64,000 nucleotides of DNA from Phocaeicola sp. (GTDB taxonomy: Bacteria > Bacteroidota > Bacteroidia > Bacteroidales > Bacteroidaceae), in assembly GCA_045647865.1 (NCBI GenBank), contig JAZRMW010000020.1, positions 37,915-101,914 on the forward strand. The letters run 5' to 3'. Position numbers and translations under genes: made by a program. Numbering within the stretch: position 1 is the stretch's first letter; each line of letters opens with the position of its first letter. Shown one piece after another: positions 1 through 64,000 of this stretch. The notes under the pieces are model-generated. The model saw only the letters and a list, made by a program, of their open reading frames with translations, had not been told where the DNA came from and ran no database searches.

Positions 1-1300
1 TGATAAGCTCGTCGTTACTGCTCTCTTCCAAACGGTCGAGCACTTCACTCAGTTGCTTACCCAAGAAGGAAGAGATGATGGCCGGTGGTGCTTCGTTGGC
101 TCCCAGTCGGTGGGCATTGTTGGCACTCATGATGCTGGCCTTCAGCAATCCGTTGTGGCGATATACTGCCATCAGCGTGTTGACTACGAAGGTAACGAAG
201 CGGAGGTTGTCCTCGGGAGTCTTGCCCGGTGCATGCAGCAGTTCGCCGGTGTCGGTACCCAATGACCAGTTGTTGTGCTTACCACTACCGTTCACCCCCT
301 TGAAAGGCTTTTCGTGAAGCAGTACACGGAATCCGTGGTTGCGTGCCACATTGCGCATGAGCGACATCAACAGCATGTTGTGGTCCACCGCCAAGTTGCA
401 CTCCTCGTAAATGGGAGCCAACTCAAACTGGTTGGGGGCCACCTCGTTGTGGCGTGTCTTTACGGGGATACCCAATTCCAATGACTTCACTTCGAGGTCG
501 GTCATAAAGGCTGCTACCCGTGGGGGTATGGCTCCGAAGTAGTGGTCTTCCAACTGCTGGTTCTTCGATGATTCGTGTCCCATCAAGGTGCGACCCGTCA
601 GAAGCAGGTCGGGACGGGCGGCATAGAGGCCCTCGTCCACAAGAAAGTACTCCTGTTCCCATCCAAGGTAAGTAAACACCTTCTTAACTTCGGGGTTGAA
701 GTAATGGCATACACCCAATGCAGCTTGGTTGACAGCACGCAGTGACTTCAAGAGCGGAGCCTTGTAGTCGAGTGCTTCGCCCGTGTAGGCTATAAATACG
801 GTGGGGATACAGAGTGTGTCATCTACTACAAACACGGGTGATGAGGGATCCCATGCACTGTATCCGCGGGCTTCAAAGGTGTTTCGGATACCACCATTGG
901 GGAAGGAAGAGGCATCTGGCTCTTGTTGAACCAACAGTTTGCCCGAGAACTCTTCCAACATACCACCCTTGCCATCGTGTTCCACAAAGGCATCGTGTTT
1001 CTCCGCTGTGCCGTCGGTCAATGGTTGGAACCAGTGTGAATAGTGGGTTACACCCAACTCTATGGCCCATTTCTTCATGCCTGCTGCCACCTCGTCAGCA
1101 ATGTTGCGGTCGAGTGGGGCACCGTTGTCGATTACGTCAATCAACTTGGCATATACATCCTGGGGCAGGTATTTGAACATTTTTGCCCGGTTGAAGACAT
1201 ACTTGGCAAAGTATTCTGTCGGTCTCTGTGTAGGAGGAGTCACCTCAACAGCCTTCTTCTTGAAAGCCGCTTCAATCACTCTGAATCTTAATTTTGACAT
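1..1300 (-). CDS. glnA: Glutamine synthetase type III (5' part; runs off the left edge; absent from the ORF track)
   Basis: Manual minus-strand translation from ATG at 1300: MSKLRFRVIEAAF...THYSHWFQPLTDGTAEKHD...EPDASSFPNGGIRNTFEARGY...GWEQEYFL...HNEVAPNQFE...HEKPFKGVNGSGKHNNWS...RLGANEAPPAI, all GSIII motifs. Confidence 0.95.
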   Translation of the reverse strand, partial: MSKLRFRVIEAAFKKKAVEVTPPTQRPTEYFAKYVFNRAKMFKYLPQDVYAKLIDVIDNGAPLDRNIADEVAAGMKKWAIELGVTHYSHWFQPLTDGTAEKHDAFVEHDGKGGMLEEFSGKLLVQQEPDASSFPNGGIRNTFEARGYSAWDPSSPVFVVDDTLCIPTVFIAYTGEALDYKAPLLKSLRAVNQAALGVCHYFNPEVKKVFTYLGWEQEYFLVDEGLYAARPDLLLTGRTLMGHESSKNQQLEDHYFGAIPPRVAAFMTDLEVKSLELGIPVKTRHNEVAPNQFELAPIYEECNLAVDHNMLLMSLMRNVARNHGFRVLLHEKPFKGVNGSGKHNNWSLGTDTGELLHAPGKTPEDNLRFVTFVVNTLMAVYRHNGLLKASIMSANNAHRLGANEAPPAIISSFLGKQLSEVLDRLEESSNDELI

Positions 1301-1310
1301 ATATTTTTTA

Positions 1311-1420
1311 GTTACGAGTTACTGGCTACAAGCTACGAGTTCCATATATAGTATGAGTGAACAGATATCCGTGCAGTATAAAAACTAAACACTCGTAGCC
1401 TGTGGCTCATTATTCGTAGC
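1311..1420. repeat. Heptamer-based (GCTACGA-like) imperfect palindrome in the glnA leader
   Basis: Arms gttacgagttactggctacaagctacgagt (1311-1340) and actcgtagcctgtggctcattattcgtagc (1391-1420). Confidence 0.75.
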
Positions 1421-1434
1421 TGTTAAAATTGCGG

Positions 1435-1546
1435 CAAAAATAGTCATTATTCTTGATTTTTTTGTTGTGATTTCTCTTTTATTAGTTGTTAACTGGAATA
1501 ATTTGGTCTGAAATAGGGATTCAACGGGATAAAATTAGTACTTTTG
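1435..1546. promoter_or_regulatory. Divergent Bacteroidetes -7 promoter elements for glnA (-) and the polysaccharide locus (+)
   Basis: TATTTTTG on minus at 1435-1442 and TACTTTTG on plus at 1539-1546 match TAnnTTTG. Confidence 0.55.
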
Positions 1547-1643
1547 CAATAAATTTGCAGATGATACGTTTGTCTGTATGAAGGACTGTGTGAATACAGT
1601 TGCTATTTTAAACAAAGAAAACATTTAGAATCAAAGAGAGAAT

Positions 1644-4142
1644 ATGGTGCGTAAATATGCAGTAATGCTTTTGTTGCTGATCCTGTGCGGAGGTGTATCC
1701 TTGGCACAAACCATGTCGGACGAACAGGTCGTTGAATACGTGTTGCAGCAGCAAGCGAGTGGAATGTCTCAGAATGACATTATCAAGAATTTGATTAACC
1801 GAGGTGTAACCATGGAACAGGTCAATCGTTTGAAAGCCAAATATGGCAAACAGACGAAAGGTGTTGTCGGGAATACAGAGGTGTATAAGAAATCCCGTAT
1901 CCGTAACAAACCGGAAGATGAAATCATCCGTGATTATATGGTAAAATCTGCTCAATCAAGAACGGAGACTGTGAAGAAACCGGGAACTCTCTCGAAAGAG
2001 GAAGAGATGCTTAAGGGATTGGATTTTATCATGCCTGACAGTATGAGCCTGTACATGGAGATGTATAAGGAAGAACCTCAGAAGGAAATCTTCGGTCGTA
2101 ATATCTTCAACAACAAGCAACTCTCTTTTGAACCCAATTTGAATATTGCCACGCCGGCCAATTATCGTTTAGGTCCTGGTGACGAGGTGATTGTGGATAT
2201 TTGGGGTGCTTCGCAGAATACCATTCAAGAGACTATCTCGCCCGATGGAGCGATTCTTGTGGAGGGACTTGGCCCCATTTATTTGAACGGAATGACAGTC
2301 AAGGAGGCCAATGCTTATTTGCAGAATGAATTGAGTAAAATTTATTCGGGCGTTTCGGATGAGGGAACAGCATCGGGAATCAAATTGACTTTGGGCCAGA
2401 TTCGTACCATTCAGGTGAATGTGATGGGTGAAGTGGAGAATCCTGGAACATATACCTTGTCTTCATTCGCTACGGTGTTCCATGCTTTGTATCAGGCTGG
2501 TGGAATGAATGAGATTGGTACCATGCGTGAAGTGAAAGTGTATCGTGCCAACAAATTGATAGCCACTTTGGATATCTATGACTATATTTTGAATGGACAG
2601 ATGAAGGATGATGTCCGTCTGATGGATGATGATGTCATTATGGTCGGTACGTATGATTGTCTGGTGAATGTCACCGGTAAGGCAAAGCGCCCGATGTTCT
2701 ATGAAATGAAACGTAGCGAGAGTGTCGAATCCTTGCTTGACTTTGCCGGTGGCTTTACGGGTGATGCTTATACCAAGAATGTACGCCTCGTCCGCAAGAG
2801 TGGTCGTGAATACCAAATCTACAACATTGACGAGTCAGACTTTGCTGCTTTTACATTGATGGATGGCGACTCACTTAATATCGATTCTGTGATTCCGCGT
2901 TTCTCAAACATGGTTGAAATCAAAGGTGCAGTCTATCGCCCCGGAATGTATCAGATTGGTAACCGTATCAATACGGTACGTGAATTGATTGAGGCCGCAG
3001 AAGGAACCATGGGCGATGCATTCCTTAATCGCGCAGTTTTGCACCGTAAGCGCGAGGACCTCTCTTTGGAAGTGCTTTCAGTAAATGTAAAAGGTATTAT
3101 GGCTGGTACAACCTCTGATTTCCCTCTTCGTAAGGAAGATGTCTTGATGATTCCCAGTATTCATGATATCCAAGAGGACAAAGTCCTTTCTATACATGGT
3201 GAAGTCGCTTTCCCCGGAACCTATGTCTATGCAGCAAATACCACGTTGGAGGATTTGGTGTTGCAGGCTGGAGGTTTGAAAGAGGCTGCTTCTACAGCTC
3301 GTGTAGATGTAGCTCGTCGTATAAAGAATTCAGAAGCCACAGACGCAGGAAGTCAGACTGCTGAAACATACAGTTTCTCTCTTCGGGATGGTTTCGTGAT
3401 AGAGGGGGAAGCGGGATTTCTCTTGGAACCGTTTGATGAAATCTATGTACGTCGCAGCCCCGGATATTACGAACAGCAGAATGTCAAGATTGAAGGTGAA
3501 ATCCTTTTCCCCGGAACGTATGCTTTGGTTAAGAAGAACTATCGTTTGAGTGAATTGATTAAGGCTTCTGGAGGATTGACGGATGAATCTTATGTGCAGG
3601 GTGCTCGTCTGGAACGTCAGATGACCCCTGAAGAACAGGTTCGTATGAAGGCAGCTTTGCGTATGTCCAAGTTGGGAAGTGACTCTATTGATGTCGATAA
3701 ATTGGATTTGGGTACTACCTACAATGTGGGTATTGAGTTGGACAAGGCTTTGGCTAATCCGGGCAGTGAATTCGATGTTGTATTGCGTGAAGGCGACCGT
3801 ATCGTGGTACCGCAATATTTGAATACCGTGAAGATTAATGGTGAGGTGATGTATCCCAATACCGTATCATTCTTGAAAGGTAAGAAAATCAAGCATTACA
3901 TCGAGCAATCCGGTGGTTACACCTCGAATGCCAAGAAAAGTCAGGCTTATGTGGTCTATATGAACGGAACGATTGCCCGTGCCAAACGGGGTGGTAAGAG
4001 CCTCATTCAGCCCGGATGTGAAATCATTGTACCGGCCAAGCCTGACCGTAAGGGATTGTCGTTGCCTGAAATCTTGAGTATCGGAACTTCAACCGCTTCG
4101 TTGGCTACGATGATTGCCACTATCGCTAATTTGATTAAGTAA
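1644..4142 (+). CDS. Polysaccharide export protein, SLBB repeats (Wza/KpsD-like)
   Basis: Signal peptide; Poly_export motif YRLGPGDEV; repeated V.GEV..PG.Y / AGG SLBB units. Confidence 0.9.
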   Translation: MVRKYAVMLLLLILCGGVSLAQTMSDEQVVEYVLQQQASGMSQNDIIKNLINRGVTMEQVNRLKAKYGKQTKGVVGNTEVYKKSRIRNKPEDEIIRDYMVKSAQSRTETVKKPGTLSKEEEMLKGLDFIMPDSMSLYMEMYKEEPQKEIFGRNIFNNKQLSFEPNLNIATPANYRLGPGDEVIVDIWGASQNTIQETISPDGAILVEGLGPIYLNGMTVKEANAYLQNELSKIYSGVSDEGTASGIKLTLGQIRTIQVNVMGEVENPGTYTLSSFATVFHALYQAGGMNEIGTMREVKVYRANKLIATLDIYDYILNGQMKDDVRLMDDDVIMVGTYDCLVNVTGKAKRPMFYEMKRSESVESLLDFAGGFTGDAYTKNVRLVRKSGREYQIYNIDESDFAAFTLMDGDSLNIDSVIPRFSNMVEIKGAVYRPGMYQIGNRINTVRELIEAAEGTMGDAFLNRAVLHRKREDLSLEVLSVNVKGIMAGTTSDFPLRKEDVLMIPSIHDIQEDKVLSIHGEVAFPGTYVYAANTTLEDLVLQAGGLKEAASTARVDVARRIKNSEATDAGSQTAETYSFSLRDGFVIEGEAGFLLEPFDEIYVRRSPGYYEQQNVKIEGEILFPGTYALVKKNYRLSELIKASGGLTDESYVQGARLERQMTPEEQVRMKAALRMSKLGSDSIDVDKLDLGTTYNVGIELDKALANPGSEFDVVLREGDRIVVPQYLNTVKINGEVMYPNTVSFLKGKKIKHYIEQSGGYTSNAKKSQAYVVYMNGTIARAKRGGKSLIQPGCEIIVPAKPDRKGLSLPEILSIGTSTASLATMIATIANLIK

Positions 4143-4158
4143 TTTGTATTACCCTATT

Positions 4159-5241
4159 ATGGAAAATCATTCAAATAACAATAAGCCCAGTAAGGAACTT
4201 GACATTGTAGCATTGGTCAAACAGTTGTGGGATGAACGGATGTTGGTGATAAAAGTAGGCTTTGCTTTTGCCATTTTGGGTGTTTTCGTAGCATTGAATA
4301 CTCCCAAAGTATATACAACGAATGTTGTTTTGGCACCAGAATCCTCTGACCCTACGTCATCTTTGAGTAAGTTGGGTAGCCTGACTTCTATGTTGGGATT
4401 GAAAATGGGGGCAACCATGTCTTCAGATGCCATATTCCCTGAGTTGTATCCCCAAGTTCTTGCTTCGACGGATTTCCAGATTTCTCTTTTCGATGTTCCT
4501 GTTAGGGAATTGGAAAGTAAACAGACCAAGACTTATTTCAGACATTTGATCGAAGATGGTTTTATCCCTGTATGGAGATGGCCGCAGATATGGCTTACCA
4601 AGCTTTTTCAGAAAAAAGCAGAACCCAAACCTTTGGATCCGTTCCATCTGACTAAGGTAGAAACGAATATTTGTGGGTTGATGCGTAAGGTAATCAGTTG
4701 TGTTGTTGATAAGAAGACAGGTGTCATTACCATTTCTGTATCCGATGAGGACAAGCGTGTCTCTGCTTTGATGGCTGATACAGTAACAGCTAAGTTGCAG
4801 GAATACATAACCATGTACCGAACGAAAAAGACTCGCAATGATTTGGAGTACTTGGAAGTCTTGTTCAAGCAATCCCGCGATGAGTATTTGCAATCTCAAA
4901 GCGAATACGCTAAAGCTACGGATGCCAATCTGTCTTTGGTTAAGGCCAGCAATCGGGTGGCGTTGACCAATTTGGAGAATGAGATGCAGTTGAGATATGA
5001 AATCTATTCAAGTACCGCCCAACAGCTGCAGTTGACCAAAGAACGTCTCCAAGAGAGAATCCCTGCATTTACAACCATACAGGGGGCTACAATCCCCGAG
5101 AAGGCATCCAGCTTCCCACGTTCTATCATGGTTGTGCTTTATGCCTTTGTCGGAGGAATGTGTAGCGCTGTTTGGATTTGGTTTGGTCGGGATATGTATC
5201 AGAAGTATTTTAGGAAAAAGAAAAAGTCTAAAGCCGAATAA
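4159..5241 (+). CDS. Chain-length determinant (Wzz-like polysaccharide co-polymerase)
   Basis: ELDIVAL..LW N-terminus, two TM helices flanking a coiled coil, P-rich motif before TM2; ATG at 4159 preferred. Confidence 0.85.
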   Translation: MENHSNNNKPSKELDIVALVKQLWDERMLVIKVGFAFAILGVFVALNTPKVYTTNVVLAPESSDPTSSLSKLGSLTSMLGLKMGATMSSDAIFPELYPQVLASTDFQISLFDVPVRELESKQTKTYFRHLIEDGFIPVWRWPQIWLTKLFQKKAEPKPLDPFHLTKVETNICGLMRKVISCVVDKKTGVITISVSDEDKRVSALMADTVTAKLQEYITMYRTKKTRNDLEYLEVLFKQSRDEYLQSQSEYAKATDANLSLVKASNRVALTNLENEMQLRYEIYSSTAQQLQLTKERLQERIPAFTTIQGATIPEKASSFPRSIMVVLYAFVGGMCSAVWIWFGRDMYQKYFRKKKKSKAE

Positions 5242-6413
5242 TGACTGGGATGATATATTCGTTGCCTTACATCGCATTAGTGTTATTCTATGCCATATTA
5301 TCATGCGTATATGTTACGGTTACTGATGATATGAAGAGGAATATACGCTTCTTGTGCGTGTTCGTATATATCATCTTTTTTGGTTTCAGAGGTTTTGTCG
5401 GTGACGATTGGACCATTTATTATCCCTCGTTTGTGGATGAGGTCCATGTTGGTAGTTTTCAAGAAATCCTCTTTACATTGGAGGAACCTCCCTATGAATT
5501 GGGATTTACTGTGCTGACAATCATCAGTAAGTTGATATTTGATGATTATGTTTTCCTCGTTCTTCTGACAACACTTATAAATTGCTTCTTGCTGTATCGC
5601 TTCCTGCGTCGGAGAATAGACAATATTCCCTTGGGAATCATGCTGTTCATTTGTATGGGAGGCTTTGTCATGCAAATCAATCTGTTGAGAAATACAATCA
5701 GTATTTTGTTGTTTGCCAATGCCATTGAATACATGGTGGAACGTAAGCCTTGGCCCTATTTCTTGTTGTGCACGTTGGCGCTGACGTTTCATTTGTCTGC
5801 CATTTTTTATTTCCCTCTCTACTTCTTTTTCCATAAGAGGTTTCCACGATGGGTATATATCACCATCTTCTTGCTTGGAAACATCATCTTCTTGGGGCAT
5901 GTCAAATTCATTTCCCCCATTCTGATATCTATAGCCGGGCATTTGGGCGAGGAATATGAGTTCTTGGTGGAAGCTTATACGGAAGGTAAATTATCGGAAA
6001 TCAGTCAGGGATTGTCCATTGGCTATTTGGAAAGGGTTCTGACAGGAGTTCTTATCTATTGTTATTACGACAAATTGACCTCCATGCGACCGGATAATGC
6101 CGTATTTATCAATTCGTATTTGGCCTATTTCTTTATGTTTTTCTTTTTCAGTGAATTCTCTGTCGTGGCCGGTCGATTGGCTAATCTGTTCACTTATTTC
6201 TATTGGATTATTTGGATTGATTTGCTCAAATGTTTCTCGATACGGAATAACATGATTTTATTTGTCATTTTCTTGGGTGTATATAGCGTATTGAAGATTT
6301 GGGGAATGACCAACTTGATTACATTGAGATATGATAACGTCTTGTTCGGAGCTGAATCCTACGAAGAGCGTTTGTATATTCATGAGAAGCATAAGGATGA
6401 TGCTAAATTCTAA
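5241..6413 (+). CDS. EpsG-family polysaccharide polymerase (Wzy-like)
   Basis: Polytopic membrane protein; GFRGFVGDDW..Y, E.GF, FHLSA motifs. Confidence 0.85.
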   Translation: MTGMIYSLPYIALVLFYAILSCVYVTVTDDMKRNIRFLCVFVYIIFFGFRGFVGDDWTIYYPSFVDEVHVGSFQEILFTLEEPPYELGFTVLTIISKLIFDDYVFLVLLTTLINCFLLYRFLRRRIDNIPLGIMLFICMGGFVMQINLLRNTISILLFANAIEYMVERKPWPYFLLCTLALTFHLSAIFYFPLYFFFHKRFPRWVYITIFLLGNIIFLGHVKFISPILISIAGHLGEEYEFLVEAYTEGKLSEISQGLSIGYLERVLTGVLIYCYYDKLTSMRPDNAVFINSYLAYFFMFFFFSEFSVVAGRLANLFTYFYWIIWIDLLKCFSIRNNMILFVIFLGVYSVLKIWGMTNLITLRYDNVLFGAESYEERLYIHEKHKDDAKF

Positions 6414-6426
6414 AGGTTTGAATGTA

Positions 6427-7728
6427 ATGGAAATGCAACTTAAGAATAATCGCACAGGCGAAGGACATATGGACAAGGTGACTGTCATTACAGTTGTATA
6501 TAATGATGTGGCATCTCTTCAGATGACGATAGACAGTGTTCTGCAGCAATCGTGGGGCCATCTTGAATACATCATCATTGATGGAGGAAGTACTGACGGG
6601 ACGGTTGATGTCATAAAGGGTGCAGAATCTCATCTGGCATACTGGTGCTCTGAACCTGATAAGGGCGTGTATGATGCCATGAACAAAGGTATCCAGCATG
6701 CAACAGGAGATTGGATTTGTTTCTTGAACTCCGGAGATGTGTTCTGTGAGTCAAATTCTGTTGAGCAGATGATGAAATCCGAACATCAAGATGTGGATAT
6801 CCTTTTTGCAAACAGCATAGAGGTTTCGGATGTGGTGAACCAGAAGATTGAGGCAACGGATGATATCCATAAAATGAACTATTATCCGGTATATCGCCAT
6901 GGATCATCCCTTGTTCGGACAGAGGTTCAGCGCCGTTTCTTGTTTGATTTGTCCAAGTCGAAGAAGTTGGGGTATGCATTGGATTGGGAGATGATACATC
7001 GGATGTTCAGAGCCGGATGCCGGTTCAAGAAGGTGGATACCTATTTCGAGGCTTATCAGAAAGAGGGTATGTCCAATCATCCGTATCAAAACCGTTGGTA
7101 TAGTTACCGGATTACATCTGAAGGAAAATTCAATCTTTCGAAGTTCCTCTATTTTGTGTATAGTTGTCTCATGTTCGCTTTTATGGACTCAGGTCTTTAC
7201 AATTGGGTCAGGGCATTCTTCGTGGAGTTTATGGTAAATGATATTTTGCCTGTCATTCCGTTTTGGACATTGAGACGCGGCTATCTGAAGTTGGTGAAAG
7301 CCCGTATAGGGAAAGGAAGTTTTGTGATGAAGAATGTATATATTCAGAGTCCCAATCACTTGACGATAGGAGAAGGTTCGCACATCAATCGCGGATGTGT
7401 GATTGATGCACGTGGAGGAATCACGATAGGTAACAGCGTTTCCATTTCCCATGGTGTGAATATCATGACGGGCAGTCATGATTATAAGTCACCGACCTTT
7501 GCGGGGGTATTTGCTCCCATTTGTATCGAGGATTATGTGTGGGTTGGAGTAGGGTGTACCATCTTGCAGGGAGTCACTATTGGTGAGGGGGCTGTCGTTT
7601 GTAGCGGTGCCGTTGTTACCCGTGATGTCCGTGAATATGAAGTTGTAGCAGGTGTTCCTGCAAAGAAAATAGCAACACGTCCTGATAAGTTGAATTATTC
7701 ATGTCATTGGGATGTACCTTTTACATAA
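6427..7728 (+). CDS. GT2 glycosyltransferase fused to a hexapeptide-repeat O-acyltransferase (start 6427 or 6469)
   Basis: N-term IIDGGSTDGT, EPDKGVYDAMNKG, FLNSGD; C-term left-handed beta-helix repeats and VVAGVPAK. Confidence 0.85.
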   Translation: MEMQLKNNRTGEGHMDKVTVITVVYNDVASLQMTIDSVLQQSWGHLEYIIIDGGSTDGTVDVIKGAESHLAYWCSEPDKGVYDAMNKGIQHATGDWICFLNSGDVFCESNSVEQMMKSEHQDVDILFANSIEVSDVVNQKIEATDDIHKMNYYPVYRHGSSLVRTEVQRRFLFDLSKSKKLGYALDWEMIHRMFRAGCRFKKVDTYFEAYQKEGMSNHPYQNRWYSYRITSEGKFNLSKFLYFVYSCLMFAFMDSGLYNWVRAFFVEFMVNDILPVIPFWTLRRGYLKLVKARIGKGSFVMKNVYIQSPNHLTIGEGSHINRGCVIDARGGITIGNSVSISHGVNIMTGSHDYKSPTFAGVFAPICIEDYVWVGVGCTILQGVTIGEGAVVCSGAVVTRDVREYEVVAGVPAKKIATRPDKLNYSCHWDVPFT

Positions 7729-7737
7729 AGAAAAGTT

Positions 7738-8955
7738 ATGAATATAGTTATATTGACATCTCTTCTTCCGTATCCATTGAACTCTGGTGGGGCGCAGGCA
7801 CAATACAATATGATTGATTCCTTGCGCAGTGTTCATAAGTTTGTGATTGTATTTCCTGAAAATGGATACAATCAGATGGATGCTATGCTGGAGTTACAAA
7901 AGAGATGGCCTGAAGTGGAATTCAAACCCTATCGTTACTATAGGCAATTGGCTTCGTTGAGCTTTTTTGTAGATAAGATAAAGCGGAGTTTTAATCTGTT
8001 GTTCAGGAACAAGTCCAGAGCTTTTCAAATCGAACGGATATTAAAACCTTATGGTTTCCCGGTTAATAATCGTTTTGTCTCTTTTGTCAATCGAATTATC
8101 AAAGAGCATGCCGCGGATTATATTCAAGTGGAGTTCTATCCCTTCTTGAGTCTGATTCCTCGTATGCCTGCTGGAATAAAGAAACTCTTTGTCCACCATG
8201 AGATTCGTTATGTAAGGAATAACAGACTTTTGGCTGATTATCAGTTGACGAGGTTCGAGAATGCATTGTATGAGAATCTTCGGAATGAAGAGATTGCCAA
8301 TCTGAATCATTGTGATAAGGTGGTCACATTGACGAATGTGGATAAATTGGAACTGTTGAAATCGGGAGTGAAGTCACCTATCTATGTATCTCCGGCTGCT
8401 GTTTCGACAGAACAAAAAGAATATAAGTCTTGGAATCGTACGTTGGTCTTTTTAGGAAGCTATTCGCATTTCCCCAATCAGGAAGGAGTTGATTGGTTGA
8501 TTCAAAAAGTCTTGCCTTTGATGGATTGGAAGAAGAATCTCCCCATCACATTACACCTTGTAGGTTTGGGTTGGCCCAAATCCTATAACCGAACGATAAA
8601 CGGATTGGAAATCGTCTGTGATGGATATGTGGAGAATCTGTCAGATATATTGTCAGGTTCGATAATGCTGGTTCCCATATTGTCCGGCAGTGGAATGCGT
8701 ATGAAGATTCTGGAGGCTGCAGCGTTGAATGTGCCTTTTGTGACGACAAGTGTGGGAGTGGAGGGACTTGATTTTGTGGATGGTGAATCTTGTCTGATTG
8801 CTGATGAACCTGCCACTTATGCCGAAGCCATATTCAAATTGGTGAGTGACCAGACGTTGCACAAATCGTTGGCTGAAGCAGCATCGGTAACCTTTGAACA
8901 GAAATATTCTTTGGCGGCTCTCTCCAAGTGCAGAGATTCGGTGTATAAAGCTTAA
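7738..8955 (+). CDS. GT4-family glycosyltransferase
   Basis: PYPLNSGG N-terminus; SGMRMKILEA...PFVTTSVGVEG. Confidence 0.85.
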   Translation: MNIVILTSLLPYPLNSGGAQAQYNMIDSLRSVHKFVIVFPENGYNQMDAMLELQKRWPEVEFKPYRYYRQLASLSFFVDKIKRSFNLLFRNKSRAFQIERILKPYGFPVNNRFVSFVNRIIKEHAADYIQVEFYPFLSLIPRMPAGIKKLFVHHEIRYVRNNRLLADYQLTRFENALYENLRNEEIANLNHCDKVVTLTNVDKLELLKSGVKSPIYVSPAAVSTEQKEYKSWNRTLVFLGSYSHFPNQEGVDWLIQKVLPLMDWKKNLPITLHLVGLGWPKSYNRTINGLEIVCDGYVENLSDILSGSIMLVPILSGSGMRMKILEAAALNVPFVTTSVGVEGLDFVDGESCLIADEPATYAEAIFKLVSDQTLHKSLAEAASVTFEQKYSLAALSKCRDSVYKA

Positions 8956-8965
8956 GGGTCGGTTT

Positions 8966-9673
8966 ATGATATCAGTTTGCATTGCTACATATAATGGTGA
9001 AAGGTTCATACACAGGCAAATAGAGACTATCTTGCCTCAATTGTCTGCCGATGATGAAATTATTGTGTCTGATGATGGCTCTTCTGATGCTACCATTCAG
9101 GTCGTTGAGGCTTTTCAGTCGCCCCAAATAAAGATTGTCCATAATCAGGGCCGGCATGGCTATACTGCGAATTATGAGCATGCATTGAGTTATGCGAAGG
9201 GTGATATCATTATCTTTGCCGATCAGGATGATGAATGGGAACCCAACAAAGTCAAACGTTGTCTTGAGGAGTTGGAAACGTGTGATTTCATCGTTTCAGA
9301 TGCATCGCTCATTGATGCGGATGGACAGATTACGGATGATTCCTTCTATCGATTGCGGGAACCGAAACGTACATTTGCTGGCAATATCTTGAAATTCGGA
9401 TATTTGGGATGTTGCATTGCATTCAGACACAACGTGCTGGACAAGGTGTTGCCTTTCCCCAAGAATCATGTCATGTGTTCCCATGATAATTGGATAACCC
9501 TTGTGGCCATGGCCTATTACCGCTACCGTGTATTGGATGATCGATTGGTGAGGTACAGACGTCACGGGAAGAATGTCTCTAATATTGATAAGATTGGTAC
9601 TCATACGACGTTGTTCTTTAAAATCAAATACAGAGTGTATATTTTGTTGAATCTGATTGGAAGATTGTTTTGA
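8966..9673 (+). CDS. GT2-family glycosyltransferase (rhamnosyltransferase-like)
   Basis: SVCIATYNGE, SDDGSSD, ADQDDEW, HD.W, YRRH motifs. Confidence 0.85.
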   Translation: MISVCIATYNGERFIHRQIETILPQLSADDEIIVSDDGSSDATIQVVEAFQSPQIKIVHNQGRHGYTANYEHALSYAKGDIIIFADQDDEWEPNKVKRCLEELETCDFIVSDASLIDADGQITDDSFYRLREPKRTFAGNILKFGYLGCCIAFRHNVLDKVLPFPKNHVMCSHDNWITLVAMAYYRYRVLDDRLVRYRRHGKNVSNIDKIGTHTTLFFKIKYRVYILLNLIGRLF

Positions 9674-9676
9674 ATC

Positions 9677-11017
9677 ATGAAACTTTGGAATATAGGGACT
9701 GGTAACCAACGTTCATTGGCTGTTAAGAAGAATGCTCTTTTATCGTTGTTGATAAAGGGGTGTAGTATCAGCATTTCCCTGTTGTTGGTCCCTCTTACAT
9801 TGGATTTTGTGACCGATGAACTGTATGGTGTTTGGCTCACCTTGTCTTCTGTCCTTTTTTGGTTGACCTTCTTTGATGTCGGTTTCACGTTGGGTTTGAA
9901 GAACAAATTGACAGAAGCCATTGCTATGGACGATTGGGAGCGTGGACGTTCCTTGGTGTCCACTACCTATTTTGTGATGGTGGCATTGTTCGTTCCTTTG
10001 TGCCTGCTGTTGGAACTTATTATTCCCCATGTTGATTGGGCGATGATTCTGAACATAGACGCTTCCTATAATGATGAATTGAAGCAGGTGTTGCATATTT
10101 TGGTGGCCTGTTTCTCTGTACAGATGATTGTCAATGTATTGACTTCCGTAGTTGCAGCTTTTCAGCAAGTCTCCCTCTCTGCATCCTTCCCGATGATTGG
10201 CAACCTGATTGCACTGCTGCTGATTTGGGGATTGTCCTATGTCTGTCAGTCGTCTCTCTTGTTGCTTTCTTTAGTGATGTCTGTCTCCCCCGTATTGGTT
10301 ACGATTATAGCATCCTTTATCTTGTATAATGGTAAGTACAGGAAAGTCTCTCCCTCCATAAAGGCTATCAGATTGGAGTTTGTGAAAGATTTGTGGGGTC
10401 TGGGGGCCAAGTTCTTCCTTATTCAGATACAGGTGTTGATTTTGTACCAATGTACCAATCTCTTGATAACGAACATTTCCGGTCCGGATCAAGTCACTAC
10501 GTACAACATCGCATACCGTTATTTGAGTGTGGGCATGATGTTGTATTCCATTCTGTTGTCTCCTCTTTGGCCGGCGTTTACGGATGCGTATGTCAAGAAG
10601 GATTTTGCCTGGATGAACGGAGTGTATCGCAGAATGTGCAAGATTTATCTGGCTTCTGTGCTCCTATTGCTGCTTATGGTCGTATTCTCACCCATTGTTT
10701 ATGAGATATGGATTGGTAATAAAGTGGAAATACCTTGGGAGATGACGATCGTGGTTGCATTGTATATGGCCATACATTCGTGGGACTTGTTGCAAGTGGA
10801 ATTGGTCAATGGGGTTGGAGCCGTGAAATTGCAGACTTACGTTACGCTGGTGGGATTGTTCCTCCATATTCCCTTGTCTTTTTTGATAGGTCGCTATGTA
10901 GGAGCAATCGGTGTCGTTTGTTCTATGATTCTGATAAACCTTGTTTATGTGTCTTTCTTTACGACACAAGTTCATAAGATTCTCAATCAAAAGGCGAAAG
11001 GTATATGGCTAAAATAA
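9677..11017 (+). CDS. Oligosaccharide flippase (Wzx/MATE-like)
   Basis: About 12 hydrophobic segments; YGVWLTL...DVG...GLKN motif; position in locus. Confidence 0.85.
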
Positions 11018-11712
11018 AATCCTTTTTCTACAAGTGGTTCGACATCATTGATTATGACCTGCATCTGTTGTACTATCACATCAAAGTATTCAGCAGATTG
11101 GCATTTAGGGGTAAAGGGGCTTATATCGGTTTCCCATCGTTGATAAATAACCCATCCAATGTCTATTTGCATCCCTATTCACGGTTGCAGGGACATCACA
11201 TGATTATCAATGATACGGGTAAGTTCATTATGAAAGAGTATGCTGGCGCATCCTTGAATCTGGTAGTTGTCACAGGCAATCATACTCCGACTGTGGGTAT
11301 TCCTCAGTTCCTGTTGGCCCCCTCCCATGTGAATGATTCCGAGAAAGATGTCATTGTGGAAGAGGATGTCTGGATTGGAACAAATGTAACCCTGTTGTCG
11401 GGAGCACATATCGGTAGAGGAGCCATCGTCGGTGCCAATTCATTGGTCAATTCGGATGTTCCTCCTTATGCCGTTGTCGTTGGTACACCGGCTCGGATTA
11501 TTGGAGTGAAATTCACGGTGCCACAGATACTGGCGCATGAAGAGCGGCTCTATCCCAAGGAGAAACGTTTCTCGCGTGAATATTTGGAAGAACTCTTTGC
11601 CAACCATTATCTGCATAAGAAGGTGTTGGGTACAGATACCCCTCTTACTGAATCACAAGAGATTGCTTTGGAAAAGACCATCTCACTATTGAAATTTGAG
11701 TATTTGAAATAA
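11005..11712 (+). CDS. Hexapeptide-repeat acyltransferase
   Basis: [29 protein letters not shown]...VVGTPARII. Confidence 0.85.
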
Positions 11713-11766
11713 TCGCGATAGGAGTAAGAAAATTCAAACAGTTTCTGATATTTCTACTTCCTATCG

Positions 11767-11796
11767 TTTGATTGTGGATTATTTTATATATCTTTG
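11767..11796 (+). promoter_or_regulatory. Probable internal promoter for the downstream GT2, preceded by a hairpin (11716-11766)
   Basis: TTTG at 11767-11770 and TATCTTTG at 11789-11796; cgatagga...tcctatcg inverted repeat upstream. Confidence 0.5.
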
Positions 11797-11929
11797 CAGG
11801 CGTTTTAGTCATACTATAGATAAAGAATGGCCTGTATGGACTCTATATATTGGGAAAGAGAGCATTCTCTCCTTGTTTTTGAATCGCATATTGTGGGAAA
11901 CACAATCCAGTATCTGAATTAATCGTTCT

Positions 11930-12688
11930 ATGAAAGATTTGGTTTCCATCATTATGCCGATGTATAACTCTGCCGCGTACGTGGTAGAGGCCATTCAGTC
12001 TGTCCTTGCCCAAACATATACGAATTGGGAACTGATCGTTGTGGATGATTGTTCGAGAGACGATTCTGTAGCCCGTGTCAAGGAGTTCTGTAGTATAGAT
12101 TCCCGAATCAGTCTGTTCAAGACCGACAAAGCTTCCGGCTCTCCGACCACTCCGAGAAATGAAGGTGTGAAACATGCCAATGGTCGTTTCATCGCTTTTT
12201 TGGATAGCGATGACATGTGGTTGCCAACGAAACTGGAAGAGCAATTGAAGGTCTTTAAAGAAGCTGAGGGTTCTGTGGCCATCGTATATTCCGATTACGA
12301 AAAGATAACGGAAGGTGGTGAACGTTCCGGTCGTGTTGTCAAGGCTCCTGCGAAAGCAACTTACGTCTCTATGCTCAAAGGTAATGTCATCGGAAACCTG
12401 ACCGGTATCTATGATACTGCAAAGGTTGGTAAAGTCTTTTTCCAACGGATACACCATGAAGACTATGTCATGTGGCTTTCCATCTTGAAGAAAGATTTCA
12501 TCGCACGCAATACAGAAACGGTGACTGCTCTCTATCGTGTAAGGAGTGAATCCTTGACTTCGAAGAAGTTTGCGTTGTTGACATGGCAGTGGAATATCTA
12601 TGTCAACGTAGAGAAGACCGGATACCTCCGCGCTATCTATTATTATGCGATTTACGCTTGCAAGGGTTTTTTGAAGAGCTTGATTTAA
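11930..12688 (+). CDS. GT2-family glycosyltransferase (TuaG-like)
   Basis: SIIMPMYN, VDDCSRD, FLDSDDMW, EDY..WL. Confidence 0.88.
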   Translation: MKDLVSIIMPMYNSAAYVVEAIQSVLAQTYTNWELIVVDDCSRDDSVARVKEFCSIDSRISLFKTDKASGSPTTPRNEGVKHANGRFIAFLDSDDMWLPTKLEEQLKVFKEAEGSVAIVYSDYEKITEGGERSGRVVKAPAKATYVSMLKGNVIGNLTGIYDTAKVGKVFFQRIHHEDYVMWLSILKKDFIARNTETVTALYRVRSESLTSKKFALLTWQWNIYVNVEKTGYLRAIYYYAIYACKGFLKSLI

Positions 12689-12891
12689 AGGATTAAAGCT
12701 TTTCATTTTGAGGATCTTCCTCTTCCCTTCTTTTTATATATACTTTGTGTGCTCTTCTTCAGTTGGTGTCAATGCCGCAGGATTCGCGCATCTTATATAA
12801 GTTAGGAGTCTGTTTCAGTCCCGAAACCCGTAATATAGACCGGTGGATGGTGGAGTAATGTTTTACGGTAATCAAGTATAGACGTACATTT

Positions 12892-13848
12892 ATGAAAAGA
12901 ATTGTTGGGTTCTGCATTTTGGCTCTCTTGTGTTTGATTGTTCGTTCTCAAATACTTGATGGAAAGAGGGTGCTTTGGTTGGGAACGTCTATTCCTGCCG
13001 GTTGTACATATCCAAAGAATGCTTGTGCCAATTTGGGAATGGAATGCCTGAATCATGCCATTGGTGAATCCTTTATTGCAGAGCGGATATTTACTCTGCC
13101 GCAGCCGCATTTGGGATACAGCCTCGCTATGTCCGCTGAAGAAAAGGATTCGGCATACCGGCATTTCGTTGAAGAAGGAATGATAGATAAGCATCAGTTG
13201 GATGTGTGGAAGTTTACCAGTTATGACAATCGGATGACTCCCTATCTGAACGATGTGGATATTGTCATCTTAGACCATGGTTACAATGATGCTTTCACTA
13301 TTAACCATGAATCGGGCATCAAACCTGAGGATATTGATTGGGAGTCAGAAGACAAGAAAACATTTATCGGTGCTTTCAATTTCCTCTATCGGAAGATTAA
13401 GGAGGCGAACCCCAACCTGATTGTCGCTATCGGAGGTTACTTCCAGAATACCTGTACATTCAGCTATACAGTGACGGGAAAGCATTTGAGCCAAGTGCTG
13501 ACCATGATTGCAGAACACTACAATCTGCCATTGCTTGATGCATGGAATTATACGGGTATCAAGGATGGGTATATTCCGGACTCAAAAAACTATTTTGATG
13601 AACTCAATGCTCAATACGGTACAAACTACCACAATTTGTTTCCGAATGAAGACGGAGATATCACATGTTTCCAAAAGTTTTGTCCCGATGGAGTACATCC
13701 TTTTTCTGACCCGACAGGTGAATCTGATCGGATACTTGATGAAGTGTTCACCTATTTACTGGCGGACAAACTTGTGCCGTTAGTTGTTTCAGAAATAACG
13801 GGGGGGGGCTTGTTTAGATACAGAGATTTATACGATTCATGGCTGTAA
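12892..13848 (+). CDS. Exported SGNH/GDSL hydrolase; frameshifted at a G9 tract away from a T9SS-like C-terminus that would end at 13924
   Basis: Signal peptide; LGTSI (block I), G.ND, DGVHP; G9 at 13800-13808; +1 frame continues TEIYTIHGCKLSSPRKGLNIMRMSDGTVRKYWKR. Confidence 0.75.
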   Translation: MKRIVGFCILALLCLIVRSQILDGKRVLWLGTSIPAGCTYPKNACANLGMECLNHAIGESFIAERIFTLPQPHLGYSLAMSAEEKDSAYRHFVEEGMIDKHQLDVWKFTSYDNRMTPYLNDVDIVILDHGYNDAFTINHESGIKPEDIDWESEDKKTFIGAFNFLYRKIKEANPNLIVAIGGYFQNTCTFSYTVTGKHLSQVLTMIAEHYNLPLLDAWNYTGIKDGYIPDSKNYFDELNAQYGTNYHNLFPNEDGDITCFQKFCPDGVHPFSDPTGESDRILDEVFTYLLADKLVPLVVSEITGGGLFRYRDLYDSWL

Positions 13849-13964
13849 ACTCTCTTCTCCAAGAAAAGGACTTAATATCATGAGAATGTCAGACGGTACT
13901 GTCAGGAAATATTGGAAAAGATGATGGCAGGCTCTCTCGCTTTTTGGGGAATTAATCTTTTGTT

Positions 13965-14984
13965 TTAGTTGCTTTGTTCCTTATTGTTTTTATCGAATAG
14001 AGGTTTGTTGACGGAGTTGCGGACGATGTCATGCAACAATTGCAGTTCCTTCATGTCAAGGGGCGTAACAATATGCTTGGTTGAATGGGGTATGGAATCC
14101 ATCCTTTGGCTGTATATCGGATGAAAGATGGATTGGAACCACGTGCAGGCCAATGCATACTGGCCGATAGGGTGATTGATGTGGATGCCGTCGTTCGTAA
14201 AATCCGAAGAATCTTTATTGATGAGGCTGTTCCTTAATTCATGGATGACAGTGCCTGATGGAATGACGTATTTGATACCGGTCTCCTCCAAGGCCATTCC
14301 TGTAGTCTGGCAAATGGATTCGTACATCATGGCAGGATTGTAGTTGTATGGCGCAAAGGCTTTAGTCTGGCATAGGGTAGAGTAGGGCCATGTCATATGC
14401 CAGGCAAAAACCACATCCGGATTGGTTGCTGATGATAAGAGGTGCTCTATGAACCGGTTGAGGTAAGGCTGATAATGATTGTATAAGCCGGATAGGGCCG
14501 AGGCCTGTTGCAAGACGATGATGTCCCAATCGGCATGTTGTATGGCCTCTTCTATCGTTGCATGGGAAGAGAGGGTCTTCCATTCGTATTCTTCTGACGG
14601 TTTCACTTGGAACAAATAGACGGGTGAAGCCTTGCGGAAGAACTGTTCATGGTTCTGAAGGGTAGCTCCTCCGTAGCCGATTTTTCCTAATGTAATGTGG
14701 TTGAGTTCATGAGCCTTGAGCAACTGGGGAAGCAGATCCATACTGTTGTCGGTAAAGCTGTTTCCGATGGCTAAGATTTTTAAAGAATCAGAGGAGGAAG
14801 GCCATTCCGAATTTTCATTATGATTCTTGGCATAAACAGATAATGGGGAGTTGGAAACCCAATCGAACTCCCTTTCGGAACATCCTGATAGCGTCAGGCA
14901 TAATGCCATGACGATATGTGAACAGAATATGGATATAGTTGTCCTATACATAGCTTTTTTTGATATTGAACAACTTGAATACAA
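13965..14984 (-). CDS. SGNH-like lipoprotein (DUF4886-like)
   Basis: Lipobox LSGC; KILAIGNSF, WDIIVLQQAS, DGIH. Confidence 0.75.
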   Translation of the reverse strand: MYSSCSISKKAMYRTTISIFCSHIVMALCLTLSGCSEREFDWVSNSPLSVYAKNHNENSEWPSSSDSLKILAIGNSFTDNSMDLLPQLLKAHELNHITLGKIGYGGATLQNHEQFFRKASPVYLFQVKPSEEYEWKTLSSHATIEEAIQHADWDIIVLQQASALSGLYNHYQPYLNRFIEHLLSSATNPDVVFAWHMTWPYSTLCQTKAFAPYNYNPAMMYESICQTTGMALEETGIKYVIPSGTVIHELRNSLINKDSSDFTNDGIHINHPIGQYALACTWFQSIFHPIYSQRMDSIPHSTKHIVTPLDMKELQLLHDIVRNSVNKPLFDKNNKEQSN

Positions 14985-15044
14985 ACCTTGTTTCTCATTC
15001 TGCCAAATATGATAAGAAACAATGGGAATGTCTGTCTTTTTTGC

Positions 15045-15653
15045 TTAGAACTTCTTTCCCGTTACAATGGATGCCATGGTCAGGAAGATGATCTTGAAGT
15101 CGTAGTACAACGAACGGTTGGTCAAGTATTCCAAGTCCATGCGCAGGCGCTCGAGCATCTTTTCCATCGTATCGGTATATCCGTTGTAGAGAGTGGCAGG
15201 AGAGAAAATGCCTGGACGCATCAGATAGACGTATTGGTAATCGGAGTTTTGCTCCATAATCTTCTCTGCAAAGTAGGGACGTTCGGGACGGGGACCTACG
15301 AGTGACATGTCACCGGTGAATATGTTCCACAATTGAGGCAATTCATCCAAGTGGTGGTCACGGAGGAAACGGCCGACCTTGGTCAGACGGTCATCCTTCT
15401 CTTGGCAGAGTTGGGGCACTCCGTTGTCTTCCGATGCTATAATCATGGAGCGGAACTTGTAGATGGTGAAGAGTTTCCCTTTGTAACCTACACGTTCCTG
15501 TGAGAAAATGGGCTTGCCACCATCTTCAATTTTGATGGCTAACCAGATTGCTAAATAGAAGGGGGAGAGAATCACCATTCCGAAGAATGATGCGATAATA
15601 TCAATCAATCGCTTTATACAACGCGCCAAAGGCGACATGGCATCTTTATACAT
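15045..15653 (-). CDS. Priming phosphoglycosyl transferase (bacterial sugar transferase family)
   Basis: KRLIDI, F.IYKFRSM, DELPQLWNI..GDMSLVGPRPE. Confidence 0.92.
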   Translation of the reverse strand: MYKDAMSPLARCIKRLIDIIASFFGMVILSPFYLAIWLAIKIEDGGKPIFSQERVGYKGKLFTIYKFRSMIIASEDNGVPQLCQEKDDRLTKVGRFLRDHHLDELPQLWNIFTGDMSLVGPRPERPYFAEKIMEQNSDYQYVYLMRPGIFSPATLYNGYTDTMEKMLERLRMDLEYLTNRSLYYDFKIIFLTMASIVTGKKF

Positions 15654-15736
15654 AATTGTTCTTTTTCCAGTTGGTGTTCTGTTATACTCTAATAACTCTT
15701 TTTCCTTAATTTTATTATATGGATTCTGCTCTTTTT

Positions 15737-16183
15737 TTAGAATTTTTTGAAGGTTAGTTCACGGTGTGCTGAGCGAAGAATCATTTCATCGGCATCCAAT
15801 TTCCTGACCGCATAACGAGAGGTGGTTCCATCGAGGTAGAAAGGAGCAAGACTCCGGGCTGTACCCATTATACCTTCGTTTTGGAAAATGCGGAAATTGT
15901 GCAGAATCAGTGAGTCACCCGTGTGGATAAAGCGTCCGATATGGGGCATGTATATCTCAGGGCTGTCGTTCCTATACAGCCGTTTCACGGTGATAAGGTG
16001 TTGTTGGACGGAATAATAGACACACTGCTCTTTGACTTGAGTGACTTCGCCATTCTCTGTTAAATCTTCCACTGTACGCAAATGCCACATGCCGTCAAGG
16101 TCACCATTGATGTCAAATTTACCGCATGAGCAGATGAAAACCATCGTACATAGGGTTAGAAGATTGTATATTGTTCTTTTCAT
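15737..16183 (-). CDS. Lipocalin-like lipoprotein
   Basis: Lipobox-like CSC; NGDLDGMWHL (GxW) motif; C-terminal F.KF. Confidence 0.7.
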   Translation of the reverse strand: MKRTIYNLLTLCTMVFICSCGKFDINGDLDGMWHLRTVEDLTENGEVTQVKEQCVYYSVQQHLITVKRLYRNDSPEIYMPHIGRFIHTGDSLILHNFRIFQNEGIMGTARSLAPFYLDGTTSRYAVRKLDADEMILRSAHRELTFKKF

Positions 16184-16211
16184 TTTTCTTTCAGACTGTT
16201 TTGTTGAAGAT

Positions 16212-17747
16212 TTAACGGGTGAGTATTCCGCTTTTGCTTATGGTAATCATGCCTCCAAAATTGTTTCCTACGATGGTCTTTCCGTGGTCGTAAGCGATGG
16301 AACCTTGGAGTTTCCAACCTTCCCATTGGGCAGGAGCATACGCAACCTCAAGGAGAGCTGAGGTTTGCTCTTCGGTATCAATCAGAGGAGTATCGTAGCT
16401 TCCCCAATGTTTGCTGTGCGACAGTAAAAGACGGTAGTTGAGTCCTTCCATGGGAGAACCACTGACACCGAAGTGGTGGCTCATGACACGGTTGTAGTAA
16501 AATTTGAGTTTCCCCTTATTGTTGTAAAAGAAGTTAGTGTGTGTTTTCGTGTTATAGATGGGTGAAAGCAAGAACGGTGAACCCATGCTCATGCCCCAAT
16601 GTTGCCATCCGGGGTAGAGGAGATGGTTGTAGTAGTCATCCTTGGCACTTACCTGATCAGGAATTTCGGGTGTGTGGTCATGATAGACGGCTCCCGCTTG
16701 ATCTTTGCTTCCCATGTATTCGTAGAGGAAAGTATGTACAAAAGGATTTTTCGGGAGGGTCACTTCGAGGCCAACCAGACCATCTTCCCATCCATATTCG
16801 TGAAACATCATGGAGTGATCATCAAACATGTGTTCGTAGTAGGCGCGTATCTTCCAGTCTTCGGGATCATAGGTGAAAGAGAAGTGCCAGCTTCCGATGT
16901 GGTTGCCTGAAGCGTTGGCATAACTTTCTCCATCGGAGGTTTCTCCGTCTGTCGCATCACCTCCCATGGGAATAAGGGCCTCGAAAAAGTCTTTAAGGCT
17001 TGTACCCATCTTGAAATCTTGAGTCTTTATCTCTTCACGTCCCCATGTTACGTTGTAAGCATGTCCGCCGAATTGGGTAGCCATTTCCAATGCTCCTTCA
17101 AAGTAAAAAGGATTTTTCTTTTCGTTTCCGATTTTTAGGTATCCGGCTTTTACATGGTGAAGGGCATCCAATGTATATCGTTGGCCGGGGGCTATAAAAT
17201 CACGTTGCCAATTGTTGTCGGTGTACATACCATAACCGAGGAAACCTTTGATGTGTAACCAGTCGCCTGTACCGGGGATGGTGACATATTCGGGGAGTTC
17301 AAAACGTACTTGGGGGACGGGGCGTGCATTCGTACCGAAAATGAGTCCTCCGCTACTGAGTAGGGGATTCTTGAATGCAGAAGGGCGCTCCTTGCTTCCG
17401 ATGCTCAGTTGCATCCTTTTCCATGCGATGTCATAGTAGGCCTGTTGGACAATGAAGGAAGAGGTATGGTTGTATGCACCAGCCAGTTCAAGACCGTATC
17501 CGTGACGCCAATTGCGGTTGTTATCTTCCTCTAAGGAACGGAAGATTCCGGCTTTCAGATAACCGCTGTTTGTATCTGTTGAAAATAGTCCGTGGCGGTT
17601 AGCCGTGAACCAAAAGGGTGCGAAGTCATCGCCGTTGCTCCATGCAACACTGCTTTCTACGTTGTAACGGATTCCCTTGTGCAAGGATTGGCCAAATGCG
17701 TTGAAGCCGTACAGCAACAAGGCTATCAGGCATACTGTATATTTCAT
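16212..17747 (-). CDS. Capsule assembly Wzi-family outer membrane protein
   Basis: Signal peptide; PFWFTANRHG, NARPVPQV, DDYYNH..Y.GW; start placed at 17747 because a TATCTTTG element lies at 17775-17782 (-). Confidence 0.8.
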   Translation of the reverse strand: MKYTVCLIALLLYGFNAFGQSLHKGIRYNVESSVAWSNGDDFAPFWFTANRHGLFSTDTNSGYLKAGIFRSLEEDNNRNWRHGYGLELAGAYNHTSSFIVQQAYYDIAWKRMQLSIGSKERPSAFKNPLLSSGGLIFGTNARPVPQVRFELPEYVTIPGTGDWLHIKGFLGYGMYTDNNWQRDFIAPGQRYTLDALHHVKAGYLKIGNEKKNPFYFEGALEMATQFGGHAYNVTWGREEIKTQDFKMGTSLKDFFEALIPMGGDATDGETSDGESYANASGNHIGSWHFSFTYDPEDWKIRAYYEHMFDDHSMMFHEYGWEDGLVGLEVTLPKNPFVHTFLYEYMGSKDQAGAVYHDHTPEIPDQVSAKDDYYNHLLYPGWQHWGMSMGSPFLLSPIYNTKTHTNFFYNNKGKLKFYYNRVMSHHFGVSGSPMEGLNYRLLLSHSKHWGSYDTPLIDTEEQTSALLEVAYAPAQWEGWKLQGSIAYDHGKTIVGNNFGGMITISKSGILTR

Positions 17748-17812
17748 ATACTCTCTCTTATTCATAATATCGTGCAAAGATACGAATAAGCCTTCAAATA
17801 TGCACACAAATA

Positions 17813-17890
17813 AGGCACGGATTACATGGATTCCACGGTTTTTCTTTTGACAAAAGTCAAATGTCCGTGTAATCCGCGTAATCCGTGCCT
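17813..17890. repeat. Nonamer-based (CACGGATTA-like) palindromic element
   Basis: 26-bp arms at 17813-17838 and 17865-17890, 3 mismatches. Confidence 0.85.
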
Positions 17891-17915
17891 GAATATAGAT
17901 TACTTCTGCGAAGTA

Positions 17916-19166
17916 TTATCCCTTGATGGCTGCAATACCCGGGAGTACCTTACCTTCGATAGCTTCGAGCAGAGCACCACCACCAGTAGAGATGTATGAT
18001 ACTTGGTCAGCCATACCGAACTTGTTGATGCAAGCTACAGAGTCACCACCACCGATGAGTGAGAATGCTCCGTTAGCAGTAGCCTTAGCGATAGCGTCAG
18101 CAATAGCGCGGCTACCTGCAGTAAAGTTGTCCATTTCGAACACACCGGCAGGACCGTTCCAAAGGATAGTCTTGGCAGGTTCGATAGCGGCAGCGAATGC
18201 TACACGGCTTTCAGGACCAGCATCGAGACCTTCGAAACCTGCAGGAATGTCGCCTGAAGGACAAATCTGAGTGTTGCAATCGTTCTTGAAATCATCACCA
18301 GCAACGCAGTCAGTAGCCAATACGAGGTTTACGCCCTTAGCCTTAGCCTGCTCCATGATGTTGAGAGCGAGGTCGAGCTTGTCATTTTCGCAGATTGAGT
18401 TACCTACTTCGCCACCCATAGCTTTGGCAAATGTGTAAGTCATACCACCGCAGAGGATGAGGTTGTCCACCTTGTCCATCAAGTTCTCGATGATACCAAT
18501 CTTGGTAGAAACCTTTGAACCACCCATGATAGCAGTGAAAGGACGCTTGATGTTGCTCAAGATGTTGTCAACAGCTGTTACTTCCTTCTCCATCAAGTAG
18601 CCGAGCATCTTGTGGTCTGCATCGAAGTAGTCGGCGATAACGGCGGTTGAAGCGTGCTTGCGGTGAGCGGTACCGAAAGCATCGTTTACGTAGCAGTCAG
18701 CGTAGCTTGCCAATGTCTTGGCGAACTCTTTCTGGCTTGCCTTCATAGCCTTCTTAGCCTCTTCGTAAGCGGGATCTTCCTTGTCGATACCTACGGGCTT
18801 ACCTTCTTCTTCACCATAGAAACGGAGGTTTTCGAGCAACAGAGCTTCACCGGGTTGCAAAGCAGCAGCGGCATCAGCAGCCTTGGCGCAATCGGGAGCG
18901 AATTTAACGGCTACACCCAATCTCTCAGATACAGCGTCAACAATCTGGCTCAAAGAATATTTGGCATTCACTTTGCCTTTGGGCTTACCCATGTGTGACA
19001 TGATGATAACGCTACCACCGTCTGCCAAAATCTTCTTCAAAGTAGGCAGAGCACCGCGGATACGGGTGTCGTCAGTAATCTTACCATTTTCATCCAGGGG
19101 TACGTTGAAGTCCACACGTACGATTGCCTTCTTACCGGCAAAGTTGAAATTGTCAATTGTCTGCAT
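17916..19166 (-). CDS. pgk: Phosphoglycerate kinase
   Basis: [34 protein letters not shown]. Confidence 0.98.
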
Positions 19167-19272
19167 AATCTTTAAACGTTTAAATTTTATTGATAGTTAT
19201 GTGTAAATGTCTGTTTAAAATCTCCGACAAAGGTAGGACTTTCTTTTAAATGTCCGAAGTAAAACCTCTTAA

Positions 19273-19965
19273 TTATCTTTTGTTTTTGTCGCTTTTGGTT
19301 TGTTTTAGGTTTTCTTCGCACAGATGGTGTGCTTTTTTGTAATGCTTACATAGCAAACGAATGCCGCATGATTCGCACTTTGGGCGTAGGGCTGTACAGG
19401 TATATCGGCCATGTAAGATAAGCCAATGGTGAGCGGTGGCTATAATTCCTTTGGGAAAATATTTGATTAGTTCCTTTTCTACAGAGAGTGGAGTCGTGTG
19501 TTTGGTCGTGACAAGACCGATACGGTGGCTTACGCGGAAAACGTGGGTATCTACTGGCATGGCATCGCGTCCCCATACTACAGCTTGTATTACATTGGCC
19601 GTTTTTCGGCCTACTCCGGGTAGCTTTGTCAAATCTTCCAAGTTGTTCGGCACTTCACCATTGAACTTTTTCATCAACATCTGTGCCATCCCCACCAAAT
19701 GTTTTGCTTTATTGTTGGGATAGGAGATGCTGCGTACATATTCAAAGATAGTCTCAGGAGAACTGGCGGCCAAAGCTTCTGGGGTGGGGTAGTCATGAAA
19801 AAGAGCTGGCGTAACCATGTTTACCCGCTTGTCAGTGCATTGGGCAGAAAGAATGACGGCCACCAGCAATTGAAAGGGAGTCTCGTAGTCCAATTCAGTT
19901 TCTGCTACAGGCATTGCCTGTTGGAAATAGGCTGTTACTTGGTCAAACAGTTCTTGTTTCTTCAT
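19273..19965 (-). CDS. nth: Endonuclease III
   Basis: LSAQCTD, HhH LPGVGRKTAN, VDTHV, CxxxxxxCxxCxxxxxC Fe-S motif. Confidence 0.96.
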   Translation of the reverse strand: MKKQELFDQVTAYFQQAMPVAETELDYETPFQLLVAVILSAQCTDKRVNMVTPALFHDYPTPEALAASSPETIFEYVRSISYPNNKAKHLVGMAQMLMKKFNGEVPNNLEDLTKLPGVGRKTANVIQAVVWGRDAMPVDTHVFRVSHRIGLVTTKHTTPLSVEKELIKYFPKGIIATAHHWLILHGRYTCTALRPKCESCGIRLLCKHYKKAHHLCEENLKQTKSDKNKR

Positions 19966-19977
19966 GACAGTTTAAAT

Positions 19978-20028
19978 AGTAACGAGCTACGAATGACTGC
20001 TAAGATTTGTCATTTGTAGCTCGTTACT
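19978..20028. repeat. Heptamer-based palindromic element between pheS and nth
   Basis: agtaacgagctacgaatgac / gtcatttgtagctcgttact, 19 of 20 paired. Confidence 0.8.
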
Positions 20029-20039
20029 TGTCGCTAAGT

Positions 20040-21077
20040 TTAATTTGCTGATTCAAACTCTTTCAAGAAGCGGATGTCATTTTCTGAAAACATACGCAAA
20101 TCTTTTACCTGATATTTCAGGTTGGTGATACGCTCGACACCAAGACCGAAGGCGTATCCGCTATACACCTTGCTGTCAATGCCGCTGGCTTCCAATACGT
20201 TCGGGTCAACCATGCCGCAACCAAGGATTTCTACCCAACCGGTGTGCTTGCAGAAGGCACATCCCTTACCCCCGCAGATGTTACAACTGATGTCCATTTC
20301 GGCTGAAGGCTCGGTGAAGGGGAAGTATGAGGGGCGCAGACGAATCTTTGTCTCGTTGCCAAACATCTCCTTTGCAAAGAGCAGAAGAACCTGCTTCAAA
20401 TCGGTGAATGAAACATTCTTGTCGATATAGAGTCCTTCAATCTGGTGGAAGAAGCAGTGCGCACGATAGCTGATTGCTTCGTTTCTATATACTCGTCCAG
20501 GGCATAAAATGCGGATGGGAGGTTCGGGGGTCGTCTCCATACCATGTACTTGTACGCTACTGGTGTGGGTACGGAGGATGATGTTCTTCGTAACATCCTC
20601 GGTATTCTGTTCGATGAAGAAGGTGTCCTGCATGTCGCGTGCGGGATGGTCGGCTGCAAAATTCAGTTTGGTGAATACGTGCAGGTCATCCTCCACTTCG
20701 GGACCTTCGGCAATGCTGAATCCCAAACGGGCAAAGATGTCGATGATTTCATTCTTCACGATAGAAAGCGGGTGACGTGTACCCAATCCGATGGGGTAGG
20801 CTGTACGGGTCAAGTCAAGTTCATTGGTACCGTTGTCCTGGTTGGCGAAGTTTTCCTTCAGAGTGTTGATACGCTCTTGAGCCTTGTTCTTCAACTCGTT
20901 CAATTTCATACCAACCTCTTTCTTCTGTTCAGCAGGTACGTTGCGGAAGTCTGCCATCAAGTCGTTGATAGCTCCCTTCTTACTCAGGTATTTGATGCGT
21001 AAAGCCTCCAATTCCTCGGCATTGTTGGCTTGCAGATTTTCAATTTCGGCAAGTAGTTGCTCTATTTTTTCAATCAT
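20040..21077 (-). CDS. pheS: Phenylalanine-tRNA ligase alpha subunit
   Basis: HPARDMQDTF, LRTHTS, FPFTEPS, GCGMVDP, GYAFGLGVER. Confidence 0.98.
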   Translation of the reverse strand: MIEKIEQLLAEIENLQANNAEELEALRIKYLSKKGAINDLMADFRNVPAEQKKEVGMKLNELKNKAQERINTLKENFANQDNGTNELDLTRTAYPIGLGTRHPLSIVKNEIIDIFARLGFSIAEGPEVEDDLHVFTKLNFAADHPARDMQDTFFIEQNTEDVTKNIILRTHTSSVQVHGMETTPEPPIRILCPGRVYRNEAISYRAHCFFHQIEGLYIDKNVSFTDLKQVLLLFAKEMFGNETKIRLRPSYFPFTEPSAEMDISCNICGGKGCAFCKHTGWVEILGCGMVDPNVLEASGIDSKVYSGYAFGLGVERITNLKYQVKDLRMFSENDIRFLKEFESAN

Positions 21078-21187
21078 ATATAGGTAGTTGTTTGTTCATT
21101 TTTTGCAAAAACGCCGCAAAGTTAACCATTAAAACCGAAAAAAGCATTACTTTTGCGGATAAATTTGTTAGAAGCAGTTTGGATGTG

Positions 21188-22045
21188 ATGAAGAATTTGC
21201 TGATTTGTTGTATCTTGTTTGCATTATTTACGGGTTGCAATCGTCGCCAACAGACTTTGGTCGTGTCTGAATCCGATTCAGTGGCTGTAACGATTGTCGA
21301 TACATTGGCAGAGGATACATTGGCAGAACTTTTTATCTCCCCCGTTGAGGAAAAAGTTTTTTCCGGTAGGGACGGATTATTTGAAGAGTTCCTCTATGAA
21401 TTTTTTGTTGATAGTGTGATGCAGATGCATCGCATACACTTTCCGTTGTCCTATTATTGCAAAGGAAAGGAACTTTTGTTGGATGAAAAGAAGTGGAGTT
21501 CTTCGGAACTTTTTACCCTGACAGACATTTATCACACTCTTGTTGAACGTGATGCAGAGATGGAAATCGAACGTGATACGGCTGTAACAAAAGCTAACTT
21601 GGATTGTATTGACATGCAGAGTGGGGTGGTGAGGACATTCTGTTTCGAAAAGCAGGGGGGGCATTGGTATCTTCTCCATGTGATCGAGCAGGAGGTAAAT
21701 TCCTATAAACATCGTGATTTCTACCGCTTTTATTACCGCTTTGTGAATGATAGTCTCTATCAGAGTCTGCATGTGAATGATCCCATGACGTTTGTTACGG
21801 TTGATCCGGAGGATGAATTCAGTATTCTGGAGGCAAACATTGATATGGAACAATGGTTTGCCTTCCAACCTATGTTGCCCGAACATCTGTTGGTGAACAT
21901 TGATTATGGTGTGAAGCCATCGAGAAGACCGAAACGGAAAATCCTGACATGTAAGAGCATGGGCGAAAACTTTTCTACAACATCCTACTTCCGTCTGATA
22001 GATGGTGAATGGATGCTTACGCGTTTTGAGGATGTGAGTAATTGA
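21188..22045 (+). CDS. Conserved Bacteroidetes lipoprotein (DUF4348-like)
   Basis: MKNLLICC...FTGC lipobox; two F..F...F..D...Q...I/V repeats; position upstream of murB. Confidence 0.7.
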
Positions 22046-22050
22046 GAAAA

Positions 22051-23076
22051 ATGAAACATTATACAAACTATTCATTGAAATCCCTCCATACATTTGGTAT
22101 GGATGTGCGTGCGGCTCATTTTGTAGAGTATGAGTCGGAGGAAGAGTTGTTGTCCATGCTCTTCCGTTTGAAAACGGAATGGAGACATCTGCCTTTCCTT
22201 CATATGGGTGGAGGGAGTAACCTGTTGTTTGCCTCTGATTGCTATGAAGGAGTCATTCTTCATTCAGCCATTAAAGGGTGGCAGGTGGAGTTTGAAGATG
22301 ATGAATGCATCCATTTGCGTGTCGGTGCCGGTGTCGTATGGGATGACTTGGTGGCCTTTTGTGTGTCGCAAGGATGGGGAGGTATGGAGAATCTTTCCCT
22401 TATCCCTGGTGAAGTAGGTGCCAGTGCCGTGCAGAACATAGGCGCTTACGGTGTAGAGGTCAAGGACTTGATTGTGTCAGTGGATACAGTTGAGGTGGCA
22501 ACGGGAGACGCTCGTGTGTTCACTTGTGAAGAGTGTGCTTATGCCTATCGACAAAGCATCTTCAAGGGGGAGCTGAAAGGACAGTATATTGTCACTCATG
22601 TAACCTATCGTTTACAGAAGCATCCTGTGTATCAGTTGGATTATGGCAATATCCGTGCCGAATTGGAACGTATGGGGGGTGAACTCTCTTTGGAGCGTGT
22701 TCGCCGGGCTGTCATATCTATCCGTGAAAGCAAATTGCCCGACCCCAAGGTGTTGGGCAATGCAGGCAGTTTCTTCATGAACCCCATTGTGTCTCGTGAA
22801 GTGATGGAACGTATCCGGAAGGATTATCCCCAAATGCCTTACTATGAAGTGGATGCCCATCGTGTCAAAATTCCTGCGGGATGGATGATTGAGCAATGTG
22901 GATGGAAAGGACGTGCCATGGGACACGCTGCTGTACATGACAAACAGGCTCTTGTATTGGTTAATTTAGGAGGAGCGACTGGCCGTGAGGTAATGGCATT
23001 GAGTGAAGCCGTTCGTAGGGATGTGAAAAACAAGTTTGGGGTGGATATTCATCCCGAAGTGAATTTTATCGTATGA
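22051..23076 (+). CDS. murB: UDP-N-acetylmuramate dehydrogenase
   Basis: [43 protein letters not shown]. Confidence 0.96.
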
Positions 23077-23837
23077 TGAAGATAACGATACTTGGTAGCG
23101 GTACCTCCACAGGAGTGCCTCAAATAGGATGCCGGTGCAAAGTCTGCACTTCGGATGACCCACGTGACCGCCGTTTGCGTGCATCGGCCATGGTGGAAGT
23201 GGAGGGGGTGCGCATCTTGATTGATTGTGGACCGGACTTCCGCGAACAGATGATTCGATATGATGATTTCCGCCCTATCGACGGCGTATTGCTTACTCAC
23301 GAACATTACGATCATGTGGGTGGAGTGGATGATTTGCGTCCCTATTGTGCTTTTGGTGACATTACACTACACGGCGATGCGTTGACGCTGAACGATATCC
23401 GTACTCGTATGCCCTATTGTTTTCGTGAGAATCTCTATCCGGGGGTGCCACGCATCATGCTGAACGAAGCTTTCCCGCATATGCCTCTATATATAAAAGG
23501 TATAGAAGTAACTCCTCTTCAAGTCATGCACGGCCGTTTGCCAATCCTGGGTTATCGCATCGGACAAATGGCCTATATTACAGACCTCAAGACCCTTCCT
23601 GAAGAAGAGTGGCCGTATTTGGAAAATCTCGATTGCTTGATTGTGAATGCTCTGCGTGTACAACCTCATGATACTCATCAGAGTCTTGATGATGCCTTGG
23701 TTATGGCCTCCCGTGTTGGAGCCAAACAGACATGGTTTATCCACATGAGTCATCAAATAGGTCTTCATGCAGAGGTGGAAAAAATCCTTCCTCCCCATAT
23801 CCATCTTGCTTATGATGGGGTACAGATTGAGGTGTAG
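23073..23837 (+). CDS. MBL-fold metallohydrolase (PhnP-like)
   Basis: [15 protein letters not shown]; [10 protein letters not shown]. Confidence 0.9.
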
Positions 23838-23887
23838 GTTGTATGAAAGGAAGCAAAACGAATTTATAAACCCTCTTTTTTTTTTAA

Positions 23888-24040
23888 ATGAAGGTGTTTC
23901 AGAATCAACTTTTTAGACGCAGATGACGCGGATTTATTTTGATTTATTATACCCGATAGATTATAATTTATCCGTGTTATCCGCGTCATCCGCGTCTAAA
24001 AAATGAGATGAGGGCGTTTCGACACCGTCTCATTCTTTTT
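23888..24040. repeat. Nonamer-family palindrome plus terminator-like hairpin at the island border
   Basis: 24-bp arms at 23910-23933 and 23979-24002 (1 mismatch); aatgagatg...cgtctcatt followed by a T run at 24002-24041, between convergent genes. Confidence 0.75.
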
Positions 24041-24055
24041 TATGAGCAGAGTTGC

Positions 24056-25909
24056 TTATTTTTCTGTTGGGTTATTGTTTACATCTTGTTTATAGACAAT
24101 ACCTTTATTCAGAATACAAGTTTTGTCATTGAATATATCATAGAACTCGATATCGGGATTATCCGTTCTGATTCCATGTAGGAGATAGGTATTACCGAAT
24201 GCTTCATCCATAATTGTTCCGACCTTTTGAGGTAGGTAAATCTGTTGTAACGAATGGCAGTCCCAAAAGGCTCTTTTCCCAATGAATTGTATCGTATTGG
24301 GTAATAAAATGGTTTTTAGATTATCACAACCAGAGAACATCTTTGCGCCAATTTCATTTTTTCTGATGGGGTAGTTGATGTAATACTTCCCTTCCGATTG
24401 AGTGAGATACCCTCCATTGACAATAGGTTTCTCTGCTTGCAACCAATTCCATTGTGCAGAAGAAATGTTGGTGAAATCAATTTTCTGATTTTTATACCGA
24501 ATTGTATATCCTATATCCTTGGCATTCTCTTTGAGATAGGACTCTTTTTTTCGGTCTTCTTTTAGGGTTACATTCCTTAAGTCTATGTGACATAAAGATC
24601 CTCTCTGTTTGAAAAAGTTCTGGTCATCAACAGCTCCAGCCATGCGACGAATGAGTCTGATGTCTTTGGCATTCAATTCCCCTTCGATAACTAATGTATG
24701 CAAGTGGATTTTCTCGTAATCGGTCAGTAAAGATTCTAGTGTTCCAGCTTCTTTGACTATAACCTTTTTGCCCATATTCGCATGCTTATCCGGTTCGATA
24801 CCAATGACCATATCATTATAGAGTAGGGGGTATTCATCCATTCCCGGGATGATGATGGCGCGATAGAACCCATTACAGTATCCGTCCCATCCGAGATTGA
24901 AATGCAGGAATTCTCCATCGTATCCGTCACAAACAAACGCGTGGCCTTCATTGCTGACAATGATAGGGCGTTTTTCGTCCAATTCTCTATAGGTCAATCC
25001 CAAGATGTATTCGGGTGATTGGGTGATTACTTTGCGTGTTCGATTTCCAGGAGTAATATAGTTTATGTGATCCTTTACATAAGTACACGTTGGAGCATAT
25101 CCGAAAAAGTTGATTAATGCCATTTTGATGTAATCACAGTTGGCACCGGTTGCGAATCTTCCGAAATCGGCTCCTACAGACAATCCTGCCGCGGCCATCA
25201 GTTTGGCAACAGATGTGATGCTTGCTGTATCTTTGGTGTATCTGTTATAAGAATCCTTCATTAGTGACCAATTGAATGTCAGGTTGTTGAAGTTTTGTGC
25301 CAATACATCTCCACTTTTGGTCTCGTAGGCGTATATACCCTCTCCCTTTTTCGGATGTTGGTGGTATCGCATGACTTGACACATGGCGACAGGTACACAA
25401 CCGACCAAGTGCTTTTCATTTTCTACTTGGCCTGATTGATTCCGGAAATAGAGATTGTTGTAAGGAGTATCCTGTCCCCAATTCGTTTGTCCCAATAATG
25501 GGGCTACTCGTTGTCTTTTCGGAGTGTATGGAAGCCTGTTTTGCTTTAATTGCAATCGCTTCTCATAGAGATAATTCAGCGAGTGTTTATATGCATCAAT
25601 CAACTCAAAGAAATTACCTCCTACATAATTGGCCAATCCTCCTTCGAATCCGTAAGCAAGAATGGGATTTACTAAATTGGGGTGGTATTTCTCGGTTGCA
25701 ATAAGCACAAAAATCTGACGATCCTTGCTGTTGAATAACAGGTATTCAGGTTTGGCTGTTGTTAATTGCATTTGACAACTGTCTGCTGATATTCCTTTTC
25801 CTTTCAGAAAATTACGCACTACTTGGGCTTCTTTGACGTATGATTGTGCGTATCCGGATGTTCCGATGAAAAAGATGCATAAAAGTACTGAAACGATATA
25901 TTTATTCAT
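24056..25909 (-). CDS. Peptidase C10 (streptopain-like) with C-terminal BspA-type leucine-rich repeats
   Basis: Signal peptide; WGQDTPYN, VGCVPVAMCQ (catalytic Cys), GHAFVCDGY (His), HFNLGW; L..I.LP..I..IG..AF repeats. Confidence 0.9.
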   Translation of the reverse strand: MNKYIVSVLLCIFFIGTSGYAQSYVKEAQVVRNFLKGKGISADSCQMQLTTAKPEYLLFNSKDRQIFVLIATEKYHPNLVNPILAYGFEGGLANYVGGNFFELIDAYKHSLNYLYEKRLQLKQNRLPYTPKRQRVAPLLGQTNWGQDTPYNNLYFRNQSGQVENEKHLVGCVPVAMCQVMRYHQHPKKGEGIYAYETKSGDVLAQNFNNLTFNWSLMKDSYNRYTKDTASITSVAKLMAAAGLSVGADFGRFATGANCDYIKMALINFFGYAPTCTYVKDHINYITPGNRTRKVITQSPEYILGLTYRELDEKRPIIVSNEGHAFVCDGYDGEFLHFNLGWDGYCNGFYRAIIIPGMDEYPLLYNDMVIGIEPDKHANMGKKVIVKEAGTLESLLTDYEKIHLHTLVIEGELNAKDIRLIRRMAGAVDDQNFFKQRGSLCHIDLRNVTLKEDRKKESYLKENAKDIGYTIRYKNQKIDFTNISSAQWNWLQAEKPIVNGGYLTQSEGKYYINYPIRKNEIGAKMFSGCDNLKTILLPNTIQFIGKRAFWDCHSLQQIYLPQKVGTIMDEAFGNTYLLHGIRTDNPDIEFYDIFNDKTCILNKGIVYKQDVNNNPTEK

Positions 25910-25913
25910 TATC

Positions 25914-27437
25914 TTATTCGTTTAATTTCATAGATTGCCATGAGTCTTTCAGTGCCGAAGAGATGGATACTGTAGGTCTTTGTAACTTCTCATTGACTTG
26001 TACAGATTCCAATCTGACATTATCTTTCACATAGTTTATCAGTTCTTTCAATGTGACATCTCCTTTCGTCTCTTTGATTTTCTTCAGCAAGAAATAGGTA
26101 AATAAACCGTGTTCCTTTTCTTGATAGGGTAATGCGGTTTCATCTTCTGAGGCCGCACTGAATACAATCATATTTCCTTTGGGAGCAATCTGTTTGGGTT
26201 TGATGACTACACCACGTCCTTCTACAACCATACCACCATCGCGTTTGGCCCCAGAAAAACAGGCATCCATGAATACCATGACTGATTTTACATTCAGTTC
26301 TTCCAACTCACGGTACAGGTCACGCAGCGAATAGCAAGCCCTGAACTGTTTTCCGTTGGAATCGATTGGTAATAGATAGACTTCACGACCGGTGGCATCA
26401 GGTACTCCATGACCGGCATAATAAAGAATCACCTTCATGTCTCCTCTGCGTGCTTCTGAAAGTTGCTTGAGTTTTTCCATGGTGCTGACCATCGTTCCAT
26501 AAGAAGCATCAGAAATGTGCATGATATTCTTTTCAGGTACCCCCAATGTCTTTTGGCAGTATTCGGCAAAAATATCCCCATCTTTCAATGCATAAGGGAC
26601 TTTGGATACCATGTTGTAGTTCTCATTGGAAATGATGACTACGTACGTTTCTTTATTTTCTATTTCAACTTCGGGAATGTAATAATCCACATCATAGATG
26701 AGTGTTTTCTGGATTTTAAGTAACTGCTCATCATTCGGATTGGCTGTTAATGCAATATCCAAATACTGTTTTAACTTTTTAGTGTCCTCAAGTTTCACAC
26801 AGTTGTTGATTGCCATAGACAAGAATTTGGCATTGGATGGATACTGTTTCGTGATTTCATCAAGCAGTTTCTGTGCAGATTCATAATCTTCAACATTCAT
26901 ATACGATTGTATAAGATACGAATACAGATTCTCCTGATGCTGGATGTTTTCTCCTAATTCCAAGCAGAGATTGATGTATCCAATCGCATGGGAATAATCT
27001 TTGGCCTTATATGTTTCCATCGCAGCATATTGAATCATATACATGGTCAAGTTGTCCTGCGTGGTCATCGTATCTTTGACAAAGATTTCCGACAGAAGAA
27101 CATCACAATGCACTTTGGCAACGGCCAAAGCCAATTCTTTATCATTCTTCTTGTAGTAATGTTCAAATGCTTTCCGACAGAAAGGGAACAGGTTGCTCAC
27201 AATCTTTTTGGCTTGTGTATGTGCCTGGGAATTGGGTTCGGTATTCGACATCACTGCAATATAATCTTCAATACATTGGCAATACGTAGCACATATCAGA
27301 GAATCTTCTCCTTGGTGCCTACTCAATTCCTGGAATTGTTTTAAACTTGCCTCTGCCTTTTCCAATGTTTGTGCAGATACTTGGTTACTCATCCATGTAC
27401 CAACAAAAAGTAACAAAAATATTCTCCAATTTTTCAT
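25914..27437 (-). CDS. Exported TPR + caspase-like (peptidase C14) protein
   Basis: Signal peptide; helical TPR-like region; YYAGHG and MDACFSG dyad; HGLFTYFLL. Confidence 0.9.
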   Translation of the reverse strand: MKNWRIFLLLFVGTWMSNQVSAQTLEKAEASLKQFQELSRHQGEDSLICATYCQCIEDYIAVMSNTEPNSQAHTQAKKIVSNLFPFCRKAFEHYYKKNDKELALAVAKVHCDVLLSEIFVKDTMTTQDNLTMYMIQYAAMETYKAKDYSHAIGYINLCLELGENIQHQENLYSYLIQSYMNVEDYESAQKLLDEITKQYPSNAKFLSMAINNCVKLEDTKKLKQYLDIALTANPNDEQLLKIQKTLIYDVDYYIPEVEIENKETYVVIISNENYNMVSKVPYALKDGDIFAEYCQKTLGVPEKNIMHISDASYGTMVSTMEKLKQLSEARRGDMKVILYYAGHGVPDATGREVYLLPIDSNGKQFRACYSLRDLYRELEELNVKSVMVFMDACFSGAKRDGGMVVEGRGVVIKPKQIAPKGNMIVFSAASEDETALPYQEKEHGLFTYFLLKKIKETKGDVTLKELINYVKDNVRLESVQVNEKLQRPTVSISSALKDSWQSMKLNE

Positions 27438-27498
27438 ACGATTATTTTTTAGATTATTGAAGTTTCCAAACAGGTTTCCTTAGAATGTTGAAGAGCAT

Positions 27499-29064
27499 TT
27501 ATCTGTCATAAATCAAGTCACCGGGTGTTTGACGAAGCAGACGGGTCATGACGATATGTACCGTAGCAATGGTTGCTACCACAATGACCACAATGGCCCA
27601 CATGGTTTTTGCATTCCATAGGTATAAGTAATTGAATTCTCCATCCTTGAGGAGACCTAATACCGGGAGCAGAAGTTCTATCAACCAGGTGATACCCAAA
27701 GCAACACATACGGCAGACAATATCATGGCCAAAAGAATCAGAACATAGACATTGATCAGTTCCGAAGAATTGATTCCGAAAGCCTTGAATGTTCCCATAT
27801 TTCGCTTCACCTTCTGGAAATAACTCTGCAACATGTTTACCACAAACATGATGATACAAATCAAAGCAAAAACAATCATTGCCCATGACAAAATATTGGC
27901 CATCACACTCACTGCATTGAAATTCTCCTTGGAGGCGACTTGGGTCATATCGACTTGAATTCCAAAGTTTGTTTTAGCATAATTCTCGAATGCTCGAATT
28001 GAATCTAAAGAGGCAAAGTTGACAGAAAGACATCTGCGGTCATGTATAGGAAAATCTTTCATGTTGTAATCATAAAGGCGTATTACCTGATTTCCTAATG
28101 AGTTTTTGATTTTACTTTCTAAAGAAATGCATTCTGATAGTGGTAAATGATATATACGAACAAATGTACCTTTTTTCCATGGTTCAAGATGACTTACGAC
28201 ATTTCTATCATCGTTACCCATTTCCCATGTACGAATGATTGTTTGTGAAAAAGAATCAGGTAAAAGTGTACGGATATACTCTACAAAATTATTTGCATGT
28301 TCTACATCGCCTTCTACAAAATAAAGCATTTTTTCAATGTAATCTTTGGATATACTTAATGCCCAGTTGTTTCCATTGTATTTTTCATAAAAACATTGAG
28401 TTCCTATAACATCTTTATTCATTGGTAAACGACGAACTACAGCCAATAAAGGAATTGGAACAGGGGAAAATTTTCCTTCAACTAAATCTATTCCTAATGT
28501 ATCAGCTCCTTCGCTGTTAGATTGGAAGTAAATGAAAGATGGAATAGAGTCAAGTGAATATCCTAATCTAAGCAATATATCTTTGGTGATGATAATCCCT
28601 AAACTTTTGTTTTTTAGCAAATCTTTAGGAATAACACAGTTTTCGACTACATTGTCTTCATCAAGTATGGCGTCCATTATAGGAGCATCCATCTTTTCAA
28701 AGAAACGCCAATCCAAATAATGTCGGTCTTTGCAATCTGCAGTAAAAAGAGAATAAGAATAATAGTTGTCTCCTTGGACTTCTGAAATTTTATATTGTTG
28801 ACGAAGGTTTTCATCGGAAAGTTCATTGTATAATTGTTTAAAACTTTCAATTTCATGCTCGTCCTCTTCTTTCTCAATATTCAGCCAATTGGTGAAAGGA
28901 TCATTCATTTTGTCAGACAGATAAAGCATACTGCCATTGCTAAAGGAAATGGATACAAAGGTTGCTACCAATACAATGACCAATAGCCACAGATTTACAA
29001 AGCGAGGACCCAATACCACTCTGTACTCGCGTTTTGCCAATAAATTCAGATATTCTTTTGCCAT
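27499..29064 (-). CDS. MacB/FtsX-type ABC permease with a large periplasmic domain
   Basis: One N-terminal TM, ~340-aa extracytoplasmic loop, three C-terminal TMs with ...RNMGTFKAFG; start MAKEY at 29064. Confidence 0.85.
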   Translation of the reverse strand: MAKEYLNLLAKREYRVVLGPRFVNLWLLVIVLVATFVSISFSNGSMLYLSDKMNDPFTNWLNIEKEEDEHEIESFKQLYNELSDENLRQQYKISEVQGDNYYSYSLFTADCKDRHYLDWRFFEKMDAPIMDAILDEDNVVENCVIPKDLLKNKSLGIIITKDILLRLGYSLDSIPSFIYFQSNSEGADTLGIDLVEGKFSPVPIPLLAVVRRLPMNKDVIGTQCFYEKYNGNNWALSISKDYIEKMLYFVEGDVEHANNFVEYIRTLLPDSFSQTIIRTWEMGNDDRNVVSHLEPWKKGTFVRIYHLPLSECISLESKIKNSLGNQVIRLYDYNMKDFPIHDRRCLSVNFASLDSIRAFENYAKTNFGIQVDMTQVASKENFNAVSVMANILSWAMIVFALICIIMFVVNMLQSYFQKVKRNMGTFKAFGINSSELINVYVLILLAMILSAVCVALGITWLIELLLPVLGLLKDGEFNYLYLWNAKTMWAIVVIVVATIATVHIVMTRLLRQTPGDLIYDR

Positions 29065-29066
29065 AC

Positions 29067-29942
29067 TTATTTCTTTCTTAAATACAATTCCAAGGCATCT
29101 GATGTATAGATGTCTGTACCATTGCTCCAATGCTGACGTGTTTCTCCCTCGGGAATGAATACACAGGTTTTATCTATTACTCCATACATCACATCTTCGT
29201 CCAAATCGTGTTTTTTGGGACGAATCTCTTTCCGAATCTTGATAATGACATCCGCAAAGGTGATGGCCAAATGCATGTCGTGTGACACAATGATGGCCGA
29301 AGCTCCCTGTTGTTCTTCCAATTTGTCGGAAAGAATCTGCATAACGCGTACTGCATTCTCGGCATCCAAGTTTCCTGTAGGTTCGTCGCCAAACAATACG
29401 GTGAAGTCGGGGAGGATAGCACGTGCAAATGCCAAACGTTGTTGCTGACCTCCAGAAAGTTCTTGAGCCATGCGATCTTCATCAATGTGGTCAAGTCCCA
29501 ATTCTGCTAACACCTTGCGTGCCCGTTTGAAGCAGGAGTATTGGGTATAACCTTGCAGCATACGGGTGAATGAGATATTCTCGAAAGCCGTAAAGTTACG
29601 CATCAAGTTGGTGCTTTGGAAAATGAAACTGTAATGTTTCAGTCGGAAATTCGACAAAACCTTTTCATCGTTCTTCCGCCACAACTCTGCCAAATCTACG
29701 GATGCGCCCTTTTCATCGTAAAACAAGATGTGAGCTTTGTCATCGGGAACAATGGTATTGTTCATTAGTCCGACAGTTTCCAAAATGGTACTTTTGCCGA
29801 TACCCGATTCCCCCACAATAAAAATCCTTTTTCCACGAGGAATCTCCAAGTGGTTTATTTCCAAAACCACTTTAGAGATGCCTTCTTGGTATGCTTTATC
29901 GTAGGAACAACGTAAGTTCTTTATTTCAAATAATAGTTTCAT
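29067..29942 (-). CDS. ABC ATPase, LolD/MacB-like
   Basis: GESGIGKST, LSGGQQQR, DEPTGNLD, SHD. Confidence 0.92.
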   Translation of the reverse strand: MKLLFEIKNLRCSYDKAYQEGISKVVLEINHLEIPRGKRIFIVGESGIGKSTILETVGLMNNTIVPDDKAHILFYDEKGASVDLAELWRKNDEKVLSNFRLKHYSFIFQSTNLMRNFTAFENISFTRMLQGYTQYSCFKRARKVLAELGLDHIDEDRMAQELSGGQQQRLAFARAILPDFTVLFGDEPTGNLDAENAVRVMQILSDKLEEQQGASAIIVSHDMHLAITFADVIIKIRKEIRPKKHDLDEDVMYGVIDKTCVFIPEGETRQHWSNGTDIYTSDALELYLRKK

Positions 29943-29956
29943 GTATTTATATTCTA

Positions 29957-32338
29957 TTAAGGAAGTTGTTCTACGGGAATCCAATAATATATGTTTTCAT
30001 CGGATTTGTGAACAAAAGGATAATTGGGTTTTCGGCGAATATTTTCCAAATCTACATATTTATCTGCAAATGCCGTAACTAAATTAATAAAATCTTTTTC
30101 TGAAACAGTTTTAGGATCTCCTAATTCTCCTAATGTATAACTATTTAAAGAACGACTTTTAGCGTTTAATCCAGTGATTAAGTTCATTATATCCCCTGTT
30201 GACATATTATCCATGTTTTCTATATCAGGAAGCATTCCTTGTACAATACCTTTTAATCCTGATATATAAAGTTTCCTATCGCATCTTTTTGCATGTTTGT
30301 AAACGGGTTGTAATGTTGATAATAATTTATCAAATTCTTTGTCAGAAATAAATAAAACATTATTCCAATATTCAGTGCCGTTTGGTGCTTTAGTAGGCGT
30401 CGTACCTGTTAAAGCTACAAAACTTTTGATTGATTTTAGACGTTCTGCTTTTTCACGTCCAAAACGAGCAATTACATATGCTTCATTTAACTTTGCATTT
30501 TCATCACTCGCAGAAGATCTTGCGTAGTTAGCAACTGCTGCACGCTGTTGACCTATTGCAGATGCAAATTCACTGATACTAGATGTCATCAATAATGTTA
30601 ATTTGTTTTCGGGCATCGGAAAACCATAATTAGCAGGTTGACGAAGTGAAGCTATAAAGAATTGTTGATTATAACCTAATGTCTTGATATCAAGTCCATC
30701 TGTGCTTGGTTCCCATTGAACCTTTACTTTTACATCCTGTACAGCATTTAATTTGTCATATTGCTTTTTTGCATTATTTAACTGGAAATATCCCATCTGT
30801 TTCGTAAAAGAATTCCAAGCATCTCCATTTTCACGTCTAACTTGAAAAGTCATTAAACTGATATTATTGTCTACTAATTTATCTACAATCTCATCACGCG
30901 TCAAACATTGGGTATCATTTTCATCATTTCCACAATCGCCAACGACTAACATCAAATTACTTTCATCTTTTTGATATCCCATTTGAATATTGTCCAATGC
31001 CACTTCCAATCCTTTGTACAAGGCTTCTTCTCTGGTACGATCGGCCTTTGCACTTTGTACTCCATATTCTCCTCCCTTATCTAAAAATTCAGTTAAGAGA
31101 GGATCGTTTACATCAGTAATAGGTAAATGTTCAGTTACATGAACTCCATCTGTATAATCACGATATATAACCACACCAACTTTTGCTTGGTATTTGTTCT
31201 GTTCTGAATCTAATCCTAAAGATTCACAGCCTTCTTTTATAGCTTCTTTGACAGCAGCGAAATATGGCTTCATAGATTGAGTACCATCAATTACAATAAT
31301 TAAATTCAGGTGACTCATTTTTTCTAATTCTTTCTCTTCAGCTATCTTTGTTTCATCAATGTTTTCAGCTGCATCTTCTAAAGAGACTTCACCTCTGGTT
31401 AAACCAAATGCTGTACATTTGATAGAATCATCAGAAATCTCTAAAATGGGGTATCGCAAGACGGTTGTAGGTATTCTGTATTTGTCTCTTTCTGAGTGAT
31501 TTTTATAAGTTCTATTTCCAAATCCAAAGGAAAGGATGGAAGAACCTCTATCCATGATACTTACAGAAGCTCCTTTTAACTTATTCTCGACAATATTCAC
31601 TTTCCAATTAGGCTCAATACACGAACGTTGGTTCCATGGAATGTATGTTTCATTATCTACCCACCCAAATAATGGGTCGCCAACCATACCTCCTATATTA
31701 GCTTCTAGAGCTAACAACACTCTTCCATCGCTTCGCTTTTTCATGATATAATAAAATGTCATACCAGTTGCCGTGTACTCACCATTTTTGTCATCAGGAT
31801 TTTTAAATAGTTTTCCTTCATTCTCAGTGTTACGGTTCATGGCATCCATATTAAAAACAATAAGTGCTTTTTTATAGATGCCTGTATCATCAGTTGGGCA
31901 ACGATTCCATAATAATAAATGATCCATAGGAACCCAACCTATAAAAACTGCATCCTCAGAAATTAGAGGCCAAGTAAGATGGCTTTTTTCTTCTTTATAA
32001 ACTAAAGCAAATCCATTTTCAATTTTTGCGATACGTACTTTCTCGCCCAATCTTAGTTTTATACTTGATGGAAGTGAATTTAGTCGCGGTTCTCCATATA
32101 CTTTGTTATTTTCACGGTCGCTATATACTTCCCAATACAACTTTTTGTCTTTTTCCAATTTGGAATCTTGACCATAAATCTTTGATTTGGCAAGTTGGAT
32201 AACATCTGATTCCTTGATTAATTCTTGCTTAAGAATTTCAGGCATGAAAACTTCGCATTGGTTAACTCGTAATTCAGCTGCAAACAATACAACAAAACTG
32301 AATATGCTAAATACTAAAAATATGAATCTCTTTATCAT
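29957..32338 (-). CDS. Secreted vWA-domain protein, TssR-like
   Basis: Signal peptide; WEVYSDRENN and GWV motifs; MIDAS-like IVIDGTQSM, VIYRDY, VVGDCGN. TssR resemblance is from recall, not a search. Confidence 0.65.
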   Translation of the reverse strand: MIKRFIFLVFSIFSFVVLFAAELRVNQCEVFMPEILKQELIKESDVIQLAKSKIYGQDSKLEKDKKLYWEVYSDRENNKVYGEPRLNSLPSSIKLRLGEKVRIAKIENGFALVYKEEKSHLTWPLISEDAVFIGWVPMDHLLLWNRCPTDDTGIYKKALIVFNMDAMNRNTENEGKLFKNPDDKNGEYTATGMTFYYIMKKRSDGRVLLALEANIGGMVGDPLFGWVDNETYIPWNQRSCIEPNWKVNIVENKLKGASVSIMDRGSSILSFGFGNRTYKNHSERDKYRIPTTVLRYPILEISDDSIKCTAFGLTRGEVSLEDAAENIDETKIAEEKELEKMSHLNLIIVIDGTQSMKPYFAAVKEAIKEGCESLGLDSEQNKYQAKVGVVIYRDYTDGVHVTEHLPITDVNDPLLTEFLDKGGEYGVQSAKADRTREEALYKGLEVALDNIQMGYQKDESNLMLVVGDCGNDENDTQCLTRDEIVDKLVDNNISLMTFQVRRENGDAWNSFTKQMGYFQLNNAKKQYDKLNAVQDVKVKVQWEPSTDGLDIKTLGYNQQFFIASLRQPANYGFPMPENKLTLLMTSSISEFASAIGQQRAAVANYARSSASDENAKLNEAYVIARFGREKAERLKSIKSFVALTGTTPTKAPNGTEYWNNVLFISDKEFDKLLSTLQPVYKHAKRCDRKLYISGLKGIVQGMLPDIENMDNMSTGDIMNLITGLNAKSRSLNSYTLGELGDPKTVSEKDFINLVTAFADKYVDLENIRRKPNYPFVHKSDENIYYWIPVEQLP

Positions 32339-32358
32339 GTTAAATCTTTTTACGGTTA

Positions 32359-33036
32359 TTAATATTCATCATCACTCTCTAATAATAATGGCCTAAAGTC
32401 TTTATTTATTTCTCCCCAATTTCTTTCTCCAAAATATAATTCTTCATTTTCAAGTCTCTTATGAAGTTTTTCACTACACCATACACGCCATTCGAATTCA
32501 AAATCGTTTTTAAAGCGATCTAAGCCTAAAACCCAATATAGTTTTGCGATTAAAGATTCATTGTAACCATTTACCCAAAATTCATTGTCAACATAAAAAT
32601 TGAATTTTATTTTTTCATATTTCAAATGGCCTGTTTCATTCAGAAAGTCATATTGATTAAGAATCTTAATGATTGAATCTACATCTGAATCTGGTTCGAC
32701 TCTATAATCTGTCTTATTCAATTCACTTAACCATTCTTCAATTTTTTCTTGATTATCATTTGATAAATTCTCATCTGCATCCAAATTTACTGTTACTATT
32801 TTGGGGGAATATCCTTTTGCCAAATAAAATATGCATGCATCCACTTCTGTTGCTTCATATTCTGAAACCTTAGTGTAATAAAGATCATGCAGTTTATTTA
32901 TTAATGTAGCTATGGGGGTATCCATATTGTGTGCTACATATATAAACTCAAAAGTCTTTATTTTTTTTTGTGCAAAAAGAAGACTATCGCTAAATAATGA
33001 CGATGATAACAATAATAATAAAAATACCTTTTTCAT
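32359..33036 (-). CDS. Exported hypothetical protein
   Basis: 225-aa ORF with signal peptide, tightly packed in the cluster. Confidence 0.75.
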   Translation of the reverse strand: MKKVFLLLLLSSSLFSDSLLFAQKKIKTFEFIYVAHNMDTPIATLINKLHDLYYTKVSEYEATEVDACIFYLAKGYSPKIVTVNLDADENLSNDNQEKIEEWLSELNKTDYRVEPDSDVDSIIKILNQYDFLNETGHLKYEKIKFNFYVDNEFWVNGYNESLIAKLYWVLGLDRFKNDFEFEWRVWCSEKLHKRLENEELYFGERNWGEINKDFRPLLLESDDEY

Positions 33037-33042
33037 TGCTAT

Positions 33043-33930
33043 TTAGTCTTTGGGGTATTCAACTTCCAATTCAAACGCAATAATTACATTTTGTTTGTTA
33101 TAAGAAATGTTCGTAACTTTGACACTTTCCCATAAACCAAACTCTAATCGTCCTTCTATATCAGTTAAATTTGTTGGTCCTTCACCCTCATTTTCACGAA
33201 TATTGGTATAGGTAATTTTAACTGAACGAGAAATAAAATGTCTATTCTTGTCAATTGAAGCTTGTGAATCTAAAATTTTTTCTTCAAGTTCTTCTTTGGT
33301 CCAAGGATTAGCTAGTATTTGTGGCTTTGGTGTACTTACTTCTTCTATTTTGTTGTCTGGGCTCTTCCCACTTAAAACGGGAACTTTTTCGAATCCTATA
33401 ACTTCCATGGTGGGAGTTTCTACTTTTGCATCTTTATTTGAAATAACCACGTTATAAAAATAAGAGCCAGATTCAGTTCCTCCTAAATTAGAAAATTTTC
33501 CATCAGTAGAAGTTTTAAGCACCTTTCCGTTATTATCCATCAAGACATACTCGTACTTGTAGTTTGTTTTTTCCTTTCCTTCAAATTCACATTTGGCTAC
33601 AAATGAATAGGTATTATTGCCATGGTCTGTGAAATCACTATGAGAAATTTGAGCTATTTTTAATATTTCTTTAAGTTCTTCAATAGGATCAGGTACATCA
33701 CTTCCTTCTTTTTCTCCTTTCATAAAAAACAACGCAGTACCACATCCTACAACAGCAATAGCCACGAAGGTTAGGATTTTCAACCACATGGTAGTGTTGT
33801 TGACAGGGGTAACATTGTCTGATTGGCAATTTCGACATACTACGTCTTCTAATTCGTCACCTGTGACGTAGAACTGTTGGCCACAATCGTGGCACTTGAA
33901 CAGTTTCATTTGATTGGCATCTTTTCCCAT
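33043..33930 (-). CDS. Zn-ribbon + single TM + extracytoplasmic domain protein
   Basis: CHDC...CRNC, then a hydrophobic helix and a beta-rich C-terminal region. Confidence 0.8.
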   Translation of the reverse strand: MGKDANQMKLFKCHDCGQQFYVTGDELEDVVCRNCQSDNVTPVNNTTMWLKILTFVAIAVVGCGTALFFMKGEKEGSDVPDPIEELKEILKIAQISHSDFTDHGNNTYSFVAKCEFEGKEKTNYKYEYVLMDNNGKVLKTSTDGKFSNLGGTESGSYFYNVVISNKDAKVETPTMEVIGFEKVPVLSGKSPDNKIEEVSTPKPQILANPWTKEELEEKILDSQASIDKNRHFISRSVKITYTNIRENEGEGPTNLTDIEGRLEFGLWESVKVTNISYNKQNVIIAFELEVEYPKD

Positions 33931-33945
33931 ATTTTTATTCTGTTT

Positions 33946-35553
33946 TTAAAATTTCCAAATTACACTTGCATTTAAATAGAATGCGCTACGGCGCATCGAA
34001 GAAATGTAGCCGGAGATGTTCTCAATGTGCTCACCTCCAGAAGTCTGGTAAGACATGGGGACTTTACGAGTGGTAACAAAGTCCTTGTGATTTGCAACCG
34101 CTACATCACCGGTTGAACGATAATTGTTCAATATACTTGTCTGGTAATAGAATCCCAAATCTCCATACAAATCCTTATAGATGTGGCGACGTGCTCCGAG
34201 ACCGATGAAACCATCTAAAGAATAATCGCTCAAGATGTGATCGCTGACATTTTTACGGACAATGTGGGTATTGTTTACAAAACCGTTGATGGCTGTTTCG
34301 CCACCATAGGTGTTGTGGTCGATGATTAGGTTTCCGTATTGAGGATATTTTCCGTAGGTAGTGTAGGTCGTTTCAAAGTTGACCTTTTCCTCTCCATATC
34401 CCACATATGCTTTCAAACCGATGTTGGCATACGCAGACCAGTCTTTGTTGATGCGATAATCCATATCCCAATAGAATGGAATATAGAGTTCTTTCAGCTC
34501 TGTATGGTAGCGGGTATCCTTCATCGAATAATGGCGATAATACTTGTCACCATCCACATCGGCTTCAGGACCGGCATAATAGGCATAAGCCATTGTCGGG
34601 ATGCTCATAGATAATTGGGACTTTTGGAATCCAATTCCGAAAAATAAACCGTGTTTGATTCTTTTTGTGGTCGGATAGACATATCCTACATCCAATCCCC
34701 AACCGAAGGAAGAAGAAGAGGTCTGTATGGCATTGTCATTGACGGTCTGGATGCCGAATACGTCACCCATGAAGATGTCCACATGTGGTTTTAGACGCCA
34801 ACGGGTAGGGCGGTAGTCCATGGTTACGATATTACAACCCAGGGTGTCGTCAATCAAGTACAATTTCATGTCTTGATCCACAGGATAGGTGAATTGGGCA
34901 TCGCGTGCAAGGAATGCTTGGTCGTATCTGTCGAATCGGATACTTGTGCCGTTGCAAAGCAGCAAAGAATCATTCGGATGATTTTTTTTGAACACCATAT
35001 AATTCGCGGGCAGTTTTGCTGCATCACTCTGGATGTAACCCGTTAAAGAGACAATCTTGCAAGTTCTACTCAATGAATCCCATGAGGCGACGAGTTGCAT
35101 CTGATAATCATTCTTATAAAATTCAGCAGACGAGAAAACGACATGCTCACATTCTCCAATATGAAGGTTCTGCTTATTAAATGTAATACGTGCTAACCAT
35201 TTATCCGTTGATTTCGACACTTCGTGAACAAGAATGTTTTGAATTCGTGTTTGTGAAGTCCTATTTTGCAGCAAATTTACATATTCATTTACAGATAGAC
35301 TTTCTGTATTTGATAAACCTAACAGATCATTATATATGACCAATTTGTCATTTTCAAATAAGCTTAAGAATGAAACTGCTTTTTCCGGATCTCCATTAAT
35401 ACTTGTATATCTTTCATAGTTCTCAAGAAGTTCCATCAAATCCATCATCATATAACGCCGTTGGGCATTTGTGAGGTTCTGCGACATCAGCCAGGCAGGG
35501 ATTCCTACGAGCAATAGAAGTATATATATAATCTTTTTCATCGTTTCTTCCAC
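33946..35553 (-). CDS. Outer-membrane beta-barrel protein with N-terminal soluble domain(s)
   Basis: Signal peptide; amphipathic beta strands in C-terminal half; terminal ...SVIWKF BAM-type motif. Confidence 0.75.
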   Translation of the reverse strand: MEETMKKIIYILLLLVGIPAWLMSQNLTNAQRRYMMMDLMELLENYERYTSINGDPEKAVSFLSLFENDKLVIYNDLLGLSNTESLSVNEYVNLLQNRTSQTRIQNILVHEVSKSTDKWLARITFNKQNLHIGECEHVVFSSAEFYKNDYQMQLVASWDSLSRTCKIVSLTGYIQSDAAKLPANYMVFKKNHPNDSLLLCNGTSIRFDRYDQAFLARDAQFTYPVDQDMKLYLIDDTLGCNIVTMDYRPTRWRLKPHVDIFMGDVFGIQTVNDNAIQTSSSSFGWGLDVGYVYPTTKRIKHGLFFGIGFQKSQLSMSIPTMAYAYYAGPEADVDGDKYYRHYSMKDTRYHTELKELYIPFYWDMDYRINKDWSAYANIGLKAYVGYGEEKVNFETTYTTYGKYPQYGNLIIDHNTYGGETAINGFVNNTHIVRKNVSDHILSDYSLDGFIGLGARRHIYKDLYGDLGFYYQTSILNNYRSTGDVAVANHKDFVTTRKVPMSYQTSGGEHIENISGYISSMRRSAFYLNASVIWKF

Positions 35554-35556
35554 TTA

Positions 35557-38500
35557 TTATTTTACAACCACTTTCTTTACCACACGCTGATTTCCGGTCA
35601 AACAATGAAGGACATACATACCTTTGCGGACATCTTGTAAAAACTCTGTCTCATTGTAATCCTTCTGCATGGCATAGTCAACCTTCTTCACCATCTCACC
35701 CGTTACGGAATATGCTGCAACAGATATTGGCGACATGCCCGAATCATTACTTACGGATACTATCTGGTCCGGTGCCTTAGTTTCGTCCATAGAACCAATA
35801 CCTACAGGGTCGGAATAACAATAGAAATCAATGATATTGTCATTGTCAACATCATATTCCCATAGGGAACGACCACGCAATCCTTTCTGTCCACCACGGA
35901 GGAAGAGGGTACGGTCCTTTCCTGTATATAAATGCTCGCCATCTGCCATATAGAAGTCGAAAAGAATATCAGCTTGTTCCAATACATTCTGTTCTACATG
36001 ATACATAAGAATGAACAAATTGGACTTTCCACCACCTTTCTCTACGATTTGGGTTGGTTTCACCGGCCTGCGATAGACTGTGACAGGGAAACTGATCACT
36101 TCTGGGGCTATTAATTCTTGTCCTTCTCCATCTAAATTGGTATAGACAAAGTCGTATTGATGTGATTCAACACGTTTCTCAAATACTTGTCCTTGTTCAT
36201 CCAATTTTATTACAAAGTCCTGAGTGTGACCATTATTCTTGTTGTCCCACTTGATCCATTCGGTGTTTATATCCTTATAATCTCTTCTCCATTTGTAATA
36301 CCAACCGTTGGGGTTTCCTCCCATCGGTGGTGTGACAGAGAAGGTTCTTGAATCCGCATCGCGCATCTCTTGTGTATAATCCTGATTCATGGTTGAGGCT
36401 TGGGGAGTCGAATAATCCACTACGACGAATTCCATTTCACCTTGACATCCGACTTCTCCATCTACGGTATTGGCATAAGTTAGCTTATGAACAATGGTTT
36501 CAGGCTTTTCATTTGCATTATCTGCAATGTATTCGTATGCCAACGAACCTTCAGCAGCCTCAATCGGACCCTTATTGTCTGTCCATGTAAATGTCCAACC
36601 GTTTTCGTATCCGCCTATATTCCGTACATTAAATGTCATACGGTCTTTATATGTCACTCCTGCCAGTAGATTGTACTTTCCAGGTTGTGTTATGGCAATC
36701 ACTTGAGGTTGGGCATACATTTTTATTTGTATTCGGTACTGTCTTGAGAGGTTCTTTCCATTGGGCAATGTGTTTGTTGTTACACAAACGTAGGTCATGG
36801 ACTTGGTGGCCTTAATCTGAAATTCTTCATCTCCTAATACTGATAGAATGCCTTCAGATTCTGAGATTTCGTTGCCTGCTAATGTATTCTCTTTATACCA
36901 TTTACATGTCCAGTTTTCCTCGTTACCTCCGAACATATTCACGGTCACTTTTCGGGTGTATCCTTCGTACATGCCCAATTTATGGACATAGTTGTAGGGC
37001 TCATATCTTCCCACATCAATACTGTCGCTTAACGTAACTACAACAGAGGCTTCGGGCCAAATCTTGACGTAGCAGGTCAAATTTCCTTTATAGGGAGTCA
37101 CATTTCCCGGTAATTTGTTCTCAAATTCCACGAATATGGTATCGCAATAAACGGTATCTTGTTTATTCTCTCTTAAGTCATAAGAATAATTCTTGCGATT
37201 GTTACCTTCTACCACCTCCTGATTCTTTGTCCACTTATAAGTCCAATCGGTAGAGTATCCACCGTTTATGTCCAGATCGATATAGGCCGATTCTTTGGAA
37301 TAATGGTTGTATTCTTGTGTCAGTTCATCAAAACTGTCAGAGTTGGTGAATTTGACAACAGGCGTTCCATATACTTTATAAGTATGCTTATACTCTTTCT
37401 CGTACCATTTGATATCTGAGTATTGGGGGTCAGAATAGGATGCATTCAAGGATACGACCTTGTTGACAATCTGTCCGTCGGCACAAGAGAAAGAGGTTGT
37501 CCATTGCTCGTTGTTACCTTCAGATGACGGGGTATTATCAATCATCCAAACATATTTCCCGTTTTTATGGGCCTTTTCAAGGGAATTGATTGTCAATGGC
37601 TCAGGTACATTGCCCGACCACATGTGGACGGTCTTGTCGTGCCATGAAACGGTACGCATCAAGGGCTTTTCACGTAATTCCACAGTCATTGACGGGTATT
37701 CATAAGGAATATCATCCAATGAGGGCAGCTCTTCACCATTCTTTATTTTCCAAACAACGTTCTTTACCTCTACGGTATATCGTCCAAATTGGAGATTACG
37801 CATATTGAAGGACTCGGATGATTGAGTCTCTGCAAAATCCGTGTCTGCATTTTGTATGTCGTATGAGATCTTAGATATTTGATAGTTGTTTTTGTCATAG
37901 GACATCGCGAATGTAATGTCTCGTTCACCGGCACCTTCCAACAAATAAGAAGTGCTGTTGCGTTCGATGATTTCAGAATTGTATGCTTCATCTTTGAATT
38001 TGCCTGCAGTCAAATTGATGGACAATACAGGCTTTTTATAAACGGTATAGGTATAGACTTTATCAAACGCTTCTTCGTACCATTGGGTCTTACCGTCGGG
38101 AGCAAGGCATACAGCAGACAAAGAGAGAGTCTTTTCTGCACGTACTTCGTTTATCGAAAATGTTTTTGTCCATTCTTGTCCAGAAGTCTTTTCGTTGTCC
38201 ATACTCCATGAGAAGTTCCAATTCAACTCATTGGGCAAGGCGCCGACTTCCAAAGACACTTTTTCTCCTTCATAAAGAGAGGTTTTACCATTCGCGAAAG
38301 AAGGTACATACAAGGGTACTTCGTGAAATTCAAACACTTTGCTTACTGAAAGTACATCCAAGGGTAAAAGTTCCAACTCCTTATCTTCATTGGTGGTCAA
38401 TCGAATGGGCTTTATGGTGATTCGATATTTCCCGACAGAATTAGCCTGCAATATTCTGTTTTTAGTCAATTCTTGCAAAGTCAGCTCCTTTATGGTATCT

Positions 38501-38802
38501 GTAAGTATAGTAGTATATGTTCCATTGTTGTCCATATCATAATTCAGGCACAGATACAGTGAATCATGCGGAATATTATCTTCGGCCCAATCTTCATACG
38601 TAATCTGCCAGTTCACCAGACTTCTCAACATGACATGGTGAATACCTCCTGTTTCTATTGCAACATCATTGTAGCGTGAATCTGCAGTTTTTGCAGAAAC
38701 CGTAAAATTGACATCCAATTTCAATGAATATGCATTCAGGACAAAAAATAGTCCCCCTATGAAGATACACCAGCGTAAATGAGCATTTATAAAGTGCTTC
38801 AT
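35557..38802 (-). CDS. Large Ig-like repeat surface protein with T9SS C-terminal domain
   Basis: Signal peptide; repeated GG...W.(Y/F/C).W modules; C-terminus AYSVTGEMV...KGMYVL...VVKKVVVK. Confidence 0.8.
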   Translation of the reverse strand: MKHFINAHLRWCIFIGGLFFVLNAYSLKLDVNFTVSAKTADSRYNDVAIETGGIHHVMLRSLVNWQITYEDWAEDNIPHDSLYLCLNYDMDNNGTYTTILTDTIKELTLQELTKNRILQANSVGKYRITIKPIRLTTNEDKELELLPLDVLSVSKVFEFHEVPLYVPSFANGKTSLYEGEKVSLEVGALPNELNWNFSWSMDNEKTSGQEWTKTFSINEVRAEKTLSLSAVCLAPDGKTQWYEEAFDKVYTYTVYKKPVLSINLTAGKFKDEAYNSEIIERNSTSYLLEGAGERDITFAMSYDKNNYQISKISYDIQNADTDFAETQSSESFNMRNLQFGRYTVEVKNVVWKIKNGEELPSLDDIPYEYPSMTVELREKPLMRTVSWHDKTVHMWSGNVPEPLTINSLEKAHKNGKYVWMIDNTPSSEGNNEQWTTSFSCADGQIVNKVVSLNASYSDPQYSDIKWYEKEYKHTYKVYGTPVVKFTNSDSFDELTQEYNHYSKESAYIDLDINGGYSTDWTYKWTKNQEVVEGNNRKNYSYDLRENKQDTVYCDTIFVEFENKLPGNVTPYKGNLTCYVKIWPEASVVVTLSDSIDVGRYEPYNYVHKLGMYEGYTRKVTVNMFGGNEENWTCKWYKENTLAGNEISESEGILSVLGDEEFQIKATKSMTYVCVTTNTLPNGKNLSRQYRIQIKMYAQPQVIAITQPGKYNLLAGVTYKDRMTFNVRNIGGYENGWTFTWTDNKGPIEAAEGSLAYEYIADNANEKPETIVHKLTYANTVDGEVGCQGEMEFVVVDYSTPQASTMNQDYTQEMRDADSRTFSVTPPMGGNPNGWYYKWRRDYKDINTEWIKWDNKNNGHTQDFVIKLDEQGQVFEKRVESHQYDFVYTNLDGEGQELIAPEVISFPVTVYRRPVKPTQIVEKGGGKSNLFILMYHVEQNVLEQADILFDFYMADGEHLYTGKDRTLFLRGGQKGLRGRSLWEYDVDNDNIIDFYCYSDPVGIGSMDETKAPDQIVSVSNDSGMSPISVAAYSVTGEMVKKVDYAMQKDYNETEFLQDVRKGMYVLHCLTGNQRVVKKVVVK

Positions 38803-38829
38803 ATCATCAAAATCTTTTTTGCTTATTAT

Positions 38830-39903
38830 TTATTTCATTGTTATCAACCATGCGGCAAAGCCTCCTACGACCAAAGCTGCAACAATCAGTACAACCCATG
38901 AAACCCATTCATTGCTTTTTTTCTTTATCTGTTTCTTGGGACGGTTCTCATTTGGCTTGTTCTCCTTTTGTGGAGTGGTCGGATGAAACTTTTGAGTGGG
39001 ACTTTGGACACGTTCGGGTTTGGCTTGTGCTGTTGTCTTTTTTCCTTCTACCGGAACTTTCCAAGTCGGTTGAGGAGACTCGCCTTTAATCTTTTTGCGT
39101 GCGTAGTCTGCCAATTGCTCTGCTGTAGGTCTGTCCCATGTCTCCAAAGCCAAACATGACTGCATCACCATATTTAATTCCGGGGAAAATCCTTCTGGCA
39201 AGTCGGGCATCTCTGCTCCACTTCTCAGCATAGTGCCTCCCTGTCCACAGAAGGGTAAATCACCGACAATCAGCTCATAAATGGTTGCTCCTAAAGACCA
39301 AATGTCACTGGCTTTTACTGGCATGGGATGTTTGCTCCATTTTTCAGGCCCCATATATGCAGCAGAACCGGATGCTAAGTTGCCGCTGGTTCTTGTTAAG
39401 GTCTTGCGTAGTTGTTGGCTGATACCGAAATCTGTGATGACATATTCCCCAGTTTTGGCTACCAAAATATTTTCAGGCTTAATATCTTGGTGGATAATTG
39501 GAGAAGGCTGACGGTGCAAGTAAGCTAATCCGGAAGCTACATCGGCAATAAACTCCCAGATTTCAGTCTCTTTCATTTCTCCGATTAATTTAGCTACCGA
39601 ACCTTGTGGGCAATAAGGCATGACTAAATAAGGACAACTGTTCCCTTCGTCTTTGCAGATTCCTAAATAGGTAGCATGAAGCAGGTTGGTATGGTTCAAA
39701 TTGAAAGCAACTTTGAACTCTTTGATAAATTCATTAGAATCTTGGGAATCCATTTTTGCATACATCTTGATGGCGACTTCCAATTCTGTCCATTGGTCAA
39801 AGGCCAACCAAACTTTACCGAAGCTACCTTTTCCTATTAATTTTTTTAATAAGAAATGTCCGTCAAAAATCATTCCAGGTTTATATTGGTTATCTTGTTG
39901 CAT
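38830..39903 (-). CDS. Hanks-type Ser/Thr kinase, C-terminal membrane anchor (non-RD)
   Basis: GKGSFG, VAIK, HQDIKPEN, DFG, YMGPE, DIWSLG; C-terminal TM. Confidence 0.93.
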   Translation of the reverse strand: MQQDNQYKPGMIFDGHFLLKKLIGKGSFGKVWLAFDQWTELEVAIKMYAKMDSQDSNEFIKEFKVAFNLNHTNLLHATYLGICKDEGNSCPYLVMPYCPQGSVAKLIGEMKETEIWEFIADVASGLAYLHRQPSPIIHQDIKPENILVAKTGEYVITDFGISQQLRKTLTRTSGNLASGSAAYMGPEKWSKHPMPVKASDIWSLGATIYELIVGDLPFCGQGGTMLRSGAEMPDLPEGFSPELNMVMQSCLALETWDRPTAEQLADYARKKIKGESPQPTWKVPVEGKKTTAQAKPERVQSPTQKFHPTTPQKENKPNENRPKKQIKKKSNEWVSWVVLIVAALVVGGFAAWLITMK

Positions 39904-39939
39904 AAGTTGTTCTGTTTTTATTGTTTAATGTGGTAATGG

Positions 39940-41052
39940 TCAATTTCTAAAAAAACTGATAGCTATCAATGCCAGAATAATCAGTAATAACGCGATGATT
40001 AGTGTTTGGCTAAAACCATTGGAAGAACGAGTTTCAGTAGTGGTCAAATCTACTTTGTTTTTCTTTTTAGGAGTCTCGGTTTCTTCCTCTTCCGAGAATC
40101 CAGACTCATCCAGTTCCACTGTATTCATCAGTTTCTTTTGGGACTTTTCTTCATCTTCAGCTGAAAGGTTTATTCTGCGAACATTTTTTTCATCAAAGAG
40201 TGTATAAGATGAAGTGGTTTCATCTGCTTCTACCGTAGTTGTTTCAAGCAGCGCAACTGTGACATTATCGTAACCTCCAGCTTTCAGAGCGCATAGGATC
40301 AGTTGTTTCCGACATTGTTCGATATCCTCTTTGGCTCCATCCATCACTTGTAGAATTTCTTCATCCCGGCAGACTCCACACAAACCGTCGCTACAGAGAA
40401 GAATTGTGTCTCCAGATTTCAATCGATAGGCTGTGTAATCGGGATTGGCTCTTCCTTGGAAATCTCCCAAGCAACGGGTGATGATGTTGCTATCGGGGTG
40501 GTCGATTGCGAATTCTTCATCCAGTTTGCCGGCATCTACCAATTCCTGTACGTAAGAATGGTCTTTGGTCAGACGCATCAATCCTTCTTCAGCATTGAAA
40601 ACGTATGCCCGGCTGTCGCCACACCATACAATATGAGCGACATCACCAATGACCCATGCTATGACGATGGTTGTTCCCATTCCTTTGGTTTCGGGATTCT
40701 CCTTGACATGTCTCTTGATTTCCTTGTCAGCATCCACTACCACTTTGCACATGAACTTCTCAATTGACTTTTGGCTTTTGCTTATACTGCTCAAGTCTGT
40801 GTCCATGAAATATCTTTTTATGGTATCTACAGCTATCGCAGAGGCCACTTCACCAGCATTGAGTCCACCCATGCCGTCAGCTACCACCAAGATGGCTCCA
40901 TCTTTTCCTAAAGGTATCAATTGGGAAGCATCTTGAGGTACAAACCAATCCGATTGTGACAAATCTTCATTGGTGATAAAATTGTCTTCGTTGTTCGTGC
41001 GCACACAACCTACATGAGTTGCAGCAGTCAATCGAAATTCTATTCTAGACAT
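39940..41052 (-). CDS. PP2C/PPM Ser/Thr phosphatase, C-terminal membrane anchor
   Basis: RTNNED, VADGMGG, GDSRAY, DHS, CSDGL, DNVT; C-terminal TM. Confidence 0.94.
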   Translation of the reverse strand: MSRIEFRLTAATHVGCVRTNNEDNFITNEDLSQSDWFVPQDASQLIPLGKDGAILVVADGMGGLNAGEVASAIAVDTIKRYFMDTDLSSISKSQKSIEKFMCKVVVDADKEIKRHVKENPETKGMGTTIVIAWVIGDVAHIVWCGDSRAYVFNAEEGLMRLTKDHSYVQELVDAGKLDEEFAIDHPDSNIITRCLGDFQGRANPDYTAYRLKSGDTILLCSDGLCGVCRDEEILQVMDGAKEDIEQCRKQLILCALKAGGYDNVTVALLETTTVEADETTSSYTLFDEKNVRRINLSAEDEEKSQKKLMNTVELDESGFSEEEETETPKKKNKVDLTTTETRSSNGFSQTLIIALLLIILALIAISFFRN

Positions 41053-41079
41053 AATCTTTTATCAAAAATTAAACAAATA

Positions 41080-41118
41080 TACTTGCCCGCAAGATTTGCA
41101 TCTCTACACGGGCAAGTA
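41080..41118. other. Intra-operon stem-loop
   Basis: tacttgcccg (41080-41089) / cgggcaagta (41109-41118), perfect 10-bp stem. Confidence 0.6.
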
Positions 41119-41150
41119 AGGAAATAAAATGAGTGATTTGGTTCTTCTTG

Positions 41151-42374
41151 TTATGATATTGGATCAAGAGCTTGAATGTATTCTAAAGTGTCATTTTTAC
41201 GGTTAAATAGATCATCCCATGTCCAAATATCTTTATTTTCTGATGCTTTTCTTATTGAATCTTCTATAGCAGCATTCTTTTGTTGTTCTTCAAGTTCTTT
41301 AATCTTACCATTAGCTACTTCCAACAGTTTCGTCAAGTCTTGGATTTGGCCATTCATCTCTTCACCTGTTGTTTCAGATTGTTCTTTCAGCTTCTCTATT
41401 TCAGCTTTCAATGCGGTGACATATTCATCATTCTGCTTTTTCATGATGTCATATTCCTTCTGCATTTCTGCCTGAATAGAATCTTGCATAGCTTTGGCAG
41501 CTTTCCAGGCTTCAGATTCTGAAACGCCTTTTGCACGGACTTCTTCCAGTGCTTGCATCGCTTTGACTACCTTTTCTTCAGCAAGTTTCAACTGTTCTTC
41601 TGTTGTTCCTGAAGTTTGCTTGAGTGTGCTCAACTCTTCTTGTAACAATACCAAATTTTCCTTGGACTTGTTGAACTCACTTAAAATTTCTAAGCTCTTC
41701 TCTTCGGTTTCTTTTACTTTGGCAGCTTGATTGTTCAATTGACGGGCTTGTTTCTGAACTTTGTCAGTCTGCTCGTTAAGAGCCTGTTCCATTTCACCGA
41801 TTATGCGAGAATAGTTTTCTCCTTGTTTATATATATAGGCTGACAAACCTGCAATGGCAAGTACCAGAACAACTGAAAGAATGGCTATTCCGGTCTTGTA
41901 GGGTTTGAGAGCCTGTTTCTGGAAAAGTTTCAGACGTTCGGTCATGGCAATGGATTTTACCAATCCTTTGGCACCTTGGGGAGCAATGAATCCGATAATC
42001 GGACCTTTTGAAGAGAGGCGGATTTCATCACCAGTGTTCAACATCTGCTCACCGTTGATGGGTTGTCCGTTTACGAACGTTGAGTTTGTCTTTGACAAGG
42101 AGATAAGCTTCCAACCCTCACCTTCGCGAACGATAGCTGCATGCTTGCGGCTAACAGTTTCGCAACCATCATCGAAACGGATTTGGCATTTTGAATCACG
42201 GCCCAACTCAATTTGGTCAACAATTACTTTCTCAGAATCACCGGCTTTATGATATTGAGTCGTTGTTTTGAATTCAAGAATGTAAAAAGTACGACCTGCA
42301 CCATTAACCAATGCACCCATACCTGCACCCACTGAACCAGCAAGGGTTCTCTTGTAAGCTTGTGTTTTTTTCAT
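41151..42374 (-). CDS. FHA domain + TM + long extracytoplasmic coiled coil
   Basis: LGRD...VSRKHA...NSTFVNG FHA motif; TM; heptad-rich C-terminal half. Confidence 0.9.
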   Translation of the reverse strand: MKKTQAYKRTLAGSVGAGMGALVNGAGRTFYILEFKTTTQYHKAGDSEKVIVDQIELGRDSKCQIRFDDGCETVSRKHAAIVREGEGWKLISLSKTNSTFVNGQPINGEQMLNTGDEIRLSSKGPIIGFIAPQGAKGLVKSIAMTERLKLFQKQALKPYKTGIAILSVVLVLAIAGLSAYIYKQGENYSRIIGEMEQALNEQTDKVQKQARQLNNQAAKVKETEEKSLEILSEFNKSKENLVLLQEELSTLKQTSGTTEEQLKLAEEKVVKAMQALEEVRAKGVSESEAWKAAKAMQDSIQAEMQKEYDIMKKQNDEYVTALKAEIEKLKEQSETTGEEMNGQIQDLTKLLEVANGKIKELEEQQKNAAIEDSIRKASENKDIWTWDDLFNRKNDTLEYIQALDPIS

Positions 42375-42398
42375 AATTACAGTTTTTTATTTTGTTTA

Positions 42399-43685
42399 TT
42401 AATATTGTTCGTATCTGAATTTCATGCTTCCGATGGAAATGATGTCATCTGTTTCAAGCCAGAAACCCGAGGCTTTCACTTCGGTCGAATTGACATAAGT
42501 TCCATTAAAGGATAATTCCCATTTCTTGGATTCCCGATTCCATTGTCCATCTCGGATGCGCCAATGCAGGCGTTCCATATCTGTCTCTATGGTACAATGT
42601 CCACGTGATACACAGGGATCCACTACCACAATTTGATTGTCCTTTTGCCTGCCTAACGTGATATTCATCCGTGATGAACTGTTTGACATCTCTGTCAAAT
42701 CATAAACCATACCGTACCCATCACCATGCATTACTCGCAGGCGAGCACCTTTAATCGTCTGTAAGGCATCGTTTCCTTTTTTATTTAGGAGTTCGGATTC
42801 TTCGATATGAGGAATCAGTTTATAAATGTCGGGTATTTTTTGGATACGCTCCTTATAATTGGGTCTTAAGCAACCTTCCAGAAGTGCTCTCCATAAATTG
42901 CCATCAGGAACATTCTTCAATTTCCTTCTATCCCAATCACCAACCTTGATGCGTTTTTGATAGTTTACCAAATCATCATGGTCTTCCAATTTGCCAAATG
43001 GCAATTCGCCTGTCAGCAATTGGTATATCATAACACCAAAAGAGAATATGTCGCGTGTTGGGAGTACGGTCTGTTTTCGTGCTTGAGGTTCACTTGCTTC
43101 AGGTGGCATATAGGCGTAGGTGCCAAATATTTGTATCGGACGTCCCCAAAAGTCTTTACCTGTCTTTCGGTTATCAACGTCTCCAACGATTCCAAAATCA
43201 GTCAACGCCGCTGTTCCATCGGGCTTGAACAGAATGTTCTCTAATTTCAAGTCACGATGAATCTTACCATTCTTATGCAAATCATGCAGACCGTGCAAGA
43301 TGTCCGATGCAATTTTGGATACATTCAGTTTTTTGTTTCCAAGCATCGAAACCAAATCTCCTCCAGGACAAAATTCCATTTTGATGTATGGATTGCCTTT
43401 GATAAATCCGTAGTCAATCGAATGTACCAAATAGGGACTGGCGATTTGTCCGGTCTTGAATTCCATTTCAAAACGTTCGACAAGCGCCTGACGAATATCT
43501 GGGGATACATCCCACAGACGCAGAATTTTTAAGGCATATACGGTTCCTTTTTCATCTTCGACCTTATACACCTTACCAAAGGCACCTTCGCCTAATGTGG
43601 CCAATACCTTCAATCCAGAGGGCATACGCTCTCCTTTTTTCCAATCTATGCGTTGTGGAATTTCGTTGAGTTCTACGGATTTCAT
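42399..43685 (-). CDS. Soluble Hanks-type Ser/Thr kinase with C-terminal FHA domain
   Basis: GEGAFG, ALK, HRDLKLEN, DFG, YMPPE; LGRQ...VSRGH...NGTYVN. Confidence 0.94.
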   Translation of the reverse strand: MKSVELNEIPQRIDWKKGERMPSGLKVLATLGEGAFGKVYKVEDEKGTVYALKILRLWDVSPDIRQALVERFEMEFKTGQIASPYLVHSIDYGFIKGNPYIKMEFCPGGDLVSMLGNKKLNVSKIASDILHGLHDLHKNGKIHRDLKLENILFKPDGTAALTDFGIVGDVDNRKTGKDFWGRPIQIFGTYAYMPPEASEPQARKQTVLPTRDIFSFGVMIYQLLTGELPFGKLEDHDDLVNYQKRIKVGDWDRRKLKNVPDGNLWRALLEGCLRPNYKERIQKIPDIYKLIPHIEESELLNKKGNDALQTIKGARLRVMHGDGYGMVYDLTEMSNSSSRMNITLGRQKDNQIVVVDPCVSRGHCTIETDMERLHWRIRDGQWNRESKKWELSFNGTYVNSTEVKASGFWLETDDIISIGSMKFRYEQY

Positions 43686-43699
43686 ATGATTTTTGGCTA

Positions 43700-44323
43700 T
43701 TATTCAACTCTAGCAAATCTCAATCCGCCAATCAAAACAATGTCGTTCAATTCCCAATCAAGTTTTATTGAACTCTTCAGTTCTATCACACCCAAAGGAG
43801 ACACCGCATTGCTTTTTGTGTCAATGACAGGACGGTCTATAGCCAATAATTTATAAGAATAAGATTCTTCTGTAATTTTCTCTTCTGTAGATTCTGGTTG
43901 AGATGTCAATTCCGTTCCAGTTTCTGTATTATCTACTACCACTGTTGCACGTGGATTCCGCTTCTCTTCTGATGGAGTAGCATCAAATTGTGTCGCTTTG
44001 GGACTTGTTTTTTCCTGGATGATGGTAGAATGATCTACAACTGTTTCTTTATTTGAATTCTGCGAACCTTGATGTTGGAGAACTTGTGTCTTCTTGGAAT
44101 TTCTCTGGTAACCGCATTCTGGACAAACTGATACATTATCGGCTAACTGATAACCACATTTTTCACAAACAATAAAAGTGTCATCATTTTCCTTTGAACT
44201 GCCATTTGAATAAGAGGGCCATTCCCAAGCACTGCTCTTTGGATCTAAAATTTGATTACACTTTGCACATTTTGTCGCCCCTTCAGGATTGTTCCAACCA
44301 CAATTATTGCATCTCATACGCAC
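43700..44323 (-). CDS. Double Zn-ribbon protein with Thr-rich linker and degenerate FHA-like tail
   Basis: CNNC..CAKC and CEKC..CPEC; tail LNDIVLIGGLRF resembles the last FHA strands but lacks the GR/SxxH residues. Confidence 0.8.
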   Translation of the reverse strand: MRMRCNNCGWNNPEGATKCAKCNQILDPKSSAWEWPSYSNGSSKENDDTFIVCEKCGYQLADNVSVCPECGYQRNSKKTQVLQHQGSQNSNKETVVDHSTIIQEKTSPKATQFDATPSEEKRNPRATVVVDNTETGTELTSQPESTEEKITEESYSYKLLAIDRPVIDTKSNAVSPLGVIELKSSIKLDWELNDIVLIGGLRFARVE

Positions 44324-44485
44324 TATTTTTCATTAAATCATAAAATGTTACAAACGATTGTTTGTCGTCTTGAGATGCAAAGTAAGGAAAAATATTCTCC
44401 TGCCCTGTAAAATGGTTGTATTCGGAATGGATACAGTGTCTAAAATGGATACATGTAAGGGCGCAAATCGAAACTTGGAAAATTA

Positions 44486-44704
44486 CTAGTGCTGAGCGAA
44501 TGATTCATATTCGGATGAATAAAATTGAAACAAATCTTGCTCAAGAATACAGGATACACGCCATAATAAATCTGTGTCCAAATTTGATTTTCGGAAAATT
44601 TTATATACATTAGTGCGGGTGCAACATAATTGAGTAGCAAACCAAGTGACGGTCTTTCCCTGCTCGTGTAGTATTTGTTCTATCAAACGGCCAGCATGTA
44701 TCAT
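44486..44704 (-). CDS. Small XRE/Cro-like HTH regulator, copy 2 (72 aa)
   Basis: MIHAGRLIEQILHEQGKTVTWFATQLCCTRTNVYKIFRKSNLDT...; true start 44704, not 45004. Confidence 0.85.
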   Translation of the reverse strand: MIHAGRLIEQILHEQGKTVTWFATQLCCTRTNVYKIFRKSNLDTDLLWRVSCILEQDLFQFYSSEYESFAQH

Positions 44705-44846
44705 ACTATAATCATTACAAACATTTGAATCATTTTGGGTTGCAAAGTAAGAAAAAATATATTCCAGTTTTGTAAAATGATTGTTTACGAAATGGATACA
44801 GTATCCAAGGTGGATACATAAATTTGGTGTACTGGAAGTTTGTAAA

Positions 44847-45068
44847 TTACTTGTTTTGCAGATGTTTTTGGTATTCGGAGGAGTAGAATCGGAACAAATC
44901 GTACTCAAGTATGCAAGATACACGCCACAATAAAACTGTATCCAAATTTGATTTTCGGAAGATTTTATAAACATTCGTACGGGTACAACATAATTGGGAA
45001 GCAAACCAAGTGACGGTCTTCCCCTGCTTATGTAGTATCTCTTCTATTAAATGGCCTGCATGTACCAT
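44847..45068 (-). CDS. Small XRE/Cro-like HTH regulator, copy 1 (73 aa)
   Basis: MVHAGHLIEEILHKQGKTVTWFASQLCCTRTNVYKIFRKSNLDT... Confidence 0.85.
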   Translation of the reverse strand: MVHAGHLIEEILHKQGKTVTWFASQLCCTRTNVYKIFRKSNLDTVLLWRVSCILEYDLFRFYSSEYQKHLQNK

Positions 45069-45077
45069 ATTGGTACT

Positions 45078-45102
45078 AAAAAAAATCGTGGCCCCACACG
45101 AT
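45078..45102 (-). terminator. Terminator/attenuator-like hairpin just upstream of HTH copy 1
   Basis: On minus: ATCGTG-tggggc-CACGAT followed by a T run. Confidence 0.55.
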
Positions 45103-45127
45103 AACAATTCTAAATTATTTTTTTATT

Positions 45128-45410
45128 AAAAAAGACGTGGGGCTGTCCTCGCTTATCCCACTATCAGGCTCTCGCATTGCCTCCATCAAGGATAAGCAAC
45201 GCAGTTGGCCCACGTCGTGAGATATTATACAAAAACTCTACATGCTGTCTGAGATAGTATGCAGAGGGTACAATACACCCAACGTGGACGTTTCCCGTTG
45301 CGAATCTTCTTGATGGAAATCAAATTTGCGAGATTTGATAGTCGAAGATGCGTTCGTAAACGTCCTTTTATTTATAATGTTACCCACCCAACCCTTGCGG
45401 ACCAACTGGG
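45128..45410 (-). ncRNA. Putative structured leader/antisense-type RNA with two mutually complementary stem-loop domains
   Basis: Domains at 45134-45216 and 45286-45365 each self-pair; five blocks are complementary between them; canonical promoter upstream and U6 after the 3' domain. Confidence 0.65.
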
Positions 45411-45415
45411 TTATG

Positions 45416-45446
45416 CAAAAATAGCCACATTATATGAATGGGCAAA
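45416..45446 (-). promoter_or_regulatory. Bacteroidetes sigma-A promoter driving the leader RNA/island
   Basis: TTTG (45446-45443), 19-nt spacer, TATTTTTG (45423-45416). Confidence 0.75.
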
Positions 45447-45504
45447 ATTTTGTGTTTGTTTTTTAGGTAATTTTATAAAATAGGACTTTTTTGTGCTTTT
45501 TAAC

Positions 45505-47055
45505 CTAATTCCTTGCCTGTTTGGATAATAAAGAGTCTCCTTGGTATGTCAGTATCACTTGGGAACTGATGTGGCCATCGGTATGGATGTGTTGGGTAGA
45601 AAGCATGAAATGTTTGAAGAAATCCTTATGCTTCAAGAATAGAGAGGGTATCCATGGGGTGTTTTCGGCCATTCTTGGATGATGATAGATGAAATCGTTC
45701 AAATCAGTCACCATGGTGAAGTTGGATTCTTCTGCAAGGTCTTCCAAACAATGTATGTATGTCTTTTTGTTGGAGGTGTGTGACATGGGAGATTTCTCTT
45801 CATGAATGTCGGTCAGATAATAGCGTAAGGTTTCTCTTGTGGTGGTTACCAACAGGTTGTTTTGGTAGGTACTTAACCAATAGCCGTTTGCTGTTTGTTG
45901 TGCAATAAAGTAGGAATTCAGGGTGCTGTCTGCCTCGCATTGCCAAATAGGGTAGGGCGTATTGTGTAACCAAATGCTTGCACGGCGTTTGGCGTGCAGA
46001 GGGTATCTCAGTGCCGTTTTTAGCTGGTCGATGTATGATATAGGGATAGGCACCATCAATAATTGGTGGTACAATGTATCTGTGGATGTAGGTTGTGAGA
46101 AATGTATCAAGTCTATTTCCTTGCATCCATTTTCGGCCAATATTGTATTCAGCGTAGCTTGTGGTGAAATGTTCTCTGTCGTTTGGGAATGTACAAAAGA
46201 CTTTTGAGCAACCAATTGTATGTTTTCTGGTAAGAGTTTGTCATCCAGTCTTTTGTGAAGAATGATTGATTCTTCGTTTTTGCATGTGTCAATAACGGTT
46301 TGGTAGTTGGCCAGATAGATGGCTGACGCATTCATACGGATATCATACCGTATCCATTCTTTGTCGTTATTTTCAGGATGCAGATAAAGGGAAAGTGGTT
46401 CATTGTGCTTTGTCTGTTTACGCAAGGTGTTCAGGGAGGGGTATGTAGTCGCAACAGAACGTTCGTTTTTATAGGCATCAATGACTTTTTCAATTAATTT
46501 TTCTTGGAAACTTACGGCAAAGAAACCCGGTTGGAAATAGCAGGCAAGGAAATTGTTTCCTATGGGGTAGATGATGATTTCTTCTCCTTGATAAACCAAA
46601 GTTTTAGGGGTGTGTGCATTTCCTCTATTCTGTCGCATCAGCCGGGTAATGGAGTTGATGTCTCCATTACCAAAGCGTCCGTAGATAACTTGGTCGTGTA
46701 CGGTGCCTGGTGCATGGAAACTGACAATCAGTTGGCTGTTCATCTCTGTGCTGAGGCCATGGGCTTGTTGGCGCGAAATTACATCTATGTTGTGGGTTAG
46801 TATTTTCAGTAACTCTGAAATATGCAATAAATGGTATTTGTCGGCATAGTGGGAGTTCTGTATCGTTTTGTTCAAGGCATTGAGGTCGTTTGCCTCAAGG
46901 ATGGCTTCACTGTTGGCTGGTATCAATGTGTAAAGGTCCGTATCTACTTGTTTTTCCTGAAAACTCAAGTGCGTATATCCCCACCCGATGATGGCAATCA
47001 ATGTAAGGGCTATACATGCAGGTATGACATATATGTAGATTCTTTTCTTGTTCAT
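45505..47055 (-). CDS. Membrane-anchored conserved Bacteroidetes protein (DUF3352-like)
   Basis: N-terminal TM then DLYTLIP motif; start MNKKR at 47055. Confidence 0.6.
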   Translation of the reverse strand: MNKKRIYIYVIPACIALTLIAIIGWGYTHLSFQEKQVDTDLYTLIPANSEAILEANDLNALNKTIQNSHYADKYHLLHISELLKILTHNIDVISRQQAHGLSTEMNSQLIVSFHAPGTVHDQVIYGRFGNGDINSITRLMRQNRGNAHTPKTLVYQGEEIIIYPIGNNFLACYFQPGFFAVSFQEKLIEKVIDAYKNERSVATTYPSLNTLRKQTKHNEPLSLYLHPENNDKEWIRYDIRMNASAIYLANYQTVIDTCKNEESIILHKRLDDKLLPENIQLVAQKSFVHSQTTENISPQATLNTILAENGCKEIDLIHFSQPTSTDTLYHQLLMVPIPISYIDQLKTALRYPLHAKRRASIWLHNTPYPIWQCEADSTLNSYFIAQQTANGYWLSTYQNNLLVTTTRETLRYYLTDIHEEKSPMSHTSNKKTYIHCLEDLAEESNFTMVTDLNDFIYHHPRMAENTPWIPSLFLKHKDFFKHFMLSTQHIHTDGHISSQVILTYQGDSLLSKQARN

Positions 47056-47224
47056 GGATTCTTCGATTGGTCCTTTCATTGGGTAACAATGAAACCTAAT
47101 AAATTGTTGCAAAGGTATAAAAAAGAATTTGAAAAGTCAAAAGAATCTTAATTTTTCTCAGTGTTGTGTAAATTTATATATAATATTAAGGTCTAAGGTT
47201 TGATTGGAATGGGGATAACAAAAG

Positions 47225-47302
47225 AACGAGCTATAAGCTATGAGTGACAAGTTGCCATATATACAGGCACAGATACTTGTCTCTTGTAGCTTATAGCTCG
47301 TT
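47225..47302. repeat. Heptamer-based palindromic element downstream of the FadL-like gene
   Basis: 28-bp arms at 47225-47252 and 47275-47302. Confidence 0.8.
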
Positions 47303-47319
47303 ATCTGAGTTGGTTGCTA

Positions 47320-48765
47320 TTAGAACTTGAAGTCGAGTGAAAGACCTACTGCATCGTTCTTACGAGTGTAGATGTCAGAACCTGTAGCAGATTTCACTTC
47401 GTGTTCATCGAAGAATGAGTGCATGTAACCGAAGTTCAGTTTCAACATGTCGTTGAACTTGTAAGCACCACCAATGGCAACGGCATATGAACTAACATTG
47501 AAATTAGTGTCGCTCATGTCTGCATCTTCGAAACCATATTGTGTGCGCATACCACCACAACTTACGATCCATTTTTCGTTCAAGTCATATTCTGCACCAA
47601 GGATGGCTTCCCAAGTGTTGTCGCCATTCTTGATAGGAGAACCTTTGGCATCCTTGTCCCAGTAATAGTTGAAGTTTGCACCGATACGCAATGCTTCGAT
47701 GGGGCTGTATTGAGCACCGAATGTAGCCAATGCAGGGATATCAGAACGGTTCTTGGCACCATCAGCATAGTTAGGCATCATGGCATCTACGTTAGCTGAG
47801 TTCTTGGATTCGTTTTCCAAGTCAATCTTGGTGCGGAATTCATACTTGGCAGCCAAGTTCCACTTGCCCAAATTAACGTCAATACCGATGATCGGAGTGA
47901 TACCGAAACCATTCTGTGAGCAATCAAGATTGAAGTCACTTTGCATCAAGTATGCATAAGTGCCAGCTTGTGTAGCTGCTGCAGTTAATTGTTCTGCCAT
48001 AGCTTGGTATTGAGCTGCTTCAGCAGTCATACCTGCTTGAGCATATTGAGTAGCAGCAGCTGCTGCCTGCTGAGCTCCAGCGGCGGCTTGTTGTGAAACA
48101 CCGTTTAAATAAGCACCTCCAGGTACGCCATTGGCTGTAATGTTTGCAATGGCTCCAGTGTAAGAAGCATTAGCCAAAACACCGCGTACACCTCCAAATA
48201 CAGAAATTTGGTCAGTAATCTTATATGTACCACCCAATTGAAGGGCATAGAAATATTGTTCACCTACCAAGTTTTGTGTCAATCCGTATGAAGTGGCTTG
48301 AGCTGAGGCCAAATTACCACCTATCAATTTTTCAAACATGGGGAGTCCGTTGCTATAATCGCACTTTCCACCACCACCACCGATAGCGAATTGGGCTGAT
48401 ACTGACCATTTGTCATTGAAAACGTATGCGGCTTGGAAAGAGGGGATTACAGGAGCAACGATGTCTCCTACAAATTCTTTGCGTGTTACACCTGGAGTAG
48501 CAGTATTCAACGCGAAGAAATTGTGCTGAGATGTAATTTCTCTTTTCTGCCATGCAGCTTGCCAGCTGAGTGAGAAATGGAAACCTTCGTCCAAGAAAGC
48601 GATACCGGCAGGGTTGTTATATACACCATCAATGGCGATAGCTGCGTTGCGGGCGGGGTTACGTAAAAAAGTTGCATTCTGATTTGTATTCGTCAGGATA
48701 CCTCCTGCGAAAGTTGAAGTTGAAACGATAAGTGCTGCTGCACTAATTAACAGTTTTTTATTCAT
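47320..48765 (-). CDS. OmpP1/FadL-family outer membrane transporter
   Basis: Signal peptide; GGILTNTNQ...NPAG hatch motif; terminal F. Confidence 0.85.
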   Translation of the reverse strand: MNKKLLISAAALIVSTSTFAGGILTNTNQNATFLRNPARNAAIAIDGVYNNPAGIAFLDEGFHFSLSWQAAWQKREITSQHNFFALNTATPGVTRKEFVGDIVAPVIPSFQAAYVFNDKWSVSAQFAIGGGGGKCDYSNGLPMFEKLIGGNLASAQATSYGLTQNLVGEQYFYALQLGGTYKITDQISVFGGVRGVLANASYTGAIANITANGVPGGAYLNGVSQQAAAGAQQAAAAATQYAQAGMTAEAAQYQAMAEQLTAAATQAGTYAYLMQSDFNLDCSQNGFGITPIIGIDVNLGKWNLAAKYEFRTKIDLENESKNSANVDAMMPNYADGAKNRSDIPALATFGAQYSPIEALRIGANFNYYWDKDAKGSPIKNGDNTWEAILGAEYDLNEKWIVSCGGMRTQYGFEDADMSDTNFNVSSYAVAIGGAYKFNDMLKLNFGYMHSFFDEHEVKSATGSDIYTRKNDAVGLSLDFKF

Positions 48766-48795
48766 AACTAAAAATGTTTTGTTAAAAATCGGGTG

Positions 48796-48860
48796 CAAAG
48801 GTACTATAAAAACATGAATCGACAAACTTTTTGCACAAAAAGACGCGATTTGTGCAAAAA
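48796..48860 (-). promoter_or_regulatory. Promoter of the FadL-like gene with adjacent 12-bp inverted repeat (operator candidate)
   Basis: TTTG-N19-TACCTTTG (48826-48796); TTTTTGCACAAA-N9-TTTGTGCAAAAA at 48828-48860. Confidence 0.7.
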
Positions 48861-49345
48861 TAGAGCCTTATAAGGTGCGATATGATATAGAAACGGATAG
48901 TTTCAGATTAAACTTTTAGTAGATGCGTATGCTGGAAGAGTCTATTCCTTTCTATTCTTCGCTTTTTCTCTGTTGTTTGCAGTAGTGGCTTATGATGTGG
49001 AGAAATTCGGTAAGGAACCGGTAAAAAAGATTGGAGCGAAAAGCTGTTGATTTTCTCCCGTTAAGAAAATATTTTTCTCAGGTAGGGAAGAAAAAACTTT
49101 CAGGTAGGGAGAAAATTCGTAAGGTTTGAATGTTTGTTTTTTTTTGATAGAATGGTTTGGGAGTCGAAAAAAATGTGTGTTATTTGTTTGAATTGTGGAA
49201 ATCTGATATCATTCAAATACTTTGTTTGTTCGATTCACTTTTTTTTCGTACTTTTGCGCCCTCAAATATATATAATATAATAAGGTATAAGGAATTTCTG
49301 TAAAGAAACAGGATATATACAATTAGAAATCAGAGTAAAAACAAT

Positions 49346-50698
49346 ATGTTATTTGAAAATCTTAGCGAAAGACTTGAACGTTCGTTCAAAATCCTAAAAG
49401 GTGAGGGTAAAATCACCGAAGTCAATGTGTCGGAAACCTTGAAAGATGTGCGTAAGGCATTGCTTGATGCCGACGTGAACTATAAGGTAGCCAAGACTTT
49501 TACCGACACCGTAAAGCAGAAAGCTCTCGGACAGAATGTGCTTACAGCCGTGAAGCCCAGTCAGTTGATGGTGAAGATTGTTCACGATGAATTGGCTCAA
49601 TTGATGGGTGGCGAAACAGCAGAAATCAATGTGAAAGGTCAGGGAGGACAACCGGCCATCATTTTGATGTCAGGTTTGCAAGGTTCTGGTAAGACAACCT
49701 TCTCGGGTAAATTGGCCTTGATGTTGAAGACGAAGAAGAATCGTCGTCCATTGTTGACCGCTTGCGACGTATATCGTCCAGCCGCTATCGAGCAGTTGCG
49801 TGTGCTTGGTGAGCAAATCGGAGTACCCGTATATTGTGAGTTGGAGAACAAGAATCCAGTAGAGATTGCCCAGAATGCCATCCGCGAAGCCAAAGCTAAG
49901 GGGTATGATGTGGTGATTGTCGATACTGCAGGTCGTTTGGCTATTGATGAGCAGATGATGCAGGAGATTGCTGCTATCAAGAGTGCCATCAATCCTTCAG
50001 AAACTCTGTTTGTGGTGGATTCAATGACCGGTCAGGATGCAGTAAATACTGCTAAGGAGTTTAATGAACGCCTTGATTTCGACGGAGTTGTCCTCACAAA
50101 ACTTGATGGTGATACACGTGGTGGTGCGGCTCTCAGTATCCGTACGGTGGTAAATAAACCTATTAAGTTTGTGGGTACGGGAGAGAAGATGGAGGCTATC
50201 GACCAATTCCATCCTTCACGTATGGCTGACCGTATCTTGGGTATGGGTGACATCGTATCGTTGGTAGAGCGTGCCCAAGAACAATTTGATGAAGAAGAGG
50301 CCAAGCGTCTTCAGAAGAAGATTCAGAAAAATCAGTTCGATTTCAATGACTTCCTCGGACAAATCCAACAAATCAAGAAGATGGGAAATATCAAGGATTT
50401 GGCAGCTATGATTCCCGGTGTGGGCAAAGCCATCAAGGACATTGATATCGATGATGATGCATTCAAGAGTATTGAAGCAATCATCTATTCTATGACTCCG
50501 AAAGAACGTACCAATCCTGAAATCTTGAATGGAAGCCGTCGTAACCGTATCGCCAAGGGTAGTGGTACGGATATCCAAGAAGTAAATCGTCTGATCAAGC
50601 AGTTTGACCAAACTCGTAAGATGATGAAGATGATTACAGGTGGTAATATGGCTAAAATGATGGGCAAGATGCCTAAGATGCCTAATTTCAAAAGATAA
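49346..50698 (+). CDS. ffh: Signal recognition particle protein
   Basis: GLQGSGKTT, DTAGR, TKLDGDTRGG, Met-rich M domain. Confidence 0.98.
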   Translation: MLFENLSERLERSFKILKGEGKITEVNVSETLKDVRKALLDADVNYKVAKTFTDTVKQKALGQNVLTAVKPSQLMVKIVHDELAQLMGGETAEINVKGQGGQPAIILMSGLQGSGKTTFSGKLALMLKTKKNRRPLLTACDVYRPAAIEQLRVLGEQIGVPVYCELENKNPVEIAQNAIREAKAKGYDVVIVDTAGRLAIDEQMMQEIAAIKSAINPSETLFVVDSMTGQDAVNTAKEFNERLDFDGVVLTKLDGDTRGGAALSIRTVVNKPIKFVGTGEKMEAIDQFHPSRMADRILGMGDIVSLVERAQEQFDEEEAKRLQKKIQKNQFDFNDFLGQIQQIKKMGNIKDLAAMIPGVGKAIKDIDIDDDAFKSIEAIIYSMTPKERTNPEILNGSRRNRIAKGSGTDIQEVNRLIKQFDQTRKMMKMITGGNMAKMMGKMPKMPNFKR

Positions 50699-50714
50699 AC
50701 AGAGGATTGAGAAA

Positions 50715-51359
50715 ATGAAAAAATCTTGTTTGGGAATTATCGTAGGATTGTTGGTCCTTCTTCTCAGTGCTGCTTGTAGCAGTTCGCCGGCAAGTTATAC
50801 ACTTACAGGGGTATTGCCTGATAGTACGGCTAATGGGAAGACCATATATATTGTCCGTCAAGATGATTGGAAATATGTGGATACCGCAATTATACAAGGT
50901 GACAAGTTCCTTTTTGAGGGTGAAGTTGAAGAACCAACTTTTTGCCGGGTGACGGTGAAATCAGGATTAACTGCTTGTCTTATTTTGGAGAAGGGGCATA
51001 TAGTGCTTGACTTTACCCAATCCAAATATCCCAGTGGTACATCCAATAATGATGAATTGGCCCGTGTCTGCCGTATGGAAGACAGTCAGATGAAAGAGTT
51101 CACCAAAGGGATGAGACAGGCTATCAAGGAGAGAAAACGTGTGAAGGCTTATAAAGAGGAATATACTCAAAAACTTAAGAATCAGGCTAAGGAGTTGTTT
51201 AAGCAACATCGAAATGATTGGGTTGGATATTATCTTCTGCATAGCTCATACATGAATATCTTGGATAAAGAGGAGCGTAAGGAGGTGCTTGAAAGTCTGG
51301 GCACTTCGTTGCAACAGACTTCTCGCGTGCAATATTTACAGAAACAATTAAATAAATGA
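50715..51359 (+). CDS. DUF4369-like lipoprotein lacking a thioredoxin domain
   Basis: Lipobox SAAC; similar to the N-terminal half of the next gene (Y...G.LPDST.NG.T.YI, GT..NDEL.RV). Confidence 0.75.
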   Translation: MKKSCLGIIVGLLVLLLSAACSSSPASYTLTGVLPDSTANGKTIYIVRQDDWKYVDTAIIQGDKFLFEGEVEEPTFCRVTVKSGLTACLILEKGHIVLDFTQSKYPSGTSNNDELARVCRMEDSQMKEFTKGMRQAIKERKRVKAYKEEYTQKLKNQAKELFKQHRNDWVGYYLLHSSYMNILDKEERKEVLESLGTSLQQTSRVQYLQKQLNK

Positions 51360-51379
51360 CATTGATAATTTTAAAGTTT

Positions 51380-52447
51380 ATGAAAAAGAATTTGTTTTCA
51401 TGGGGCGTAATGGGTATGTTCGCAATGTTATGCGCCTGTAATTCAGCCCCGAAAGGTTACACAGTATCTGGTACACTTCCTGATTCAACCATGAATGGAC
51501 AGACTTTGTACATTCTGAATGTGGATAACAGTGAATGTGTGGATAGTACAGTAGTAGAAGGTAATGCTTATCTTTTTGAAGGACATGTGGATACAGCTCT
51601 TGTAGCAGGTATTTCTACAAATGGACGTAACTCATTGTTTGTATTCGCTTTGGAGAATGGCCGCATTACGATTACGGACAATGGGGATTCAAAAGGTACA
51701 CCGCTCAATGATGAATTGACTCGTGTTTCTGCTTCTTTGGATAGCATCAATACGGCTTATTATAAGGCATATGAAGTGTTTGAAGGTACAAAGGAAGAAT
51801 GGGCGGTAGCCTATGAAACAGAGTGGATTCCCCGTTTCAAACAACAAGTGCTTGACAATTATCAGGGACATACCAATGATGTGGTGGGTTATGTGCTTAC
51901 CCAGTTCATGAGTGTATTGAGCACCGATGAACAGTTGGATTTGATGAATACCTTTGGTCCATGGTTGGTATCAACCAAGCGTGTATCTACGTCAAAGAGT
52001 GCATTGGAAACACAGAAGAAGACAGCCGTAGGTCAGCCTTATACTGATATCAAAGGTACTGATGTCAATGGTAATCCTGTTTCTCTCTCTGACTATGTAG
52101 GAAAAGGTAATTATGTGCTCGTTGACATGTGGGCAAGCTGGTGTGGTCCCTGCAAGCGTGAGATTCCTAACTTGCGTAAGTTGTACGACCTTTACAAGAA
52201 CAAAGGTTTGACCGTACTTGGTATTTACGTATGGGATAAAGTTGAGAACTTGGCACCCGCTATGGAGGCTGAAGGTATTGTTTGGCCTCAGATTATTGAT
52301 TCAAACGAGACCGCAACTAAGTTGTATGGTGTACAAGGTATTCCTTGTATCATGCTTATCGGTCCTGATGGAACAATTCTTGACCGCACCAATTTGCGTG
52401 GTGAAAACATGCAACCTGCAGTAGAGAAATTCATGTTTGGAAAATAA
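51380..52447 (+). CDS. TlpA-family thiol-disulfide oxidoreductase lipoprotein (DUF4369 + thioredoxin)
   Basis: Lipobox LCAC; DMWASWCGPCKREIP. Confidence 0.9.
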   Translation: MKKNLFSWGVMGMFAMLCACNSAPKGYTVSGTLPDSTMNGQTLYILNVDNSECVDSTVVEGNAYLFEGHVDTALVAGISTNGRNSLFVFALENGRITITDNGDSKGTPLNDELTRVSASLDSINTAYYKAYEVFEGTKEEWAVAYETEWIPRFKQQVLDNYQGHTNDVVGYVLTQFMSVLSTDEQLDLMNTFGPWLVSTKRVSTSKSALETQKKTAVGQPYTDIKGTDVNGNPVSLSDYVGKGNYVLVDMWASWCGPCKREIPNLRKLYDLYKNKGLTVLGIYVWDKVENLAPAMEAEGIVWPQIIDSNETATKLYGVQGIPCIMLIGPDGTILDRTNLRGENMQPAVEKFMFGK

Positions 52448-52454
52448 TATAGTA

Positions 52455-52516
52455 GTGACGAGCTACGAGTGACAAGTGTTATGCTGACTGCTTCTCGTAG
52501 CTTGTCGCTCGTAGCT
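52455..52516. repeat. Heptamer-based palindromic element upstream of folD
   Basis: agctacgagtgacaag (52461-52476) / cttgtcgctcgtagct (52501-52516). Confidence 0.75.
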
Positions 52517-52531
52517 TATAACTGAAAGATT

Positions 52532-53413
52532 ATGCAATTGATTGACGGAAAAGCTGTAGCCGAACAGGTGAAGCAAGAGATTGCTGCTGAAGTGGCTGAT
52601 ATTGTGGCTCGTGGAGGTAAGCGCCCTCATTTGGCCGCAATCCTTGTCGGACATGACGGAGGAAGTGAGACTTATGTAGCAGCCAAAGTAAAAGCGTGCG
52701 AGGTATGTGGGTTCAAATCAAGTCTTATCCGCTACGAGGAAGATGTGACAGAAGATGAACTTTTGGCCAAAGTACGTGAGTTGAATGAAGATGCTGATGT
52801 AGATGGTTTCATCGTGCAGCTTCCTTTGCCCAAACATATTTCGGAACAAAAGGTTATTGAAACCATTGATTATCGCAAAGATGTCGATGGCTTTCATCCC
52901 ATCAATGTAGGACGTATGAGTATCGGACTTCCTTGCTATATTTCAGCAACTCCTAATGGTATTCTTGAGTTGTTGAAGCGTTATAACATCGAGACTCAGG
53001 GAAAGAAGTGTGTTGTGCTTGGACGTAGTAACATTGTTGGTAAACCTATGGCCAGCCTGATGATGCAGAAAGCTTATCCTGGCGATGCTACTGTGACCGT
53101 ATGTCATAGCCGTAGCAAGGATTTGGTGAAAGAGTGTCAAGAAGCTGATATTATCATTGCTGCTCTTGGTCAACCCAATTTTGTGAAAGCTGACATGGTG
53201 AAGGAAGGTGCTGTAATTGTAGATGTAGGTACTACCCGTGTGCCCGATGCTACTCGTAAATCTGGTTTCAAGTTGACTGGTGACGTGAAATTTGATGAAG
53301 TGGCTCCCAAGTGTAGCTACATCACTCCTGTACCCGGTGGAGTAGGTCCTATGACCATTTGTTCGTTGATGAAAAATACCCTCTTGGCCGGCAAGAAGGA
53401 AATTTATAAGTAA
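52532..53413 (+). CDS. folD: Methylenetetrahydrofolate dehydrogenase/cyclohydrolase
   Basis: [34 protein letters not shown]. Confidence 0.97.
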
Positions 53414-53416
53414 AAT

Positions 53417-53484
53417 TAGGCACGGATAACACGGAAATTTGGATAGGTAAAGAATTTTCCCTATAGCAGTGTTGTCCGTGCCTA
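53417..53484. repeat. Nonamer-family palindromic element
   Basis: taggcacggataacac / gtgttgtccgtgccta, 15 of 16 paired. Confidence 0.75.
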
Positions 53485-53501
53485 TTTCTTTCTCTTTTTG
53501 C

Positions 53502-54584
53502 ATGAAAAGACTCATCCTTATCCTCTTCCTTTTCCCTTTGGGGCTTTCTGCTCAGGAGTTTGGTCGTATCACTTTGCTTTTTGCGGGTGACTTGATGCAA
53601 CATCAAGGGCAAATCGATGCAGCCCGTCAATGGGATGGTTCGTATGATTATTCTCCCTGTTTCCAATATGTCAAGGACGAAATTGGTCGTGCCGATGTTG
53701 CTATAGCCAATTTGGAAGTCACCTTGGCTGGTAAACCTTATAGAGGTTATCCTCAATTCAGTGCTCCAGATGAATATGCCATGGCTGTAAAGGATGCAGG
53801 TTTTGATATCCTCCTTACGGCCAATAATCATTGTCTTGATCGAAGAAAGAAAGGCTTGGAGCGTACCATTCAAGTACTTGATTCACTCGAAATCCCTTAT
53901 GCGGGTACCTATATAAATAAGGAAGAACGTGACCGCCTTTATCCTCTGATGATTCAGAAAAACGGTTTTCGTATAGCATTGCTTGCCTATACGTACGCCA
54001 CAAACGGTATTCAAGTGCAATCGCCCAATATTGTCAACTATATTGATAAGGATCAAATAATAAAGGATATAGCAAAGGCGCGCGAACAGAAAGCCGATGT
54101 GATTATTGCTTGCATGCATTGGGGTATTGAGTATCGCCTGCTTCCTGAGCGTCAAGAGCGTGCAATGGCCGATTGGCTGATTGCTCATGGCGTGGATCAT
54201 GTGATAGGTTCCCATCCCCATGTGCTTCAACCCATGGAGATACGACCTGATGAGCATACGGCAGCCCGTCACGTGGTTGTTTATTCTTTAGGGAATTATA
54301 TATCCAATATGTCAGCTCCTGATACGGATGGTGGTGCCATGGTCAAACTTGAGTTGAAACGGATAGGTCATATCGCAGCTTTGGCCGATTGCAAATATAG
54401 TTTGGTATGGACTTCTCGTCCTTCATTGCGGGGTGGGAGAGGTAATTATCTTCTTTATCCGGCAGCCAATCCACCGCAAAACATTAATGACGCAGAGAAA
54501 AGTCGTCTTGATCGTTTCTTGCGTTCTGCGCGTAATTTGTTCAATAAGAGTAATATAGGAATTTTTGAATATTTTTTCGAATAA
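53502..54584 (+). CDS. CapA/PgsA-family metallophosphatase
   Basis: AGDLM, NLE, ANNH..D, HWG.EY, GSHPH, YSLGN. Confidence 0.9.
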   Translation: MKRLILILFLFPLGLSAQEFGRITLLFAGDLMQHQGQIDAARQWDGSYDYSPCFQYVKDEIGRADVAIANLEVTLAGKPYRGYPQFSAPDEYAMAVKDAGFDILLTANNHCLDRRKKGLERTIQVLDSLEIPYAGTYINKEERDRLYPLMIQKNGFRIALLAYTYATNGIQVQSPNIVNYIDKDQIIKDIAKAREQKADVIIACMHWGIEYRLLPERQERAMADWLIAHGVDHVIGSHPHVLQPMEIRPDEHTAARHVVVYSLGNYISNMSAPDTDGGAMVKLELKRIGHIAALADCKYSLVWTSRPSLRGGRGNYLLYPAANPPQNINDAEKSRLDRFLRSARNLFNKSNIGIFEYFFE

Positions 54585-54599
54585 AAAGTTGCTTTAAAA

Positions 54600-54631
54600 T
54601 TTGGTGGATTCAATATTTCGCCGTACCTTTG
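54600..54631 (+). promoter_or_regulatory. tRNA promoter
   Basis: TTTG-N20-TACCTTTG. Confidence 0.75.
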
Positions 54632-54660
54632 CATCGCTTTTAGAGAAAAGCCCGTTATAT

Positions 54661-54735
54661 GGTGCCTGTAGTTCAGTTGGTTAGAGCGTCAGATTGTGGT
54701 TCTGAATGTCGTCGGTTCGAGTCCGATCAGGCACC
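54661..54735 (+). tRNA. tRNA-His(GTG)
   Basis: G-1 plus GTGCCTG/CAGGCAC acceptor stem, C discriminator, tcaga-ttGTGgt-tctga anticodon arm, GGTTCGAG T-loop. Confidence 0.96.
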
Positions 54736-54739
54736 CACG

Positions 54740-54768
54740 AAAAGCTTTGCATTTGCAAAGCTTTTTTT
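54740..54768 (+). terminator. Intrinsic (likely bidirectional) terminator
   Basis: aaaagctttgca-tt-tgcaaagctttt plus T run. Confidence 0.8.
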
Positions 54769-54862
54769 GTTTATCTATACTCTGCCGTTTGAAAAAGAGG
54801 AACAGTCCGAAAAAGAGTGAATGGAGTAGGAGATAATCCCTACGGTAAACGTGCAACTCACG

Positions 54863-56590
54863 TTATTTTAAAGGCCATTCTCCTTTTGCCTTGAATATGG
54901 GTGCCGGATGTTGCGAAGTACTGTCATATCCGAACCAATATCCCCATTCCTCGTTAGCGGGTAGGAAACAGAGGCGGAGAGTGTCAGAGTATTTTCCATA
55001 TTCCACATTCCAATCAAGAGAAGGGTGTAAGTGTCCGCGTTGCACTTGTTCGGCCGGTTTCTTGCGTAAGGACATGCCAGCCTCTATCCAAGAGATTGTA
55101 GCCTCTATGCGATAGGTCGGGTAATACGAACAGCAGAAGAGATGAATCAGTTCGCCCCGACGTTCGATGCTCATCGGTTGGTCAATGTAGTTGTGCTCGG
55201 TCAGATAGCAGAGAAAATGGTGTAGGAACTCTTCTTCATTGACAATCAATTTGCGGGTAAGCGCTTGCCAAGCAGTAGTATTGTAGTAGGCATCAAGCAG
55301 GCGTGAAAGACGGCGTGCTTCCTGAAGTTGGGAGTTGCTTATCTGTCCCGTTTCCAGTACCTCGTAGGGAGGTAGGGGAGAATATCGGATGCCGAGTTCT
55401 TGAGCCTTGTTTCTCATAGCTGTACCCGGCAAGAGTTTCAGAGACTCTAATTGAATCTCTCCTGCATGGTATTCGGCCAATGTACGGACGTCTTCATAGA
55501 TTTGCGTAAGGGTATAGCATGGAAGTCCGGCAATAAGGTCGGCATGAGTGACCAAGTTCGGGAGCGAACAGAGGAATTGAAGACCGTTGAGGGCTTGATG
55601 TAGCGTACCTTTGCGGTGACTCATATCCAAAACCTCTTGTCTAAGACTTTGGATGCCAGCCTCCAGATGGAGAAGTCCGTTGGGGAGAGATGTCAGCACC
55701 TCACGCACTGATTGGGGTAATAGTGCAGGATGTATTTCCAAATGAAAACGGAGATTGGGATGAAATTCTGCAAAGAGTTCCAATAGGGATATGGCTTGAT
55801 TGGGATGGAAATTGAATGTGCGGTCGAGGATGCGTACATCGCGGATTCCCTGTTCTTGAATCTTGCTAAGTCGCTGACGGATTGTGTCAATGGATAGTGT
55901 ACGAATGGGGTCTCCCATTCCACTGACGCAGAATGCACACGAATTGAAGCATCCACGTGTGGTTTCTATTTGTACGAAAGGTTTCTCCCATCTGAACAAA
56001 GAACTTTCTTCGGGTGGAACCAGTCGGTCAAATTCCATCACGCGGGCAAGACCTCCATCGTGATAAGTGAACAGTGACGGACTACGATCTGCAAATGTCA
56101 AGTATGGTTCCGTATGGCCGTTCGTAGCTTGTAACCTGTCACCTGTTGCTTCTATCTCCTCCAGATAACAAAGTCCAGGTATATTGGCCCACTTCTTTGG
56201 TTCATTCCATACATCCATCCAATGGGCAAAGCTTTCTTCGCCTTCTCCACGGAATACGGCATCCACTTCGGGGTGTTGGCGCAGATACTGCTCGTTGTCT
56301 CCTAAGAATTCTGGACCGCCCAATATAACCCGTACCTGTGGCAACAAAGCCTTTACCCTTCCTATGATATGCAGCAATTGTTCGTGGGTGAAAAGCCATG
56401 CAGTAGCAGCTATCACATCGGGTCGATGGGCATAGATGGCTTCTACCGTACTGCCTGTCACGTCATTGTTTGTTGTACGCACTACTACCCATTCTATATC
56501 CCTGCGATTCATGACTTGGGCATGAAGTGCAGGCAGTGCTAACGAACTGTGTGCGTATGAACAGTTCAAGTCTATCCAAAGTAGTTTCAT
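54863..56590 (-). CDS. B12-binding radical SAM protein (DUF4080-like C-terminus)
   Basis: LGGPE, RGEGEE, TRGCFNSCAFC (CxxxCxxC), DRTFN, DLIAGLP. Confidence 0.9.
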   Translation of the reverse strand: MKLLWIDLNCSYAHSSLALPALHAQVMNRRDIEWVVVRTTNNDVTGSTVEAIYAHRPDVIAATAWLFTHEQLLHIIGRVKALLPQVRVILGGPEFLGDNEQYLRQHPEVDAVFRGEGEESFAHWMDVWNEPKKWANIPGLCYLEEIEATGDRLQATNGHTEPYLTFADRSPSLFTYHDGGLARVMEFDRLVPPEESSLFRWEKPFVQIETTRGCFNSCAFCVSGMGDPIRTLSIDTIRQRLSKIQEQGIRDVRILDRTFNFHPNQAISLLELFAEFHPNLRFHLEIHPALLPQSVREVLTSLPNGLLHLEAGIQSLRQEVLDMSHRKGTLHQALNGLQFLCSLPNLVTHADLIAGLPCYTLTQIYEDVRTLAEYHAGEIQLESLKLLPGTAMRNKAQELGIRYSPLPPYEVLETGQISNSQLQEARRLSRLLDAYYNTTAWQALTRKLIVNEEEFLHHFLCYLTEHNYIDQPMSIERRGELIHLFCCSYYPTYRIEATISWIEAGMSLRKKPAEQVQRGHLHPSLDWNVEYGKYSDTLRLCFLPANEEWGYWFGYDSTSQHPAPIFKAKGEWPLK

Positions 56591-56737
56591 CGATTCAGTT
56601 TTTTGCTAATGTCGCTCCAGTGCGAATGTAATTCGCTTCAGATATGTTCATAGTCTTGCATGGTGACCGTGTCTCTGTGTTCTGAATATAGATTATAGCC
56701 CATTATACCCAACAGGCTTTTCGGCCTGTTCCTTTAT

Positions 56738-57073
56738 TTACACCTCTGTCACGGAATCGGTTATAGTTTCTTCGTCCAAAGCTTCAATCAAGAAACTGAC
56801 AGGGCGGAAACCATCGTTGCAGGAAATGAGGGCAGAGTGAGGATTCTTCATCCAACCATTGTAGAAATTTCCTCCGCCGTGAGCCAATGTCATGACAAAA
56901 GGTGACATGGAATCCCATGCACTTTGGCAGAGTCCTTCGGGCTTTTCCCAACCGTTTGCAATAAATGTCTGTCCTTCGCATAAATCGCAAGCGTGTTCCA
57001 TGGGGTTTTCGTATTTCTCCATCAAATCAGAGTAACAAGCTTTGCGAAGTACGGTGATACGGATTTTTTTCAT
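56738..57073 (-). CDS. TIGR04076-family protein
   Basis: KPEGLCQSAW and SCNDGFRPVSF motifs. Confidence 0.8.
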   Translation of the reverse strand: MKKIRITVLRKACYSDLMEKYENPMEHACDLCEGQTFIANGWEKPEGLCQSAWDSMSPFVMTLAHGGGNFYNGWMKNPHSALISCNDGFRPVSFLIEALDEETITDSVTEV

Positions 57074-57079
57074 CTCTCC

Positions 57080-57640
57080 TTAATTGGGTAAATCCATTTT
57101 CTCAAACTTGTATCCCAAACGCTTCAACTCGATGGCTGCTCCTATGCGGTACATCACACGGCAGGCGCGTGCAAAGACATGGAAAGCCATCGTACTTTGT
57201 GGCTCAATCTGTTCGTGCCGGATGAGGGTTACAGCTGTTTCTCCGCATCGGCGGATGATGTTTTCAATGGATTTTACCTCATAGCCATCGGGCAGAAGAC
57301 CTAAAATGTCATAAACAATATGTTCGTCCATATCGTCGAATCCATCTTTTCCATAATAGTTGGAATAGGGGTCCTGCTTGCAAAGATTCCAATCTGTGTC
57401 CCAACCCCAAGCAATGGCCATTCCTAAGTAAGCGGCCCATGCTACAGATACGGTAGGGTAGTCCTTTACTTGTGGTACAGCATCAGCCATATATTCAGGT
57501 GCCAATGTGTGCCAATGTTCGTCAATGTCGTCGCTGGCTAATAGGGTTCCGCTGAGCATGCCAGCCGAGGTGCATAAACGCAGAAGTTCGTTTTGGACTT
57601 TCGTTTCAAATTCTTCAAGAAAATCTTTTCTGATGTTCAT
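57080..57640 (-). CDS. Conserved Bacteroidales hypothetical protein
   Basis: 186-aa ORF co-oriented directly downstream of murF; YPTVSVAWAAY, GFDDMDE. Confidence 0.8.
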   Translation of the reverse strand: MNIRKDFLEEFETKVQNELLRLCTSAGMLSGTLLASDDIDEHWHTLAPEYMADAVPQVKDYPTVSVAWAAYLGMAIAWGWDTDWNLCKQDPYSNYYGKDGFDDMDEHIVYDILGLLPDGYEVKSIENIIRRCGETAVTLIRHEQIEPQSTMAFHVFARACRVMYRIGAAIELKRLGYKFEKMDLPN

Positions 57641-57651
57641 AGTTCCAGGAT

Positions 57652-58956
57652 TTATAGATGTTCTGTTACTTGGGCCAGTTTCATACTGTTCGACCCCTTG
57701 ATTAGGATATAGTATCCGGCGATGTCTTCGGCTTCAATGGCCTTTATTACTTGGTTTACATCCTCAAAAGTGGGTTGTCCTTGTGCTGTCGCAGCAAATT
57801 GGCTACCTACCAGCCAAACTTTATCAAACTGTGCGTTGTTGATGAGTTCAACGATGTGGCGGTGTTGCTCAATGCTGCATTCGCCCAATTCCTTCATGTC
57901 TCCGAGAATGGCCATTTTGGGATTTACCTGCATTTCACTGAAATTCTTGATGGCCGCGGTCATGCTTGTAGGATTGGCATTGTAAGCATCCACGATGAGA
58001 TGGTTTCGTGAAGTTTGTTGCAATTGCGAACGGTTGTTCTTGGGCTGGTATCCGGCCAATGCCTTGTTTATTTGTGCAGGCGATATTCCGAAATAGAGTC
58101 CGATAGTGGCAGCTGCCATCATATTGTCGAGGTTGTACGAACCGATGAGTTGGGTCTGTACTTCATGCCAGGCAGAATTGGCAATTCGCCACCGGAAATG
58201 CAGATAGGGGGCACAGTTTATAACCTCACCACTGACGCGGAGAGGTTCTTTGTCACAAGGTTTGCCATACCGTATTTGATTCAGAGTACCTGCCATTTGT
58301 TTCAGGTATTCGTTGTCGTTGTTCAGGAAAATGGTTGCGTCGGGTCTGGTACGCAAGTAATCGTAGAGTTCTCCTTTGGTTCGGATAACTCCTTCCAATG
58401 AACCGAATCCTTGCAGATGCGCCATTCCCACATTGGTGATGATTCCGAAATCGGGCTCTGCAATGTCCACAAGCTCCTTGATGTCCCCTGGATGACTGGC
58501 ACCCATTTCAATGACAGCAATGTCGTGTTCTGCAGTAAGGCGTAGCAAGGTAAGGGGCACTCCGATTGCATTATTCAAGTTTCCTTCTGTATAGAGGACA
58601 TGATGTATTTGCATCAAGACTGCAGCCAATAATTCTTTTGTTGTAGTCTTACCGTTGGTTCCAGTGATACCAATGACGCGGGTTCCTAATTGACGGCGAT
58701 GATAGTTCGCCAATTGCTGCAGGGCTTTCAATGCGTCATCAACCAGAATGAAACGATTGTCATTTGGGGTGATATGTTCTTTTTCATCAACCACAGCATA
58801 GGCACATCCGGCATCCAAGGCTTGGGAGGCAAAGGAGTTTCCATTGAAATTTTCTCCTTTAAGGGCAAAGAATATAGAGCCTTTGGGACAATGTCGGCTG
58901 TCTGTCGTCACCAATGGATGGCGCTGAAACAGGTGGTATAAAGAGGCTATTTCCAT
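57652..58956 (-). CDS. murF: UDP-MurNAc-tripeptide--D-Ala-D-Ala ligase
   Basis: TDSR, ITGTNGKTTTKE, GNLNN.IGVP, DAYNANPTSM, LGDMKELG, KGS. Confidence 0.96.
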   Translation of the reverse strand: MEIASLYHLFQRHPLVTTDSRHCPKGSIFFALKGENFNGNSFASQALDAGCAYAVVDEKEHITPNDNRFILVDDALKALQQLANYHRRQLGTRVIGITGTNGKTTTKELLAAVLMQIHHVLYTEGNLNNAIGVPLTLLRLTAEHDIAVIEMGASHPGDIKELVDIAEPDFGIITNVGMAHLQGFGSLEGVIRTKGELYDYLRTRPDATIFLNNDNEYLKQMAGTLNQIRYGKPCDKEPLRVSGEVINCAPYLHFRWRIANSAWHEVQTQLIGSYNLDNMMAAATIGLYFGISPAQINKALAGYQPKNNRSQLQQTSRNHLIVDAYNANPTSMTAAIKNFSEMQVNPKMAILGDMKELGECSIEQHRHIVELINNAQFDKVWLVGSQFAATAQGQPTFEDVNQVIKAIEAEDIAGYYILIKGSNSMKLAQVTEHL

Positions 58957-59094
58957 GTTGAAAGAAAATAAATACGGATTCTAAAACAAATTTATAGCAC
59001 AAAGATACAACAAAAACCATAAAAAATGCGCATAAAATCGGTTTATCCCAAGAAATGTGTGTATTTTTGCCCTGTTGTTTACGATATAGCAGAT

Positions 59095-59949
59095 ATGGAA
59101 CTCTTGAAATCCTATACAATAAATCTCAATAGCCGATTGACTGTGCTTGATAAACCGCAGGTAATGGGAATTCTGAATCTGACTCCAGATTCCTTTTATG
59201 CCATGAGTCGGAAACAGACAGAAAACGATGTTGCTACGCGTGTTGCGCAGTTGATGGCTGAAGGAGCAGATATAATAGATGTAGGAGCCTGTTCTTCTCG
59301 ACCTGGAGCGGACAATGTCTCTGCAGAAGAAGAGATGGAACGTTTGCGCCGGGGATTGGACATATTAAGGCAGGTTGCTCCTGAAGCAGTCGTTTCTGTG
59401 GATACATATAGGGCGGATGTGGCTGCCATGTGTGTAGAGGAATATGGAGTGGCGATGATTAACGATATTTCTGCAGGCCAACTGGATGAACGGATGTTTG
59501 ATACTGTTGCCCGCCTACGTGTACCTTATGTGTTGACACACATGCAAGGTACTCCAGAAACCATGCAGGCCAGTCCTCAGTACGTGGATGTCGTGCATGA
59601 CGTCTTGAGATTCTTGGCTGCTCGTGCAGAGATTTTGCATGAAAAGGGCGTTCCGGATGTAGTTATAGATCCTGGGTTTGGCTTTGGAAAGACGTTGGAA
59701 CACAATTATCAATTGATGGACCGTTTGGAGGAATTTCATCTGTTGGAACTGCCCCTGTTGGTTGGAATCTCACGGAAATCCATGATATATCGCTTGCTGG
59801 ATGTTACTCCTGATGAAGCCTTGAATGGAACGACGGCACTGAATATGGTAGCATTGATGAAAGGGGCACATATCTTGCGTGTACATGATGTCAAGGCTTG
59901 TCGTGAATGTATTCAGATTGTTGATAAACTGAGAAATGTCAGTCTTTAA
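59095..59949 (+). CDS. folP: Dihydropteroate synthase
   Basis: MGILNLTPDSF, SSRPGA, DPGFGFGK, SRKS, RVHDV. Confidence 0.96.
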   Translation: MELLKSYTINLNSRLTVLDKPQVMGILNLTPDSFYAMSRKQTENDVATRVAQLMAEGADIIDVGACSSRPGADNVSAEEEMERLRRGLDILRQVAPEAVVSVDTYRADVAAMCVEEYGVAMINDISAGQLDERMFDTVARLRVPYVLTHMQGTPETMQASPQYVDVVHDVLRFLAARAEILHEKGVPDVVIDPGFGFGKTLEHNYQLMDRLEEFHLLELPLLVGISRKSMIYRLLDVTPDEALNGTTALNMVALMKGAHILRVHDVKACRECIQIVDKLRNVSL

Positions 59950-59985
59950 TTCTTTTTTTTTACTTTTAATATTTAATTCGTCACC

Positions 59986-60762
59986 GTGTTTATAGAATTT
60001 GGCGTAAAGGATTTCATAGACATCTTGTTGGTTGCTTTCTTGCTCTACAAGTTGTATAAATTGATGAAAGATATGGGTTCGCTCAATATCTTCATTGGCG
60101 TATTGATGTTCTTGGGAGTATGGGTATTGGTCTCACAGGTATTGGAAATGCGCCTGTTGGGCAGTATATTTGATGTATTGCAGAGTGTGGGTATTTTGGC
60201 GTTGATTGTCCTCTTTCAAGAAGAGATCCGTCGTTTTCTCTTGAATTTGGGTACACATCATCGGGCTCGTAGCTTCTTGAACTTTTTGGGAGGGAAGAAG
60301 ACTGAACAGGTTGAGCGTGCTGATATTATGCCATTGGTGATGGCCTGTCTGAATATGAGTAAACAGAAGGTAGGAGCCCTCATTGTGATTGAGCAAGAAG
60401 TTTCCCTTAATGAATTTGTACGCACCGGCGATACCATTGATGCCAACATCAGCCAACGTCTTATCGAGAATATCTTTTTTAAGAACAGTCCGTTGCATGA
60501 TGGCGCCATGATTGTGAGTCACAATCGCATAAAAGCAGCCGGATGTATCCTGCCTGTTTCTCATGATTTGAATATCCCCCGACATTTGGGACTTCGTCAT
60601 CGGGCAGCATTGGGCGTTTCTCAAGTATCTGATGCCTTGGTTATTATCGTTTCCGAACAGACTGGAGCTATATCAACTGCCCATGAAGGACAATTCCGCT
60701 TACGTTTGTCTGCAGAGGAACTCGAACGTGAACTGACTCGTGTGAAAGTAGTAAAAAGATAA
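59986..60762 (+). CDS. cdaA: Diadenylate cyclase (CdaA/DacA type)
   Basis: Three N-terminal TMs; PLHDGA and GLRHRAA motifs. Confidence 0.92.
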   Translation: MFIEFGVKDFIDILLVAFLLYKLYKLMKDMGSLNIFIGVLMFLGVWVLVSQVLEMRLLGSIFDVLQSVGILALIVLFQEEIRRFLLNLGTHHRARSFLNFLGGKKTEQVERADIMPLVMACLNMSKQKVGALIVIEQEVSLNEFVRTGDTIDANISQRLIENIFFKNSPLHDGAMIVSHNRIKAAGCILPVSHDLNIPRHLGLRHRAALGVSQVSDALVIIVSEQTGAISTAHEGQFRLRLSAEELERELTRVKVVKR

Positions 60763-60914
60763 TTGGCATTTAGCAATCTTATAGGCTTGCAAAGGTGTCG
60801 AAAAGAAACAAAACTAAAAGGATGGCTTTTATTTTTGTTTCTTTTTTCGTAGAATAACTTTCTTTTTAATAAAATAATGCGTATATTTGCGGCCGATTTA
60901 AATATAGCATTCAA

Positions 60915-61952
60915 ATGAGTTATCTGATAAAACCTACAAACTATAGTCCTTTGCTTGATTTGAAACAAACGGAGCAGGGCATTAAATTAATAAAGGAGTT
61001 CTTTCAGCAGAATCTTTCCACAGAACTGCGTTTGCGGCGTGTTACAGCCCCGCTTTTCGTTCTTCAGGGAATGGGTATCAATGATGATCTTAGTGGAGTT
61101 GAGCGTGCTGTAAGTTTTCCAATCAAGGATTTGGCAGATGCACGTGCTGAGGTCGTGCATTCATTGGCAAAGTGGAAACGGTTGACACTGGCAGACTACC
61201 AGATAGAGCCGGGATACGGTATCTATACGGATATGAATGCCATCCGTGCTGATGAGAAGTTGGGTAACTTACATTCTCTTTATGTCGATCAGTGGGATTG
61301 GGAGCGTGTCATAACAGCTGAAGACCGCACAGTCGGGTTCCTTAAGAATATTGTTGAGCGCATCTATTCGGCCATGTTGCGTACCGAATTTATGGTTTGT
61401 GAGACATATCCACAAATAACACCCTTCCTTCCTGAAAAAATATTCTTCATCCATTCAGAGGAGTTACGTCAGCTTTATCCGGAGTTGACCGCCAAAGAAC
61501 GTGAAGATCGTATTACCCGTGAGCACGGGGCTGTATTCATTATAGGTATCGGTGGCAAGTTGGCTGATGGGAATCCTCATGACCTGCGTGCCCCGGACTA
61601 CGACGACTATTCTACCATGGGTGAGAATGGATTGCCCGGTCTCAATGGTGACTTGCTTATTTGGGATAGTGTCATAGACCGTGCGGTGGAACTCTCTTCT
61701 ATGGGTATCCGTGTAGATCGGGAAGCGCTTTTGCACCAATTGGAAATTTCAGGAAAGGAGGAACGGAAGGAACTCTATTTCCATCGTCGTCTGCTGGATG
61801 GAACATTGCCTCTCAGTATCGGTGGAGGTATTGGGCAGAGTCGTCTTTGTATGGTCTATTTGCGTAAGGCACATATTGGTGAGATTCAGGCCAGTATATG
61901 GCCGGATGAAATGCGGGCAGAGTGTGCACAGCATGGAATGCCTTTGATATAA
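60915..61952 (+). CDS. asnA: Aspartate--ammonia ligase
   Basis: VHSLAKWKR, YVDQWDWE, RAPDYDD, SIGGGIGQSR. Confidence 0.97.
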   Translation: MSYLIKPTNYSPLLDLKQTEQGIKLIKEFFQQNLSTELRLRRVTAPLFVLQGMGINDDLSGVERAVSFPIKDLADARAEVVHSLAKWKRLTLADYQIEPGYGIYTDMNAIRADEKLGNLHSLYVDQWDWERVITAEDRTVGFLKNIVERIYSAMLRTEFMVCETYPQITPFLPEKIFFIHSEELRQLYPELTAKEREDRITREHGAVFIIGIGGKLADGNPHDLRAPDYDDYSTMGENGLPGLNGDLLIWDSVIDRAVELSSMGIRVDREALLHQLEISGKEERKELYFHRRLLDGTLPLSIGGGIGQSRLCMVYLRKAHIGEIQASIWPDEMRAECAQHGMPLI

Positions 61953-61957
61953 GAATT

Positions 61958-62049
61958 AGTGATGAGCTACGAGTTACGAGCTACAAGTTGTTAGTCAGTA
62001 CTTATCACTCGTAGCTCATCACTCATCACTCATCGCTTGTAACTCGTAC
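61958..62049. repeat. Heptamer-based palindromic element between asnA and ung
   Basis: Perfect 17-bp arms agtgatgagctacgagt (61958-61974) / actcgtagctcatcact (62007-62023) plus extra heptamers. Confidence 0.85.
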
Positions 62050-62052
62050 ATT

Positions 62053-62715
62053 ATGAACGTAAAGATTGAAGAAAGTTGGAAACGGCAGTTGGCTGTAGAA
62101 TTTGAAAAGGACTATTTTGTACGCTTGACCCAGTTCGTTCGTCAGGAATATGCCCAAGGTGCAGTCTTTCCTCCTGGTCGTCTAATCTTCAATGCGTTCG
62201 ATCTTTGTCCATTTGATAAAGTAAAGGTTGTCATCATCGGACAAGATCCCTACCATGGTCCGGGGCAGGCACATGGACTCTGTTTTTCGGTGAATGATGG
62301 AGTGCCTTTTCCACCGTCATTGGTCAATATTTTCAAGGAGATTGAGAATGATTTGGGAACCCCTGTCCCTGCTTCCGGTAATTTGACTCGTTGGGCCAAT
62401 CAAGGAGTCTTGTTGCTTAATGCTACACTTACGGTTCGTGCCCATCAGGCAGGGAGCCATCAACGTCAAGGATGGGAAGAGTTTACGGATGCAGCCATTC
62501 GTACCCTTGCCTCCGAGCGCGAAGGATTGGTTTTTATCTTGTGGGGGGCTTATGCTCAAAAGAAAGGGGCTTTCATCGACCGTTCGCGTCATTTGGTACT
62601 TTCTTCAGCCCATCCATCGCCTCTTTCTGCATGGCATGGTTTCTTTGGGAACAAACATTTCAGTCGTACCAACGAATACCTTGTGTCACAGGGTAAAGAA
62701 CCCATTGTTTGGTAA
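62053..62715 (+). CDS. ung: Uracil-DNA glycosylase
   Basis: GQDPYH, PPSL.NI, GVLLLN, HPSPLS. Confidence 0.97.
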
Positions 62716-62993
62716 GAGAAAGTTTGCGGACGGTTGAACTTTGAATCTTCGGAGACACAGAGTTGCTTTTAAACGGTTGGAAGATTACTAATCTTCAGGT
62801 TGTAAGAATGCATTCTTTCGCCCTGAAGAATGCAATGTTTTAAGGGAGGTTCTATAAATTAGCTTGTGAGGATTTGCTTCGGATTTTTGAGGATTTTTCT
62901 TCTCTAAAAAATCAGTTCCAAATGGCCTTTGAACCTTAAACTTTGACCTTGTTTGCAGAGCAATGCCTTCTGTGTCTGCAACTATAGTAAAGA

Positions 62994-63030
62994 TTCCGTC
63001 CCCTCGTTACAAGCACGAAGGGACGGATTT
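62994..63030. terminator. Hairpin terminator between convergent genes
   Basis: tccgtccc...gggacgga followed by tttt. Confidence 0.6.
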
Positions 63031-63120
63031 TGAACATTGAACTTTAAACCTTGAACTTTAAACTTTAAACTTTAAACCACTCGTAGCTTGTAGCTCATCA
63101 CTCCTCACTTACTCTCACTT
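63030..63120. repeat. Two abutting heptamer arrays (TT(G/A)AACT-type, then CTCGTAG/CTCATCA-type) overlapping a stop codon
   Basis: ttgaacattgaactttaaaccttgaactttaaactttaaactttaaacc followed by actcgtagcttgtagctcatcactcctcact. Confidence 0.75.
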
Positions 63121-64000
63121 TCCCGCTCTCCCGTCGTCCGTCAGGATACGTCACGATGTAGAGATACATAGCAGGCGCTTCTCCTACCTTCACCTTTGCC
63201 TTTCCATCCACAAATTGGGCTTCGCCCACCTTGATGGCATCCATGGTATAGACCTCCAGCTTCACGGCATCGGGGGCGGTGCAGTGGAGGGAAGAGGAGG
63301 TGGTGTGGATTTGTAAATCCTGTCTTGTTAGGTCTTTAATCTGTTTGGGGTTCACTACCGTGAATGTGTATGTGAATGTTGTGTCGATATTTGTCGGAGC
63401 ACTGCCATTGAGACCGCGAATGTTGTGATGTAAAGTATAATCACCCTCTTTCAGTTTTCCCAATGTCAGAGTTTTTGTTTGGTTGAATGTTGCAATACCA
63501 GGCCAATATCTATTATATGTTCCACTGGTATAGATTGTATTTCCGATTATACTGTCCACTTGTTGTTTGTAGGTGTCATTCCCTAAGAAAATTCCCAATT
63601 CAATGGCAAACTCAACTTTGTCATCTGTAGAAGGATTTTCTGGAGTTGGATAACCTTTAGTGACATTTGGTGTATAAGGATATTTACTTTCAACCTCTTT
63701 TCTATAGATACATCCATTGTTAGAGACAACGCTTTGCAATTCATCTTTACTTCCTGTTCTCATGATGGAATTATCATAAATTCCCATCTCAAGAGAACCA
63801 ATACCCTCTATCCATTTGTCTCGAGCAAGAATGATTTCTGAATCAGAATGCCAAACTCCCATAGAAAGGCATTTCCGTGAAACCCCGTCATTCAAGACAA
63901 TGGTACTGACTTCTGTCACTGCCAATACCTCATATTTGTCAATATGGAAAGTGTCTCCTACTTGCAATCCAAAGTCGAACATTTTCTTACTATTCCGATA
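63098..64000 (-). CDS. Secreted protein with T9SS-like C-terminal domain (3' part; start beyond the right edge)
   Basis: Frame open to the edge (YRNSKK-MFDFGLQVGDTF...WIEGIG); C-terminus EVYTMD...MYLYIVTYPDGRRESGKVRV. Confidence 0.75.
   Translation of the reverse strand, partial: YRNSKKMFDFGLQVGDTFHIDKYEVLAVTEVSTIVLNDGVSRKCLSMGVWHSDSEIILARDKWIEGIGSLEMGIYDNSIMRTGSKDELQSVVSNNGCIYRKEVESKYPYTPNVTKGYPTPENPSTDDKVEFAIELGIFLGNDTYKQQVDSIIGNTIYTSGTYNRYWPGIATFNQTKTLTLGKLKEGDYTLHHNIRGLNGSAPTNIDTTFTYTFTVVNPKQIKDLTRQDLQIHTTSSSLHCTAPDAVKLEVYTMDAIKVGEAQFVDGKAKVKVGEAPAMYLYIVTYPDGRRESGKVRVSEE

What the first reader, a model, noticed from the sequence alone, without database searches (positions are those of the whole stretch)
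24056..44323. Orphan trans-envelope Ser/Thr-phosphorylation system: kinases/PP2C/FHA + ABC pair + TssR-like vWA, coupled to caspase and C10 proteases
Seen: 14 co-oriented, tightly spaced genes spanning every compartment. Cytoplasm: Zn-ribbon protein, kinase-FHA. Inner membrane: FHA-TM-coiled coil, PP2C-TM, kinase-TM, Zn-ribbon-TM, MacB-like permease and ATPase. Periplasm or exported: vWA protein, 225-aa protein, TPR-caspase, C10-LRR. Outer membrane/surface: beta-barrel and T9SS Ig-like protein. Catalytic motifs all look intact. Known: the Pseudomonas H1-T6SS threonine-phosphorylation pathway uses PpkA (kinase with periplasmic vWA), PppA (PP2C), Fha1 and the TagS/TagT ABC pair to sense envelope attack, and TssR is a Bacteroidota T6SS component. 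Inference: this is a stand-alone analogue with no TssB/C, Hcp, VgrG or ClpV in the window. It may relay a surface or envelope-damage signal to proteolytic outputs, as a defence/conflict or cell-contact system. I do not recognise it as a characterised system.
Basis: partly seen in the sequence, partly recalled or inferred. Interest (0 to 1): 0.9.

Follow-up and report, generated by a model that had tools for sequence, protein, structure and literature searches.

The report
T6SS-independent TssR/ABC phospho-regulated envelope operon
An uncultured gut Bacteroidales bacterium carries a conserved, unstudied operon in which a kinase/phosphatase switch sits beside an ABC motor, two periplasmic vWA-fold proteins, an outer-membrane barrel and a giant surface protein; one part is a relative of the type VI secretion protein TssR, yet the genome shows no type VI secretion genes.

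Summary
All 14 minus-strand genes (24056-44323) exist with the stated domains, topologies and intact catalytic motifs.

Twelve of them (g01-g12) recur in the same order in metagenomic and MAG loci from Alistipes, Bacteroidaceae and Muribaculaceae. The envelope half, g06-g12, recurs in every complete locus examined. A recognisable version lies in another order of the class. The TPR-caspase and C10-LRR proteases occur only in the closest relatives and are accessory.

The vWA protein is a true but distant TssR paralogue. It keeps a full MIDAS site, has an ordinary signal peptide rather than a lipobox, and is always followed by a MacB/FtsX-type ABC pair. The three T6SS-linked TssR proteins examined have no such ABC neighbour. 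The two inspected residue by residue have a lipobox and no MIDAS.

The window's genome (83% complete) and nine other carrier genomes lack Bacteroidota TssC (PF17541, positive control passed). The window's genome also lacks TssN and TssD.

So the system stands alone, which contradicts a published statement that membrane-complex homologues occur only in T6SS loci. Its function is inferred, not shown. My best reading is an ABC-powered envelope device that acts on an adhesin-like surface protein and is switched by threonine phosphorylation.

The scan has met relatives of this operon before on other DNA (e1-4298186, e1-1426913).

The parts
43700..44323 (-). g01: cytoplasmic double Zn-ribbon protein (207 aa) with a Thr-rich low-complexity linker carrying TxxD motifs
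   Evidence: Pfam Zn_Ribbon_1 and DZR. No TM helix. Orthologues head type-A loci L006, L007, L008 and L010. TVVD and TQFD motifs recur in L006 and L008.
42399..43685 (-). g02: soluble RD Ser/Thr kinase with C-terminal FHA domain (428 aa)
   Evidence: Pkinase 131.9 bits and FHA 43.4 bits. HRD and DFG present. 48-89% identical orthologues in type-A loci.
41151..42374 (-). g03: bitopic FHA, TM helix, then ~230-aa coiled coil (407 aa)
   Evidence: FHA 59.3 bits. TM at 156-174. E/K/Q/L-rich C-terminal half. Longer orthologues (550-627 aa) in L008, L009, L010 and L043.
39940..41052 (-). g04: tail-anchored PP2C phosphatase (370 aa)
   Evidence: PP2C_2 57.2 bits. DGMGG, GDSR and SDG motifs. TM at 350-368.
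38830..39903 (-). g05: tail-anchored non-RD Ser/Thr kinase with no ectodomain (357 aa)
   Evidence: Pkinase 160.1 bits. VAIK, HQD and DFG. TM at 337-355 of 357.
35557..38802 (-). g06: 1081-aa repeat-rich exported protein with a T9SS C-terminal sorting domain (surface, adhesin-like)
   Evidence: Por_Secre_tail 27.5 bits. Signal peptide. Multiple offset alignments to the 1576-aa counterpart in L005. Counterparts carry Ig_3, Ig_7/SprB or Calx-beta/MBG repeats plus the CTD. The window's genome has the T9SS translocon SprA.
33946..35553 (-). g07: 535-aa outer-membrane beta-barrel with a separate ~130-aa N-terminal domain
   Evidence: No Pfam hit. Its profile finds OMP_b-brl_2 / OmpA-type barrels with its C-terminal half, and ~450-aa barrel proteins with its N-terminal domain. 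Invariant terminal K-F. It always follows the giant protein gene.
33043..33930 (-). g08: bitopic protein: cytoplasmic CxxC...CxxC Zn-ribbon, TM helix, periplasmic FN3/Ig-like domain, small alpha/beta C-terminal domain (295 aa)
   Evidence: Alignment A5. AlphaFold2 model, pLDDT 80.4. FN3/Ig matches at Z about 8 for residues 81-181. It occupies the slot immediately upstream of the vWA pair in all loci. In G619 that slot holds a 2xPKD TssP homologue.
32359..33036 (-). g09: exported 225-aa protein with a MIDAS-less vWA-like fold
   Evidence: AlphaFold2 pLDDT 76.6, pTM 0.76. All 50 best Foldseek PDB matches are vWA domains (best E 2e-4, TM 0.4-0.5). The family has 250 clusters at 50% identity among 1.84 billion representatives.
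29957..32338 (-). g10: 793-aa periplasmic TssR-like protein (N barrel, MIDAS-bearing vWA, TssR C domain)
   Evidence: Pfam TssR_VWA, TssR_C and TssR. hhalign to a genuine T6SS TssR: probability 96.9, E 1.5e-10, 21% identity. D-x-T/S-x-S and G-D MIDAS residues invariant. SPI-type signal peptide, no lipobox.
29067..29984 (-). g11: ABC ATPase of the LolD/FtsE/MacB type (probable start 29942, 291 aa)
   Evidence: ABC_tran. Best NCBIfam matches are LolD, FtsE and MacB, all below equivalog cut-offs. 67-91% identical in all loci. The 291-aa form is on record.
27499..29130 (-). g12: FtsX/MacB-type permease, 4 TM helices with a ~350-aa periplasmic domain (probable start 29064)
   Evidence: FtsX C-terminal domain. 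TM layout. The periplasmic part resembles MacB_PCD clusters by language-model features, 0.94-0.95 (a lead only).
25914..27437 (-). g13: exported TPR-caspase (C14). Accessory, lineage-specific.
   Evidence: Peptidase_C14 75.4 bits and TPR. His/Cys dyad. Signal peptide. Present only in L006, L007 and L066 among the relatives.
24056..25909 (-). g14: exported C10 (SpeB-like) cysteine protease with BspA-type LRRs. Accessory, lineage-specific.
   Evidence: Peptidase_C10 159.4 bits and LRR_5. Same distribution as g13. A different C10 gene lies further downstream in Alistipes locus L043.

Best explanation
SHOWN

This is one member of a conserved, uncharacterised, T6SS-independent operon family of Bacteroidota. 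Its invariant heart is a periplasmic MIDAS-bearing TssR-like vWA protein encoded directly upstream of a MacB/FtsX-type ABC pair.

In gut Bacteroidales, and in at least one other order, this heart is joined in fixed order to:
- a small MIDAS-less vWA-fold protein;
- a bitopic Zn-ribbon/Ig-like protein;
- an outer-membrane barrel;
- a giant T9SS-sorted repeat protein;
- a Ser/Thr kinase / PP2C / FHA set anchored on the inner face of the membrane.

INFERRED MECHANISM

The working end lies outside the cytoplasm. The ABC pair converts ATP hydrolysis into movement of its periplasmic domain, as its Lol, MacB and FtsEX relatives do. That movement acts on the vWA proteins. Through the bitopic proteins and the periplasm-spanning coiled coil of g03, it reaches the barrel-anchored surface protein.

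The tail-anchored kinase and phosphatase, the kinase-FHA fusion and the Thr-rich Zn-ribbon scaffold set the on/off state by reversible threonine phosphorylation read by FHA domains.

The result would be controlled exposure, anchoring, processing or release of the adhesin-like surface protein. Exported proteases act as interchangeable accessory tools: caspase plus C10 here, FHA-FHA-TM-trypsin in the sister layout.

It works like the TagQRST-PpkA-PppA-Fha1 module, but with an envelope or surface output in place of T6SS firing.
For: Conservation
- g06-g12 lie in the same order in the loci complete enough to show them: L005, L006, L007, L008, L043, L044, L045, L065, L066 and L067. L009, L010 and L011 run off their contigs.
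- Kinase, PP2C and FHA genes lie beside the core in every locus whose flanks are held; L011 has none of its flanks.

The vWA protein and its ABC pair
- Nine more distant TssR-like genes are each followed by ABC genes: G163, G270, G046, G418, G231, G036, G619, G535 and G563. FtsX is seen wherever the contig continues. In G270 and G231 the pair is fused into a 1032-1065-aa MacB-like protein.
- G619 belongs to another order and its genome is 100% complete. It repeats the full layout: FHA, PP2C, kinase, Calx-beta/MBG giant with T9SS CTD, barrel, TM-PKD protein, TssR-like, ABC, FtsX.
- MIDAS is kept in all 25 ABC-linked proteins aligned.
- The ABC ATPase is closest to LolD, FtsE and MacB. The permease has the MacB layout.

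Direction of signalling
- The kinase and PP2C lack ectodomains.
- The operon encodes no transcription factor or cytoplasmic effector.
- In type-B loci two cytoplasmic FHA domains are fused, through a TM helix at 183-201, to a periplasmic trypsin-like domain.

Independence from T6SS
- The window's genome has no PF17541 TssC, no TssN and no TssD.
- Nine other carrier genomes have no PF17541 TssC, while the control genome G050 scored 2e-231.
- The window's genome has the T9SS translocon needed for g06.
Against: - No experiment exists. No interaction between any two parts has been shown.
- The direction of information flow is not established. The bitopic g03 and g08 could equally carry a periplasmic signal inwards, as TagQ/TagR do for PpkA (PMC13713981).
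- No membrane-fusion adaptor was found that would make a classical MacAB-like tripartite pump.
- The T9SS CTD of g06 is only just above Pfam's cut-off.
- The window's genome is 83% complete, so absence of T6SS genes there is not proof.
- An earlier scan note (e1-1426913, unverified here) reports a TssR/ABC/barrel/T9SS set embedded in a T6SS locus in another genome, so some relatives may serve a T6SS.
Confidence: 0.45

Rival explanations
1. Outside-in sensor. The envelope proteins detect surface contact or envelope damage. They activate the kinases through the bitopic Zn-ribbon and FHA proteins, exactly as TagQRST activates PpkA. The phospho-signal then acts on an unlinked cytoplasmic target.
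For: - Same parts list as the threonine phosphorylation pathway: kinase, PP2C, FHA and a Lol/MacB-type ABC pair.
- TagST ATPase activity is needed for that sensor (PMC13713981, outline).
- A MIDAS vWA domain is a ligand-binding module.
- g08 and g03 each have one domain on each side of the membrane.
Against: - The operon encodes no cytoplasmic output.
- The kinases have no ectodomain.
- Sister loci fuse FHA domains to a periplasmic protease, which points outwards.
- In Pseudomonas the only reported PpkA target is Fha1 of the T6SS (PMC13713981 abstract), and there is no T6SS here.
Confidence: 0.25
2. Conflict or defence system. The operon is a surface-surveillance or anti-phage/anti-competitor island whose effectors are the exported proteases. 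The variable periplasmic proteins act as specificity determinants.
For: - Accessory distribution: the TssR-like gene was not found in 24 same-genus genomes.
- GC is lower than in the flanks (0.32-0.41 against 0.44-0.47).
- g08, g09 and g10 are only 36-51% identical between loci that share flanks, while PheS is 97% and the ABC ATPase 90% identical.
- The caspase weakly matches EACC1-type and PADLOC caspase models.
- The protease cargo varies between loci.
Against: - No specific PADLOC model matches any non-kinase core component.
- The proteases carry signal peptides, so they cannot kill from within as abortive-infection caspases do.
- The proteases are absent from most loci.
- tblastn of the TssR-like protein g10 finds no match in the phage or plasmid collections.
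- No immunity-like or toxin-like genes were recognised.
Confidence: 0.12
3. Detached regulatory or membrane module of a T6SS that is encoded elsewhere in the genome, in the unassembled 17%.
For: - g10 belongs to the TssR family.
- Earlier scan notes report related switches or TssR/ABC sets next to T6SS genes in other genomes (not verified here).
- The window's genome is only 83% complete.
Against: - Ten of ten carrier genomes lack PF17541 TssC, several of them 98-100% complete, with a working positive control.
- None of the seven carriers from the window's own order (G000, G163, G270, G046, G418, G231, G036) appears among the genomes of that order with TssN.
- Three genuine T6SS loci have no ABC pair beside TssR.
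- ABC-linked proteins keep MIDAS and lack a lipobox. The T6SS forms inspected do the reverse (two of the three were inspected for each feature).
Confidence: 0.04

Closest known systems
Pseudomonas aeruginosa H1-T6SS threonine phosphorylation pathway (TagQRST-PpkA-PppA-Fha1)
   Same: Hanks-type kinase, PP2C phosphatase, FHA reader and a Lol/MacB-type ABC pair are encoded together with periplasmic and outer-membrane partners. ABC ATPase activity is part of the sensor there (PMC13713981). The window has the same four classes.
   Different: - No T6SS is present.
- The kinases are tail-anchored or soluble with no periplasmic vWA ectodomain.
- The vWA domain sits on a separate TssR-like protein.
- There are two kinases, three FHA-bearing or scaffold proteins, a giant T9SS surface protein and a dedicated barrel.
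- Homology of g09, g08 or g07 to TagQ/TagR was not tested.
Bacteroidota T6SS-iii membrane complex TssN-Q-O-P-R (Bongiovanni et al. 2024, PMC10781749)
   Same: g10 is homologous to TssR over the N barrel, vWA and C domains. In G619 a TssP homologue with two PKD domains sits directly upstream of the ABC-linked TssR-like gene, the same neighbour pair as in T6SS loci.
   Different: - No TssN, TssO/Q, sheath, Hcp or ClpV.
- g10 scores 57 bits on TssR_VWA against 270 bits for a genuine TssR, and has no TssR_M hit.
- MIDAS is intact rather than lost.
- It has an SPI signal rather than a lipobox.
- It is always paired with an ABC transporter.
- The paper states that no membrane-complex homologues occur outside T6SS loci. 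This family contradicts that.
Type VII ABC 'mechanotransmission' transporters (MacB, LolCDE, FtsEX)
   Same: The ATPase is closest to LolD, FtsE and MacB. The permease has an FtsX domain, 4 TM helices and a large periplasmic domain between TM1 and TM2. MacB_PCD-like features are a lead. Fused MacB-like forms occur in relatives.
   Different: - No MacA-type adaptor, TolC, LolA/B or EnvC-like partner was recognised.
- The periplasmic domain (~350 aa) gets no Pfam MacB_PCD hit.
- The constant partner is a vWA protein, which is not known for any characterised member (my own knowledge).
Actinobacterial fhaA-fhaB-pstP-rodA-pbpA-pknA-pknB operon
   Same: FHA proteins, a membrane PP2C and two Hanks kinases lie in one operon. 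g03's FHA domain weakly matches FhaB/FipA.
   Different: There are no RodA/PbpA genes. The kinases lack PASTA or any other ectodomain. The operon is joined to outer-membrane and surface hardware.
LapD-LapG-LapA inside-out control of a giant adhesin (Pseudomonas). Analogy only, from my own knowledge.
   Same: A giant repeat adhesin is held at an outer-membrane protein. Periplasmic cysteine protease(s) are present. An inner-membrane protein reads a cytoplasmic signal.
   Different: No homology was tested or expected. The signal there is c-di-GMP, not phosphothreonine. That adhesin uses T1SS, not T9SS. The proteases here are not conserved across the family.

Membership tests
T6SS-iii TssR (membrane-complex component) | Matches the Pfam TssR domain set (N barrel, M, VWA, C) | tested here: inconclusive
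   VWA 56.8 bits and C 38.4 bits are above the 25.7 cut-off. N scores 24.0 bits, below it. M gives no hit. A genuine TssR scores 124, 85, 270 and 99 bits. hhalign probability 96.9. This makes g10 a homologue but a distant paralogue.
T6SS-iii TssR (membrane-complex component) | Encoded in a T6SS locus with TssN/O/P/Q, sheath, Hcp and ClpV | tested here: not met
   There are no such genes in the window. The window's genome has no TssC PF17541, TssN or TssD (genome 83% complete). Nine other carriers have no TssC.
T6SS-iii TssR (membrane-complex component) | Lipoprotein (SPII signal), as reported for B. fragilis TssR | tested here: not met
   The N-termini of all 17 aligned TssR-like proteins end in an Ala-type SPI site with no lipobox Cys. 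T6SS TssR proteins of G050 and G311 have LSSC / FSSC. This is a reading of the sequence, not a predictor.
vWA domain with functional MIDAS | D-x-S/T-x-S ... T ... D metal-site residues | tested here: met
   D351, T353, S355 and G467-D468 are invariant, and T435 nearly so, in A2. They are kept in all 25 ABC-linked proteins and lost in 2 T6SS TssR proteins. Metal binding itself is not testable here.
Threonine phosphorylation pathway (TagQRST-PpkA-PppA-Fha1) | Hanks kinase + PP2C + FHA protein + Lol/MacB-type ABC pair in one locus | tested here: met
Threonine phosphorylation pathway (TagQRST-PpkA-PppA-Fha1) | Kinase with a periplasmic vWA-like ectodomain (PpkA architecture) | tested here: not met
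   g05 ends 2 residues after its TM helix. g02 has no TM helix.
Threonine phosphorylation pathway (TagQRST-PpkA-PppA-Fha1) | Controls assembly of a T6SS through Fha | tested here: not met
   No T6SS markers were found in the genome.
Threonine phosphorylation pathway (TagQRST-PpkA-PppA-Fha1) | TagQ / TagR homologues | not tested
   No reference sequences were compared.
Type VII ABC transporter (MacB/LolCDE/FtsEX) | FtsX-fold permease with 4 TM helices and a large periplasmic domain between TM1 and TM2, plus a LolD/FtsE-like ATPase | tested here: met
   MacB_PCD-like features are a lead only.
Type VII ABC transporter (MacB/LolCDE/FtsEX) | Known partner class (MacA adaptor + TolC; LolA/B; EnvC-type activator) | tested here: inconclusive
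   No HlyD/MFP, TolC or LolA Pfam hit among the 14 proteins. The g03 coiled coil might play an adaptor-like part, but this is unproven.
T9SS cargo | C-terminal sorting domain, and a T9SS in the same genome | tested here: met
   Por_Secre_tail at 1016-1080, 27.5 bits against 27. TIGR04183 scores 22.5 against 23. SprA_N scores 722 bits in the window's genome.
TssP (T6SS-iii) as the identity of g08 | N-terminal TM helix, PKD/Ig domains, conserved C-terminal domain; neighbour of TssR | tested here: inconclusive
   The layout and position are the same. The profile comparison is not significant (probability 0.3-1.3). A detectable TssP homologue fills this slot in G619.
Known anti-phage defence systems (PADLOC) | Specific model matches to system components | tested here: not met
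   There are only generic kinase-domain matches (mad6, PD-T4-6), a weak caspase match and weak coiled-coil matches. g01 and g07-g10 match nothing. g06, g11, g12 and g14 were not scanned.

The most novel reading that the evidence does not exclude
The TssR (and TssP) parts of the Bacteroidota T6SS membrane complex were borrowed from this older and more diverse ABC-driven envelope apparatus. The apparatus itself would be a new class of machine: a MacB-type motor acting through MIDAS-vWA proteins to move, expose or shed a T9SS-delivered giant adhesin, under Ser/Thr-phosphorylation control.
Probability: 0.3. Interest if true: 0.85.

Novelty: new variant of a known kind. Interest (0 to 1): 0.72.

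Why it matters
The origin of the Bacteroidota T6SS membrane complex is an open question. The paper that defined the complex reports no homologues outside T6SS loci. This operon family gives such homologues a home: a widespread, T6SS-free, ABC-linked context in which the vWA metal site is still intact. That makes the co-option idea testable.

The operon is also one of the largest uncharacterised Ser/Thr-phosphorylation operons in gut Bacteroidales. It ties eukaryote-like kinases to the cell surface of abundant gut commensals (Alistipes, Bacteroidaceae, Muribaculaceae).

If it controls a surface adhesin or envelope proteolysis, it bears on colonisation, aggregation and phage or immune recognition.

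It also shows a practical trap. Pfam PF05943 does not detect Bacteroidota TssC, so 'no T6SS' calls in this phylum need PF17541 or TssN.

Tried and rejected
1. PF05943 (VipB) as a T6SS marker. It gave zero hits in the window's genome, in 10 carrier genomes and in 401 genomes of the order. It also missed G050, which has a complete T6SS-iii locus. I discarded these negatives and repeated the test with PF17541 and TssN.

2. Complex prediction of g10 (residues 22-793) with g09 (24-225). The verdict was 'no answer', score 0.00. This is not evidence either way.

3. g08 against TssP by profile-profile comparison. Not significant.

4. Sequence searches of the PDB with the g08, g09 and g10 profiles. They returned only Zn-ribbon or marginal vWA matches and no solved relative.

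5. ESM Atlas feature searches for g08 and g09. Scores of 0.75-0.80 are uninformative.

6. Distant g07 homologues in G173, G113, G300, G331 and G221. They are ordinary OmpA / OMP_b-brl_2 barrels in unrelated contexts, not further copies of the system.

7. The sigma-70 promoter and terminator scan found no more sites than shuffled sequence, and Bacteroidota promoters are not covered. It is uninformative about co-transcription.

8. Literature searches joining TssR with MacB, or FHA/PP2C/vWA/FtsX with Bacteroidetes, found nothing specific. The vWA ternary conflict systems of Kaur et al. 2020 (PMC7159879) use MoxR ATPases and are a different thing.

9. Chance co-location is rejected by the synteny data.

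Full report
1. WHAT IS THERE

The window lies in contig C20 of a 3.05-Mb, 66-contig, 83%-complete MAG. Its PheS protein clusters at 90% identity or more with proteins that NCBI names 'Bacteroidaceae bacterium'.

Fourteen consecutive ORFs occupy the minus strand between 24056 and 44323, with very short gaps. The flanks are housekeeping genes: PheS, DUF4348, MurB and an MBL-fold hydrolase on one side, and a DUF3352-like protein and a FadL-like barrel on the other. GC falls from 0.44-0.47 in the flanks to 0.32-0.41 inside the cluster.

So did the topologies under a hydropathy scan and the catalytic motifs on direct inspection.

Three 'unknowns' can now be described:
- g07 (535 aa) is an outer-membrane barrel. 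Its profile reaches OMP_b-brl_2 / OmpA-type proteins. It has a separate N-terminal domain and an invariant terminal Lys-Phe.
- g08 has a cytoplasmic Zn-ribbon, one TM helix, an FN3/Ig-like periplasmic domain and a small alpha/beta end domain.
- g09 (225 aa) folds as a vWA domain without MIDAS residues. All 50 best Foldseek hits are vWA domains, though the scores are moderate.

2. IT IS A CONSERVED UNIT

One GTDB species genome, a Muribaculaceae MAG (L005), and twelve metagenomic or MAG contigs carry the same genes. Two of the twelve bear NCBI names for their TssR-like protein: Alistipes sp. for L043 and Bacteroidaceae bacterium for L045 (tabulated).

The envelope half keeps one order in every locus long enough to show it: giant T9SS protein, barrel, Zn-ribbon/Ig protein, small vWA-fold protein, TssR-like protein, ABC ATPase, FtsX permease.

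The cytoplasmic half comes in two layouts:
- Type A (window, L006, L007, L008, L009, L010, L043, L065, L066, L067) puts the signalling genes upstream in the order Zn-ribbon scaffold, kinase-FHA, FHA-TM-coiled coil, PP2C, kinase. Several of these loci are cut within this half.
- Type B (L005, L044, L045) puts FHA and a kinase upstream. Downstream it has a kinase, PP2C, FHA proteins, an FHA-FHA-TM-trypsin fusion and a ~420-aa exported protein. The TM helix at 183-201 places that protease in the periplasm.

The TPR-caspase and C10-LRR genes accompany the cluster only in L006, L007 and L066. These three share the window's flanking genes and are its nearest relatives. Elsewhere the downstream genes are different:
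- a PGAP1-like hydrolase and another C10 in L043;
- a barrel and unknown proteins in L065;
- a second TssR paralogue in L067.

The conserved system is therefore g01-g12, and g13-g14 are swappable cargo.

Family sizes:
- The TssR-like family gave at least 479 hits in a word-limited search.
- The small vWA-fold protein gave 250 clusters at 50% identity, 123 of them at E <= 1e-30, among 1.84 billion representatives.

The TssR-like gene was not found in 24 same-genus genomes searched. The island is therefore accessory within its genus.

3. THE ANCIENT CORE IS TssR-LIKE + ABC + FtsX

A profile of the TssR-like family found more distant members in six genomes of the order and three beyond it. In all nine, the gene is followed directly by an ABC ATPase gene. 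An FtsX permease follows wherever the contig continues. In G270 and G231 the two are fused into one 1032-1065-aa MacB-like protein.
- G418 also keeps g08-like and g09-like genes, a 1599-aa Ig/SprB-repeat T9SS protein and a 542-aa protein. No kinase was found within about 10 kb.
- G163 keeps PP2C and FHA genes.
- G619 belongs to another order of the class and its genome is 100% complete. It repeats nearly the whole design: FHA, PP2C, kinase, Calx-beta/MBG giant with a T9SS CTD, barrel, a TM protein with two PKD domains, TssR-like, a TssR-N paralogue, ABC, FtsX.

4. RELATION TO THE T6SS

My first negative T6SS searches used PF05943 and were worthless. G050 carries a textbook T6SS-iii locus (ClpV, TssC, TssB, Hcp, TssR, TssP, TssO, a TssO-like gene, TssG, TssK, TssN) and still gave no PF05943 hit.

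With the Bacteroidota-specific TssC model PF17541:
- G050 scores 2e-231.
- The window's genome and nine other carriers score nothing: G163, G418, G046, G270, G619, G535, G563, G231 and G036, of which several are 98-100% complete.

TssN (PF17555) marks six of 401 genomes of the order above its cut-off. None of them is the window's genome or a carrier of an ABC-linked TssR-like gene. TssD is also absent from the window's genome.

Conversely, three genuine T6SS loci (G050, G677, G311) have no ABC pair beside TssR.

g10 is homologous to a real TssR (hhalign probability 96.9, E 1.5e-10, 21% identity), but the two groups differ consistently:
- All 25 ABC-linked proteins aligned keep the MIDAS residues D-x-T/S-x-S and G-D. 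The two T6SS proteins in that alignment have E-G-K-E-Y or E-P-G-E-H, and G-E.
- The ABC-linked proteins have ordinary signal peptides. The T6SS proteins inspected have lipoboxes.
- In a quick maximum-likelihood tree the three T6SS proteins form one long, fully supported branch. The 17 gut 'kinase-core' proteins form another clade. The remaining ABC-linked proteins lie between them. The tree is unrooted with many long branches, so it gives no direction.

In G619 the gene in the g08 position is a detectable TssP homologue (phmmer 6e-9; two PKD domains). TssP-TssR is also the neighbour pair in T6SS loci, and Bongiovanni et al. found that TssP binds only TssR. g08 itself shows the same layout as TssP but no significant profile similarity.

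[quoted passage not shown] This operon family is a clear exception.

5. HOW IT PROBABLY WORKS (inference)

Known relatives of the ABC pair (LolCDE, MacB, FtsEX, TagST) do not import or export across the inner membrane. They use ATP hydrolysis to move a periplasmic domain that does work in the periplasm. This is established knowledge of type VII ABC transporters. The ATPase here is closest to LolD, FtsE and MacB, and the permease has the matching layout.

Its constant partner is a soluble periplasmic protein with an intact metal-dependent adhesion site.

Around them sit:
- a second, MIDAS-less vWA-fold protein;
- two bitopic proteins with a cytoplasmic Zn-ribbon (g08) or FHA domain (g03), and a periplasmic Ig-like domain or ~230-aa coiled coil. 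Such a coiled coil is long enough to cross a periplasm, by my own estimate;
- an outer-membrane barrel encoded directly after a giant T9SS-sorted repeat protein. That arrangement recalls sprB-sprF (my own knowledge).

The window's genome has the T9SS translocon.

On the cytoplasmic side there is no transcription factor or enzyme that could serve as an output. There are only two kinases (one tail-anchored and non-RD, one soluble and RD with an FHA domain), a tail-anchored PP2C, FHA domains, and a Zn-ribbon protein whose linker carries TxxD motifs conserved in L006 and L008. In the sister layout, FHA domains are fused across the membrane to a protease.

I therefore favour an inside-to-outside device (confidence 0.45). 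Phosphorylation at the membrane's inner face would recruit FHA proteins and gate the ABC motor and the bitopic proteins. The periplasmic vWA proteins would pass the movement on to the barrel and giant-protein complex. Exported proteases, where present, would process it.

The opposite direction, a TagQRST-like damage or contact sensor, remains a serious rival (0.25).

The periplasmic trio g08-g10 is only 36-51% identical between loci that share flanks. In the same comparison PheS is 97%, the ABC ATPase 90% and PP2C 86-91% identical. This marked excess of divergence points to diversifying pressure or cassette exchange, and it keeps a conflict reading alive (0.12). A hidden T6SS is unlikely (0.04).

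6. NOVELTY

I found no paper on this operon.

The scan itself has met relatives before on other DNA:
- e1-4298186 describes a 16-gene type-B-like operon with a TssR relative.
- e1-1426913 describes a TssR/MacB-type ABC/barrel/T9SS set inside a T6SS locus, and says the pairing also exists outside such loci.
- Several notes describe the kinase/PP2C/FHA/tethered-protease cassette joined to other hardware.

My results agree with the stand-alone reading and add three points: the MIDAS and lipobox contrast, the TssP homologue in G619, and the marker control. I did not see a T6SS-embedded version.

All modules are of known kinds but the assembly is uncharacterised, so I rate it a new variant of a known kind. 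There is a real chance (about 0.3) that it is a new type of envelope machine and the source of part of the T6SS-iii membrane complex.

Noticed in passing
window 44486-45107 (minus strand): Two paralogous small ORFs with a shared ~70-aa helix-turn-helix-like core lie directly upstream of g01. Only one copy (75 aa, 84% identical) is present in L006 and L007. They may be local transcription regulators of the operon.
   Followed up: partly
G050 (L057) and the genome search: Pfam PF05943 (VipB) fails to detect Bacteroidota TssC in this pipeline. PF17541 and PF17555 (TssN) work. Any 'no T6SS' call in Bacteroidota based on PF05943 is unsafe.
   Followed up: yes
window 29957-33930 compared with L006, L007, L066: g08, g09 and g10 are 36-51% identical between loci that share flanking genes, whereas cytoplasmic parts are 74-91% and PheS 97% identical. 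The periplasmic cassette is hypervariable or has been exchanged.
   Followed up: partly
L045:12383-15792: In this Bacteroidaceae contig the full-length TssR-like gene is followed by two TssR fragments (162 and 122 aa). The FtsX permease is split into 295- and 268-aa ORFs. A HicAB toxin-antitoxin pair lies just downstream. The locus is possibly decaying.
   Followed up: no
L052 (G418:C26) 12098-18841: Two almost identical full-length TssR-like genes (terminal branch lengths 0.016 and 0.024) flank the g08-like and g09-like genes, indicating a recent tandem duplication. G163 and G046 carry extra 460-490-aa N-terminal-only TssR paralogues.
   Followed up: partly
L005:18351-19907, L044:17813-19381, start of L045: FHA-FHA-TM-trypsin fusion proteins: two cytoplasmic phosphothreonine readers are tethered to a periplasmic serine protease. 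Each is followed by a ~420-440-aa exported protein of unknown family. Earlier scan notes report this cassette in several phyla.
   Followed up: partly
window 43930-44100 (g01 linker): T-x-x-D motifs (TVVD, TQFD) in the low-complexity linker of the Zn-ribbon protein recur in orthologues from L006 and L008. They are candidate FHA docking sites.
   Followed up: partly
window 45505-47112 and 47320-48825 (minus strand): A 535-aa DUF3352-like membrane protein and a FadL/TodX-like barrel lie upstream of the operon. The former is also upstream in L006 and L007 (64% identity over the part held). It is not known whether they belong to the system.
   Followed up: no

Follow-up and report, generated by a model that had tools for sequence, protein, structure and literature searches.

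A widespread family of ~290-nt structured RNAs with two loop-complementary hairpin domains precedes accessory genes in gut Bacteroidales

The minus strand of the window, a 64,000-nt stretch of a Phocaeicola sp. contig, carries at 45411-45128 a sequence in which two hairpin domains expose complementary loops, raising the question of whether these loops pair in an RNA under selection and what such an RNA would do. The preliminary description had drawn it as a promoter-driven leader, and all the stems, loops and complementary blocks that it listed were recovered at their positions. The encoded RNA, ~285 nt in length, follows a canonical promoter and is composed of a 5' hairpin (P0), domain A, a spacer hairpin and domain B (Table 1), with a putative transcription start at ~45411. 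The region folds at -117.9 kcal/mol (z = -5.66), a value equalled by none of 100 shuffles. Copies in the genus present a hairpin of other sequence at the P0 position, while the spacer hairpin combines a conserved base helix (GUAUUGUAC/GUAUAAUAU) with a variable tip, its sequence and length differing among homologues.

Table 1. Features of the RNA and its surroundings, in window coordinates
Feature	Position	Strand	Sequence or partner	Basis or remark
Promoter, Bacteroidota-type	45416..45446	-	TTTG-N19-TATTTTTG	sequence
-33 element	45446-45443	-	TTTG, then 19-nt spacer	sequence
-7 box	45423-45416	-	TATTTTTG	sequence
P0, RNA 5'-end hairpin	45382..45411	-		in every fold; -13 kcal/mol
Domain A	45286..45365	-		sequence, 114-homologue table, covariation
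S1 (domain A)	45365-45358 / 45293-45286	-	GGACGTTT/AAACGTCC	sequence
P1alt, alternative local hairpin site	45351..45362	-	S1a core CGU with downstream ACG	
S2 (domain A)	45349-45344 / 45309-45304	-	ATCTTC/GAAGAT	sequence
H1a (domain A)	45342-45336	-	H1b	
S3 core (domain A)	45337-45334 / 45324-45321	-	CAAA/TTTG	sequence and comparison
Domain A loop, = H2a	45333-45327	-	TCTCGCA; H2b	sequence
H3a (domain A)	45318-45309	-	H3b	
H4a (domain A)	45301-45297	-	GCAAC; H4b	
H5a, S1b 3' part and flank	45280..45289	-	GUCCACGUUG; complementary to T1a	candidate antiterminator strand
Spacer hairpin	45218..45279	-		folds; -19.1 kcal/mol
Domain B	45128..45217	-		RNAalifold; folds at -41.2 kcal/mol
T1, terminator stem closing domain B	45216-45209 / 45141-45134	-	GACGTGGG/CCCACGTC	
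H4b (domain B)	45200-45196	-	GUUGC; H4a	
S4 (domain B)	45197-45190 / 45158-45151	-	GCTTATCC/GGATAAGC	sequence
H3b (domain B)	45190-45181	-	H3a	
S5 (domain B)	45181-45179 / 45169-45167	-	GGC/GCC	around loop TGCGAGA
Domain B loop, = H2b	45176-45170	-	TGCGAGA; H2a	sequence
H1b (domain B)	45166-45160	-	H1a	
U6, directly after T1	45133-45128	-		sequence
Second terminator-like hairpin and U-run	45078..45102 (hairpin 45102-45085)	-		terminator scan
First downstream gene, 73-aa HTH-like protein	44847..45068 (ATG 45068-45066)	-		ORF list, translation

The comparative sample comprised 114 homologues from the matches listed. RNAalifold, given 86 sequences aligned with MAFFT, detected domain B alone, including T1, S4 and S5, with several pairs supported by 10-38 double compensatory changes and many double changes in T1 and S4. 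The 8-bp T1 and the U6 that close domain B are an intrinsic terminator. Within domain A, S2 and S3 covary among homologues, and S1 is canonical in 82 of 86 sequences at the covarying column pair 7:100. An inner stem proposed earlier, ATCAAAT/ATTTGAT, retains its CAAA/TTTG core but loses the 'ATC' part, which the comparative data pair with domain B. Domain A and the pseudoknots were missed by RNAalifold because indels in the variable loops blur them, and for the same reason a column-wise mutual-information scan of the HMM alignment returned just 15 pairs; anchor-based, alignment-free tests were therefore used for the A-B pairing.

Four helices, H1-H4, are supported between the domains. H1 has a mean duplex energy of -9.1 kcal/mol for cognate versus -2.0 kcal/mol for non-cognate partners, the cognate being the best partner in 85 of 107 sequences; the corresponding values for H3 are -9.6 and -2.0 kcal/mol and 86 of 113 sequences, with cross-controls at about -1.5 kcal/mol. 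Both helices are hypervariable, represented by 104 (H1) and 112 (H3) distinct sequences among the 114 homologues. H2, the loop-loop helix, varies at one dinucleotide (CU:AG, n=54; UC:GA, n=53; UG:CA, n=1; CC:GG, n=1), and one copy in the window's genome has both loops swapped to UCGUAGGAA/UUCCUACGA. H4 (GCAAC:GUUGC) is canonical at all 5 positions in 113-114 of 114 sequences, with 23 of 23 substitutions keeping the pairing. The combinations S2a-S4b and S2b-S4a give no cognate signal; complementarity is confined to the loops, and the stems differ. Among the blocks previously suggested to zip A onto B, CTATCA, CTCGCA and CCATCAAG are proven by compensatory changes across more than 100 homologues, GCAACG:CGTTGC has pair-preserving substitutions as its sole support, and CCACGT:ACGTGG is conserved in complementarity but lacks decisive covariation. 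The covariation check on collected homologues, which the preliminary description had called for, supports both the A-B helices and the intradomain stems (S1-S4, T1).

G.U pairs account for 11.7% of H1/H3 pairs, which places selection on this RNA strand. Together with covariation and the orientation of promoter and terminator, this share supports the claim that the two domains expose complementary loops as a selected RNA-level feature. A DNA-level element, either a MITE-like inverted-repeat mobile element or a recombination site, would account for the multiple copies, the association with accessory genes and the overall resemblance of A to the reverse complement of B, yet it is hardly credible: the G.U pairs of H1/H3, and many in S4 and T1, would read as A.C mismatches in the opposite strand, the orientation is fixed relative to promoter, terminator and downstream gene, the transcription start is mapped in Bacteroides thetaiotaomicron, and the neighbourhood contains no recurring transposase or recombinase. 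On the strength of the G.U pairs and the invariant orientation, we rejected both a simple long inverted repeat and an element acting at the DNA level.

Judged from sequence, S2, S3, S4 and S5 persist beside H1-H4, an arrangement that yields two four-way junctions linked through H1 and H3. The order of H1-H4 is colinear and antiparallel, and both junctions have zero-nucleotide linkers. Pairing of the A loops with the B loops of another identical RNA, producing dimers or chains, would leave the same trace, covariation being blind to intra- versus intermolecular pairing of identical molecules, and three to four loop-loop contacts are typical of RNA quaternary structure, as in ornate bacterial RNAs (10.1101/2024.12.08.627333). 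The colinear antiparallel helices and zero-nucleotide linkers nevertheless fit a compact intramolecular fold, and no data here require oligomers, making homo-oligomeric assembly very improbable.

The window RNA is one member of a widespread family of structured RNAs, ~290 nt long, that occurs in gut Bacteroidales and had not been catalogued before. The window's own genome contains 9 copies, and 14 of 61 related genomes contain a match. A pattern scan identified at least 120 loci, ~100 of which (109 nhmmer hits) were confirmed as members across Bacteroidales. A pattern scan of IMG/VR viral contigs located 7 full and 3 partial members; BLASTN against phage and plasmid collections returned no member. 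One loop-B pattern match (G000:C61:107506) lies inside a coding region and was discarded as a chance match. The Rfam search suggested earlier matched no described family: across the whole window tRNA alone passes the gathering threshold of Rfam 15, at E<=10 over 44900-45600 there are two noise matches, neither of them within domain A or B (rli37, 20.7 bits where the gathering score is 90; rimP, E 8.2), and 15 homologous loci gave no match over the element. Nor did we find a description of this RNA in Bacteroides sRNA papers, the Segatella copri transcriptome or the Breaker-lab motif surveys. A 6S-like RNA was rejected, no Rfam model matching, as were an IS110 bridge RNA, a retron ncRNA and an omega RNA, with neither an Rfam match nor a recurring partner enzyme gene. 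FopS and GibS resemble the family as multicopy non-coding RNAs of Bacteroidaceae with canonical promoters. Identity with them was likewise rejected: FopS is short, with a single-stranded seed that leads into a terminator hairpin, targets susC mRNAs and is in Rfam (PMC11697453), whereas the element has no Rfam match.

Members of the family bring a promoter and a terminator of their own and stand just ahead of genes for surface proteins, defence and regulators. At 81 of 102 loci, an ORF on the same strand and at least 60 aa long begins within 90 nt of the terminator (median distance 70 nt), the usual gap between terminator and start codon being ~60-80 nt. The RNA is preceded by a TAnnTTTG box at 83 of 109 homologous loci, but such a box stands between terminator and ORF at just 5 of 109; in most cases the downstream gene thus lacks a separate promoter box. 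The genes that follow encode, among others, BspA LRR, FHA, VWA, MTase, UvrD, CXXX peptide and HTH proteins. Clustering of ORFs of at least 80 aa over the 114 loci revealed LRR proteins, CXXX peptides with a radical-SAM partner, and AAA ATPases as recurring neighbour families, and no recurring transposase, recombinase, RT or nuclease. The HTH-like protein behind the window copy has no match in Pfam, and small proteins homologous to it stand behind the RNA in ~10 loci of several genera. The preliminary description had the device gating the 'HTH cascade' of an island, a role that does not hold for a generic family preceding many unrelated genes, with an HTH gene at ~10% of its loci. The second hairpin and U-run that it had marked were found independently by a terminator scan, 10 nt ahead of the ATG of the first HTH gene; at most homologous loci the ORF starts too close to T1 to accommodate such a hairpin.

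In the window, an own promoter and an intrinsic terminator precede a same-strand ORF, the arrangement of an attenuator. S1a is complementary to two exclusive partners, S1b (canonical in 82/86) and the segment forming P1alt (80/86). P1alt measures 3 bp in the window copy and 5-7 bp in most homologues; its column pair 7:22 (A2) comprises G:C (n=43), A:U (n=23) and G:U (n=14), and is an A.C mismatch in the window copy. In MFE structures of transcripts truncated ahead of T1b, the S1b flank is the partner of T1a in all 114 homologues, these predictions leaving out pseudoknots and folding kinetics. H5 and a possible S1a:T1b helix gave no cognate-specific signal in the cognate versus non-cognate duplex test on the homologues because the segments are nearly invariant. 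The mutually exclusive base pairings, S1 with T1 versus the local hairpin with the S1b-flank:T1a helix, appear conserved and would fit an attenuator. The earlier proposal of a conformational attenuator is therefore reasonable as regards these pairings around the terminator, while regulation of read-through is a prediction. Its suggested trigger, A-B loop pairings breaking the closing stem of B, is not borne out: those pairings are compatible with both states, and competition occurs at the base helices only.

Our preferred reading, which we consider about as likely as not, is a gate on transcription termination that works in cis and controls the accessory gene downstream. In such a gate, the docked A:B body would be a constant scaffold, possibly a sensor, with the decision between two states made at its base. 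With the gene off, domain A would be closed by S1 and domain B by T1, resulting in termination. With the gene on, the small local hairpin P1alt would hold S1a, the freed S1b flank would pair with T1a (H5), lengthening the spacer hairpin, and T1b, left without a partner, would permit read-through. Transcription speed, a protein, a small molecule or temperature might shift the balance. Several points speak against the gate. Because T1 covaries as an integral component of domain B, what is conserved is the fold of the terminated RNA. Following strand exchange, S1a could, in the predicted fold, pair with T1b, leaving a helix still before the U-tract; 6 A.C mismatches at column 7:390 weaken this S1a:T1b helix, yet it is possible. 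The window copy itself has a P1alt of just 3 bp and a second terminator after T1, and no function common to the downstream genes hints at a signal; both observations count against a gate.

A stand-alone structured sRNA, for example a protein-binding or scaffold RNA, would instead have as its functional product the docked A:B fold, with every transcript ending at T1, the downstream gene being expressed through leaky read-through only or travelling with the RNA as a cassette. The place of T1 in a conserved, covarying domain suits this explanation, as does the energy balance, the two-domain fold plus H1-H3 (-95.6 plus about -30 kcal/mol) matching or exceeding the extended fold (-110.9 kcal/mol) in stability. 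The second terminator ahead of the gene in the window copy, and the annotation of the B. thetaiotaomicron member as an intergenic sRNA with high read counts, point the same way. The tight spacing to the ORF and the rarity of a promoter box before it do not, and conserved alternative base pairings are unexpected for an independent sRNA gene; we regard a stand-alone sRNA as rather unlikely.

That B. thetaiotaomicron member overlaps BTnc163, an annotated, expressed intergenic sRNA of strain VPI-5482 whose locus lies at ~3765732-3766000 of NC_004663.1, with its mapped transcription start 5 nt past the -7 box. It shares with the window RNA the promoter box, domain A, a loop UUCUCGCA, domain B with loop UGCGAGAA, an 8-bp H1, the terminator and the downstream ORF. 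It differs in being a short variant in which an S1-type closing stem is, by eye, apparently absent, in its weak H3 (5 bp) and in its annotation, which spans the first 102 nt only; reads are ~24-fold more abundant over these 102 nt than over domain B. Its name is absent from the main texts of the literature searched, and no structure, family or function appears to have been described for it.

The excess of 5' reads would be expected if domain A were a stable 5' fragment pairing in trans with nascent B of its own locus, tuning termination or RNase III processing, as in P1 c4 or P4 CI, with H1 and H3 as addresses against cross-talk between paralogues. Copies in the window's genome self-pair only, intact copies giving -8.6 to -15.6 kcal/mol on the diagonal of the H1/H3 matrix and off-diagonal values being mostly weaker than -6 kcal/mol, and nearly all H1 and H3 sequences of the family are distinct. 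This locus-private feedback is decidedly unlikely, however: with A and B on one transcript, cis pairing should pre-empt trans pairing, drift alone is expected to make pairing-only helices hypervariable, and the short BTnc163 annotation may reflect dRNA-seq read length, many sRNAs in that table measuring 75-102 nt. The Rfam C4-type models also find no match.

The likeness to P1 c4 and P4 CI noted in the preliminary description is apt as an analogy, a leader-borne element pairing with matched downstream sequences and variable loops setting specificity; membership in that family fails, the Rfam C4 models having no match. Matched variable sequences set c4 specificity in P1 and P7, and the outcome of P4 CI is transcription termination. 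As in these systems, an element at the transcript start exposes loops complementary to downstream sequences. Here, by contrast, both partners are elaborate hairpins docking through four helices in one ~285-nt RNA, the context is not phage immunity, the downstream genes are diverse, and the processing and trans action of c4/CI are in the family predicted at most. CopA-CopT of plasmid R1, whose kissing complex develops into a four-way junction, also combines a loop-loop contact and flanking helices with retained lower stems, which would correspond to S2/S4 with H1/H3. CopA and CopT, however, are transcribed separately, as sense and antisense RNAs of the same DNA segment, and serve replication control, whereas the family has no such context and carries both hairpins in tandem on one strand and one transcript; a CopA-CopT-type pair was rejected on this arrangement.

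The family further resembles trp-type attenuators and riboswitches that use a terminator as expression platform, such as c-di-GMP-I, in its promoter-proximal position, its terminator just before an ORF and its apparently conserved exclusive pairings, and differs from them in having neither a leader peptide nor a known ligand. Riboswitches of the c-di-GMP class occur in many copies per genome ahead of unrelated surface and accessory genes, also in phage DNA, a distribution that the family shares. A conserved complex fold, as expected of a riboswitch, is present, while association with the genes of a single pathway is not; the terminator stem closes a conserved domain and is not a separate platform, and the 'aptamer', if any, would arise from docking two hairpins ~70 nt apart. 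It is unlikely, though conceivable, that the A:B body, once docked, serves as sensor in a new class of riboswitch-like RNAs, reading a global signal and co-ordinating unrelated accessory operons. Such a sensor might respond to a second messenger, an alarmone, an ion or transcription speed, its operons would include BspA-type surface proteins, defence systems, RiPP clusters, small HTH regulators and prophage cargo, and hypervariable H1/H3 would stop mispairing among up to 9 copies per cell.

Bacteroidales dominate the human and ruminant gut; to our knowledge, few structured regulatory RNAs have been described in them, and Hfq, ProQ and CsrA are not known from them. The family described here is widespread, multi-copy and strongly supported by covariation, and precedes cell-surface and phage-defence genes. 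It provides a natural case of two hairpins docking by several loop-loop helices over two four-way junctions, with 'address' helices specific to each copy, a structure relevant to the study of RNA folding and useful as a supply of orthogonal RNA parts. Through BTnc163, the family is directly testable in a genetically tractable organism. If the termination gate is true, accessory genes of Prevotella, Segatella, Bacteroides, Parabacteroides and Muribaculaceae would have in this RNA a common point of control.

The leader RNA, composed of a 5' hairpin, two structured domains (A and B) and a spacer hairpin between them, lies on the minus strand between a Bacteroidota-type promoter and the gene of a 73-aa HTH-like protein. 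Every stem and loop of the preliminary description, which had been read from the sequence alone, is present on this strand at its position. By analogy with the Bacteroides thetaiotaomicron member, whose transcription start site (TSS) lies 5 nt past the promoter box, the TSS in the window should be at ~45411. Two terminators, the leader's own and a second one, are arranged in tandem before the HTH start codon. The 351-nt region has a minimum free energy (MFE) of -117.9 kcal/mol versus -87.0 ± 5.5 for shuffled sequences (z = -5.66; 0 of 100 as good). The nested MFE fold of the window region pairs domains A and B into one long irregular hairpin, so the complementary loops first described belong to a longer match between A and B that runs colinearly.

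Features of the leader RNA in the window, and full-length copies in the same genome (contig:positions)
Feature	Position	Strand	Basis	Details
Promoter, Bacteroidota-type	45446-45443; 45423-45416	minus	sequence	TTTG, 19 nt, TATTTTTG
P0 (5' hairpin), then A-rich linker	45411-45382	minus
Domain A	45365-45286	minus
H5	45289-45280 with 45217-45208	minus	fold	GUCCACGUUG with CGACGUGGGC
Spacer hairpin	45279-45218	minus
Domain B	45217-45134	minus		closing stem GACGUGGG/CCCACGUC, then U6 at 45133-45128
Intrinsic-terminator-like hairpin and U8	45102-45078	minus	terminator scan (independent)	second terminator
ATG of 73-aa HTH-like protein	45068	minus
Window copy, genome coordinates	C20:83042-83290
Other copies on C63	247842-248104; 82531-82793; 124334-124591
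Copy on C65	18725-19005
Copy on C2	142890-143154
Copy on C7	84746-85020
Copy on C23	95516-95841
Second copy on C20	12535-12748

Segments between conserved anchors, taken from 114 sequences (105 below 80% pairwise identity), reveal four inter-domain helices. H1 joins the 5' internal-loop strand of domain A (V1) to the 3' internal-loop strand of domain B (V1'), which are complementary in almost every sequence, and H3 joins the 3' internal-loop strand of A (V3) to the 5' one of B (V3'); their strands comprise 104 and 112 distinct sequences, respectively, among the 114. In an alignment-free comparison of duplex energies, cognate H1 strands average -9.1 kcal/mol versus -2.0 for non-cognate ones, with the cognate partner best in 85/107, and H3 strands average -9.6 versus -2.0 kcal/mol (86/113), while the control pairings V1-V3', V3-V1' and V1-V3 give no signal (about -1.5 kcal/mol). 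Most H1 helices have 9 bp without a mismatch and begin 0 nt after the GCC of domain B stem S5, and H3 typically measures 8-9 bp. The hairpin loops pair as YYUCGCA:UGCGARR (H2), with a variable dinucleotide that is CU:AG (n = 54), UC:GA (n = 53), UG:CA (n = 1) or CC:GG (n = 1). The C23 copy carries an unrelated complementary pair in place of both loops (UCGUAGGAA in A, UUCCUACGA in B) on an otherwise retained scaffold, by its sequence a natural compensatory "loop swap". H4 (GCAAC:GUUGC) has canonical pairs at each of its five positions in 113-114 of the 114 sequences, and all 23 substitutions preserve pairing, through G.U wobbles and one G:C to A:U double change.

G.U pairs account for 11.7% of H1/H3 pairs and are also frequent in domain B stems S4 and T1, which places selection on this RNA strand and not on DNA. 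This two-domain RNA and its complementary loops are real and selected at the RNA level. An element acting as DNA is extremely improbable, both because of the G.U pairs and because no recombinase recurs near the homologous loci; neither does a reverse transcriptase or nuclease.

The intradomain stems covary as well. RNAalifold recovers T1 and S4, in which single pairs show as many as 15 and 38 double compensatory changes, respectively. In domain A, S2 (ATCTTC/GAAGAT, ATCTTT/AAAGAT, GTTCTT/AAGAAC and others) and S3 (CAAA/TTTG, CTAA/TTAG, CAGA/TCTG, GAA/TTC) vary in concert, and S1 is canonical in 82/86 at its informative column pair 7:100, with A:U, G:C and G:U all observed. S5 (GGC/GCC) is invariant and offers evidence neither way. 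The stems of A are not complementary to those of B, and S2a-S4b and S2b-S4a (a and b, 5' and 3' strands) lack cognate signal in the alignment-free test. Strand connectivity therefore predicts two four-way junctions, (S2, H1, S4, H3) and (H1, S3, H3, S5), with linkers of 0-2 nt, which H1 and H3 would bridge while the S3 and S5 tips kiss through H2. The CopA-CopT complex reaches the same topology; the leader builds it inside one molecule, and oligomerisation is a very unlikely account of the element. At each junction, 2-4 nt are able to join either an intradomain or an inter-domain helix, as does the "CA" of S3a in the window copy, which also extends H1. The nested energy of the extended rod is -110.9 kcal/mol, and that of the two-hairpin form is -95.6 before addition of ~-30 for H1-H3. 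The element may either hold all helices together or alternate between two hairpins plus kissing and the fully extended rod.

Alternative pairings are conserved around the terminator. S1a can also pair with a nearby ACGY, a second partner that is likewise conserved and lies a few nucleotides further 3', to form a hairpin (P1alt) whose informative column pair is canonical in 80/86 (G:C n = 43, A:U n = 23, G:U n = 14), with the same S1a column kept paired to S1b in 82/86; P1alt has only 3 bp in the window copy. In transcripts cut just before T1b, T1a pairs with the 3' flank of S1b (H5) in 114/114 MFE folds, calculations that ignore pseudoknots and folding kinetics. H5 continues the spacer hairpin without a break at its base, and can coexist with neither S1 nor T1. 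Both H5 and a potential helix S1a:T1b are nearly invariant in sequence and give no cognate-specific signal in the alignment-free test; S1a:T1b, which has six A.C mismatches at its informative column, could still yield a weaker terminator once the strands have exchanged. Formation of S1 and T1 would lead to termination, in an attenuator-like logic, and formation of P1alt and H5 to read-through. The interpretation first suggested, a conformational attenuator, is partly supported by these conserved alternative pairings, with regulation as its proposed function; the loop contacts proposed to break the closing stem of B would not do so by themselves, H1-H4 being compatible with both states.

Searching Rfam 15 with the window and 15 homologous loci returned no family matching the element; the sole match in the window is a tRNA gene (54662-54735, RF00005, 63.4 bits). 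Apart from the partial annotation BTnc163, the family was not found in the literature searched. BLAST detects a second copy in the window's own genome (76% identity), and a profile search finds nine full-length copies there (3.05 Mb, 83% complete). Matches occur in 14/61 related genomes, 12/30 within the genus. A degenerate domain B pattern retrieves at least 120 loci from a species-representative genome collection; among the 120 listed, 109 nhmmer hits confirm about 100 as true members. Those listed belong to Prevotella, Segatella copri, Xylanibacter, Paraprevotella, Bacteroides (clarus, bouchesdurhonensis and others), Phocaeicola, Parabacteroides, Muribaculaceae, Paludibacteraceae and Porphyromonadaceae-labelled bins. 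IMG/VR viral contigs hold seven full-length and three partial members; BLASTN against phage and plasmid record collections gave no match to the element. The loop-B pattern hits the window's genome nine times, in eight family copies and once by chance inside a coding region (C61:107506, rejected), the ninth copy having a variant loop invisible to it; it hits B. thetaiotaomicron once, S. copri HDE04 twice and a Parabacteroides genome once. Nine copies versus one or two in these three other genomes indicate an expansion in the window's genus.

A transcriptome map of B. thetaiotaomicron contains, in its supplementary tables, a single loop-B motif (NC_004663.1 3765890-3765970), associated with a TSS at 3765732 (PM1 promoter) and an intergenic sRNA, BTnc163, at 3765732-3765834 (PMC7366714). 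The retrieved locus (L148), whose coordinates agree with this record, is a short-form member with a TATCTTTG box, a TSS 5 nt beyond it, loops UUCUCGCA (A) and UGCGAGAA (B), an 8-bp H1, and a terminator with an ORF 48 nt beyond it. BTnc163 (L148:1320-1422) is confined to P0 and the first two thirds of domain A, its annotated 3' end falling inside V3. Two "sORFs" tabulated in PMC7366714 are in fact fragments of the same two domains, A and B. Reads are ~24-fold fewer over domain B (PMC7366714). The short annotation and low domain B counts could reflect processing or a dRNA-seq read-length effect, the latter conceivable because many sRNAs in the same table are 75-102 nt long (PMC7366714). The name BTnc163 appears in no main text of the literature searched and, in a later atlas, solely in gene lists. 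That the leader is a constitutively terminated structured sRNA is a possible but doubtful reading.

The H1/H3 sequences differ in each of the nine copies of the window's genome, and in every intact copy pairing is confined to its own strands, with diagonal H1 and H3 energies of -8.6 to -15.6 kcal/mol and off-diagonal values mostly weaker than -6. The copy at C63:124334 looks decayed: its loop A is mutated (UUUUCACC), H1 and H2 are lost, and the next 260 nt contain no ORF start. This orthogonality could be selected, against mispairing or for locus-private action in trans, or could result merely from drift in helices that need only pair; locus-private feedback in trans of the c4/CI kind is improbable.

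An ORF of 60 aa or more begins on the same strand within 90 nt of the U-tract in 81/102 loci with enough flank (median 70 nt, interquartile range 57-78). Upstream of domain A, 83/109 loci carry an exact TAnnTTTG box within 110 nt; such a box occurs in the 100 nt past the terminator at just 5/109 loci and within the RNA at 2/109, which suggests that the downstream gene relies on the promoter of the RNA. These genes are diverse: BspA-type LRR surface proteins form the largest class (29 listed loci; Pfam LRR_5, Big_2), CXXX-repeat peptides follow in 8 listed loci (radical-SAM partner in 7), and many encode lipoproteins. Genes of a defence type also occur, coding for a Type III methyltransferase, a GajB-like UvrD helicase, PDC-S31, a STAND NTPase and proteins of the FHA and VWA kinds. 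Genes behind the nine copies in the window's genome all differ (lipoproteins, a 473-aa secreted protein, others); a 232-aa protein behind one of them is methyltransferase-like by eye. In IMG/VR contigs L156, L158 and L167, the leader precedes defence-like cargo; the IMG/VR cargo comprises a GajB-like UvrD helicase and its 542-aa partner, a PDC-S31 candidate, and a protein of 577 aa that matches PDC-S48 and precedes an Hsp70-like protein (by eye). At a Prevotella ihumii locus, an abiF RNA motif (L054:1254-1290, RF03085, 47.8 bits) lies ~235 nt upstream of a member preceding a UvrD-like helicase gene.

Behind the leader, the window operon (39940-44323, minus strand) encodes a double zinc-ribbon protein, a Ser/Thr kinase-FHA protein matching PADLOC kinase models (mad6, PD-T4-6), a membrane protein with FHA and a PP2C phosphatase. 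These genes may form a signalling module of the conflict or defence type. Small HTH-like proteins resembling that of the window follow the leader at about 10 listed loci from several genera; the element is accordingly a generic leader family rather than the device of an HTH cascade initially envisaged. With confidence evenly balanced for and against, we propose that this leader RNA would act in cis as a triggered termination gate.
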